Source: Mollicutes bacterium (GTDB lineage: Bacteria > Bacillota_I > Bacilli_A > RF39 > UBA660). From it: DNA of 40,095 bases. The stretch's first letter is position 1; every line of letters begins with the position of its first letter. The translations under genes and the position numbers were made by a program. Shown here piece after piece: positions 1-40,095 of this stretch. The DNA lies in assembly GCA_012520055.1 (NCBI GenBank), contig JAAYPA010000029.1, positions 1-40,095 of the forward strand, read 5' to 3'. The notes under the pieces are model-generated. The model searched no databases. It worked only from the letters and a program-made list of their open reading frames with translations, and was not told the DNA's origin.

Positions 1-566
1 ATTGACAGTTTGACAGTTATATTTTGATTAGTAATTGTTTCATCTTCCCAAATATCTTCATTATCGGCATTTAACCACATTCTAAAATTATAGACATGAC
101 TTTCATTTCCATCAAAAGCACTGGTTACTAAAGTATAATTATTTAAATAACCTACTAAGCCTTGTTGAGGTTCTTCAATAAGCTCACTTAATTTTTTGTT
201 TTTATTATAAGTTAAACCATCTAAATCTATTTTTACATATTCACGGTTAGTGATTGTCGTAGTATTTACTACTGACATAACAATTTGATATTTGACATAT
301 GTGTTACAGTTATTACGCACAGTAAAACGATATGGCTGTGTTTCCATAGCCTCTACATATGTTAAAGGATAAGCATTATGTAAATTTAATGTATTTGAGT
401 TTCCTACTATTGAAACATCAACACAATCTAAAGTACTTACGATATTAGTACTGTTTTGTGTTGTTACTTTTCTGAATATGGCATATGTCCCACCCATTAT
501 CACAGTAGCTAAAATAATTATTCCGATAATCATATATACTCTGTATTTAAAAGATAAAGTTCTCAT
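1..566 (-). CDS. SipW-cognate signal peptide, TasA/camelysin-like protein (3' end runs off the window)
   Basis: Not in the ORF track; translated by hand from ATG at 566 (RBS AAGGAGAA): MRTLSFKYRVYMIIGIIILATVIMGGTYAIFRK...AYPLT...YRFTVRNNC...ESHVYNFRMWL..., open to the window edge. GGTYA-IF matches the SipW-class cleavage motif. Confidence 0.8.
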   Translation of the reverse strand, partial: MRTLSFKYRVYMIIGIIILATVIMGGTYAIFRKVTTQNSTNIVSTLDCVDVSIVGNSNTLNLHNAYPLTYVEAMETQPYRFTVRNNCNTYVKYQIVMSVVNTTTITNREYVKIDLDGLTYNKNKKLSELIEEPQQGLVGYLNNYTLVTSAFDGNESHVYNFRMWLNADNEDIWEDETITNQNITVKLS

Positions 567-588
567 AGAAATTTCTCCTTTATTATAT

Positions 589-617
589 ATTATACTTTAA
601 ATATTAGTTCTTGACAA
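589..617 (-). promoter_or_regulatory. sigmaA-type promoter of the TasA-like gene
   Basis: TTGTCA-N17-TATAAT on the minus strand. Confidence 0.55.
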
Positions 618-639
618 TTTAAAAAAAGACTGATATACA

Positions 640-990
640 TCAATCTTGAGCTTTAAAGAATAAAGTCATGATAAAGGCAAATACGATAGCGGACACTATT
701 CCCGCACTTACCGGAACTAGTATCCCACTAAATAAACCTAATAAACCATCTTCAAGGTAACCACTATATGATCCGTTTAGTAAAAGATTACCAAAAGACA
801 TAATAGGAATATTTGCTCCTGCTCCTACTACTTTGACTATTTTATCATAAAAGCTACATACTCCTAAGACACTACCCAATACAACAAAAATAGTTGTTAT
901 ATGTCCCGGAGTAAAATTGGTATTATCTAAAATTATTTGACCTATTAAACATATAAAACCACAAAACAAAAATGAATATACTAAAGTCAT
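640..990 (-). CDS. spoVAE: Stage V sporulation protein AE (SpoVAEb type)
   Basis: GFICLIGQIILD...TPGHI...GAGANIPIMSFGN motifs; follows spoVAD. Confidence 0.9.
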   Translation of the reverse strand: MTLVYSFLFCGFICLIGQIILDNTNFTPGHITTIFVVLGSVLGVCSFYDKIVKVVGAGANIPIMSFGNLLLNGSYSGYLEDGLLGLFSGILVPVSAGIVSAIVFAFIMTLFFKAQD

Positions 991-1935
991 TTATACCACC
1001 TCCAAATAGATAGCATGACATATGGTTGGAACTGAATGTTTTTGATTAACTAAGACAGGACTGTGCAGTGATCCAGTTGCCAAACAAAGTATTTTTTTAT
1101 ACTTTTTATTATTAAAAATTCTTGTAACAAGTATAAGAGGTAATACTGCCGGTCCACTGGCTCCCGCATATTCAAAATCTTTATAAAATATTGCTCCGGC
1201 ATCTAGATGATTATTAATTTTAATATTATGTTCTTTTTTTAGAATCTCTTTAAATATTTCTGAACCGGTACTACCTAAATCTCCGGTTATTATTAAGTCA
1301 TAATCTTTTACTTCAGTTTTACTTTGATTTAAATAATCAACTAAGGTTGTAGCTGCTCCCGGAGCCATTATAGCTCCCATATTATGAACATCTTTAACAT
1401 AAGAATCAATTACTTTCCCCAATAAACCATTTACAACTTTTATTTTAGATGAAGTTTTCGATAATTTAATACCAACCGCTGCCGTAGCTGTAAAAGTACT
1501 TCGGTATGGTTTAGGAGCTCCATATTCGACTGGAAATCTGAATTGTTTTTCGGCAGCCAAATTATGAGAACTGGTTAAAAATATTCCTTCTCTTATAAAT
1601 TTTCCTTGAATAAAACCGGCTAAAGTAAGAAACGATGCAGACATTGTAGCACAAGCTGAGTATATTCCTAGTACCGGAATATTTTTATTAATTGTAGAGC
1701 TTCCTAAAGCTGTTAATTGATTAGTTAAATCTCCCCCAATAATTAATTCAGTATTAGAATTTACCAAATTATTTAAAACGGTCCTTTGCATCTTTATCTC
1801 CGCATCTTCCACGGTCTTTTCACCAAAGTAATAATCATCTATATACATGTCACATTTTTTTACATCATGTTCCTTCTCTAAAGGTCCAGCTACTATAAAA
1901 TAATCAGTTAAATAAACATCTTTAAAATTAAACAT
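991..1935 (-). CDS. spoVAD: Stage V sporulation protein AD (DPA-binding, thiolase-like fold)
   Basis: GGDLTNQ, GIYSACAT, SSHNLAAEKQFRFPVEYG, MGAIMAP, ITGDLG motifs. Confidence 0.93.
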   Translation of the reverse strand: MFNFKDVYLTDYFIVAGPLEKEHDVKKCDMYIDDYYFGEKTVEDAEIKMQRTVLNNLVNSNTELIIGGDLTNQLTALGSSTINKNIPVLGIYSACATMSASFLTLAGFIQGKFIREGIFLTSSHNLAAEKQFRFPVEYGAPKPYRSTFTATAAVGIKLSKTSSKIKVVNGLLGKVIDSYVKDVHNMGAIMAPGAATTLVDYLNQSKTEVKDYDLIITGDLGSTGSEIFKEILKKEHNIKINNHLDAGAIFYKDFEYAGASGPAVLPLILVTRIFNNKKYKKILCLATGSLHSPVLVNQKHSVPTICHAIYLEVV

Positions 1936-2365
1936 AAATGATCACCTTTAGTATTGCTAAAAAGAAAGCTGCAATAATACCATATAATAAAATACAGCCG
2001 GCTAAACGAAATAAATAACCACCTAAGCCCGTAATTAATCCATCATTTTTATAATCAAGTGCACTACTTGTTATGGAATGGGCAAAACCGGTAATAGGCA
2101 CAATAAGTCCACATTTAAATTTCATAACAAGTTTATCAAAAAAACCTAAACCCGTAAAAAGACTTGCTAAAAAGATATAAATAATTAAAACCCAAGTTGT
2201 AGCTTCTTTAATCGGTATATGAGCCCATTTCACAATCAGACATTTTAAACCATCCGCTATAAAACCTAATGTTCCCCCCATTAAAAAAGCATTGAATGCA
2301 TTTTTCAATTTTTTCTCTTTAGGAGTAAATTTTTTAACCAGTTTTAAATATTCTTTTTTATTCAC
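1928..2365 (-). CDS. spoVAC: Stage V sporulation protein AC
   Basis: AFLMGG...VPITGFAHSITSSALDYK..GLITG motif; GTG start with GGTGA RBS. Confidence 0.92.
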   Translation of the reverse strand: MNKKEYLKLVKKFTPKEKKLKNAFNAFLMGGTLGFIADGLKCLIVKWAHIPIKEATTWVLIIYIFLASLFTGLGFFDKLVMKFKCGLIVPITGFAHSITSSALDYKNDGLITGLGGYLFRLAGCILLYGIIAAFFLAILKVIIYV

Positions 2366-2381
2366 ATTAGTTCACCTATTA

Positions 2382-2411
2382 TATTATGAACAATTTTAGG
2401 CAGCAATATAC
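2382..2411 (-). promoter_or_regulatory. sigmaG-type forespore promoter of the spoVA operon
   Basis: GTATA-N18-CATAATA just upstream of the spoVAC RBS; matches the sigmaG consensus, and spoVA is sigmaG-controlled in B. subtilis. Confidence 0.7.
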
Positions 2412-3046
2412 TCTTTGATCTTTTTCTTACACTTGTTTTCAAGTCTTGAAACCTTAACTTGACTAATTCCTAAAGCTTCGGCTGTTTCAGTTTGAGTTAA
2501 ATCTTGAAAATAACGATAATCAATTACCGATTGTTCTAAAGGATCTAACGTTTCTATAGAAGAACTGATTAATATTTGATCATCTATATTGTTTTCTACT
2601 CCAATCATATCGGAAATCTTAACTTCTCCGGTTAAGGTTTGATATTCATCTTCTAAGCTTAACATTGTACTTGTCATTGAAAAAGCATCATAAGCTAATC
2701 TTTCATCTATTTCCAAATATAAACAAATTTCTGTTAAACTGGGTATTCTATTTAATTTTTGCGTAAGCTCATTTTTCGCTTTTTCGATTTCTTTTGCAAT
2801 CTTTAAATACTGTTTATTGATTTTTATGTCTCTACTTTTGTTAGCAAGTTCATACATTTCTCCAAAAACATATTTATAAGCAAATGACATAAAATCAACA
2901 CCTAAATTTTCATTATATTTACGATATGCTTTAATAAGACCTATACAACCAGCTTGATATAAATCAGAAATTTCCACATTATAAAATTTTTTAGCTATTT
3001 TGTAAATAAATAATTCATACTGAACTACTGTTTCTTCTTCAGTCAT
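2396..3046 (-). CDS. sigF: Sporulation sigma factor, SigF-like (SigF/SigG family, short N-terminus)
   Basis: DLYQAGCIGLIKA (region 2.2), RYFQDLTQTETAEALGISQVKVSRLE (region 4.2); lies between spoIIAA and spoVA. Confidence 0.8.
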   Translation of the reverse strand: MTEEETVVQYELFIYKIAKKFYNVEISDLYQAGCIGLIKAYRKYNENLGVDFMSFAYKYVFGEMYELANKSRDIKINKQYLKIAKEIEKAKNELTQKLNRIPSLTEICLYLEIDERLAYDAFSMTSTMLSLEDEYQTLTGEVKISDMIGVENNIDDQILISSSIETLDPLEQSVIDYRYFQDLTQTETAEALGISQVKVSRLENKCKKKIKEYIAA

Positions 3047-3054
3047 ATTATCAC

Positions 3055-3372
3055 CTATACTTGAATTAGCTTTAACGCTACTAATTCATTTTTCACTATT
3101 TTAAATTCACTATTTAGAGTTAGATTGGTATTACATATTAAGCCATCACCTTGATTTAATTTAGCAGCTTCTATTCCCTTTCTTAATGATTCTCTACCAT
3201 AATTATCAATTATTGTAACAGCGCCTAAATTGTAAACAATATATTTAATTCCTTGTTTGCTAATTACCGGAATTAAATAATTATCTAAACTTCTAACGGT
3301 ATCTTTAGTTAAATTACCTTTTAATCTAATAAACAAAACACCTTTACGAAATTCCATATTGATTTTTAACAT
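3055..3372 (-). CDS. spoIIAA: Anti-sigma F factor antagonist (STAS domain), degenerate phosphorylation site
   Basis: GVLFIRLKGNL...IVYNLGAVTIIDNYG STAS pattern; upstream of sigF. Confidence 0.8.
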   Translation of the reverse strand: MLKINMEFRKGVLFIRLKGNLTKDTVRSLDNYLIPVISKQGIKYIVYNLGAVTIIDNYGRESLRKGIEAAKLNQGDGLICNTNLTLNSEFKIVKNELVALKLIQV

Positions 3373-3422
3373 AATCTTCCCTCACTTTTAATATAGGTTA
3401 GTAATAATACTTTTTAAACATC

Positions 3423-3429
3423 TTCGACA
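3423..3429 (-). promoter_or_regulatory. Spo0A box upstream of spoIIAA
   Basis: Perfect TGTCGAA (TTCGACA on +) about 50 bp upstream of the spoIIAA start; spoIIA is a known Spo0A target. Confidence 0.65.
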
Positions 3430-3575
3430 AAACCTCTATTTATTTACCGGTCTAATTATAGAGGTAATTGACATAATATTAACTATTTATATTAATACTG
3501 TTATAAAAACTTTGATGTTTTCTTTTTACTTTTTTTAATTATTGATAATTAAATTGTCAGTTTTAAACCTTTTAC

Positions 3576-3604
3576 TGGACATTTACCTAAAAATGTAATA
3601 TAAT
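3576..3604 (+). promoter_or_regulatory. sigmaA-type promoter of rnj
   Basis: TGGACA-N17-TATAAT. Confidence 0.55.
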
Positions 3605-3657
3605 GAATTTACTAAGCAGAACTTTTATTTTTTTATTTTAGGAGGATTTTAAACACA

Positions 3658-5325
3658 ATGAAACACAATGAAAATGTGACGACTATTTTTGCGCTTGGTG
3701 GTTTAGGCGAAGTTGGCAAAAACATGTATGTCGTCGAACATGATAATGAAATAATAATAATTGATGCCGGTATTTTATTTCCGGAAAATGATCTACTAGG
3801 TATTGATTATGTTATTCAAGATATAACTTATTTAAGGAATAAAGAAAAAAATATTAAAGCTTTATTCATAACCCACGGTCACGAAGATCATATCGGCGGT
3901 GTTAGTTTTTTACTGCAAAATGTTAATATTCCGGTTATTTATACCCCTGGTATTACCATTGACTTAATTAAAAATAAGTTTGCTGATCGTAATATTAATT
4001 ATAAGAATGTTGAAGTTTACAATAAAGACAGTATCTTTAAATTTAAAAATTTTACGGTTGAATTTGTGGGAACTACCCACTCTATTCCAGATAGTTTTGG
4101 CATAATAATCAGAACACCAAATGGCACTATTTTTACAACCGGAGACTTTAAATTTGACTTAACTCCAATCGGACCTATGGCTGATATTCATAAAATGGCC
4201 GCTTTAGGTAAGGAAGGCGTTAAAATTTTACTATCAGACAGTACTAATGCATTAACACCCGGTTTTTCTCGTAGTGAAAATATCGTCGATGAAGCTTTAG
4301 GTGAAATATTTGCCAGAAGCACATCAAGAATTATCTTAGCAACCTTTGCTTCAAACATTTATCGAATCAAACATATCGTAGAAACTTGCCGCAAAAATAA
4401 TCGAAAGATTGTTACTTTCGGTCGTAGTATGGAAAATGCTAAAGAAATAGCTTTAAAAAATAATCTAATTACTGATAGAACAATTTTTATTGATACTAAT
4501 GAAGCTAAAAAATACAAAAAAAATGAAATATGTATTTTATGTACGGGATCTCAAGGTGAACCACTGGCAGCTTTAACCAGGATAGCCGATGGTAGTCATA
4601 AACAAATTGAATTATTGCCTGATGATATTGTTGTCTTCTCATCCAGTCCGATTCCGGGTAATAAAGCAAGTATTAACAGAGTTATCAATAAATTATATTT
4701 AAGAGGTGTCAGAGTTTTCACTAACACTGAGCTATCAGATATCCACACTTCAGGTCATGCTAATCAGGAAGAATTAAAATGGATGTTAAGATTAATTAAA
4801 CCTAAATATTTTATGCCGGTTCATGGTGAGTACCGAATGTTAAAAACCCATGGTGATTTAGCCAATCTTTGCGGAGTTCCTAAAGAAAATATCTTCATTT
4901 GCAAAAATGGTGATACCATAGAACTTACTAAAGATGGTGCTAGACTAGGAAGAAAAGTCCAAGCCGGTGATATTTATGTAGACGGTTCCCGAGTTGGTGA
5001 TATTGGATCAGTAGTTGTTAAAGACCGTCAATTAATGAGTAAAGATGGTATTTTAGTAGCTATTATTAACATTGATCCAAGAACCAGAGAATTGTTAATT
5101 AAACCAAATATTACAACGAGAGGTTTCGTCTTAATTAATGAAAATGCTGAATTAATATCAAAAATAGAAACTAAAGTAACAGAAATTGTTACTAATACAA
5201 TTAAAACAACATATAACTATTTAGATTTAAAAAATCAAATAATTTTAGAGTTAAATCCCTTTATTAATAGTTTAACCGGTAGAAGACCAATAATAATGCC
5301 GGTAATTATGGAAGTTAATCGTTAA
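3658..5325 (+). CDS. rnj: Ribonuclease J
   Basis: ALGGLGEVGKNM, THGHEDHIG, HTSGHA, PVHGEYRM motifs. Confidence 0.96.
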   Translation: MKHNENVTTIFALGGLGEVGKNMYVVEHDNEIIIIDAGILFPENDLLGIDYVIQDITYLRNKEKNIKALFITHGHEDHIGGVSFLLQNVNIPVIYTPGITIDLIKNKFADRNINYKNVEVYNKDSIFKFKNFTVEFVGTTHSIPDSFGIIIRTPNGTIFTTGDFKFDLTPIGPMADIHKMAALGKEGVKILLSDSTNALTPGFSRSENIVDEALGEIFARSTSRIILATFASNIYRIKHIVETCRKNNRKIVTFGRSMENAKEIALKNNLITDRTIFIDTNEAKKYKKNEICILCTGSQGEPLAALTRIADGSHKQIELLPDDIVVFSSSPIPGNKASINRVINKLYLRGVRVFTNTELSDIHTSGHANQEELKWMLRLIKPKYFMPVHGEYRMLKTHGDLANLCGVPKENIFICKNGDTIELTKDGARLGRKVQAGDIYVDGSRVGDIGSVVVKDRQLMSKDGILVAIINIDPRTRELLIKPNITTRGFVLINENAELISKIETKVTEIVTNTIKTTYNYLDLKNQIILELNPFINSLTGRRPIIMPVIMEVNR

Positions 5326-6095
5326 CCTAAAGAGATATCTAAAATCATCATAATAATAAACCCAAGAATAAGATATAATGCCATTATATCTTTTTTTTCA
5401 TTTGTCATACTTTCCGGTATTAATTCTACTACTATGACATATAACATAGCACCGGCTGCAAAAGCTAGTAAAAAAGGTAAAATAAATTTCATTTTAATAG
5501 CTAAGAAAAGTCCTAATAAAGCCCCAATCGGTTCAACTATTGCGGTAAGTGCTCCAATTAAAAATGATTTCTTTTTAGAATAACCTTCCCGATATAATGG
5601 AAAACTGATTGCACTACCTTCCGGGAAATTTTGAATACCAATACCTAAAGCAAGAGTTAAAGCTCCCATTACCGTAGCTCCCGGTATTCCGTATATAACC
5701 GAACCAAAAGCCACCCCTATTGCCATTCCTTCCGGAAAGTTATGTAATGTTATCGATAAAATGATCATATTAAGTCCGCTTCTTTTTTTATTCTTTTGAT
5801 AAAACTTATCACCTAAAAATAATAATAATCCTCCACAAATAATTCCCAAACTGCATATTAACCAAGGAATAACATCAATACTTTCTGAATAACTTATCGC
5901 CGGATTAATTAAAGAAAACATTGTCGAAGCAAGCATAATACCTGCTGAAGCTGAAAGAAGTTTATCCATTTTAGCTTTATTAAGACTGGTAAATAAAAAA
6001 ATCATAGCTGATCCAGATGCAGTAATTAAAAATGTTATAGTACTGGCAATTAAAGTTTGAATAACCGGATTTAAATCAACAAAAAAACTAATCAT
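5322..6095 (-). CDS. ZIP family metal transporter (ZupT/GufA)
   Basis: ITLHNFPEGMAIG, GIQNFPEG, AAGAMLYV motifs. Confidence 0.92.
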   Translation of the reverse strand: MISFFVDLNPVIQTLIASTITFLITASGSAMIFLFTSLNKAKMDKLLSASAGIMLASTMFSLINPAISYSESIDVIPWLICSLGIICGGLLLFLGDKFYQKNKKRSGLNMIILSITLHNFPEGMAIGVAFGSVIYGIPGATVMGALTLALGIGIQNFPEGSAISFPLYREGYSKKKSFLIGALTAIVEPIGALLGLFLAIKMKFILPFLLAFAAGAMLYVIVVELIPESMTNEKKDIMALYLILGFIIMMILDISLG

Positions 6096-6140
6096 ATTAC
6101 TCTCCTCTAGAGTATGATATGATTAGTCATTTTAAAGTGT

Positions 6141-7694
6141 TTATTCAATTAAAGATTTAATTTTATCTTTATATTCTTCGATTTGTCTTTGCAACTCTTC
6201 TTTTTCATTAGTTAACTGATTATTCTTTTCTTCTAATTCATCTATTTGATATTCTAAATCATTAATTTGATTATAAAGACTATCTATCTCATTTTCATAG
6301 TAATTATAACGTTCTTGAACATAATGTTGATCTTTATAATAATCATTTAAATTTTTTCTTAAATTATCAATAACTTTTTCACTGGTTGTTATTATTAATT
6401 TTGTATTATCATTATAATTAAAATCATATATTTTTCTTTCTTTTAAATTATTAATAATTAAATCGATAAAATTCATAAAATTATCGATATCTATATGATA
6501 ATCATAAATATGATATCCACTAGCTTGTTGTTCAATTCTAATTTTATTAATATTTTCATAAGAATTAATTGATATATGAATACGATTTTTTAAACTATTA
6601 TCAACTACATATTCAATACCATTCCAGTAGTCAAAAAACATATCTTCTTCATAAGTATACTCGTAAGTATTATTAATTTGTTTTATTTCACTAGGTATAC
6701 CATTAATTACTTTGGTATTATGAAGATCAAGTAATAGAAAACCTGACCCAATGCCTAATCCAGCTATACTAACAATAAGCATGGTAAGTAATAAACGGAA
6801 ATTTTGTTTTCTGTTAAAAATAAAATTAAAGACAAAAACAATAAATAATATGTTTAAAATAATACTGAATATTATTATAATAAGAAAACTGAAATATTTA
6901 ACACCGGATAAAATTAAATAAATATCTAAAACTAATCCACCAAATAAACCAAATAAGGTAAATACAAACGGCATTGCAAAAAAGATTAAAAATATTTTTA
7001 TAAAGAATATTGATATCTTACCTAAAGTATCAAAGAAAGCAAAATTTGGAGTATTATATTCTCTAATAATTTTTTCTTCTTTAATTTGTTTTTTTTCATA
7101 ACTAATCTCTTCTTTTGGTTCTTCCTTATCTTTTTTACTTTCAACCATTACTAATTCATATTTATCTAAAAATCCAATTTTAAATATATAGATAAATAAT
7201 AAAACATAACCAACAAAATATGCCGCATCCAATAAAAAATTAATTATCTTTGATAAAACTTCAGCAACTTTAACACTACCAAACGAGTAAATAATATCAT
7301 AAATAGAATATTGAAAAGCATTTAACGGTATATATAATAAACCTAAAATGATTCCTACTATGACCATTAAAAATATACATCTTACCAGTTCTCCAAAACT
7401 CATATGAGTAAACATATTATAACTTTTCGATACTAAATCAAGAATACTATCAATAATTGATTTAAATCCGTTTTTCTTTTCGGAAGATACTTCTTTAATT
7501 TCATCATTAGTAAGTTCTTCTAAAGTACAATTAAATATTTTACATATAGCCAGTAATTTATCCATTTCCGGATATGTTTGACCACTTTCCCATTTGGATA
7601 CTGATTGTCTGGTAACATCTAACATCTCTGCCAATTCTTCTTGAGAATACTTTTTCTCTTTTCTTAAAATTTGTAGTTTTTCACTAAAATTCAT
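6141..7694 (-). CDS. Membrane-bound XRE-family HTH regulator with several TM helices and a C-terminal coiled coil
   Basis: N-terminal SQEELAEMLDVTRQSVSKWESG HTH; hydrophobic middle; heptad-rich C-terminus. Confidence 0.85.
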   Translation of the reverse strand: MNFSEKLQILRKEKKYSQEELAEMLDVTRQSVSKWESGQTYPEMDKLLAICKIFNCTLEELTNDEIKEVSSEKKNGFKSIIDSILDLVSKSYNMFTHMSFGELVRCIFLMVIVGIILGLLYIPLNAFQYSIYDIIYSFGSVKVAEVLSKIINFLLDAAYFVGYVLLFIYIFKIGFLDKYELVMVESKKDKEEPKEEISYEKKQIKEEKIIREYNTPNFAFFDTLGKISIFFIKIFLIFFAMPFVFTLFGLFGGLVLDIYLILSGVKYFSFLIIIIFSIILNILFIVFVFNFIFNRKQNFRLLLTMLIVSIAGLGIGSGFLLLDLHNTKVINGIPSEIKQINNTYEYTYEEDMFFDYWNGIEYVVDNSLKNRIHISINSYENINKIRIEQQASGYHIYDYHIDIDNFMNFIDLIINNLKERKIYDFNYNDNTKLIITTSEKVIDNLRKNLNDYYKDQHYVQERYNYYENEIDSLYNQINDLEYQIDELEEKNNQLTNEKEELQRQIEEYKDKIKSLIE

Positions 7695-7723
7695 AATTCA
7701 CCACTCCTGCCAAAAATATATTA

Positions 7724-7782
7724 CGTAACTCAGTTGCATTCTACCACATTTTAGTTGTTTTTTGTTAATTTTCAGTTGCATT
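7724..7782. promoter_or_regulatory. Putative operator array: AGTTG x3 at 21-bp spacing
   Basis: AGTTG at 7732, 7753 and 7774; TCAGTTGCATT duplicated exactly at 7730-7740 and 7772-7782. Confidence 0.55.
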
Positions 7783-7845
7783 TTAATTAAATTTACTTTT
7801 TTAATATTTTAAACGTATAATTAATTCATAAAAAAGGAGTATGAG

Positions 7846-8217
7846 ATGTTTAATAATATAGGTAGAAAAATTAAAAAAGTGGCTAATGTTTTTTGTTGGA
7901 TTGGTATTGTGGGTTATATTATTTTAGCTATTTGCTTATTTATCACAGCCGGTTCTTATTATAATACCGGTGATATTGTTGCTTCCGGTTTTGTAATTTT
8001 ATTTGTTGGTCCTGCCCTTTCTTGGTTAGTTAGTCTTTTCATTTATGGCTTTGGAGAATTAATTGATAAAACAAATGAAATCAACGAGAATATAAATGTT
8101 GTAAAACACAGATTAGCAAAAGGTAATACTAAAAATAAAAGAAGCAATGAAATTGAAAGATTATATTCTGAAGGATTAATATCTGAAGAAGAACATCAAT
8201 TATTAATTAGTCAATAA
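7846..8217 (+). CDS. Small two-TM membrane protein with SHOCT-like C-terminus
   Basis: Two hydrophobic segments, IYGFGELI, C-terminal LYSEGLISEEE; RBS AAGGAG. Confidence 0.75.
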   Translation: MFNNIGRKIKKVANVFCWIGIVGYIILAICLFITAGSYYNTGDIVASGFVILFVGPALSWLVSLFIYGFGELIDKTNEINENINVVKHRLAKGNTKNKRSNEIERLYSEGLISEEEHQLLISQ

Positions 8218-8320
8218 AAAAGTACATTAGAGTTAGTTTGATTAAATAAGACATCTAAAAAAAGAACATATGAGAAATCATATGTTTTTTAATTTGGTAA
8301 AATATAAATGGAGGGAAGAA

Positions 8321-8659
8321 ATGAGAAAAACAAAAAAGCATAAAACTTATACAATTGATGAAAAAAATGAAATAGTAAGAGAATATTTAAATGGTAAAAC
8401 AAGAAGTTCAGAACTGATAAGACAATATGATATCGCTTCTTTTTCAGTTCTTCAAAGATGGATAATACAATATCAAAAATATGGTTCTGTTCAAGACAAT
8501 CGTGGGAAATCTTCTAAAGGAAAAGGTAATTATACTAGAAAGAAGAAACTAGTCCCAGAACAAATGTCTAGAGAAGAATTAATTGAATATGTAAAGGCGG
8601 TTGAGGATATAAAAAAAATAACTGTCTTCCTAAAACACCAAAAGAAAAATATCAAATAA
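8321..8659 (+). CDS. IS3 transposase OrfA (HTH)
   Basis: ATG at 8321 after GGAGG; YTIDEKNEIV...VLQRWIIQY HTH; A8 slippery run at 8611-8618. Confidence 0.85.
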   Translation: MRKTKKHKTYTIDEKNEIVREYLNGKTRSSELIRQYDIASFSVLQRWIIQYQKYGSVQDNRGKSSKGKGNYTRKKKLVPEQMSREELIEYVKAVEDIKKITVFLKHQKKNIK

Positions 8660-9524
8660 TTGATATTCTAAAAAGTAAATATAATATTAATTTATTATGT
8701 TTAATACTTAAATGTTCAAGGAGTGGATACTATTTTTGGATAAATTTAGGAAGACCATTATACAAGAAATATGATGAAAGTATCGCCAAAATCATATTAG
8801 AACAATACTCAAAAGATAATAGACAAGGAATTAGGAGATTACGAATGAATATAAAAAAGATATATGGAATTAAGTTAACAAATTCTACCATATATCGCTA
8901 CATGAATATTCTGAATATAAGTTCAATCATTCGTAAGAAAAAGAATAAATACTCTAAAGTCAAACATCATAAAATACCTAACTTAATCAAACGTGATTTC
9001 AATGCCATACATCCTAATCAAAAATGGAGTATAGACATAACTTATATTCATACTAATTCTGGTGTCGAATATCTTTGTGCAATTAAAGATATGTACGACA
9101 AGAGTATTGTATCATATAATCAGTCAAAATTTATGGATAATAATTTATTTTATCAACTGTAAAGCATGCGATAGAAGCAGTCCCTTATAGTAAGAGAAAA
9201 GGATTAATTCTTCATTCAGATCAGGGCGTTCATTTTACGGGAATTCAATATGGATTATTATTAAAGCATAATAAAATAAGACGAAGTTGTTCTTATAAGG
9301 GAAGTTGTGTTGATAATGTACCAATAGAATCTTTCTTTAGTTCTTTGAAAACTGAGTGTTTATATCTTTACAAAAATATAACTAGAGAATTGTCTAGAAT
9401 ACTTGTAGATAACTACATTAAATATTATAATTATGATAGATTACAAGAAAAATTAAAAGAACTGACTCCGATTCAATATCGTCATCAATTCTCCCAATGT
9501 TCTTTTTTTAGATGTCTTATTTAA
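8611..9524 (+). pseudogene. IS3 transposase OrfB (DDE), frameshifted near 9150
   Basis: The -1 frame from the A8 run gives SRSGYYFW...KWSIDITY and stops at 9162; HSDQG and DNVPIESFFSSLKTE continue in another frame to TAA at 9524. Confidence 0.85.
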
Positions 9525-9550
9525 TCAAACTAACTCTTATGTACTTTTTA

Positions 9551-10438
9551 TTATGAAAAATAAATACTTTTCATTAACACAGCACCTATTTCCTGAGTAT
9601 TAAAAGCTTCACATATGGTTATGGGTGTTAAATTTACTTCCTTAAGTGCTTTAATATAATCTTCAGCTCTAGGCATATATTCATTATCACTGTCACTGTC
9701 AAAAATCGATAATTGATTTTCTTTTGTTTTATCCCCGAAAGCTTTATGAATTTTTTCCCCTTTTTCCGTATAATCTACCGGATAGACATGAAAATGAGTT
9801 TCCTCTAAAATTTTTCTTCCTAATTCTTTTTCAATTTTATTTAAAACTGCTATAATCTGATCTGCTGAATTCATACTACCCTTTTCTCTGGCATGTAGGT
9901 GGGCTAAATCTATACATGGTCTGGCAAACTTAACTCCTTTACATATTTCAATTATTTCTTCCAAACTACCCAATTGATTTATTTTACCACCTATTTCCGG
10001 ATAAACTTTAATATTTTTAAGATCTATTTCTTTTTCAAGTGAATTAAGAATCTTAATTATTCTTTCCAATCCGGCTTTTCGATCTGTACCATAACCTCCA
10101 CCGGGATGAAATATTATTCTCTTTACATCTAATATATGAGCTAGCTCAATAGCTTTTTTTAATTCTTCTTTTGATCTTTCAACTACTTCATCATTGGCTG
10201 AGCCTAAATTAATATAATATGGTGCATGCATAGTTAAAGTAATCCCATATTGTTTGGCTAAATCACGGTATAACACGGCTTGATCTTTTTTCATACGTAT
10301 TCCGTAAGTACATTGGATTTCCATCGCATCTAAATCAAGTTCCTTCAACCATTTAAAAATATTTTCTCTTTTTTTACCATACGGAGTAGCAAAAAAATTT
10401 ATAGGAAACCCTGCTACTCCAAATATAGGTTTATTCAT
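9551..10438 (-). CDS. nfo: Endonuclease IV (AP endonuclease 2 family, TIM barrel)
   Basis: HAPYYINLGS, FHPG, PEIGGKINQLGSLEE, CIDLAHLHAR. Confidence 0.85.
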   Translation of the reverse strand: MNKPIFGVAGFPINFFATPYGKKRENIFKWLKELDLDAMEIQCTYGIRMKKDQAVLYRDLAKQYGITLTMHAPYYINLGSANDEVVERSKEELKKAIELAHILDVKRIIFHPGGGYGTDRKAGLERIIKILNSLEKEIDLKNIKVYPEIGGKINQLGSLEEIIEICKGVKFARPCIDLAHLHAREKGSMNSADQIIAVLNKIEKELGRKILEETHFHVYPVDYTEKGEKIHKAFGDKTKENQLSIFDSDSDNEYMPRAEDYIKALKEVNLTPITICEAFNTQEIGAVLMKSIYFS

Positions 10439-10472
10439 AAAACACGTCCTTTGTTGATTTATTTCTATGAGT

Positions 10473-10913
10473 CTATTGGATAATTTTTCTAAAATACTCT
10501 CTTGCCTTATTTAAATCTTTATCATTAGGATGTTTTTTAGCTATACCACCAATATATTTAAGTGGTCCATATGTATCAAATCCTCTACAACCAAACGATC
10601 CTAATAATTTACATGATTTATCTTTAAAGATCTTTTTCATTTCTTTCGTGTAATTAGCTTTAACACCATAGGTATAGATTAAAAATACATTTTGGGAATG
10701 AGGTAAATAATCTTCGGCAAATTCTAAAATATCTTTATGGTATTTAGTATGATAAATACCGGAGGCAAAGCCAATTACATCATATTTAATTAAATCTTTT
10801 TCTTTTATTTTTTTAACATCAAATAGAGTTACATCAGCCATATCTTTAATGGCATCTAATACTTTTTTAGTATTACCATGATGCTCAGAATAATAAATAA
10901 TAGCTATTTTCAT
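10473..10913 (-). CDS. Flavodoxin-like protein
   Basis: YYSEHHGNTKKV, GFASGIY, CRGFDTYGP. Confidence 0.88.
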   Translation of the reverse strand: MKIAIIYYSEHHGNTKKVLDAIKDMADVTLFDVKKIKEKDLIKYDVIGFASGIYHTKYHKDILEFAEDYLPHSQNVFLIYTYGVKANYTKEMKKIFKDKSCKLLGSFGCRGFDTYGPLKYIGGIAKKHPNDKDLNKAREYFRKIIQ

Positions 10914-10934
10914 GTTTCCTCCAATTAATATAAC

Positions 10935-11300
10935 CTATTTATTTCTGTAATCTTCCCACTGACTATCATATTCATTAATATTTGATAAATAGTCCTTTTG
11001 AATTTCATCGGTAATCTCTATATTATTTGATATTCGTAGTTCATTTAAATAACTGATTACTGAAAGATGAATATTATTATTTTTCATATAAACATTCATG
11101 TCTTTTTCTTCAGTTAATTCTGCATCAAAAAATCTTTTGATTAAGTAATCTTTCAAATTCTCATCTGGAATATTAATATCATTTGTTTTTAATAAATCCA
11201 ATAAATAAAGGATTAATTCTTGATGTCTTTGTTCATTTCTAGGTAATATAGTTTCTTCTCTTTTTCCTATATCACCGGGATTAACATAATTATCTTGCAT
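10935..11300 (-). CDS. Hypothetical protein
   Basis: ORF; start moved to MQDN at 11300 (AAAGGTG RBS). Confidence 0.6.
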   Translation of the reverse strand: MQDNYVNPGDIGKREETILPRNEQRHQELILYLLDLLKTNDINIPDENLKDYLIKRFFDAELTEEKDMNVYMKNNNIHLSVISYLNELRISNNIEITDEIQKDYLSNINEYDSQWEDYRNK

Positions 11301-11369
11301 AATTAAACACCTTTTCCACAAAGTGGACCCTTTCTTCTATTATATTAAGTGCAAAATTAAATAGGTCTA

Positions 11370-12554
11370 TTATTTTTTTGTCAAAATACAAATTGTTTCA
11401 AAATGATAAGTTTGAGGAAACATGTCAAATAAATAACATTCTTTTATACAGTATTTATCTTTTAGTTTTTTTAAATCTCTTGATAAGGTATGAGGATTAC
11501 ATGACATATATATTATACTGCCTACATTTAAATTTAATATATGTTCCATAGTTTTCTTATTGATTCCACTTCTCGGAGGATCTACAATAATTAAATCTAT
11601 GTTATCTTTAATTTCACTTATCTTAGAACTATCTCCTAAAAGATAATAATTATTTTCTTGCTTATTCATTTTAGCATTTAACAAAGCATCTTTAATAGAT
11701 GAATAAGAATTTTCTATACCATATAGTTTTTCTTTATTTATAACGGTACCTAAAACACCTACTCCACAATATAAATCTATCATATTTGTGGTATTTGTTT
11801 TAGATAATATTTTAAATATTTCTTTTAAAATATCTATATTTACTTGAAAAAATGAATTAATAGATACTTTAAATAAATAATTATCGATAAATTCAATAAA
11901 GGAATCTTGTCCATAATATATTTTATCATTGATTATTATACCTAATAATCTATTATCTTTTTTTAATTCTTCAATATCTACTTCATATTTAGATTCTGTA
12001 TTTATACTAATTAATATTTCATCATTATAGTTAGAACGTATTACTATTTCACCGGTTGCTATTTTAAATAAGTCTTGTCTTTTAATAATTTTATTAATGG
12101 ATTCTTTTGCTATTAAACATTGATTGATAGAAACAAATTGATGACTTTGATTTTCATAATATCCCCATTTATAATTCTCAATCTTTAAAGTTACTTTATT
12201 TCGGTAATAATAATTTTTAGGACTTTCAATAACTATTGGATTGACATCTAAATGACAATTACTTTTAATAAGACTTACAAACTCTGTTTTTTTAAAATGT
12301 AATTGTTCTTTAAAATGAGATAAATTACATCCACCACATTCTTCATAGTAAGGACACTTTGGTATAACTCTCTCCGGACTTGTAGTTAAGTAATCTATAA
12401 CTTTTCCTTCGGCAAAACTCTTTTTTTCTTTAGTTATTTCAATTAAGACTTCTTCACCTGGTAAAGCGTTTTCAATAAAAATAATCTTTTTATCCAGATA
12501 GGCTATTCCTCTACCAAAATAATCTAGTTTTTCAGTTGTTAACTTTATAGGCAT
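11370..12554 (-). CDS. rlmD: 23S rRNA m5U methyltransferase (RlmD/TrmA family)
   Basis: TRAM domain, CPYYEECGGC Fe-S motif, SFFQVN, DLYCGVG, VDPPRSG, YMSCNP, DMFPQT. Confidence 0.9.
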   Translation of the reverse strand: MPIKLTTEKLDYFGRGIAYLDKKIIFIENALPGEEVLIEITKEKKSFAEGKVIDYLTTSPERVIPKCPYYEECGGCNLSHFKEQLHFKKTEFVSLIKSNCHLDVNPIVIESPKNYYYRNKVTLKIENYKWGYYENQSHQFVSINQCLIAKESINKIIKRQDLFKIATGEIVIRSNYNDEILISINTESKYEVDIEELKKDNRLLGIIINDKIYYGQDSFIEFIDNYLFKVSINSFFQVNIDILKEIFKILSKTNTTNMIDLYCGVGVLGTVINKEKLYGIENSYSSIKDALLNAKMNKQENNYYLLGDSSKISEIKDNIDLIIVDPPRSGINKKTMEHILNLNVGSIIYMSCNPHTLSRDLKKLKDKYCIKECYLFDMFPQTYHFETICILTKK

Positions 12555-13251
12555 ATAATTTCTTTACTTCCTTTATTGAAAGTTCTCTATAGTCTCCACT
12601 TTTAAGATTGTCTAAGGTTAAAAAACCATATTCTACTCTACTTAATTTATCTACTAAGTATCCCATTTTTGCAAAAATATTTTTAATAATATGATTTCTG
12701 CCTTCGATGATAGATACTTCTACGATGGAAGAATCTTTATTTAAATCATTTTTTTTAATTTTTACTCTGGTTGGAGTACATTTAATTCCATCAATCACTA
12801 TACCTTTTTTTAATTTATGATAATCATCTATTGCAAAAGCTTTATTTAATTTAACTATATATTTCTTTTCAACATGATTACTGGGATGCATTAAAATATT
12901 AGATAATTCTCCATCATTAGTCAAAATAAGCAGTCCGGTAGTATCGTAATCTAGTCTGCCGACTGGATATATTCTTTTATCGGTTTCTATTAAATCTATA
13001 ACGGTTTTTCTTCCCTTTTCATCACTGTTGGTAGTAACTATACCTCTTGGTTTATTTAATAAATAATAAACCTTATCTTCTTTACGTAAGGTTACTCCAT
13101 CAACGGTTATAATATCACTAGGTGATACTTTAGTACCTAAAGTTGTTACTTTTTCCCCATTAACATATACTTTTCCTTGAACAATTAATTCCTCAGCTTT
13201 TCTTCTAGATGTATATCCCGATTCAGCTATGACTTTTTGTAAACGTTCCAA
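12532..13251 (-). CDS. rluB: rRNA pseudouridine synthase RluB
   Basis: S4 domain ERLQK..SRRKAE, GRLDYDTTG; follows spmB as in B. subtilis. Confidence 0.9.
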   Translation of the reverse strand: MERLQKVIAESGYTSRRKAEELIVQGKVYVNGEKVTTLGTKVSPSDIITVDGVTLRKEDKVYYLLNKPRGIVTTNSDEKGRKTVIDLIETDKRIYPVGRLDYDTTGLLILTNDGELSNILMHPSNHVEKKYIVKLNKAFAIDDYHKLKKGIVIDGIKCTPTRVKIKKNDLNKDSSIVEVSIIEGRNHIIKNIFAKMGYLVDKLSRVEYGFLTLDNLKSGDYRELSIKEVKKLYAYKVNN

Positions 13252-13280
13252 TGATAATCACCCAGTTAATTTTAACATAA

Positions 13281-13799
13281 TTAGAAAAATAAGTATACCA
13301 GTAAAAAGGAGACAATTATTCCACATAAATCGGAAAATAAACCCACAGATAAAGCATACCTATTTTTATTTATACCAACACTGGCATAATAAAGTGCTAT
13401 AACATATAGGGTGGTATCTGATGAACCTTGAATGACACTAGCAAGTAATCCCATAGTTGAGTCAGGACCATATTCTTTAAAAATATTTGACATAATAGCC
13501 AAAGTACTTGATCCAGATATACTTCTTAAAAAACACATTGGTAATATATCTGATGATAATCCCAAATTTTCTAAAAATGGTTGTAAAAATTTAAACAAAT
13601 CATGAATAAGATTACTTTTTATTAAAATATTGATGGCAAATAACATACCAACAATATTAGGAAGAATTTTAACAGTCATAGATAGACCATTCTTAGCACC
13701 GATTAAAAATTCATCATATATATTTATTTTTTTCTTAAAACCATAAAAGACAATAAAAAATACTAAAAGAGGTAGAGCTATAAAACTAACTGTTGCCAT
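13281..13799 (-). CDS. spmB: Spore maturation protein B
   Basis: YDEFLIGAK, RSISGS, QGSSDTTLYV; follows spmA. Confidence 0.92.
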   Translation of the reverse strand: MATVSFIALPLLVFFIVFYGFKKKINIYDEFLIGAKNGLSMTVKILPNIVGMLFAINILIKSNLIHDLFKFLQPFLENLGLSSDILPMCFLRSISGSSTLAIMSNIFKEYGPDSTMGLLASVIQGSSDTTLYVIALYYASVGINKNRYALSVGLFSDLCGIIVSFLLVYLFF

Positions 13800-14370
13800 T
13801 TTTTCTCCTTATCAAATAATCTAAAGTTAAACCTCCAATTTGAGCAGATAAAGTAGCAATTAAACAAGCCGGAATGACAATAGTTGGATTTTCACTGCCA
13901 TACATCATTCTCAAAGAAATAATAGTTGTAGGAATAAGAGTTACACCTGCCGTATTTAAAACTAAAAATGTAATCATGGAAGTTGTTGCTCTTTTTTTAT
14001 CGGTATTTAATTCCTGTAATTTTTCCATTGCCTTTAAACCAAAAGGTGTGGCAGCTGAATCTAGTCCGGCCATATTAACGGCAACATTACTGGCAATATA
14101 ACCAATTGATTCATGTCCTTTAGGTATTTTAGGAAATAGTTTTGATAATATAGGAGTCATGATTTCGGCAATTCTTTTGATTAAGCCACTTGTTTCTGCA
14201 ATTCTCATTAGTCCCATCCAAATAACTAAAAGAGGTGCTATTTCTTTTATTAAATTAAAACCATCTTTCCCACTTTGTAAAATAACATTATTTATTTCCA
14301 TAATGTTACCATTAATTAAGCTATAAACTATTCCAACTAAAATAAATACTCCCCAAATAATGTTAACCAT
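13786..14370 (-). CDS. spmA: Spore maturation protein A
   Basis: MVNIIW, AATPFGLKAM, FLVLNTAGVTLIPTT. Confidence 0.93.
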   Translation of the reverse strand: MVNIIWGVFILVGIVYSLINGNIMEINNVILQSGKDGFNLIKEIAPLLVIWMGLMRIAETSGLIKRIAEIMTPILSKLFPKIPKGHESIGYIASNVAVNMAGLDSAATPFGLKAMEKLQELNTDKKRATTSMITFLVLNTAGVTLIPTTIISLRMMYGSENPTIVIPACLIATLSAQIGGLTLDYLIRRKNGNS

Positions 14371-15418
14371 TTAAACCAAACATCCTTTTTATTTTTTGCC
14401 ATAAAGTTAATTTTTTTTTAAGTTTTACTTCTTCTTTAAATATTTTTTCTTGATGATAAGTTTTACCATTTAAAATAACTTCCACTTCTCCAATAACATT
14501 AGTAACATTTTCCTCATAATAATTGATTTTTAAATTAACTTTTTTTAATTCATTTTTCGATAAAGTCATTTTAATATCATTTTTGATATAGGTATTAGTA
14601 TATTTAGTTTCAATAAAACCTTTTTTTACCAATATATAATTTTTATAACTTTCAAAATATTTATTATATAAATCTTCATGATCTTTAAAATCATTACCAT
14701 CTTTAAAAGTTACAACTGTTAAATTCATATTATCTTTAGAAGCAGTTGTAACTAAAGTTCTTCTAGCCAGTTCCGTAAAACCTGTCTTTCCCCCGGTACA
14801 ATATTCATAAGTATTAAGTAAACGATTTTTATTATGCCATATATAGGTTTTATAATTAGTAGTTACTTGATATTTTTTAGTAGAAGTAATTTTTTGAAAA
14901 ACATGATTTTTAATAGCATAACCAGACAGTACTCCCATATCATAAACCGAAGATTTATTACCTACATTACCTTTTTCTTCTAAACCATGATTATTTAAAA
15001 AAATTGTATTTTCCATACCTAAAGATTTAGCTGTTTCATTCATTAATAAAACAAAACCCTCCATTGATCCTCCCACATGTTTGGCAAGGGCCATAGCAGC
15101 ATCATTACCACTCCTAAGCATTAGCCCATATAAAAGATCTTCAACTTTTATTTTTTCACCTACTTCAACATAAATACCACTACCATAGCTTTTTAATACT
15201 TCTTCACCTATGGTAACCATCTCTTGTAAATCAGAATTATTAATTACTACCATAGCTGTCATTATTTTAGTTGTTGAAGCAATAAGATAAGGAGTATGGA
15301 TATTACTTCCTTCTAAAACCCGATTATTATCCGTATCCATAACAATATAGGCAGAAGCCGAAATCGCCTTAACATTTAAAGGTATAAATAAGATTAAAAG
15401 TAGTAAAATTCTTTTCAT
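14363..15418 (-). CDS. dacB: D-alanyl-D-alanine carboxypeptidase (spore cortex PBP5*)
   Basis: ASTTK (SxxK), SGN, KTG; signal peptide from MKRILL at 15418; dacB-spmAB synteny; upstream GCAT-N16-CATAAGTT resembles a sigmaE promoter. Confidence 0.88.
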   Translation of the reverse strand: MKRILLLLILFIPLNVKAISASAYIVMDTDNNRVLEGSNIHTPYLIASTTKIMTAMVVINNSDLQEMVTIGEEVLKSYGSGIYVEVGEKIKVEDLLYGLMLRSGNDAAMALAKHVGGSMEGFVLLMNETAKSLGMENTIFLNNHGLEEKGNVGNKSSVYDMGVLSGYAIKNHVFQKITSTKKYQVTTNYKTYIWHNKNRLLNTYEYCTGGKTGFTELARRTLVTTASKDNMNLTVVTFKDGNDFKDHEDLYNKYFESYKNYILVKKGFIETKYTNTYIKNDIKMTLSKNELKKVNLKINYYEENVTNVIGEVEVILNGKTYHQEKIFKEEVKLKKKLTLWQKIKRMFGLNG

Positions 15419-15473
15419 AGCATCACATTTAAACTTATGTTTTAAAATAAAAAAAATGCTTTTGATAAGCATT

Positions 15474-16232
15474 TTATGTGACTTTAAATAAAGCTTGTAA
15501 GAACTCTAAAATCATATTTGAGTTACAAAAACATATAAACAAACTAGTTACTAAAAAAGGCCCAAAAGGAAGCATGCCATCTTCATTTTTAATCGAAATA
15601 TATACAGCGTAAGGAAAAGCTAAAAAGGAAGCAAACATGACATAAAATAATCCTACCGGAACTCCTAAAACCATCCCGGCTAAAAAGGATAATTTAATAT
15701 CTCCTCCACCTAAAGATTCTTTTTTAAATAAGAAATTGCCTATCAACATTAAGACATAAACAAAGATAAAGATAACTAATCCATAGCCTAAACTAATAAG
15801 TGTTTTATCAATTCCCTGATAAATAATCTCAATAACAGTTATTAATACTCCACCAGCAATAAGTACTTCATCTAAAATAATCATATATTTAGAGTCCGTA
15901 ATAAATATTAAAACTACTAAACTTGCTAGAACTAATGATATATAGAACTCATAACTGAACCCAAATAATTTATAACTAATGGTAAAAAGAAGCGCTGTCA
16001 GTAATTCCATTCCCGGATACATAAAAGATATTTTTTCTTTACAGGATTTACATCTTCCTTTTAAAAATATATAGGAAATGACAGGTATATTTTCCCACCA
16101 AGCTAATTTATGATTACATTTTAAACAGTGACTACCCGGTTTAATTATTGAATTTTTATTGGGTAATCTTAAACCTACCACATTATAAAATGATCCTAAT
16201 ATTAAACCAATAATAAATATTAATACTCCCAT
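15474..16232 (-). CDS. pilD: Prepilin peptidase (A24, ComC/PilD)
   Basis: GSFYNVV..RLP, two CxxC motifs, ITD, GGGDIKL, PFGPFL. Confidence 0.9.
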   Translation of the reverse strand: MGVLIFIIGLILGSFYNVVGLRLPNKNSIIKPGSHCLKCNHKLAWWENIPVISYIFLKGRCKSCKEKISFMYPGMELLTALLFTISYKLFGFSYEFYISLVLASLVVLIFITDSKYMIILDEVLIAGGVLITVIEIIYQGIDKTLISLGYGLVIFIFVYVLMLIGNFLFKKESLGGGDIKLSFLAGMVLGVPVGLFYVMFASFLAFPYAVYISIKNEDGMLPFGPFLVTSLFICFCNSNMILEFLQALFKVT

Positions 16233-16241
16233 AATTACCCC

Positions 16242-17873
16242 CTATGTTTGAATTTGAGCATATAAATTGAACATTGGTAGGATTACAGCCATAACAATAC
16301 CACCAACTACAACAGCTAAGAAGATAATCATTACCGGTTCTATAAAGCTTTTCATACTATTAATAATTGCTTTATGACTATTTTGATAGTAATTAGCTAC
16401 TCTGCTCATCATTTCGGCTAGTTCTCCGGTTGATTCACCGGTAACGATCATATAATATGCTACATCCGGAACTGCCCAGTGATTTTTAAAAGCCTGACTT
16501 ATTTTATCACCTTTAGCAATATTTTGAATAGTCTCAAGCATTATTTCTTTATATATTTCATTATTGGTAATATTAGTTAAAATAGAAATACTTTGGGTAA
16601 TAAAAACATTATTTTTTAATAAAGATGAAAACGTTTTTGCAAAAATAGTCATTTCTTTATAAATAATTATCTTACCAATTATAGGTAAACGCATTAATAT
16701 TTTTTGGATAAGATGTCTAAAAGCTTTAATTCGGCGATATAAAATAGTTATTCCAAAAATAGCCAATATTAAGAATAATACAATATATATTATATTACCT
16801 TCCAAATATTTACTGGTATTTAAAATTAATAATGTAAACTGATTAAGTTCTGCTCCAGCTGATTGATATACCTCTTCAAATTTAGGAATAACAAATAATA
16901 AAATAAAAATAACAACAATTAAAGAAAAAGCCATAATGATTAATGGATAACTCATAGCCGTAATCATTTGTTTTCTAGTTATTTCAATATCATCATAGTA
17001 ATTAGCCATTTCATCTAAAGTTTGTTCAAGTTCACCAGTTGCTTCAGCGGCTTTAATCATATTTACCAATAATTTAGGAAATACATTGTTCTGTTTTTCT
17101 AAAGCTGATGAAAAAGATTCTCCTAAAGTTAAATTATAAATTATCGAATCAAAAATTCTTTTTTTGCCGGCATCTTTACTCATTTGTTTACTTAAGATTC
17201 GCATTGAATCAGTAAGTGGAATACCAGATTTAATATAAGTTGATAATTGAGTAAGCCAAAAAATTAAATCTTTATTGTTAAATTTTCCGGCATTAAAAGA
17301 AGTCGGTCCATATAGAAATTCGATTAATTTAGAAGTTTCTATCTTAAGTACTTTATATTTTTCATTTTCCAAATATGTATAAACTTCTATTTTAGAATAC
17401 GCTATAAAAGTATTTACTTCTTTTTGACCTTCACTATTAATAGCTGTATAACGATATGTTACCGGTTTTTCATTACGACCGGTATCTTCTTGTAAGGAAG
17501 ATAATAAAGCTTCTCTGATTTTTTCTTCTTTTTCTCTTTGTTTTTTTACAAATGATAAATTATTATAAAATTCTTTTAATCGATTTGGCTTTTGAGGTTT
17601 TTCTTCCTCTTGTTCTTCTTCCTCTACTTCTATTTCTTCATTATTTAAATTAACTGCTTCATTGGGAGCTATATCTTCTAATTTGATTTTTTTATCTTCT
17701 TGTTTTTTATAGATTTTAAAAATAGTATCACCTAAGACTTTAAAAAAGATACGAATTGGTGATACTACTCCATAAAAAACATAGTAACAACCTATAAAAA
17801 AGTACATTAAAACTATAAAAGGAAGTTTTAAAATTTTAATTAATGAACTAGATTTTACTTCTTGCGTTGCCAT
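16242..17873 (-). CDS. pilC: Type IV pilus platform protein PilC (T2SS F family) with long N-terminal extension
   Basis: QLSTYIKSGIPL, AAEATGEL, AMSYP, TGESTGEL, FIEP..LPMF. Confidence 0.9.
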   Translation of the reverse strand: MATQEVKSSSLIKILKLPFIVLMYFFIGCYYVFYGVVSPIRIFFKVLGDTIFKIYKKQEDKKIKLEDIAPNEAVNLNNEEIEVEEEEQEEEKPQKPNRLKEFYNNLSFVKKQREKEEKIREALLSSLQEDTGRNEKPVTYRYTAINSEGQKEVNTFIAYSKIEVYTYLENEKYKVLKIETSKLIEFLYGPTSFNAGKFNNKDLIFWLTQLSTYIKSGIPLTDSMRILSKQMSKDAGKKRIFDSIIYNLTLGESFSSALEKQNNVFPKLLVNMIKAAEATGELEQTLDEMANYYDDIEITRKQMITAMSYPLIIMAFSLIVVIFILLFVIPKFEEVYQSAGAELNQFTLLILNTSKYLEGNIIYIVLFLILAIFGITILYRRIKAFRHLIQKILMRLPIIGKIIIYKEMTIFAKTFSSLLKNNVFITQSISILTNITNNEIYKEIMLETIQNIAKGDKISQAFKNHWAVPDVAYYMIVTGESTGELAEMMSRVANYYQNSHKAIINSMKSFIEPVMIIFLAVVVGGIVMAVILPMFNLYAQIQT

Positions 17874-17977
17874 TAATTTAAACCTCCTTTTCCTATTCTA
17901 GAAACATTATAGCATAAAAAAAAATGATATTAAACATTTTTGTTTTTTAGACATATAATTATTATAGGTGATTCTTT

Positions 17978-18226
17978 ATGTACGGAACTCCTAATTTTTC
18001 CTTAAATACTTTCTTAACAGGAATATCAAAAACTTTAGGTGTAGCCAGAGAAATTATTCCTTTATGGCAACAAACGAGACCTCTTATTAATAATGCTCGG
18101 AAAGCTTATAATTTAATAAAACAAAACAATAATAGAAATAATCCAACCAATAAAAATCAAAATACTCAAAATATTCCAGAAAAAAAGGATTATTTAAAAT
18201 CCAATAATCCTCAGTTCTTTTTATAG
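17978..18226 (+). CDS. YqfQ/VrrA-like small sporulation protein
   Basis: FLTGISKTLGVAREIIPLWQQTRPLINN pattern; upstream CATATAAT resembles a mother-cell -10 box. Confidence 0.6.
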   Translation: MYGTPNFSLNTFLTGISKTLGVAREIIPLWQQTRPLINNARKAYNLIKQNNNRNNPTNKNQNTQNIPEKKDYLKSNNPQFFL

Positions 18227-19566
18227 TATTCAATCAAATTAATAAATTCTCTTTTTCTTAAATCCAATTCTTCTTCATTTTGAGCTTCAAAACGTAAAGT
18301 AATATAAGAACTAGTATTGCTACCTCTTATTAAAGCAAAACCATCAGGATAATTTACTCTAACCCCATCGATAGTTAATACATCCTTATATTTTTTTAAA
18401 GCATAGTCTTTAATTTTTTCTACGAGGTCCCACTTTTTATCATCATCGACATCTATTTTAATTTCTGGAGTATTATAATATTTTTCAAAATGTTCATATA
18501 ACTGTGAACATTTTTTATTTGTTTCAGAAATAATGTTTAATAATCTAATACTGGCATAAATGCCATCATCATAACCATCGAAATCATCTCTGAAGAAGAC
18601 ATGTCCGGAATATTCTCCACCAATTAAACAGTTTTGATTAATCATTTCATTTTCTAAATAAGCTGAGCCATTTTTGAGCATTATTGGTTTACCACCAATT
18701 CTCTCAATTTCCTTAGACAACCCTGCCGAACATTTTACATCAATAATAACGTTTTTATTATTTAATTTAGGTATAAAATTCTCAGCATATATTCCGATTA
18801 AAGTGTCAGTAGGTACAATATTTCCTTTTTCATCTACGACTCCTAAACGATCTCCATCTCCATCAAAAGCTAAACCGATATCTGCTTTTAATTCTAAAAC
18901 ATGATTAATTAATTCTTGTAAGTTTGAAGGTTCATTAGGATCCGGATTGTGAACCGGAAAAACCCCATCACTGATTTCATTCAAATATATAACGTTTTTA
19001 AATAATTTATCAAATACTTCCTTTATTAAAATAGAAGGAGTTCCGTTACCTGTATCAATTACTACTTTTAAATTCGGATTAACTTCTGCTTTGGAAATTA
19101 ACATCTGAATATATTCTTCTTTCAAATTTGATTCGGTAACACTACCATTACCTGTACTAAAGGTACCATTTTTAATAAAATTATAAAACACTTGTAATTC
19201 TTCTTGTTCTAAATGAGTAAAATTTTCTCCAAATATTTTAAATCCATTATGATGAGATGGATTATGACTGGCTGTAATCATAATCCCAAAGGGAATATCC
19301 AAACTATGAGCTGAAAAATTAAATAATGGTGTTGTACATAGTCCTATATTTACAATATTTACTCCTGTACTTAAAATACCTTCAATTAATTTATTATGAA
19401 GTGTTTCACTACTTAAACGATTATCATAACCAATTTGGCAAATATTTTTCTTTTTTGTTAATAAATAAGTCCCAAAAGCTTGACCAACGATATATGCTAC
19501 TTCTTCATTTATTTGATCAGGAAATATTCCTCTGATGTCATTCTCTCTTAATATATTGTAGTCCAT
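18211..19566 (-). CDS. Phosphomannomutase/phosphoglucomutase (AlgC type)
   Basis: DIRG, ITASHNP, FDGDGDR, GEYSGH. Confidence 0.92.
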   Translation of the reverse strand: MDYNILRENDIRGIFPDQINEEVAYIVGQAFGTYLLTKKKNICQIGYDNRLSSETLHNKLIEGILSTGVNIVNIGLCTTPLFNFSAHSLDIPFGIMITASHNPSHHNGFKIFGENFTHLEQEELQVFYNFIKNGTFSTGNGSVTESNLKEEYIQMLISKAEVNPNLKVVIDTGNGTPSILIKEVFDKLFKNVIYLNEISDGVFPVHNPDPNEPSNLQELINHVLELKADIGLAFDGDGDRLGVVDEKGNIVPTDTLIGIYAENFIPKLNNKNVIIDVKCSAGLSKEIERIGGKPIMLKNGSAYLENEMINQNCLIGGEYSGHVFFRDDFDGYDDGIYASIRLLNIISETNKKCSQLYEHFEKYYNTPEIKIDVDDDKKWDLVEKIKDYALKKYKDVLTIDGVRVNYPDGFALIRGSNTSSYITLRFEAQNEEELDLRKREFINLIEYYKKN

Positions 19567-19689
19567 AGGATCACCTATTATTATTATATAATAAATTAAC
19601 TTTAAATACTTTTTTTATTATCCGGAAAAAATATACTTTACACTCATTTTTTTAATTAAAATTTATATGATTTAATAAAAGGAGAATTT

Positions 19690-20253
19690 ATGAATAATAA
19701 TTTAAGCGCTTATCATAGTGAATTACCTTTTCCACCAATAAAAGTAAAAGAAAAAAATCTTGTATATGCTTCTTTGCTTATGAACGGCTATGCAGGATTT
19801 ATTAGTGAGTTTACTTCTTTATCTCAATATTTTTATCATTACTTGGTAAATGAAGAAGTAGATCAGGAAATAGCTAATATGTTAAGAAATATTTCGACAG
19901 TGGAAACAATTCATTTAGATATTTTAGGTAAAATAATAAAAATGTTAGGTGGAGATCCTAAATATTATGCCCAGGATAATTACTGGACAGCTGAATATAT
20001 TACATATGGAAATAATATTTTAGAACAACTTGAAGCTGATTTACAAAATGAATTAGATGCCATAACTAACTATAAAAAAACGATATCTCAAATTCAAGAT
20101 CCTTATATCATTGGTATTTTAGAAAGAATCATTTTAGATGAAGAAGTCCATGTCAGATTATTTGAAAAAGCTATTGAAAAAGTTAAAGAAAGTCAAAAAC
20201 CTAAAGAAACATTGACTGATGTTGTAGAAGAAATATTTCCTAGTAAAAAATAA
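19690..20253 (+). CDS. Ferritin-like di-metal protein (Mn-catalase/CotJC/rubrerythrin-like)
   Basis: E..QY, ETIH, E..Y, EEVH four-helix carboxylate pattern. Confidence 0.8.
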   Translation: MNNNLSAYHSELPFPPIKVKEKNLVYASLLMNGYAGFISEFTSLSQYFYHYLVNEEVDQEIANMLRNISTVETIHLDILGKIIKMLGGDPKYYAQDNYWTAEYITYGNNILEQLEADLQNELDAITNYKKTISQIQDPYIIGILERIILDEEVHVRLFEKAIEKVKESQKPKETLTDVVEEIFPSKK

Positions 20254-20342
20254 AAAAATGTAGTCTTTAAAGTTGTAAAATAAAAGCATATACTTCGTTT
20301 TATGTACACTTTTATATTACAACTTCATGTTATACATTTTTT
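20253..20342. repeat. Long imperfect inverted repeat (about 90 nt)
   Basis: Nested arms AAAAAATGTA/TACATTTTTT, AAGTTGTAA/TTACAACTT, ATAAAAG/CTTTTAT. Confidence 0.65.
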
Positions 20343-20489
20343 AAATATCTTGAGTATTTATTTTTCATAATAAACCAATATCTATATCGTAATGAAAATT
20401 TTACCACTTGGTAATATTAGTATTCTATTTATACAAATTGTTAACGAACCCATATTATATGAAAAAACTTAATAAAGTAATCACTACTT

Positions 20490-22007
20490 TTAAACATCTT
20501 CAATAATTAATGATTTAGATTCCTTCATACTCTTTGGAATTGCTATATCCATATAATGCAATAAGGTTGGAGCTACATTGATTAGTTCTCCTTTTCCTTT
20601 TAATAATATATGTTTATCTAAAATTATAAAAGGAACTGGATTTAAAGAATGGGTTGTTACAATATTATTGTTTTCATCTAACATAGTATCGGCATTACCA
20701 TGATCGGCTAGGATTATTACTTTATAGAAATTATCTTCTGCAGATTGAACTAATTTTTGTAATTCTTGATCCAACCCTTGTAGAGCCTTAATAGTTGCTT
20801 CCAGATTACCGGTATGGCCTACCATATCAGGATTAGCATAATTTACTAAAATAAAATCATAATCTTTTTCTAAACATTTGATAGCCTCTTTAGTAACTTC
20901 TGGGGCACTCATCATTGGTGTTTGATCATAGGTACTTACCTTTGGACTAGATATTAAGAAATTATCTTGTCCTTTAAATTTAGAATTTTTTTCCGCATTA
21001 AAGAACTTAGTAACATGGGCATATTTTTCTGTCTCGGCAATTCTGGCTTGTGTTAGACCTAAGTCAGCAAAATATTCACCTATCGGATATAAGCTTTCTT
21101 CATCATATGTAAATAAAGGAGTAACATTCTCTATATCATCTTGGGCAAATAAAGTATATACTTTAAAATTATTAATAATTTTATTTCTAAATCCTTCAAA
21201 TTCGGGATTAGTTATGGCATTTAAAATTTGTCTTGCTCGATCTTGTCTGAAATTTAACCATAATAAGGCATCATGTTCCTCAAATTTAGTAAATCCCGGT
21301 AATTTTAAAGGAGGAATATGTTCATCATAAATATTTCTTAAATAACAATTTCTGATAGCTGTTTCCAAGCTTAAAATATTAAGACCCGCATCTCCGACTA
21401 TCATATTATAATATGCTAAAGTTCGGTCGTATTTATTATCTCTATCCATGGCATAATATCTACCACAAACTGATGCTAAAAAACCTAAATCATTTTCTTT
21501 AAACACTTTTTGTAATTCATTAAGATAAGTAAGACTTTTATTACGATCAGTATCTCTTCCATCAGTTATGGCATGAAATGCTAGTTTTTTTACACCTTTA
21601 TTTTTTAGAATGGGTATCAATTTTAAAATATAATCAAGATGACTATGAACACCACCATCAGAGACTAAACCCATTAGATGTAAACAAGAATCATTAGTAA
21701 CAACATGATTTACTAAGTCATTTATAACTTCATTTTCATAGAATTTCTCATTACTTACTTCTTCATGAACTACGGTTATTCTTTGTTTAACTTTATGACC
21801 TAAACCAATAGCTGCATGTCCTACTTCACTATTACCAAACTGATTTTCCGGAAGTCCAACTGCTTCTTCAGAAGCTTCCAAAGTACTATGAGGATAATCA
21901 TTCCATAAACTATTAAAATATTCCATATTAGCCATTTTAATAGCATTCCCTTTTTCATCTTCTCTTAATCCAAAACCATCTAGTATAACCATTAATATTT
22001 TTTTCAT
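20490..22007 (-). CDS. gpmI: 2,3-BPG-independent phosphoglycerate mutase
   Basis: ILDGFG, GNSEVGH, DGGVHSH, DGRD, NPDMVGHTG, ADHGNA; start MKKIL at 22007. Confidence 0.95.
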   Translation of the reverse strand: MKKILMVILDGFGLREDEKGNAIKMANMEYFNSLWNDYPHSTLEASEEAVGLPENQFGNSEVGHAAIGLGHKVKQRITVVHEEVSNEKFYENEVINDLVNHVVTNDSCLHLMGLVSDGGVHSHLDYILKLIPILKNKGVKKLAFHAITDGRDTDRNKSLTYLNELQKVFKENDLGFLASVCGRYYAMDRDNKYDRTLAYYNMIVGDAGLNILSLETAIRNCYLRNIYDEHIPPLKLPGFTKFEEHDALLWLNFRQDRARQILNAITNPEFEGFRNKIINNFKVYTLFAQDDIENVTPLFTYDEESLYPIGEYFADLGLTQARIAETEKYAHVTKFFNAEKNSKFKGQDNFLISSPKVSTYDQTPMMSAPEVTKEAIKCLEKDYDFILVNYANPDMVGHTGNLEATIKALQGLDQELQKLVQSAEDNFYKVIILADHGNADTMLDENNNIVTTHSLNPVPFIILDKHILLKGKGELINVAPTLLHYMDIAIPKSMKESKSLIIEDV

Positions 22008-22011
22008 CTTA

Positions 22012-22458
22012 TCATCCTTTACATGTATCTGATGCTGCATTAATTATTCGGTCTTTAACAAACTCAGCTTTTAGACTCAAAGAACTAACATCATAAGTTA
22101 AACGAACACAACCATTTAATTTTTCATTAGTAAGTGGATCAATAACAATACTCTCACCATTTACAGTTTCTTCAGCAGGATATACGCCATATGTTAATAA
22201 AAACTGATACAAATCATATTCTTTGCAACAATTAAGCTGATTGGTACAAGTTTGTCCAGCTGGTTTTATATCATCGATTAAATGTAATTTAGCAAACTTT
22301 AGCATAGCAGAGTTAATAACATTAATTTTATTCTCATAACTACTTTTGCGAATAGCATATGAAGCCGTATTATAACTGGGAATAGCAATTAATATGATTC
22401 CCGATAGAATTATAATAACTGATATTACTTCTACTAATGTAAATCCTTTATTCTTCAT
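22012..22458 (-). CDS. Type IV pilin-like protein
   Basis: Class III signal KG/FTLVE followed by a hydrophobic helix. Confidence 0.88.
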   Translation of the reverse strand: MKNKGFTLVEVISVIIILSGIILIAIPSYNTASYAIRKSSYENKINVINSAMLKFAKLHLIDDIKPAGQTCTNQLNCCKEYDLYQFLLTYGVYPAEETVNGESIVIDPLTNEKLNGCVRLTYDVSSLSLKAEFVKDRIINAASDTCKG

Positions 22459-22493
22459 ATGTACACCCTAGTATAATATATCACAAAAACATG

Positions 22494-22519
22494 AAAAAAA
22501 GTAGTTTTAACTACTTTTT
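22494..22519 (-). terminator. Intrinsic terminator after cdaR
   Basis: AAAAAGTAGTT-tt-AACTACTTTTT. Confidence 0.55.
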
Positions 22520-23871
22520 GCCATGATTCTAATCTTTACGGTAGTAACTTTTGGTATTAGATTAATTCGAATATCATCAATTGATACCTTAACCGGTACT
22601 TCATGAGTACCTATACCGTAACCACTTAAATCAATCTGAGCTTTTATCATTGACATATCAATGTTATTTAGAACAGTAGCTACACCTTTAGCTACAACCG
22701 ATATTTCACTATCACTTTCACTTAAGGCATTAACAGTATAGTTATTTCCTAAATTAATTGATTCAATTTTAATGTTACTAAATTCTCTGCTGATTTCTTG
22801 ATCCATTGTAACATTAATTGTCATGGTAGTTTCACTCATATATCTGACTCCTGCCGGTTTAGTCAAAGTCACATTGAAATTTTTGTTAGTGCTTAATCCA
22901 TCAATGTCGATAACTGCTTCAATATAAGATAAACTTTCAATAGCATTTTGATCTCCATAAACACCTACTTTAGATATAGATGATACAGCACTGGAAATAG
23001 CATATCCTACAGTTGGCATTCCGGTAGTAACAATTTTAATTGGTAATTCAGCATAATAAGAATCTACTTCAACTGAGGCACTAAGTTTACTTGGAACAAT
23101 TTCTACATTATTAATTTTAACACCATTATTATCATAAGCAACAAGTGCTATGGAATCGATCGTAAATGTTCCTTTTTCAGTTAAATTAGCTGCTTTTAAA
23201 TCTATTAAAGCTCTTACACTAGCAACAGTATCTAATGCTTCGGCTGACCCTTTAACAATAACTTCATTACGATCTAACTGAACATTTTTAATGGATAATT
23301 TACTATCTAATTTATCTTTATTTAGTAAATCATAAGTAAGAGATTTAACAGCACTTACCTTTTCACTTATTTTAATAGTTAAAGTACTTGGATCGAGTTT
23401 ATAATTAACTGACTCAATATTATGATTATATTTTAACTTAACTTTATATTGACCGGTAGAATAACCACTTAAATCTAAAACTACTTCATGTTCTCCTAAT
23501 TGTTTAGCTAAATATAAATCACTTTTACGACCAATTAAAGTAATATCAACACTTTCCGGTACACCTTCAACGACATAAGCTTCTTCGTTATAAATAATTT
23601 TTATAGGTTGTCCGGATATTATTTCTGCTTCTTCAGTTACTAAATTGATAGCTTTGGTATCAATAAGTAAAAAGATAATAATAGCTGAAAATAAAGAAAC
23701 ATATATTAAAATATTAGGACGATTTAAAATCTTTTCAAAACGGCCACTATTGTTTTTGGATATCTCACTAACGCGATAAATAATTCGACTAATCGGGATA
23801 ACAATTAATTTATCAATTAATTTATAAATTCCTTTAAAGAAAGCTATGAAAGGTTTGAAAATTTTACTCAT
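22507..23871 (-). CDS. cdaR: CdaR/YbbR-domain regulator of diadenylate cyclase
   Basis: TM anchor plus repeated YbbR-like beta domains; overlaps the cdaA end; start MSKIFK at 23871. Confidence 0.88.
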   Translation of the reverse strand: MSKIFKPFIAFFKGIYKLIDKLIVIPISRIIYRVSEISKNNSGRFEKILNRPNILIYVSLFSAIIIFLLIDTKAINLVTEEAEIISGQPIKIIYNEEAYVVEGVPESVDITLIGRKSDLYLAKQLGEHEVVLDLSGYSTGQYKVKLKYNHNIESVNYKLDPSTLTIKISEKVSAVKSLTYDLLNKDKLDSKLSIKNVQLDRNEVIVKGSAEALDTVASVRALIDLKAANLTEKGTFTIDSIALVAYDNNGVKINNVEIVPSKLSASVEVDSYYAELPIKIVTTGMPTVGYAISSAVSSISKVGVYGDQNAIESLSYIEAVIDIDGLSTNKNFNVTLTKPAGVRYMSETTMTINVTMDQEISREFSNIKIESINLGNNYTVNALSESDSEISVVAKGVATVLNNIDMSMIKAQIDLSGYGIGTHEVPVKVSIDDIRINLIPKVTTVKIRIMAKSS

Positions 23872-24694
23872 CTTGATCACCTTCTTTATCTTCTTCATCA
23901 TATTCATCGGCATCATAGAAGACTTCCATTTTTGGTTTTAATTCATCAAGTAACAATATTTTAAATTCTTCTAATGTCAAATTATAATGCAAATTACTAT
24001 CTACGGCAACACTGATACGACCGGTTTCTTCTGAAACAATTAAAGCTATAGCGTCAGTTTCTTCGGCTATGCCTAAAGCAGCACGGTGACGTGTTCCCAA
24101 TTTTTTATTAATATTAGGATTCATACTGGTTTTAAACACTGCACCAGCACAAGTTAGTCTATCACCTTGAATAATAACTCCTCCATCATGAAGAGGATTT
24201 GGTGGCATAAAAATAGCTTCAAGTAGTGGTGCAGTAATATCTGCATATATTTTTTGAGCAGGTGCGATATATTCTTGCAAGGAAATGTTTCTCTCAACAA
24301 CTATTAAAGCTCCGATACGATTTCTTTTTAAATATTCAATCGCATTCATTATTTCATAAACCACTTTTTCCCGTTCATCAACTGTAAGTACTTTATGACG
24401 TCCCAGAAGCTGACTACGGCCAATTGATTCAAGGACAGCTCTAATTTCCGGTTGAAATATAATAATTAAAGCTAAAGGTCCCCAAGAAATAACATATTCA
24501 AGTAGTAAACCGATAGTATATAAATTTAATAAATTACTAAAAATCTTTATAACTACAATGATTGCTACTCCTTTAAAAATTAGGACTAACTTTACGTTAT
24601 TACGTAAATTTTTAAGTAAATAATAAAACATCAACCAAACAATACCGATGTCTATTATCTTTGTTATTATCCCCCACATTGACATTAATGTCAT
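23864..24694 (-). CDS. cdaA: Diadenylate cyclase CdaA
   Basis: Three TMs, IFQPEIR, PLHDGG, GTRHRAA, VSEETG. Confidence 0.94.
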   Translation of the reverse strand: MTLMSMWGIITKIIDIGIVWLMFYYLLKNLRNNVKLVLIFKGVAIIVVIKIFSNLLNLYTIGLLLEYVISWGPLALIIIFQPEIRAVLESIGRSQLLGRHKVLTVDEREKVVYEIMNAIEYLKRNRIGALIVVERNISLQEYIAPAQKIYADITAPLLEAIFMPPNPLHDGGVIIQGDRLTCAGAVFKTSMNPNINKKLGTRHRAALGIAEETDAIALIVSEETGRISVAVDSNLHYNLTLEEFKILLLDELKPKMEVFYDADEYDEEDKEGDQDE

Positions 24695-24794
24695 GTTTTT
24701 ATCACTCCTTAGTAGCATAAGTATTATATCAAATCTATAATCAAATTACTACACCTAAGTCATTTAATTTTATGATTAGTTTCCTTTTTAAATT

Positions 24795-24819
24795 AAAAAA
24801 AAGACATTAAAAATGTCTT
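24795..24819 (-). terminator. Intrinsic terminator
   Basis: AAGACATT-aaa-AATGTCTT with U-tract on the minus strand. Confidence 0.55.
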
Positions 24820-26344
24820 ATATTGCTTTAAATGGATTGTTCATACTACCATCACCTGTTACTCTTACATTGCCTTTAATAGATAATACAGGTCTAACAC
24901 CAAGACTGCCGGAAACGCCATTACTAGATATAGAACCATAATCATTTAGATAAATAACAGTCGGATTTGGATAATAAAAATTATAGGGTGAAAAAGTCCA
25001 AAAATTTTGATTTGTTGTTAAATAAATTGATGTTCCAACTTGAGCTTCTGCTAATCCACCAAATATTAATTCCGAATTTGTAACAAGCCCAATCGGATAC
25101 TCTAAATTACCATTACCGACTTCCGTATCTTCTTTAGTAAAACGATCATTTTTATCTGGACATTTTAAAGAAGGTAATTTAGAAGATAAATTATAATATT
25201 CTCCATAATTTGAATTATAAACTCCATAACCTTGTCCGCTTAATAAAGTACGGTTATTACAAAATAAATTATCTGCTACTTGTGATTCATATGATTTACC
25301 TAAAATACTATTTTGATACCATGTTTCTAAATATGTTTTGATATTTGAATTTGTTTCATTCAATATCACTTCTTCTCTTGAGCTCGAAGATACTCCTGAT
25401 GTTCCACCATACATATATCCAATATATTTATTATCTCCTCCAGCTGAATTCCAAGTTGATGTACCAATCTGTGTATTTAGACCTGTACTATTTACATAAC
25501 CCATTATATTGAATTCTTCTTCTGTTCCATTATATAAAAGTCTTATGGATCCATCTCCATTAATACGGATAATTTTCCACTGAAAACCTCCCCAAATAAC
25601 ATTGTTATTTAATAAATCTTTTTGTCCTCGATAATAATATGAAGTTCCATATTCATCTAAACTGGCATATAAACCTGTATCAGTTGAAGTAGCTATTTGA
25701 GTAAAATTAGGATTTCCTTTTGATTCAATGGTAGCTGCTCCACCACCTTGAGCCAAGATAGCATCATGAAGTGATATATTTTGAGGTGCAGTATAATTTT
25801 CAATTAATACATAAGCACCAAAGGTTTTCTCTTGATCAATATTTTGATTATATTCTTGGTTAGGAAAATATATTTCTAATCTATAAGTGTGAATTTTATT
25901 ACCTCCGGTTGGCACATCAAATGTAGCTGTACCTAGTTCAATAGTTTTTGTTCCCGTACCAATATTTGTCATATCAATATTAGGAGCAACAGTACCATTA
26001 TTATCAGTATTAGTACCATTAAGCTTATATTTTAATGCTTCTTCACTAAAATCATTTGCTTCTACTACTAAACTTAATTTATATCCCATTGGTATTTCCG
26101 TATTATTATTTCCAGTTACCGTGAATGTCTTAATAGCAGCTGGACTATTATCCGGAATAATATTAGCTATATTGATGTTCGGTCCACCATCATAAGTAAT
26201 ATTCATTCTACCACCTGTGACCGTAATTGTATCAGTTGTTTCTCCACCGGTAAATTGCGCTGTAAAATATGCAAATGATATACCAATCGTAACTATTAAT
26301 GTTACCACTATAAACGATAATAGTAGCGCTGTGTTTTTCTTCAT
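24818..26344 (-). CDS. SipW-cognate TasA-like subunit fused to a C-terminal lectin-like (GVRP) head
   Basis: GISFA-YFT signal; N-domain aligns with 33928-34530; C-domain has YYYRG, WKIIRINGDGSIRL, FCNNR, FWTFSP...GVRPV...GDGS..NPF. Confidence 0.8.
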   Translation of the reverse strand: MKKNTALLLSFIVVTLIVTIGISFAYFTAQFTGGETTDTITVTGGRMNITYDGGPNINIANIIPDNSPAAIKTFTVTGNNNTEIPMGYKLSLVVEANDFSEEALKYKLNGTNTDNNGTVAPNIDMTNIGTGTKTIELGTATFDVPTGGNKIHTYRLEIYFPNQEYNQNIDQEKTFGAYVLIENYTAPQNISLHDAILAQGGGAATIESKGNPNFTQIATSTDTGLYASLDEYGTSYYYRGQKDLLNNNVIWGGFQWKIIRINGDGSIRLLYNGTEEEFNIMGYVNSTGLNTQIGTSTWNSAGGDNKYIGYMYGGTSGVSSSSREEVILNETNSNIKTYLETWYQNSILGKSYESQVADNLFCNNRTLLSGQGYGVYNSNYGEYYNLSSKLPSLKCPDKNDRFTKEDTEVGNGNLEYPIGLVTNSELIFGGLAEAQVGTSIYLTTNQNFWTFSPYNFYYPNPTVIYLNDYGSISSNGVSGSLGVRPVLSIKGNVRVTGDGSMNNPFKAI

Positions 26345-26434
26345 ATTCTGACCTCTATTCTATTAAAATTATATCTATATCAATGATAGAAATTTGTCAT
26401 AAAAAAACTTTATTAAGTATTTTTTTATTAAGTA

Positions 26435-27184
26435 CTATAAAAGCTTAAATGGGTTAGCATTACTACCATCACCAGTTACCGTAATATCTCCTCTTATAGA
26501 TATTACTGGTCTTACTCCATAAATATTATTCGTAGCAACATAAGTAAAATACCCAGTTAAATGAACAGCAAATGCATTAATTTCGTTATGATCATTCATA
26601 TAAAATGGTGTTAATAACCAGAAAGGACTTTCTAAAAATAGATAATTAGAATTATTATTAGTGCTAAGAAGAAGGCCTACCATAGACGCTTCGTCAGCCG
26701 TTAGAAGTCCTACCGAATAAGTCAAAGCTCTATTTCCAATCTTTATATCACTTTTTGTAAAACGATCATTTTTTAGACCACATTTTAAGGTTGGATTTTT
26801 ATATGAATATAAACGGTGATATTCGGCATAAGTAGTATATCTATCTAATCTTCCATAACCTGGTCCGGTAGGAGTTCCTCCTACTTCACTACTTAATTGT
26901 CTGTCATTACAAAATAAATTATCAACGATTAGATTTTCCAGATCTTTACCAGAAAAATTAGTTTGATACCAACTATCTAAAAAGGATTTAATAGTTGAAG
27001 ATGTTTCATTTATTACTGCACCTTCTCTTGATGTTGAAGCAGAGCCAAAGGCTCCTCCGTACATGTATCCTAAATATTTAGCATCATTTATATTGGTACT
27101 AAAAGCCGATGTTCCTATATTATAACCAGAATATGATGTACAGTTTTCATTGCTACAAGTTCCTCCATATATTAGTCTTATGGA
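26435..27184 (-). pseudogene. Orphaned C-terminal head of a disrupted tandem paralog
   Basis: Frame is open from SIRLIYGG at 27184 through GVRPV..NPFKLL; no signal peptide and no convincing start. Confidence 0.7.
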
Positions 27185-27741
27185 TCAAGATTGCTTTCAG
27201 TTTTAATAAAAGCATTTAAGTTTTTTTCTTGATCAATATTTTGGTTATACTCTTGATTAGGAAAATAGATTTCTAATCGATATGTATGGGCTTTATCTCC
27301 TTCTGTTGGTACATCAAATGTACCTGTTCCTAATTCAATTGTTTTTGCTCCCGTACCAATATTTGTCATATCAATATTAGGAGCAACAGTACCATTATTA
27401 TCAATATTAGTACTAATAAGCTTATACTTTATTGCTTCTTCACTAAAATCATTGTATTCTACTACTAAACTTATTTTGTAACCCATTTCAATAACAGTAT
27501 TATTATTCCCAGTAACAGTAAATGTCTTAATAGCAGCTGGATTATTATCTGGAATAATATTACTTATATTGATGTCTGCACCACCATTATAAACGATATT
27601 CATTCTACCACCGGTTACAGTAATAGTATCTGTTTCTTCACCACCTGTAAACTGAGCTGTAAAATAGGCATAAGATATGCCTATTGTAATTAACAAAACT
27701 ACTATTATACAGCTCACAAAAAGTATTGTGCTACCTTTCAC
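27178..27741 (-). CDS. SipW-cognate TasA-like subunit (N-terminal part of the disrupted paralog)
   Basis: GISYA-YFT signal; closely similar to the N-domain of 24818-26344; stops right after the deletion junction. Confidence 0.75.
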   Translation of the reverse strand: MKGSTILFVSCIIVVLLITIGISYAYFTAQFTGGEETDTITVTGGRMNIVYNGGADINISNIIPDNNPAAIKTFTVTGNNNTVIEMGYKISLVVEYNDFSEEAIKYKLISTNIDNNGTVAPNIDMTNIGTGAKTIELGTGTFDVPTEGDKAHTYRLEIYFPNQEYNQNIDQEKNLNAFIKTESNLDP

Positions 27742-27843
27742 TAAGCTTCACCTATTTTCAATTATAGGTTACTTTTCTTTTTTAAATCAATGGAAAAATT
27801 TGGCAACTTTTAGCTCATTTTGTCAAAAAAAAGATAATAATTT

Positions 27844-28152
27844 TTAATTACTATCTTTTTGCTTATCTTCTTCTGTTTCAGGTTCGGTTTCTTCTACTTC
27901 TGGAACCATTTTTTTAATATCTTCTTCTGTTTCTTCTACCGGTAGTTCTGCTTCCTTTGAAACTTCTTCATTAATTTCTGTTTCTGCCTCCGGCTCACCT
28001 ATTTCCTCTGTACTCTCTAAAGTTGTTTCTTTTATTTGTTCATTTCTTTTCTTATTTTTGATTGTATCAATTATGTAACCTATTAAAGCAAATATTAAAA
28101 ATAATAATACAATCATAATAATTAAATAATGATCTTTAATAAAGTCTAGCAT
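27844..28152 (-). CDS. Small membrane-anchored acidic protein
   Basis: One TM (FALIGYIID) and a Glu-rich tail; RBS GGAGG. Confidence 0.75.
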   Translation of the reverse strand: MLDFIKDHYLIIMIVLLFLIFALIGYIIDTIKNKKRNEQIKETTLESTEEIGEPEAETEINEEVSKEAELPVEETEEDIKKMVPEVEETEPETEEDKQKDSN

Positions 28153-28209
28153 ATATTCCTCCCTTTCTATCTTACCTTAACTAATTATATGAACTAAAGG
28201 TTTATTTCA

Positions 28210-29283
28210 TTAATTAATTGTTAATTTTTTAATTTTAGGTTGGATTTGAATAAAAGTATTACCGTCATTTACTATTAATTTTTCACCATTTTCAAATTTA
28301 TAGATCGTTTGAGCTGAACGTGATGTTTTACTCCAAGTAATAGGAACAGCTTTTCCTTCAGAAATATAATAACCTTTTCCAGAACCAATATTATCTATAC
28401 CTTGACGCCCTTTATTTTCAGCATCATTAAGATTGTAGTTGGCAACATCATAAACAATAATGTTTTTAAAGGTATATTGATTACCAGTTACATAATCTTT
28501 ATGAATTTTGCCATTAACAAATCTTTTATAAACTTTGGCTTCTTCATCATATTCATAAGAGGAAGTTATTGTACTAGAGTATTCTACAGAAACATTTTTA
28601 GCATCAATAACATTTTCTTTTGTACTAAAATCAACAGGTTCAACACTATATTTTAATAAATAATCTTTATTTCTTTCAGTTCTTTTATTTCCAATACCAT
28701 TAGCTAATTTTTCAGTACTGGTAAATAACGTATGTTCACTTGATACTTTTAAAGTTTTATCTCGCCATCCGGTTTTGGTATTATTAACTTCAATACGATC
28801 TATTCCTAAACGGGAAAAATCACTGCCTGCTTGAGGAGATTGACCATTATGAGCTAAAAAAGCATCATTTTCCAAAACATAGTCTAAATAATAATGGCGG
28901 ACACTTCTTACTGAACCTATTCTTTCAACGTTTACATCTTGAAATAAAGCTAAGTAACGGGTAATTCCAGCTTCAACTATTATTTCGTATATGATAAAAG
29001 CATCTTGTAATCCACTTTGTAGTGACCTTGCAGTGCCAATATTATTGATCATTACTGCATATGGTCTGGTTTTTGATTCCAGATTAACAATTTGTACCTT
29101 TTTCTCTTCTATAATTTTAGTTGTTGTTGTTTCCTGATTTGGATTTTTTTCTTCTGTTTTATTAAAAATATTTAAATAGTAATAAATACCAAACCCAATA
29201 ATTATAAGCACTGCTACAATACCTATAATAATATTTTCCAGTTTGATTTTCTTAACTTTTTTTTCTTTTACTTCTGGTTCCAT
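28210..29283 (-). CDS. DUF3048 (YerB-like) membrane-anchored protein
   Basis: RPYAVMINN, QSGL..A..IYE..VEAGITR, IGSVRSVR, GNTFIQ. Confidence 0.88.
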   Translation of the reverse strand: MEPEVKEKKVKKIKLENIIIGIVAVLIIIGFGIYYYLNIFNKTEEKNPNQETTTTKIIEEKKVQIVNLESKTRPYAVMINNIGTARSLQSGLQDAFIIYEIIVEAGITRYLALFQDVNVERIGSVRSVRHYYLDYVLENDAFLAHNGQSPQAGSDFSRLGIDRIEVNNTKTGWRDKTLKVSSEHTLFTSTEKLANGIGNKRTERNKDYLLKYSVEPVDFSTKENVIDAKNVSVEYSSTITSSYEYDEEAKVYKRFVNGKIHKDYVTGNQYTFKNIIVYDVANYNLNDAENKGRQGIDNIGSGKGYYISEGKAVPITWSKTSRSAQTIYKFENGEKLIVNDGNTFIQIQPKIKKLTIN

Positions 29284-29399
29284 TCTTGTCCTTCTTTCTC
29301 AAATATCATATCATATTACCAGATAATTTAAAATAAATAATTGTATTCATTAACTTATTTTGATATACTTTAGATATGACGGAGGCTTGATTTTTTACT

Positions 29400-30491
29400 A
29401 TGAATATTGATAAAAGAATCTTAAAAATGATTATAATGGTAGTTGGAGGTTTTGTATTATTTTTTATAATAATTGCCTTAATTAGTAGTTGTAATAAAAA
29501 TAAAAAATATACCTTTGAAGAACTGGAACAAAAGTTAATAACTTTAGCTCAAAATTATTATGAACGTAATGAAGCTTCTTTACCGGATATTGGAAAAGAA
29601 ACATCACTTACTACAGGATATTTTATTTCTAATGGATATTTTAAAGATATAACTTTAACGACCGGAGAAACATGTACAGGAGAAATAATAGTAGCCAATA
29701 ACAATAATAATTATTTATATACTCCGAAGTTAACTTGTGGTAACAAAAAATCAGTATTTTTTGCTGATAAATTAATAGAAGATAATAATGTTGTAACTAC
29801 CGGTGAAGGATTATATCATATAGGTAATGAATATATCTATCGTGGTGAAAAAGTTAAAAATTATATATCAATAAATGAAAAATTATGGAGAATTATTAAG
29901 ATAAACAGTGATAAAACAATAAGAATAATTGAAGTTGAACGAAGTGGTTCATCAACTACTTGGGATAATAGATATAATTTAGAAAAAAAATCTAATTCAG
30001 GAATTAATGATTTTATTACTAATAATATTAATAGTCGAATTAAAAACAAATTAGAAGATTTATATAACAATGAAAATAAATTTGGCCCGGATATTAAGCC
30101 ATACTTTGTACCGCAAAATTTATGTATCGGTAAAAGAAGTGAAAATGATACTGTTAATGATGGCTCAATTGAATGCAGTCAAGTACTAGAAAATCAAATG
30201 TTTGGATTAATTCAAGTAAATGAATATTTCTTTGCTAGCTTAGATGAAAACTGCATTAACATAGCCAGTAGAAGTTGTACAAATTATAATTATCTTGCTA
30301 AATTAGATGCATCTACATGGACAATAACTGCTGATAAAGATAGTAGTTATAAAGCTTATCGATTAGATTATGATATTTCTTTAGTAAATGCATCTAGTAC
30401 CGGTGGTATATCGATCGTAGCTCACTTAAGTAAAAATCTTTTATTTGTAAGTGGTACCGGTACTGAGGAAGATCCATATATTATAAAATAG
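29400..30491 (+). CDS. Membrane/lipid-anchored protein: pilin-like domain plus divergent lectin-like head
   Basis: Hydrophobic N-terminus ending ISSC; YIYRG..NY...LWRIIKINSDKTIRII and terminal GTGTEEDPY shared with 24818-26344. Confidence 0.75.
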   Translation: MNIDKRILKMIIMVVGGFVLFFIIIALISSCNKNKKYTFEELEQKLITLAQNYYERNEASLPDIGKETSLTTGYFISNGYFKDITLTTGETCTGEIIVANNNNNYLYTPKLTCGNKKSVFFADKLIEDNNVVTTGEGLYHIGNEYIYRGEKVKNYISINEKLWRIIKINSDKTIRIIEVERSGSSTTWDNRYNLEKKSNSGINDFITNNINSRIKNKLEDLYNNENKFGPDIKPYFVPQNLCIGKRSENDTVNDGSIECSQVLENQMFGLIQVNEYFFASLDENCINIASRSCTNYNYLAKLDASTWTITADKDSSYKAYRLDYDISLVNASSTGGISIVAHLSKNLLFVSGTGTEEDPYIIK

Positions 30492-30512
30492 TTCAAAAAT
30501 GAACTATTTTTT
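30485..30512. terminator. Bidirectional intrinsic terminator
   Basis: AAAATAGTTCA-aaaa-TGAACTATTTT between convergent genes. Confidence 0.65.
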
Positions 30513-30536
30513 ATTGTAAAAAAAAGATAACCACGG

Positions 30537-32009
30537 TTATCTTATAATTTCATATTCCCAAGTAACTTGATAAATAATACCATATATACATAGATTTTTT
30601 CCTTCACCAAAGTTAAAAGTTGTTTTACATTGATTACTTACGTATCCGGCCCATTCTACTCCACGATCATAAATATCATATAAATTAGATTTACTTATTA
30701 ATACTTTAGAAAAAGCAGCCAGATTATCAGGAATACCATTAAAGTAATCACCATTTGTGCTTTGATAATCAAATGTTGACATATGATATTTATAGAAATT
30801 ATTTATATCTGTATTTGTTGATAAAGCTCTTGTATATTGAAGTTTTTTAATACGGATATTAATATAATTATCATGAGCAAGAGCAGCAGGGATTTTTAAA
30901 GTATGCTTAACTATGGGGATACTAATTTGAGACCCATAACCAGCACTATAAACATCAGTAGTATAAGTTTCGGTATATATATATTTGGCTTTTAATGTTA
31001 TATTACTATAAATTCTTGTATTAAAATCAAATAGTTTATCACCATCATACCAACCATAAAAAGTTGCTCCGCTTTTTGTTGGATTTCCTGGTTTAGTTAC
31101 ATAATTACCATAATTAACTGATACTGATGAGTAATATGAACCTCCATTACTATCAAAAGTTACAGTATATTGTGGAGTAGCTTTTTTAGTAGTTGTTTTG
31201 GTTGTGGTTTTAGTGGTAGTTTTCTTAGTAGTTGTTTTAGTGGTAGTTTGATTTTTATTAACCCATTTCGCCATTAATACTATATTACTGTTAACCGGGT
31301 TATTAAAGTTATATTCTTTATCTCCTAAATACCAACCGATAAATATATATCCGGATTTTTTTGGATTAGTCGGTCTAGTAGCAGTCTTACCAATTGGAAT
31401 ATATTGAGTTTGGATTTTTGTACCACCGTTGGAATTAAATATAACCGATACATTAGTTGCCGCTTTAGTTGTTTTAACTACTTTAATAGTTTCGGTTTGA
31501 GTAGATTTAGAAGTATTTTGATTATTATTAGATTTAGAAGTTTGAACATTTTTCTTAGTAGTCGTTGTTGTCGTTGTAGTAGTACCTACAATATCATCCG
31601 TTTTTTCTTTATTTATATAAACATATGATTTATCGGTTTCTTCTCCACAAATCAAGAATATTTCCATTTCATAGCTAGAATCTTTAGATGTTATTTGAAC
31701 ATAACTGTTTTCTTTATCACAAGAATTACCCTTAACGTCTTTCAGTTCATTTACAGCACCGATATTAATTAAATCTAATAATTTTACTTTTTTACTATCT
31801 TTAGGTAATTTATCCCCTTTAAAATAATCGTTACTTTTTGTTCTTAAAGTGGACATATTATTTTGAAATTCTATACTTTGTTCTTGATAGGCTTTTTTAT
31901 TTTCGATTGGAAGTAATTTTATTATTAAAACAACGGCTACAATTAAAAAAGCCAACTTTAATAAAAATCCTTTCCAATCGAATTCTATTTTATTATTATC
32001 TTCATACAT
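30537..32009 (-). CDS. Surface protein with two InlB B-repeats (Flg_new) and Thr/Lys-rich linkers
   Basis: Two VxFxSNGG...PTKSGxxFxGWY...YxF...LxAK repeats; N-terminal TM. Confidence 0.85.
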   Translation of the reverse strand: MYEDNNKIEFDWKGFLLKLAFLIVAVVLIIKLLPIENKKAYQEQSIEFQNNMSTLRTKSNDYFKGDKLPKDSKKVKLLDLINIGAVNELKDVKGNSCDKENSYVQITSKDSSYEMEIFLICGEETDKSYVYINKEKTDDIVGTTTTTTTTTKKNVQTSKSNNNQNTSKSTQTETIKVVKTTKAATNVSVIFNSNGGTKIQTQYIPIGKTATRPTNPKKSGYIFIGWYLGDKEYNFNNPVNSNIVLMAKWVNKNQTTTKTTTKKTTTKTTTKTTTKKATPQYTVTFDSNGGSYYSSVSVNYGNYVTKPGNPTKSGATFYGWYDGDKLFDFNTRIYSNITLKAKYIYTETYTTDVYSAGYGSQISIPIVKHTLKIPAALAHDNYINIRIKKLQYTRALSTNTDINNFYKYHMSTFDYQSTNGDYFNGIPDNLAAFSKVLISKSNLYDIYDRGVEWAGYVSNQCKTTFNFGEGKNLCIYGIIYQVTWEYEIIR

Positions 32010-32174
32010 AAAATGTTCACACCCCTGCTCTTTTATGGGCTTTATAATAGCATTTTTTCCTTATAAAGTCAATTATATCTACTTCATATATTACTTCATA
32101 TATAAAAATATATGAAGATTAACAAATAATAATAAATATGAACACTCTTAAAAAAGAAAATAACATATTTTATT

Positions 32175-32300
32175 ATGAAAGAGGTGAGCAGTATAATAGG
32201 TAACTGTGTATTTAGATTATTTCGTTGTCCGGTTCGCTGTTGTTGTTGCTGCTGTAGTCAAGTTATAAATTTTACCAGAAACAATAATTCAATAGACTAA
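32175..32300 (+). CDS. Putative 41-aa cysteine-rich peptide (CCCCCC)
   Basis: Hand-translated MKEVSSIIGNCVFRLFRCPVRCCCCCCSQVINFTRNNNSID*; followed directly by a terminator. Confidence 0.5.
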   Translation: MKEVSSIIGNCVFRLFRCPVRCCCCCCSQVINFTRNNNSID

Positions 32301-32304
32301 CAAA

Positions 32305-32333
32305 AAAACAATATCGATTTTCGATATTGTTTT
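32305..32333. terminator. Bidirectional intrinsic terminator
   Basis: AAAACAATATCGA-ttt-TCGATATTGTTTT. Confidence 0.7.
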
Positions 32334-32841
32334 AATATTCGGTTATTTCGATATTTGCATCAAAGTATTTACCTAGAATTTGGTCGTAAACTACCCCTTC
32401 TTTGACTTTATAATCAATATCATATTCATAGTTTGCGAATTTTTTTAAAGAAATGTTTTCGATCTTAAAAACATAATAGTCTCTATTTTCAGTTAAATAT
32501 AAAGAGCTTAAGTCAAAAGACTTATCGTTAATCAAAATTAGTAAATTTTGATAATCCAAAGTTGATAATTTGGCATATTTCAATAATATTTTCCCTCCTT
32601 TTTGAGTATTAGAACGATTATAAACTATAAAATTACTTGTTTTAAAATTTGAGTCTTCGGTAATAATTGAAGCTTCACTCTTATTAACAGAATATATTTC
32701 AAGTCCCGGTTCCAAACCAGCAATACTGTCATCTAAATTAATAGTAGAAGCATTTATATTTTTCCAATAAGGAAAACTAAAAGCCGAAATAATACAAATT
32801 ACAAAAATCTCAAAAAATAGCTTAAATATTTGAAAACGCAT
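32332..32841 (-). CDS. Secreted/anchored protein downstream of sipW, possibly a degenerate TasA-like accessory subunit
   Basis: Start MRFQ at 32841 (GGGGG RBS); N-terminal hydrophobic segment ending SFPYW; beta-rich body. Confidence 0.6.
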   Translation of the reverse strand: MRFQIFKLFFEIFVICIISAFSFPYWKNINASTINLDDSIAGLEPGLEIYSVNKSEASIITEDSNFKTSNFIVYNRSNTQKGGKILLKYAKLSTLDYQNLLILINDKSFDLSSLYLTENRDYYVFKIENISLKKFANYEYDIDYKVKEGVVYDQILGKYFDANIEITEY

Positions 32842-32896
32842 ATTTCCCCCAAAATAAAAATTCTCTATAAAAGAGAATTTTGTATTACATATCCTA

Positions 32897-33796
32897 TCAT
32901 AACTCGTTAGGATTGTCAAAATTGTTATTATCCTCATCATTAGGAAAAATTTTTAGTGGCTCATTTGATTCTGGTTGTTCATTATTATTAACAGAGGTTT
33001 CATTTACTTTACTTTCATCAATATTTTGAATAGGTGGTGTAATATTTTTTTCTTCTTGTATTACTTCATTATTGCGAACTTCAGTATGATTCCTAGCAAA
33101 TAATTGAGGATTTTTCTTTATTTTCTCCAATGTTTCTATTATTTTTTTATTTTCTTCTTTTTCAACTACTTGTGTGATATCTTTACCAGTAATTTTTTCA
33201 GCTTTACCGGTTACTCCCAATACTTTGAATACTTTTAAAATATCATATATAATAATTCCTAAAGCAGGTAAAAGAACGATTAATAACCAACCCAACTTAG
33301 TAGCCAGCAAAAATTGTATTTGACCTAATTTCGGTATTTTTAAAATAGTTTTACCCAGTATATCTCTTTGTTGTACCGGAGAACTATCAGCACTCAAGTT
33401 ATAATCACCTTTAGTAATAAATTCTCTGGAACCATCATTTTTAATTTTTACATCTATTATACGATGAGTAATAGTCATATTTTCAATCAAAGAAGATTGT
33501 GATTTATAAGTTATTACATCTCCAATTTTTAGAGTTGTAAAATCATCTATTCGTACATTTACTATAATATCTGATCTATTTATAGCAGGAGCCATACTAC
33601 CACTGACAATTGTATATAAGGATAACTTAGGTGGCAAACCGGTTTTCTTGCTGACTATTTTAGCAGAAATAAAATAGTATATTAAAAAAGCCCCAATTAA
33701 TAGTAGGATGACAATAAATGCGGTTGAAATAAGTTTTGCAACATATTCTAAAGACTTTTTTAGGCTTTTTGTTTCATCTTTAGGGCTCTCAGGCAT
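32897..33796 (-). CDS. sipW: Signal peptidase I, SipW (ER/archaeal type)
   Basis: IVSGSMAP (Ser), GDVITY, ITHRI (His), TKGDYN..D; adjacent to TasA-like genes. Confidence 0.9.
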   Translation of the reverse strand: MPESPKDETKSLKKSLEYVAKLISTAFIVILLLIGAFLIYYFISAKIVSKKTGLPPKLSLYTIVSGSMAPAINRSDIIVNVRIDDFTTLKIGDVITYKSQSSLIENMTITHRIIDVKIKNDGSREFITKGDYNLSADSSPVQQRDILGKTILKIPKLGQIQFLLATKLGWLLIVLLPALGIIIYDILKVFKVLGVTGKAEKITGKDITQVVEKEENKKIIETLEKIKKNPQLFARNHTEVRNNEVIQEEKNITPPIQNIDESKVNETSVNNNEQPESNEPLKIFPNDEDNNNFDNPNEL

Positions 33797-33825
33797 AATA
33801 CCACCTATTCTATTCTTCTTTTTAT

Positions 33826-33854
33826 ATTATAAGTGTTTTCATATAAAAACGCAA
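33826..33854 (-). promoter_or_regulatory. sigmaA-type promoter of sipW
   Basis: TTGCGT-N17-TATAAT. Confidence 0.5.
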
Positions 33855-33876
33855 GAATTAGAATAATTTTTCAAAT

Positions 33877-33899
33877 AAAAAAGGATGAACTATCATCCT
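33877..33899 (-). terminator. Terminator between the TasA-like pair and sipW
   Basis: AGGATGA-acta-TCATCCT with U-tract on the minus strand. Confidence 0.6.
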
Positions 33900-33927
33900 A
33901 ATTTTTTAATATTAATTTCTTTATACT

Positions 33928-34530
33928 TTAAGGATTGACGGTAGTAGTTGTTGTATAAACTTCGCCTACTCTTACATCAACATATCCGGCTAAAGATTTT
34001 CCTTTATCTACATCTTGATTTTCGCCGGTTTCTGGGAAAAATATATCTAGGACATAAGTATGTCTTGAGCCACTAATAACTCCGGCAAAAAAACCTGATC
34101 CTAATTCAATTGTCTTTGCTCCAGTTCCTAAATCCGTCATTTCTATTGATTGAACAATTTGACCATTTCCATCAGTATTATCGGAAGTTAGAGAATACTT
34201 TAAAGCATCTACTGAAAAATTATTTGATTGAATTACTAAAGCTAAAGAATATGGCATAACGGCCGTAGTACTGTTTGTACCTGTTATTGTAAAGTCCTTA
34301 TGTATAGCTGGAGCATCCACTTCCGGTTGAATTGAACCTGCAATAGATGGACCATGCGGATCAGCATAGGCTATAGTAAGTTTACCAGCACCAACCGTAA
34401 TAGTTGTTCCTTCTTCCGTTCCGGTTATATTGGCAGTAAAGTATGCAAACGTTGCACCGATTACCGCTACTAATAAAGTGGCAACACCAATTACCGTAAG
34501 TAATAATGTATTTGTCCTATTTCCACTCAT
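33928..34530 (-). CDS. SipW-cognate TasA/camelysin-like fibre subunit
   Basis: IGATFA-YFTA signal; single about 170-aa beta domain ending FFPETGENQD. Confidence 0.85.
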   Translation of the reverse strand: MSGNRTNTLLLTVIGVATLLVAVIGATFAYFTANITGTEEGTTITVGAGKLTIAYADPHGPSIAGSIQPEVDAPAIHKDFTITGTNSTTAVMPYSLALVIQSNNFSVDALKYSLTSDNTDGNGQIVQSIEMTDLGTGAKTIELGSGFFAGVISGSRHTYVLDIFFPETGENQDVDKGKSLAGYVDVRVGEVYTTTTTVNP

Positions 34531-34557
34531 TTGAAATTTCCTCCTTTATTTATAAAA

Positions 34558-35166
34558 TTATTGAACTGTAGTTGTATGTTCCATTTCCCCACTAGTTATA
34601 ACATCTATTGAAATACGAGCCAATAAACTTTTTTCTTGGCTAGCATTTTGTGGTTGTCCAGTTTCAGGAAAATATATATCTAAATAATAAATATGTGATT
34701 GTTCACCATTAGTCGGTCCATTAAATATTCCTGTACCTAAATCTGCTGTTACACCTGTCGCAGGAACGTTTGCTAAAGAAACAGCATTTAGTTTTGTACC
34801 ATTAGATGATGAAGTAGGATCAATGGTAAGAGAATATTTTAAGTGGCCTGGATAAAAAGTATTTTCAGTAACTACCAAACCTACTGTATAATATATATTA
34901 GCATCTCCTCCAGAAGTACCTTTAATAGTAAACTTTTTTTGTCCCCAAGATTCCTCTCTCGGCCAAATATTTGGTTCTACTATTACTGAGTCACTTCCTT
35001 CATATACCGTACCAATATTAGCTGCAGTAACAGTAAATGCTTGTTGTTGCTCATTGGTTGATAAAATTGCTGTGAAGTATGCAAAAGTTGCACCAATTAC
35101 AGCTATAAGTAAAGTTGCTATTCCAATTATAGTTAATAATATTGTGTTCCCTTTCCCGTCGTTCAT
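34558..35166 (-). CDS. SipW-cognate TasA/camelysin-like fibre subunit
   Basis: IGATFA-YFTA signal; YFPETGQPQN; paralog of 33928-34530. Confidence 0.85.
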   Translation of the reverse strand: MNDGKGNTILLTIIGIATLLIAVIGATFAYFTAILSTNEQQQAFTVTAANIGTVYEGSDSVIVEPNIWPREESWGQKKFTIKGTSGGDANIYYTVGLVVTENTFYPGHLKYSLTIDPTSSSNGTKLNAVSLANVPATGVTADLGTGIFNGPTNGEQSHIYYLDIYFPETGQPQNASQEKSLLARISIDVITSGEMEHTTTVQ

Positions 35167-35472
35167 TGATATCCTCCTTTACTATATTAATAATAGCATT
35201 TAGAAATAATAAAATCAATCTATTTTGCGTTATTTTGCATTTTTTTAACTGATGATTTATTATTCTCTACTAAGTATTATAAGGCTATTTTATTAATTTA
35301 TACTTGAGTAATAAAATTTTATTAATAATATTACTCATTAAAGATATTTCATGGATATGTATCAGGTATAGGATAATAAAATATAAACGCTCTTTTGTAT
35401 AGATTTACTCTCCTACCTTAGCATTCTTATTATACGTTAATCTCCATTTAATGATTATCTTCATAGATAATC

Positions 35473-36348
35473 TTAATCATTAGCCTGCCATCTTCCGTAA
35501 ATACCGCAAGGTAATACTAAATTATTATTTTGAATTGGTAAACCTACTTCACCTGCTTCAACGGTGCCATTAGGATATACCGGTAGGATAGTCGTTTTTA
35601 AAATATTTTCGAGTACTGTACTAGAAATACCAGTAGTATAAGAATTTACTGAAAAGAATAGGGGGTTATCACTTAATATTGTTAAACAAGCTTTAATAAG
35701 ATGATAAATGTTGTCTTCAAATTTCCACACTTCTCCGTTAGGCCCTCTTCCATAAGAAGGAGGGTCCATAATTATTGCATCATATTTATGACCTCGTCTT
35801 GATTCTCTTTCAACAAATTTTAAACAATCATCAACAATAAATCTGATGCGATTATTTTCTAAATTAGATAATTTCATATTTTCTTTAGCCCATTCGACCA
35901 TTCCCTTAGCCGCATCTACATGCACCACTTCAACTGCTCCGGCATAAGAACAAGCTATAGTAGCAGCTCCGGTATAAGCAAATAAATTTAATACTTTAAT
36001 ATCTCGATTACTTTTTTTTATTTTATCAATCATAAAATCCCAATTAACTGCTTGTTCAGGAAATAAACCTGTATGTTTAAAGTTAGTAGGTGAAACTTTA
36101 AATGATAATTCTTTATAAGAAACTGTCCAGTATTCCGGTAATTTCTTTTTAAATTCCCAGTGACCTCCCCCTTTATCACTACGATAATAATGACCATTGG
36201 GATTATTCCATAAATCACTATCAGTATTAACTGGCCAAATAGCTTGAGGATCTGGTCTTCTTAATATTACTCCATTCCAATATTCTAATTTTTCCCCATT
36301 ACCAGCATCTAGGCATATATAATCTTTCCAATCATTACTTAGTTTCAT
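35473..36348 (-). CDS. Class I SAM-dependent methyltransferase (RlmI/RlmK-like)
   Basis: HTGLFPEQ, LNLFAYTG, IMDPPSYG; start MKLSNDW at 36348. Confidence 0.88.
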   Translation of the reverse strand: MKLSNDWKDYICLDAGNGEKLEYWNGVILRRPDPQAIWPVNTDSDLWNNPNGHYYRSDKGGGHWEFKKKLPEYWTVSYKELSFKVSPTNFKHTGLFPEQAVNWDFMIDKIKKSNRDIKVLNLFAYTGAATIACSYAGAVEVVHVDAAKGMVEWAKENMKLSNLENNRIRFIVDDCLKFVERESRRGHKYDAIIMDPPSYGRGPNGEVWKFEDNIYHLIKACLTILSDNPLFFSVNSYTTGISSTVLENILKTTILPVYPNGTVEAGEVGLPIQNNNLVLPCGIYGRWQAND

Positions 36349-36400
36349 GTAATCACGTCCTAATAATATTATAACAGAAAAATATATTAAAAAAACAAAT

Positions 36401-36425
36401 AAAAAAAGAGTTGACAAACTCTTTT
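36401..36425 (-). terminator. Intrinsic terminator after yebC
   Basis: AAAAGAGTT-gaca-AACTCTTTT. Confidence 0.6.
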
Positions 36426-37143
36426 AATCCCTTTTAATGTTATGATAAATGGCTGCTACATCGTCTATTTCATCAAGAAGATTATACAATCTTTCAAAAT
36501 GTTCTAAATCTTCACCGGTTAAAATTATTTCATCTTTAGCAAAGTAACCTATTTCATCATAAGTATACTCAATATTAGGAATAATACTTTCTAAAACATT
36601 TTTGATCTTATTAATATCGGCTGGTTTAGCTGAAATAGTGATTTCTCCATTTTCTGATTCAAAATCAACTAAGTCAATTCCTTCATTAAGTATAGCCTCA
36701 AAGATTTCCTCTTCTTTATCACTTTTGAAAGATATAACAGCTAAATAATCATAATTATAAGCAACACTGTTAGTAACTCCCAATGATTTATTAACTTTAT
36801 TAAATGCTGCTCTTATATATCCAACTGTTCTATTTACGTTATCAGTTAAACATTTAATAATAAAAGTACTGGCACCAGGACCAAAACCTTCATAAATTAC
36901 CTCTTGATATTCATCAGCATTTACGCCTTTAGCCTTATCGATAGCTCTACTAATAATATCATTCGGTACTTGATTTTTTCTGGCTTTTTCAATAATTCTT
37001 TTTAAAGAAATATTAGAATCCGGGTCAGGTGATCCCTTCTTAGCTGCTAAATAAATTTCTTTAAAAAATGTTGTGTATATTTTCCCTTTGGCAGCCCCAG
37101 TTTTTTGGATACTAGCTGCTCTAACTGAATATGCTCTTCCCAT
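36424..37143 (-). CDS. yebC: YebC/PmpR family protein
   Basis: MGRA..., YEGFGPG, TDNVNRT, DDV..IYHN. Confidence 0.92.
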   Translation of the reverse strand: MGRAYSVRAASIQKTGAAKGKIYTTFFKEIYLAAKKGSPDPDSNISLKRIIEKARKNQVPNDIISRAIDKAKGVNADEYQEVIYEGFGPGASTFIIKCLTDNVNRTVGYIRAAFNKVNKSLGVTNSVAYNYDYLAVISFKSDKEEEIFEAILNEGIDLVDFESENGEITISAKPADINKIKNVLESIIPNIEYTYDEIGYFAKDEIILTGEDLEHFERLYNLLDEIDDVAAIYHNIKRD

Positions 37144-37186
37144 ATCTAATTTCCTTTCTTTTCTGACTTACCTATTTTAACAAATA

Positions 37187-38236
37187 TTAAAATAATTTAC
37201 AATTATTTATAAACTCTTGATATAAAGAATCTTTAACTAAATTATTTTTACGCAACTTTTTGATTTCTTTTTTAATATTATATATTTTATATTCTTCATA
37301 ATTATTTTTTTGAAGTAAATATTCTATCGTTTTAATTACCATTATTTTTGGATCATTAGTATGAAATTTTCTTTCTAAACGTGAAATTATTTCCGAATTT
37401 ATTTTTCGAATTAATCTTTTATAATACCTACTTGGCTTAGAATAAAAATAATAATCATAACCATCTAAATTTTTTACTACTTTTAAAGTATCATAATATC
37501 CCATTTTAATATGATCTATATTGGAATCTTTATCAAAAATAATCATTGATCCTAAACTTTTTTTAGGTGCTATTTCAATAACTTCAGTTTCTTCGTATAA
37601 TTTTGGTTTCTTTCTACCTATTCCTTTAATTCTGATAGCATATATTTTTTTGCATCCTTGTCTTTCCAAAAAAGGAACAGGAAGAATACTATAAAAACCA
37701 CCATCTAAATAATAATTATCATCAATAATTTTTTTAAAAGAAAAAATTGGCAGATAACAAGAAGCTAAAATATATTCAGAAAGTTTTCCTTCTGGTATAT
37801 CATCGATAGTTAGTTCTATTGGAGTAAATCCCTTTACTTTAACTGTTACCAAACCGTATTTAATTTTACTATTACGGACTTTTTTTTCATTAATATTTTC
37901 TTTTATGGACTTTAATAATAAAGTTGTATCAATACCTTTATTTTTTAAAATTAATTTCAAATTTGTTAAACCTAATTTAAAATCTTCCAAATGAATATTT
38001 TTAGATTTTATTTTAGATACTAAATCACTGTTAATACCTAAAATTTCCGTAGTGGTATTAATCCATAAATCAATCATTTTATCCAAATCCCCTTGGACTA
38101 TTAATGCGGCATTCAAAGCTCCGATTGAAGTTCCCGCAATCATTTTTGGTTTAATACCACATTCTTTAAGAGCTAAGTAAGCACCGGCTTGGTAAGCGCC
38201 TCTTGCTCCCCCACCTTCAAGAGCAATTCCTATCAT
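37187..38236 (-). CDS. Patatin-like phospholipase
   Basis: GGGARG, GTSIG, DGG motifs. Confidence 0.92.
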   Translation of the reverse strand: MIGIALEGGGARGAYQAGAYLALKECGIKPKMIAGTSIGALNAALIVQGDLDKMIDLWINTTTEILGINSDLVSKIKSKNIHLEDFKLGLTNLKLILKNKGIDTTLLLKSIKENINEKKVRNSKIKYGLVTVKVKGFTPIELTIDDIPEGKLSEYILASCYLPIFSFKKIIDDNYYLDGGFYSILPVPFLERQGCKKIYAIRIKGIGRKKPKLYEETEVIEIAPKKSLGSMIIFDKDSNIDHIKMGYYDTLKVVKNLDGYDYYFYSKPSRYYKRLIRKINSEIISRLERKFHTNDPKIMVIKTIEYLLQKNNYEEYKIYNIKKEIKKLRKNNLVKDSLYQEFINNCKLF

Positions 38237-38956
38237 TTATATCACCAACCCTAATAACATAATCAAAATACCCGTTAAAATACCATAAATAGCATACTTA
38301 TTAAAGTTTTCCTTTAATTCATTAATTAATTCAAAACAAATAATATAAAATATCATACCAATAGTAATACTTAATAAAGTACCTAAGAAGAAATCTGAAA
38401 GCATATCTTTAAAAATAAAAACTAATATACCTCCTATTAAAGTAGATAATGTTAATAATCCTAAATTTATCCACAGCTTCTTTTTATTATCTTTAAGTAA
38501 AGCTGTTATTTTAATACCAAAAGGGATATTATGTAAAGCTACTCCTAAAGCATAAATAATTCCTGATTTAAAGCTTGATTCAGCAATTGCACCAATACCA
38601 ATACCTTCTACAATATTATGAATAATAATCGCAATTGATGTCATAACCCCAATATGAGTTAAATGATCATGATCATCTTTTTCAGTATGATCATGATGAT
38701 GAGGAACTAATTTTTCAAGTATTAATAATAACGCTATACCAACTAAAATTCCTCCCCCAATGGCTAAAAATTTATAATCAGGAAAAAGTTCAAAACATTC
38801 CGGTAAAATATCTAAAATTACTAATAATATTAATACGACAAAACTTATTCCCAAGCTAAAACTTATTAAATTCTTTTTATTGTTTACAAATAAAGAAATT
38901 AAGGCTCCAGCTAAAAAAAACAAACCCACTAACAAAGTAATTAATAAGCTTTGCAC
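38237..38956 (-). CDS. ZIP family metal transporter with His-rich loop
   Basis: PHHHDH..DHDH, IHNIVEG, LHNIP; GTG start at 38956 after GGTGA (ATG at 38974 is an alternative). Confidence 0.88.
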   Translation of the reverse strand: MQSLLITLLVGLFFLAGALISLFVNNKKNLISFSLGISFVVLILLVILDILPECFELFPDYKFLAIGGGILVGIALLLILEKLVPHHHDHTEKDDHDHLTHIGVMTSIAIIIHNIVEGIGIGAIAESSFKSGIIYALGVALHNIPFGIKITALLKDNKKKLWINLGLLTLSTLIGGILVFIFKDMLSDFFLGTLLSITIGMIFYIICFELINELKENFNKYAIYGILTGILIMLLGLVI

Positions 38957-38989
38957 ATATATCACCACTAACATTTTAAACCACTAATC

Positions 38990-39014
38990 AAAAAAAAGCT
39001 AGTAGAACTAGCTT
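38990..39014 (-). terminator. Intrinsic terminator
   Basis: AAGCTAGT-aga-ACTAGCTT with U-tract on the minus strand. Confidence 0.6.
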
Positions 39015-39025
39015 AAGAAATTTTC

Positions 39026-40095
39026 TTATTCTGTTACTCGGTAAGGATTCGTTAGTGTTCCTTCTCCGGTTACGATTATATCAGCTTTTAAATTAATGAC
39101 CGGACGTAAACTATCATATTCTACTGTCCTTGTAACACTAGTACCAGAGATGTTAGCATGATAATCTATAGCCCATATAGTTGCTTCTTTATCAATATCA
39201 AAAAATGCATAAGGGGACATTGTATAATATGGGAAAAATACAAATAAATAGTTGTTAACATTTTGAGTCCCATAAATTAAACCGGCTATCATTGCCTCAT
39301 CAATAGTAATTAATCCAACCGGATATGTTAATGCTCCGTTTCCTTTAATTGTGTCTATGGTAGTAAAACGGTCATTTTTTAAGGCACATTTTAAAGTAGG
39401 GTTTTTCTCGGTGTATATTCTAAATCTGGGAGCATAACTAGAGTAAAATTGCCCATAACCCAGTGATTCAATTTCATCACCGCTAATTTCTTCAGCAAAT
39501 TGACGATCATTACAAAAAATATTATCAGCTATTTTATTTTCAAATAGTTGACCAGATATATTTTCTTCATACCACAAATCTAATTGCACTTTAGCATCAC
39601 TATCTGTTTGATTATAATTTGCAGCTGCCGGTATAGAACCATTTCTTTGGGTAGAAGCAACTCCTTTTGGACCACCATACATATAGCCAACATATTTGTT
39701 ATCATTAAAAACACTTGAATATGTGTAAAATCCTATTACAGTTTCAGGCCCTATGTCATTCATAGTACCATTTTGATCAAAATCTTCTTCAGTACCATTG
39801 TATATTATTCTAATTGATCCATCTCCATTAATACGTAAGATTTTCCATTGAAATCCACCAAATATTAGATTGTTTTTTAGGATATTTTTATTACCTCGAT
39901 AATAATAGCTAGTTCCATATTCATCTTCCATAGCATAAATTCCGGTGTCGCTTTCCGTAGATATCGATGAAAAATTAGGATTTCCTTTTGATATTATTGC
40001 CGAAGTACCATCTTCTTGCCATAATATTGCATTTCTAAGTGTTAAAGGTACCGGATTATATCTCAAATTAGCTGTCATCGTAATCTTGGCACTAA
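39026..40095 (-). CDS. Third paralog of the lectin-like head family (5' end outside the window)
   Basis: Frame is open to the window edge (SAKITMTANL...); KGNPNF, EYGTSYYYRG, FQWKILRINGDGSIRI, FCNDR, SLRPV..GEGTLTNPY. Confidence 0.82.
   Translation of the reverse strand, partial: SAKITMTANLRYNPVPLTLRNAILWQEDGTSAIISKGNPNFSSISTESDTGIYAMEDEYGTSYYYRGNKNILKNNLIFGGFQWKILRINGDGSIRIIYNGTEEDFDQNGTMNDIGPETVIGFYTYSSVFNDNKYVGYMYGGPKGVASTQRNGSIPAAANYNQTDSDAKVQLDLWYEENISGQLFENKIADNIFCNDRQFAEEISGDEIESLGYGQFYSSYAPRFRIYTEKNPTLKCALKNDRFTTIDTIKGNGALTYPVGLITIDEAMIAGLIYGTQNVNNYLFVFFPYYTMSPYAFFDIDKEATIWAIDYHANISGTSVTRTVEYDSLRPVINLKADIIVTGEGTLTNPYRVTE

What the first reader, a model, noticed from the sequence alone, without database searches (positions are those of the whole stretch)
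24818..40095. Candidate new surface-fibre system: SipW-processed TasA-like shaft subunits plus paralogs carrying variable lectin-like heads
Seen in the sequence: sipW (32897-33796) lies next to two headless about 200-aa subunits with GATFA-YFT signals. Further A-YF-type substrates are dispersed at 24818-26344, 27178-27741 and 1-566. In 24818-26344 the same N-domain (FTVTG.N, ALKYKL, GTG.KTIELG, HTY.L.I.FP) is fused to an about 320-aa head that recurs at 26435-27184 and 39026-40095. Established: SipW cleaves TasA/CalY-type precursors, and TasA polymerises by donor-strand exchange. Inference: headless subunits form a fibre into which head-bearing paralogs are built as interchangeable adhesins, giving a sortase-independent pilus with a repertoire of binding specificities. 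I know of no characterised TasA system with this architecture.
Basis: partly seen in the sequence, partly recalled or inferred. Interest (0 to 1): 0.85.

Follow-up and report, generated by a model that had tools for sequence, protein, structure and literature searches.

The report
Fibre-subunit family carrying variable lectin-like heads
An uncultured small-genome bacterium from anaerobic digesters has a signal-peptidase operon for two small TasA-like surface-fibre subunits, plus many scattered copies of the same subunit fused to a variable lectin-like binding head, which looks like a toolkit for sticky fibres but has not been tested.

Summary
Genes 34558-35166 and 33928-34530 encode two about 200-aa proteins with an ATFA|YFTA signal. 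They sit beside a SipW/archaeal-type signal peptidase (32897-33796).

The same 180-aa N-domain is fused to a 320-aa head in 24818-26344. That head recurs at 39026-40095 and, truncated, at 26435-27184.

Two corrections:
- 27741-26435 is a single paralog broken by a 238-bp frameshifting deletion.
- 1-566 and 39026-40095 are genes cut by contig ends.

The family is large: 20 N-domain ORFs and 16 head ORFs in this 1.19-Mb, 72%-complete genome, and up to 26 matches in relatives. About 14,900 cluster representatives match in public data, all unnamed.

The head folds confidently (pLDDT 96.9). It matches the DUF6273 N-terminal domain of the Thomasclavelia ramosa IgA peptidase (Z 13.3), with a C-type-lectin-like core.

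The N-domain links to TasA/BsaA only weakly, and polymerisation is inferred, not shown.

New here: a diversity-generating retroelement (DGR) elsewhere in the genome mutates the most variable head surface of one paralog. In relatives, DGRs target heads fused to this N-domain or to type IV pilin N-termini.

Precedents exist (tafi TafC, BsaA/BsaC, Bacteroides type V pili), so I rate it a new variant of a known kind.

The parts
34558..35166 (-). Headless subunit A (202 aa): SipW-type signal ending IGATFA|YFTA, then a beta-sandwich N-domain
   Evidence: TIGR04088 20.2 bits, above the cut-off of 19. N-domain HMM E 1.9e-62. Covered together with subunit B by one 1,256-nt contig of an RNA library.
33928..34530 (-). 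Headless subunit B (200 aa), same family. Predicted cleavage is after A29, giving a mature N-terminus YFTANITG...
   Evidence: 369 homologs at E<=1e-3, none named and none with a Pfam domain. AF2 model pLDDT 78.7, beta-sandwich over residues 41-188, residues 30-39 disordered. A29 and F31 are invariant and Y30, T32 and A33 at least 90% conserved in 52 sequences.
33882..33899 (-). Terminator-like hairpin with a T-run between subunit B and sipW
   Evidence: RNA-library contigs stop at 33916, 33959 and 33964. This is a weak hint only.
32897..33796 (-). SipW/archaeal-ER-type signal peptidase I (299 aa) with a charged C-terminal extension of about 110 aa
   Evidence: TIGR02228 98.5 bits (cut-off 51.85). 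The Bacillus SipW equivalog NF046067 scores 84.9 bits, below its 190 cut-off.
32332..32940 (-). Small membrane protein after sipW (probable start at 32838, 168 aa). Candidate accessory or anchor protein.
   Evidence: Weak homologs in the same position after sipW in two relatives (E 1.2e-5 and 4e-3). No Pfam family. Not N-domain-like by hhalign (probability 0.2). A terminator-like hairpin follows at 32333-32305.
24818..26344 (-). Intact head-bearing paralog (508 aa): signal, N-domain (1-185), then DUF6273-like lectin-fold head (186-508)
   Evidence: Head model pLDDT 96.9. 9qa6 N-terminal domain Z 13.3. DUF6273 scores 20.9 bits, below the 23.5 cut-off.
27178..27741 (-). N-domain ORF (187 aa) of a disrupted paralog. 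It ends at a stop created by the frameshift and could still serve as a headless subunit.
   Evidence: 78% identical to the N-domain of 24818-26344. 238-bp deletion at nucleotide 556.
26435..27184 (-). Head remnant of the same disrupted paralog. It is out of frame, lacks the first 79 or so head codons, and has no signal of its own.
   Evidence: The junction is bridged by a DNA-run contig covering 26237-27286 with 0 gaps.
39026..40095 (-). Complete head of a paralog whose 5' part lies beyond the contig end
   Evidence: Head HMM E 2.3e-142, covering the full domain. 45% identical to the head of 24818-26344 (P0213).
1..566 (-). 5' part of a divergent paralog (signal GGTYA|IFRK plus N-domain). The gene continues on contig C99 with two tandem heads.
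   Evidence: 26% identity. N-domain HMM E 4.6e-5. Its C-terminal peptide is shared with the start of C99_26535_28661, which carries two heads.
29400..30491 (+). 363-aa protein with a lipoprotein-like signal (…ISSC) and a reduced head-related domain, without the N-domain
   Evidence: hhalign against the head profile: probability 95.9%, E 6.2e-9, 217 columns. The lipobox was read by eye.
30537..32009 (-). 490-aa membrane-anchored protein with Thr-rich linkers and two Flg_new repeats, downstream of the sipW unit. Whether it belongs to the system is uncertain.
   Evidence: PF09479 98 bits. Position only.

Best explanation
The window holds the core operon of a surface filament of the TasA/BsaA kind, processed by SipW.

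The operon has two small subunits (34558-35166 and 33928-34530), a dedicated SipW-type signal peptidase, and a small membrane accessory protein.

Proposed mechanism (inferred):
1. The subunits are exported by Sec.
2. SipW cuts them after ...ATFA, exposing a conserved YFTA... N-terminus.
3. That N-terminus is proposed to insert as a donor strand into the beta-sandwich of the next subunit, as it does in TasA, BsaA and the archaeal TasA-superfamily filaments.

Scattered paralogs carry the same signal and N-domain, followed by one or two DUF6273-type, C-type-lectin-like heads. In or touching the window these are 24818-26344, the gene ending at 39026, the gene starting at 566, and a broken copy at 27741-26435. 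They would join the filament, at its tip or along it, as exchangeable adhesins.

The ligand surface is the hypervariable stretch near the head's C-terminus (head residues about 266-303).

What is shown:
- the gene family and its architecture;
- the peptidase type and its conserved linkage to the headless subunits;
- the head fold;
- the location of variability;
- DGR targeting of that same surface in a paralog and in relatives.

What is inferred: cleavage by this SipW, polymerisation, co-assembly, and adhesion.
For: 1. Peptidase. SipW-type. It is one of 4 such enzymes beside 3 bacterial-type signal peptidases, so it is not the housekeeping enzyme. The other sipW loci have their own, different substrates.

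2. Conserved linkage. One to five tandem headless N-domain genes lie next to sipW in 8 of 16 loci fetched from relatives. One locus also shares the patatin-yebC flank with the window.

3. Links to TasA/BsaA.
- TIGR04088 is passed by 34558-35166 and matched at E<=0.01 by 18 of 59 family members.
- 2 of 59 match the BsaA family (best E 9.7e-9) and 2 of 59 match TasA.
- The homolog P0217 (39% identical to the 508-aa protein) passes PF12389 with 37.6 bits over residues 4-82.
- 4 of 42 long relatives match PF12389 at E<=0.001 (best E 9e-06).
- Atlas neighbours include clusters named DUF6273/Camelysin and DUF285/Camelysin.
- TasA fibre 8aur gives Z 6.9, rmsd 4.0 and 140 aligned residues, the longest alignment among the top rows.
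- TasA 5of1 aligns colinearly with the profile, but at E=1.

4. N-terminus. The first mature residues are invariant or at least 90% conserved. They are disordered in the monomer model.

5. N-domain as a general carrier. The N-domain lies at the N-terminus in all 150 listed hits; 42 long ones were scanned for Pfam domains. Their C-terminal modules include DUF285 (10 of 42), LRR_5 and RCC1-like.

6. Head.
- pLDDT 96.9.
- DUF6273 N-terminal domain of 9qa6: Z 13.3, 194 aligned.
- C-type lectin domains at Z 4-4.7, TvpA at Z 4.8, Bacteroides fimbrial protein 4eps at Z 6.6.
- Phage DUF6273 proteins at E 8.6e-7.
- Two invariant cysteines.

7. Binding surface.
- Head blocks 261-300 have the highest entropy (2.15-2.80 bits).
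- A DGR template repeat (TR, C28:14105-14217) matches a variable repeat (VR) in the head fragment C42:413-525. There are 20 mismatches and 19 lie at TR adenines.
- That VR maps to head residues 266-303.
- In relative G469 the DGR target carries the N-domain and a SipW-type signal, with 18 of 22 mismatches at TR adenines.

8. Experimental precedent. A C-terminal fusion to BsaA is secreted and surface-exposed when co-expressed with sipW (PMC11580942, passages).

9. Weak hint of expression. RNA-library contigs from two studies cover the two headless genes, including one 1,256-nt contig spanning 33916-35171.
Against: - No window protein reaches the PF12389 cut-off. None in the genome does, and 0 of 52 close relatives match PF12389 at E<=1.
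- The PF12389 matches in relatives cover only profile positions 3-79, that is, the signal peptide and the first strands.
- The fold match to TasA is tied with unrelated beta-sandwiches at Z about 7, a level the tool says is common.
- A profile search of PDB sequences gives TasA only at E=1.
- There is no direct evidence of cleavage or polymerisation.
- The head genes are dispersed and not co-located with sipW, so co-assembly rests only on the shared N-domain.
- The only characterised protein with the nearest head fold (ThomasA) is a monomeric, sortase-anchored enzyme whose DUF6273 domain has no known role (PMC12402451, passages).
- The genome is a 72%-complete MAG in 138 contigs that break inside these genes, so counts are approximate.
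Confidence: 0.55

Rival explanations
1. Monomeric surface adhesins. The N-domain is a stalk or spacer rather than a polymerising unit. Each protein sits alone on the cell, held by an uncleaved signal-anchor or by wall binding. The headless copies are decoys, spacers or truncation products. SipW only removes the signal peptides.
For: - There is no evidence of polymerisation.
- The hydrophobic segment is unusually conserved: positions 7-28 are at least 90% conserved in 52 sequences. That would also fit a retained membrane helix.
- The head also occurs on a lipoprotein-like protein without the N-domain (29400-30491).
- One 187-aa 'headless' copy is demonstrably a truncation product.
- The nearest solved head belongs to a monomeric enzyme.
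Against: - Tandem arrays of one to five, and in one locus nine, headless genes beside sipW are conserved across genera. That is hard to explain for decoys.
- Relatives link to BsaA and TasA, which do polymerise.
- The first mature residues are conserved.
- In other organisms the same head is fused to type IV pilin N-termini, which is another filament scaffold.
Confidence: 0.3
2. Secreted matrix or enzyme-like proteins, not cell-attached adhesins. The headless proteins form a loose biofilm matrix, as TasA does. The head proteins are released lectins or agglutinins that act on other cells or on polymers in the digester.
For: - TasA and BsaA are matrix proteins (PMC11580942 abstract; PMC9674648, search listing only).
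- No LPXTG or other wall anchor is visible at the C-termini (read from the sequences).
- The organism lives in dense anaerobic-digester communities.
Against: - This overlaps largely with the main explanation, because the same assembly chemistry is implied.
- BsaA oligomers are reported as membrane-anchored and surface-exposed.
- DGR-diversified C-type-lectin-fold proteins known so far are surface-displayed binders (recalled).
Confidence: 0.1
3. Phage-derived receptor-binding modules, or prophage remnants, rather than a cellular system.
For: The viral structure library gives DUF6273 proteins of gut phages as best matches (E 8.6e-7 to 1e-4). DGRs are often phage-borne.
Against: - The genes carry Sec/SipW-type signals.
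- They lie among housekeeping genes.
- They occur at 16-26 copies per genome in several genera.
- No phage structural genes were seen next to them in the window.
Confidence: 0.03

Closest known systems
Bacillus subtilis tapA-sipW-tasA and the TasA fibre (PDB 8AUR, 5OF1)
   Same: - Subunit genes lie beside a dedicated SipW-type peptidase.
- Both have a SipW-cognate signal of the form A|xF...
- Both are beta-sandwiches of similar size.
- The N-terminus is free to act as a donor strand.
- Neither depends on sortase.
   Different: - Sequence similarity is marginal (E=1 to 5of1; no PF12389 match above cut-off).
- No TapA homolog was seen.
- There are two to nine tandem subunit genes instead of one.
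- Many paralogs carry large C-terminal heads, which TasA lacks.
Clostridium perfringens sipW-bsaA-bsaB-bsaC (PMC11580942)
   Same: - The operon holds sipW with two TasA-like subunits and a further protein carrying a binding-type (vWA) domain.
- BsaA polymerises by donor-strand exchange.
- A C-terminal fusion to BsaA is exported and surface-exposed.
- There is a functional tie to type IV pilus genes.
- 2 of 59 relatives of the N-domain match the BsaA family model.
   Different: - No window protein matched TIGR04090 at E<=0.1.
- Isopeptide-forming residues were not examined here.
- The heads are DUF6273, not vWA.
- The head proteins are many and dispersed, not a single operon member.
Haloarchaeal Tat-fimbriae, 'tafi' (TafA major subunit, TafE adapter, TafC two-domain tip adhesin, TafF anchor, TafD signal peptidase; PMC11821415)
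   Same: - A TasA-superfamily filament locus with its own signal peptidase I.
- A subunit that joins the pilin-like domain to a lectin-type (laminin G-like) domain.
- This is the same logic of a headless shaft plus a head-bearing subunit.
   Different: - Archaeal and exported by Tat.
- One adhesin gene per locus.
- A different head fold.
- No paralog repertoire and no DGR.
N-terminal DUF6273 domain of the Thomasclavelia ramosa IgA peptidase ThomasA (PDB 9QA6; PMC12402451)
   Same: It is the best structural match to the head (Z 13.3, rmsd 3.4, 194 residues, 18% identity), and it comes from a related gut Firmicute lineage.
   Different: In ThomasA the domain precedes an M64 protease in a sortase-anchored monomer, and it was not needed for catalysis. 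Its function is unknown, so it tells us nothing about the ligand.
DGR variable proteins with a C-type-lectin fold (Mtd, TvpA), and DGR-diversified type V pilus adhesins of Bacteroides (bioRxiv 10.1101/2024.11.15.621889, abstract start only)
   Same: - A C-type-lectin-like core with the variable region near the C-terminus.
- A DGR of this genome mutates exactly that region in one paralog.
- Relatives show DGR targets on filament-type N-terminal modules.
   Different: - Fold scores to TvpA and Mtd are low (Z 4.8 and 3.9).
- The window's own heads are not matched by the template repeat.
- The scaffold here is TasA-like or a type IV pilin, not a type V pilus or a lipoprotein.
Modular type IV pilins of Streptococcus sanguinis (PilB, PilC; PMC8179133 and PMC9934059, search listing only)
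   Same: The principle of grafting a binding module onto a filament subunit. The same head is found on type IV pilin N-termini (P0195; targets in L133 and L136).
   Different: A different polymerisation module and assembly machinery from the window's proteins.

Membership tests
Pfam PF12389 Peptidase_M73 (TasA/camelysin family) | Match to the family model above the gathering score (22.5 bits) | tested here: not met
   Of the 11 window proteins scanned, only one shows a match, 3-566 at 14.2 bits. The best match in the genome is 13.9 bits. 0 of 52 close relatives match at E<=1. The threshold is met only by more distant homologs: P0217 at 37.6 bits (profile positions 4-79 only). 4 of 42 long relatives match at E<=0.001.
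TasA superfamily (TasA, BsaA, AbpA, AbpX, CanA, tafi) | Jelly-roll / beta-sandwich core like TasA | tested here: inconclusive
   8aur_A gives Z 6.9, rmsd 4.0 and 140 aligned residues. It ranks 8th and 3rd, tied with unrelated sandwiches at Z 6.9-7.6. CanA 9hdi is Foldseek rank 9 at E 8.3e-4.
TasA superfamily (TasA, BsaA, AbpA, AbpX, CanA, tafi) | Polymerisation by donor-strand complementation | not testable with these tools
   No usable result was obtained here. It needs multimer modelling with controls, or an experiment.
TasA superfamily (TasA, BsaA, AbpA, AbpX, CanA, tafi) | Subunit gene co-located with a dedicated signal peptidase I | tested here: met
   sipW lies directly downstream of the two subunit genes. 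The arrangement is conserved in 8 of 16 relatives' loci.
SipW-cognate signal peptide proteins (NCBIfam TIGR04088) | Match above the 19-bit cut-off | tested here: met
   34558-35166 scores 20.2 bits. 27178-27741 scores only 13.1 bits, and the other window paralogs are not listed. 18 of 59 family members match at E<=0.01.
Signal peptidase I, archaeal/ER type (TIGR02228), as against the Bacillus SipW equivalog (NF046067) | Scores above the curated cut-offs | tested here: met
   TIGR02228 scores 98.5 bits against a cut-off of 51.85, so that is met. NF046067 scores 84.9 bits against a cut-off of 190, so that is not met. The enzyme is SipW-type but not an equivalog of B. subtilis SipW.
Pfam PF19789 DUF6273 | Match above the gathering score (23.5 bits) | tested here: not met
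   The 508-aa protein scores 20.9 bits, 26435-27064 scores 14.1 bits, and 39026-40093 has no match. Paralog fragment C42_2_592 passes with 25.9 bits. At the fold level the head matches the DUF6273 domain of 9qa6 at Z 13.3.
DGR variable proteins (Mtd/TvpA type) | A variable repeat that pairs with a template repeat, with the differences at template adenines, next to a reverse transcriptase and Avd | tested here: not met
   For the window's own heads, BLAST of the C28 cassette region found only C42, C83, C2 and itself, and nothing in C98. The feature is met for paralog C42: 19 of 20 mismatches lie at TR adenines, and the cassette has RT at 66.8 bits and a bAvd-like protein at E 1.5e-6.
Sortase-assembled Gram-positive pili | C-terminal LPXTG sorting signal and a pilin motif | tested here: not met
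   No LPXTG plus hydrophobic tail is present at the C-termini. The proteins end ...NPFKAI...TTTTVNP and ...HTTTVQ (read). The genome does have 4 sortases elsewhere.

The most novel reading that the evidence does not exclude
Reduced-genome Bacilli from guts and anaerobic digesters build adhesive filaments whose specificity can be changed. One lectin-like head module (DUF6273 type) is grafted onto two unrelated filament scaffolds: a SipW-processed, TasA-like donor-strand subunit and type IV pilins. The module is held as a repertoire of 10-25 paralogs per roughly 1-Mb genome. In some copies its binding surface is hypermutated by diversity-generating retroelements. If so, the TasA-like fibre is a polyvalent display rack for an evolving set of binding sites. 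That would be a Gram-positive counterpart of the DGR-diversified type V pili of Bacteroides.
Probability: 0.35. Interest if true: 0.85.

Novelty: new variant of a known kind. Interest (0 to 1): 0.66.

Why it matters
TasA-type fibres are known mostly as plain biofilm scaffolds. A large, uncharacterised branch in which the polymerising domain carries exchangeable binding heads would widen what this filament class is thought to do. Some of those heads are DGR-diversified.

It would also give a function to thousands of 'hypothetical' proteins. About 14,900 cluster representatives match the N-domain.

These organisms are uncultured, have genomes of roughly 1 Mb, and may depend on attaching to partners or particles. 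They spend several percent of their coding capacity on this family.

The heads are also natural, compact, hypervariable binding scaffolds.

Tried and rejected
- Multimer test. I submitted a homotrimer of the mature headless subunit (residues 30-200, alignment A2). The score was 0.00 in both runs, the controls were not run, and the tool's verdict was 'no answer'. I do not use this either way.

- Foldseek of the N-domain model against PDB. It gave only generic jelly-roll and carbohydrate-binding-module hits at TM 0.2-0.35. TasA was not in the top 50.

- Profile search of PDB sequences. With the close alignment A2 the only hit was 3rwx at E 1.2e-3. With the broader A4, TasA 5of1 appeared at E=1, which is not significant.

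- Obtaining genuine TasA/CalY sequences for a profile-profile test. A PF12389 search over 201 class genomes gave only N-terminal partial matches in 8 genomes. A search over 401 phylum genomes gave none at E<=1e-12. The hhalign test against a TasA family alignment was therefore not done.

- Camelysin-type metalloprotease reading. I rejected it because no HExxH is visible and H157 is the only invariant His (by eye).

- RNA evidence for the head gene. The three RNA-library runs laid had no contig over 24818-26344 or over most of sipW. That is no evidence of silence. These are contigs, and the libraries may also contain DNA.

- Second DGR-like cassette on C61 (RT plus bAvd at 59.8 bits). Its 99-bp repeat pair has 15 mismatches that are not adenine-specific on either strand. 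This is unexplained and I did not pursue it.

- G465 locus. A reverse transcriptase lies next to an N-domain-plus-head gene, but I found no TR/VR pair between them. I claim adjacency only.

- ORF X after sipW. It is not N-domain-like.

- Literature.
  - DUF6273: 7 papers, none on TasA-like proteins.
  - 'TasA-like / SipW / C-terminal domain / adhesin': 18 papers.
  - 'TIGR04088 / SipW-dependent / camelysin-like / TasA superfamily': 10 papers.
  - 'diversity-generating' plus 'TasA': 1 unrelated review.
  - None describes this family.
Cluster maps or phylogeny tables of the TasA/BsaA family papers could include members of this family, and I could not check.

Full report
**What is there**

The window is contig C98 of a 1.19-Mb genome in 138 contigs. 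The genome has about 27% G+C and is 72% complete.

On the minus strand lie:
- two about 200-aa genes (34558-35166 and 33928-34530);
- a terminator-like hairpin (33899-33882);
- a 299-aa signal peptidase (32897-33796);
- a small membrane protein (32332-32940);
- a second hairpin.

The peptidase scores 98.5 bits on the archaeal/ER-type model TIGR02228. It scores 84.9 bits on the Bacillus SipW equivalog, below that model's 190-bit cut-off.

Both small proteins carry '...LLVAVIGATFA|YFTA...'. One of them passes the SipW-cognate signal model TIGR04088 (20.2 bits against 19).

The same signal and 180-aa domain open the 508-aa protein 24818-26344 (47% identical to 33928-34530). They also open the 187-aa ORF 27178-27741 (78% identical to the 508-aa protein's N-domain) and, more distantly, the gene starting at 566 (26%).

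Residues 186-508 of the 508-aa protein are a separate head. It recurs at 39026-40093 and, in part, at 26435-27064.

**Corrections to the observation**

- Aligning 27741-26435 with 26344-24818 shows a 238-bp deletion at nucleotide 556. It removes the start of the head and shifts the frame. So '27178-27741' and '26435-27184' are two pieces of one broken paralog.
- A contig of an independent DNA run spans the junction without gaps, so this is not an assembly slip.
- The gene at 3-566 continues on contig C99, where the same C-terminal peptide leads into two tandem heads.
- The gene at 39026 runs off the contig.
- Between the family members lie ordinary genes: cdaA, ybbR, DUF3048, a methyltransferase, yebC, patatin and ZIP.

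**Size of the family**

- Profile searches of the genome's own ORFs find the N-domain in 20 ORFs and the head in 16 ORFs, including fragments at contig ends.
- Other C-terminal modules occur on the N-domain, for example DUF285-type repeats on C46.
- In a sample of the same taxonomic family, 34 of 61 genomes have the N-domain, with up to 26 matches in a 1.2-Mb genome.
- Against 1.84 billion cluster representatives, the profile finds 14,906 proteins at E<=1e-3 and 6,910 at E<=1e-10.
- Of 42 long hits scanned, 10 carry DUF285, 4 PF12389, and one each LRR_5, RCC1-like and Flg_new.
- All named relatives are 'hypothetical protein' from uncultured Bacilli, 'Tenericutes' or Erysipelotrichaceae MAGs of guts and digesters. 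Near-identical DNA occurs in anaerobic-digester and biogas metagenomes of 13 studies.

**The operon is the conserved core**

In 8 of 16 loci fetched from other genera, one to five tandem headless genes lie beside a SipW-type peptidase. One locus also keeps the patatin-yebC flank. Another holds nine tandem headless genes.

A small membrane protein follows sipW in several relatives, and two of these are weakly similar to the window's ORF.

The genome has 3 bacterial-type and 4 SipW-type signal peptidases. The other sipW loci have different candidate substrates. That argues that this SipW is dedicated to this family.

RNA-library contigs from two studies cover the two headless genes, one of them as a single 1,256-nt piece. 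This is a weak hint of a bicistronic transcript ending at the hairpin.

**Is the N-domain TasA-like?**

Directly, only weakly:
- No window protein reaches the PF12389 cut-off, and 0 of 52 close relatives match PF12389 at E<=1.
- The AF2 model (pLDDT 78.7) is a beta-sandwich with a disordered mature N-terminus.
- The TasA fibre 8aur aligns over 140 residues at Z 6.9. That is the longest alignment, but it is tied with unrelated sandwiches.

Indirectly, the link is better:
- A 39%-identical homolog passes PF12389, though only over the signal and first strands.
- Of 59 family members, 18 match TIGR04088, 2 the BsaA family (best E 9.7e-9) and 2 TasA.
- The protein atlas places the subunit next to clusters named 'DUF6273/Camelysin' and 'DUF285/Camelysin', with PF12389 on the aligned part in the latter.
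- TasA 5of1 aligns colinearly end to end, but at E=1.

I read this as a divergent branch of the TasA/BsaA superfamily. It is not a member of PF12389 as that family is defined.

The multimer job gave no verdict.

**The head**

- The model is very confident (pLDDT 96.9).
- Its one clear match is the N-terminal DUF6273 domain of the T. ramosa IgA peptidase (Z 13.3, rmsd 3.4, 194 residues; Foldseek E 2.3e-4). The authors found that domain dispensable for catalysis and of unknown role (PMC12402451, passages).
- Below it come a Bacteroides fimbrial protein (Z 6.6), the Legionella Lcl C-terminal domain (Z 6.0), TvpA (Z 4.8), many C-type lectin domains (Z 4-4.7) and Mtd (Z 3.9).
- Phage DUF6273 proteins lead the viral library.
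- Variability among 55 homologs peaks in head residues 261-300.

**A DGR link found here**

- Contig C28 carries a reverse transcriptase, a bAvd-like gene and a 113-bp template repeat.
- Its only imperfect copy is in the 3' part of a head fragment on C42, which passes DUF6273 at 25.9 bits.
- There are 20 mismatches, and 19 lie at template adenines.
- The variable repeat maps to head residues 266-303, the naturally most variable stretch.
- The window's own heads are not targets of this template.

In relatives:
- G469 has an adenine-specific TR/VR pair (18 of 22 mismatches) in a protein with the SipW-type signal and the N-domain.
- G479 has one (13 of 13) in a head protein.
- G508 and G454 have them (11 of 11 and 8 of 8) in proteins that begin with a type IV pilin N-terminus. 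G508's target also has head matches; G454's had none.

The head is also fused to a pilin N-terminus in P0195.

**Mechanism and precedent**

The best reading is:
- a SipW-processed, donor-strand filament built from the two headless subunits;
- head-bearing paralogs joining through the shared N-domain;
- the ligand site at residues about 266-303.

Precedents:
- BsaA polymerises by donor-strand exchange, and a C-terminal fusion to it is exported and surface-exposed (PMC11580942, abstract and passages).
- Haloarchaeal tafi have a two-domain tip adhesin, TafC, an adapter, an anchor and their own signal peptidase (PMC11821415, passages).
- AbpX loci are described with predicted tip and minor components (bioRxiv 10.64898/2026.01.04.697558, passages).
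- Bacteroides DGRs diversify type V pilus adhesins (bioRxiv 10.1101/2024.11.15.621889, abstract start).

So the architecture is a new variant, not a new kind. What is new:
- the DUF6273 heads on a TasA-like subunit;
- the size of the repertoire in such small genomes;
- tandem heads;
- the use of the same head on type IV pilins;
- the DGR coupling.

None of the papers found describes this. Supplements could not be read.

**Verdict**

The fibre and co-assembly steps remain inference.
- Confidence in the main explanation is 0.55. The main rival, monomeric stalked adhesins, stands at 0.3.

Noticed in passing
G000 contig C28:12114-14217 and C42:413-525 (outside the window): A diversity-generating retroelement: RT, a bAvd-like gene, a MutS_I-like small ORF and a 113-bp template repeat. 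Its variable repeat lies in a DUF6273 head fragment on another contig. 19 of 20 mismatches lie at template adenines.
   Followed up: yes
Loci L131 (G469), L132 (G479), L133 (G508), L136 (G454), L137 (G468): In relatives, DGR targets with adenine-specific TR/VR pairs are head-type proteins (no head match was found for G454's target). The target is fused to the SipW-signal N-domain in G469. In G508 and G454 it is fused to a type IV pilin N-terminus (GFTLIELL).
   Followed up: partly
G000 contig C61:243-2456: A second RT plus bAvd (59.8 bits) with a 99-bp repeat pair. Its 15 mismatches are not adenine-specific on either strand. Unexplained.
   Followed up: partly
window 22012-22458 (-): A 148-aa type IV pilin-like protein (KGFTLVEV; N_methyl 20.1 bits, just under the 21.2 cut-off) between ybbR and gpmI. 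The genome also has T2SSE-type ATPase genes (C109, C5).
   Followed up: partly
G000 contigs C94:11900-20745 and C69:5351-7896: At least three further SipW-type peptidase genes, each with its own, different candidate substrates. Their signals read ...TLAWFAYS, ...GITYSVFT, ...TSYALLS and ...GAYALFAT. One peptidase is fused into a 702-aa protein.
   Followed up: no
G000 contig C12:6014-7315: A 433-aa protein with a long N-terminal extension, a membrane segment ending AGFAYLSV, Asp-rich calcium-binding-like repeats (DIDGDG...), and an N-domain at its C-terminus. It is a possible anchor or base subunit.
   Followed up: no
G000 contig C46:1082-2971: The N-domain fused to DUF285/BspA-like repeats instead of the lectin-like head. 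The same architecture occurs in 10 of 42 long relatives scanned.
   Followed up: partly
window 640-3372 (-): Sporulation-type genes by sequence appearance: spoVAC/spoVAD/spoVAE-like, a sigma-F-like factor and a SpoIIAA-like anti-anti-sigma factor. This is notable in a genome family of only 0.8-1.3 Mb. They were read by eye and not scanned.
   Followed up: no
G000 contig C69:17503-18519: A 338-aa ORF that is a complete head with only about 12 residues before it and no signal peptide. It may be another decayed paralog or have a mis-called start.
   Followed up: no
Loci L050-L053 and others: Several close relatives are deposited as 'uncultured Muribaculaceae bacterium'. Their genes match low-GC Bacilli MAGs, so the submitters' labels look unreliable.
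   Followed up: no
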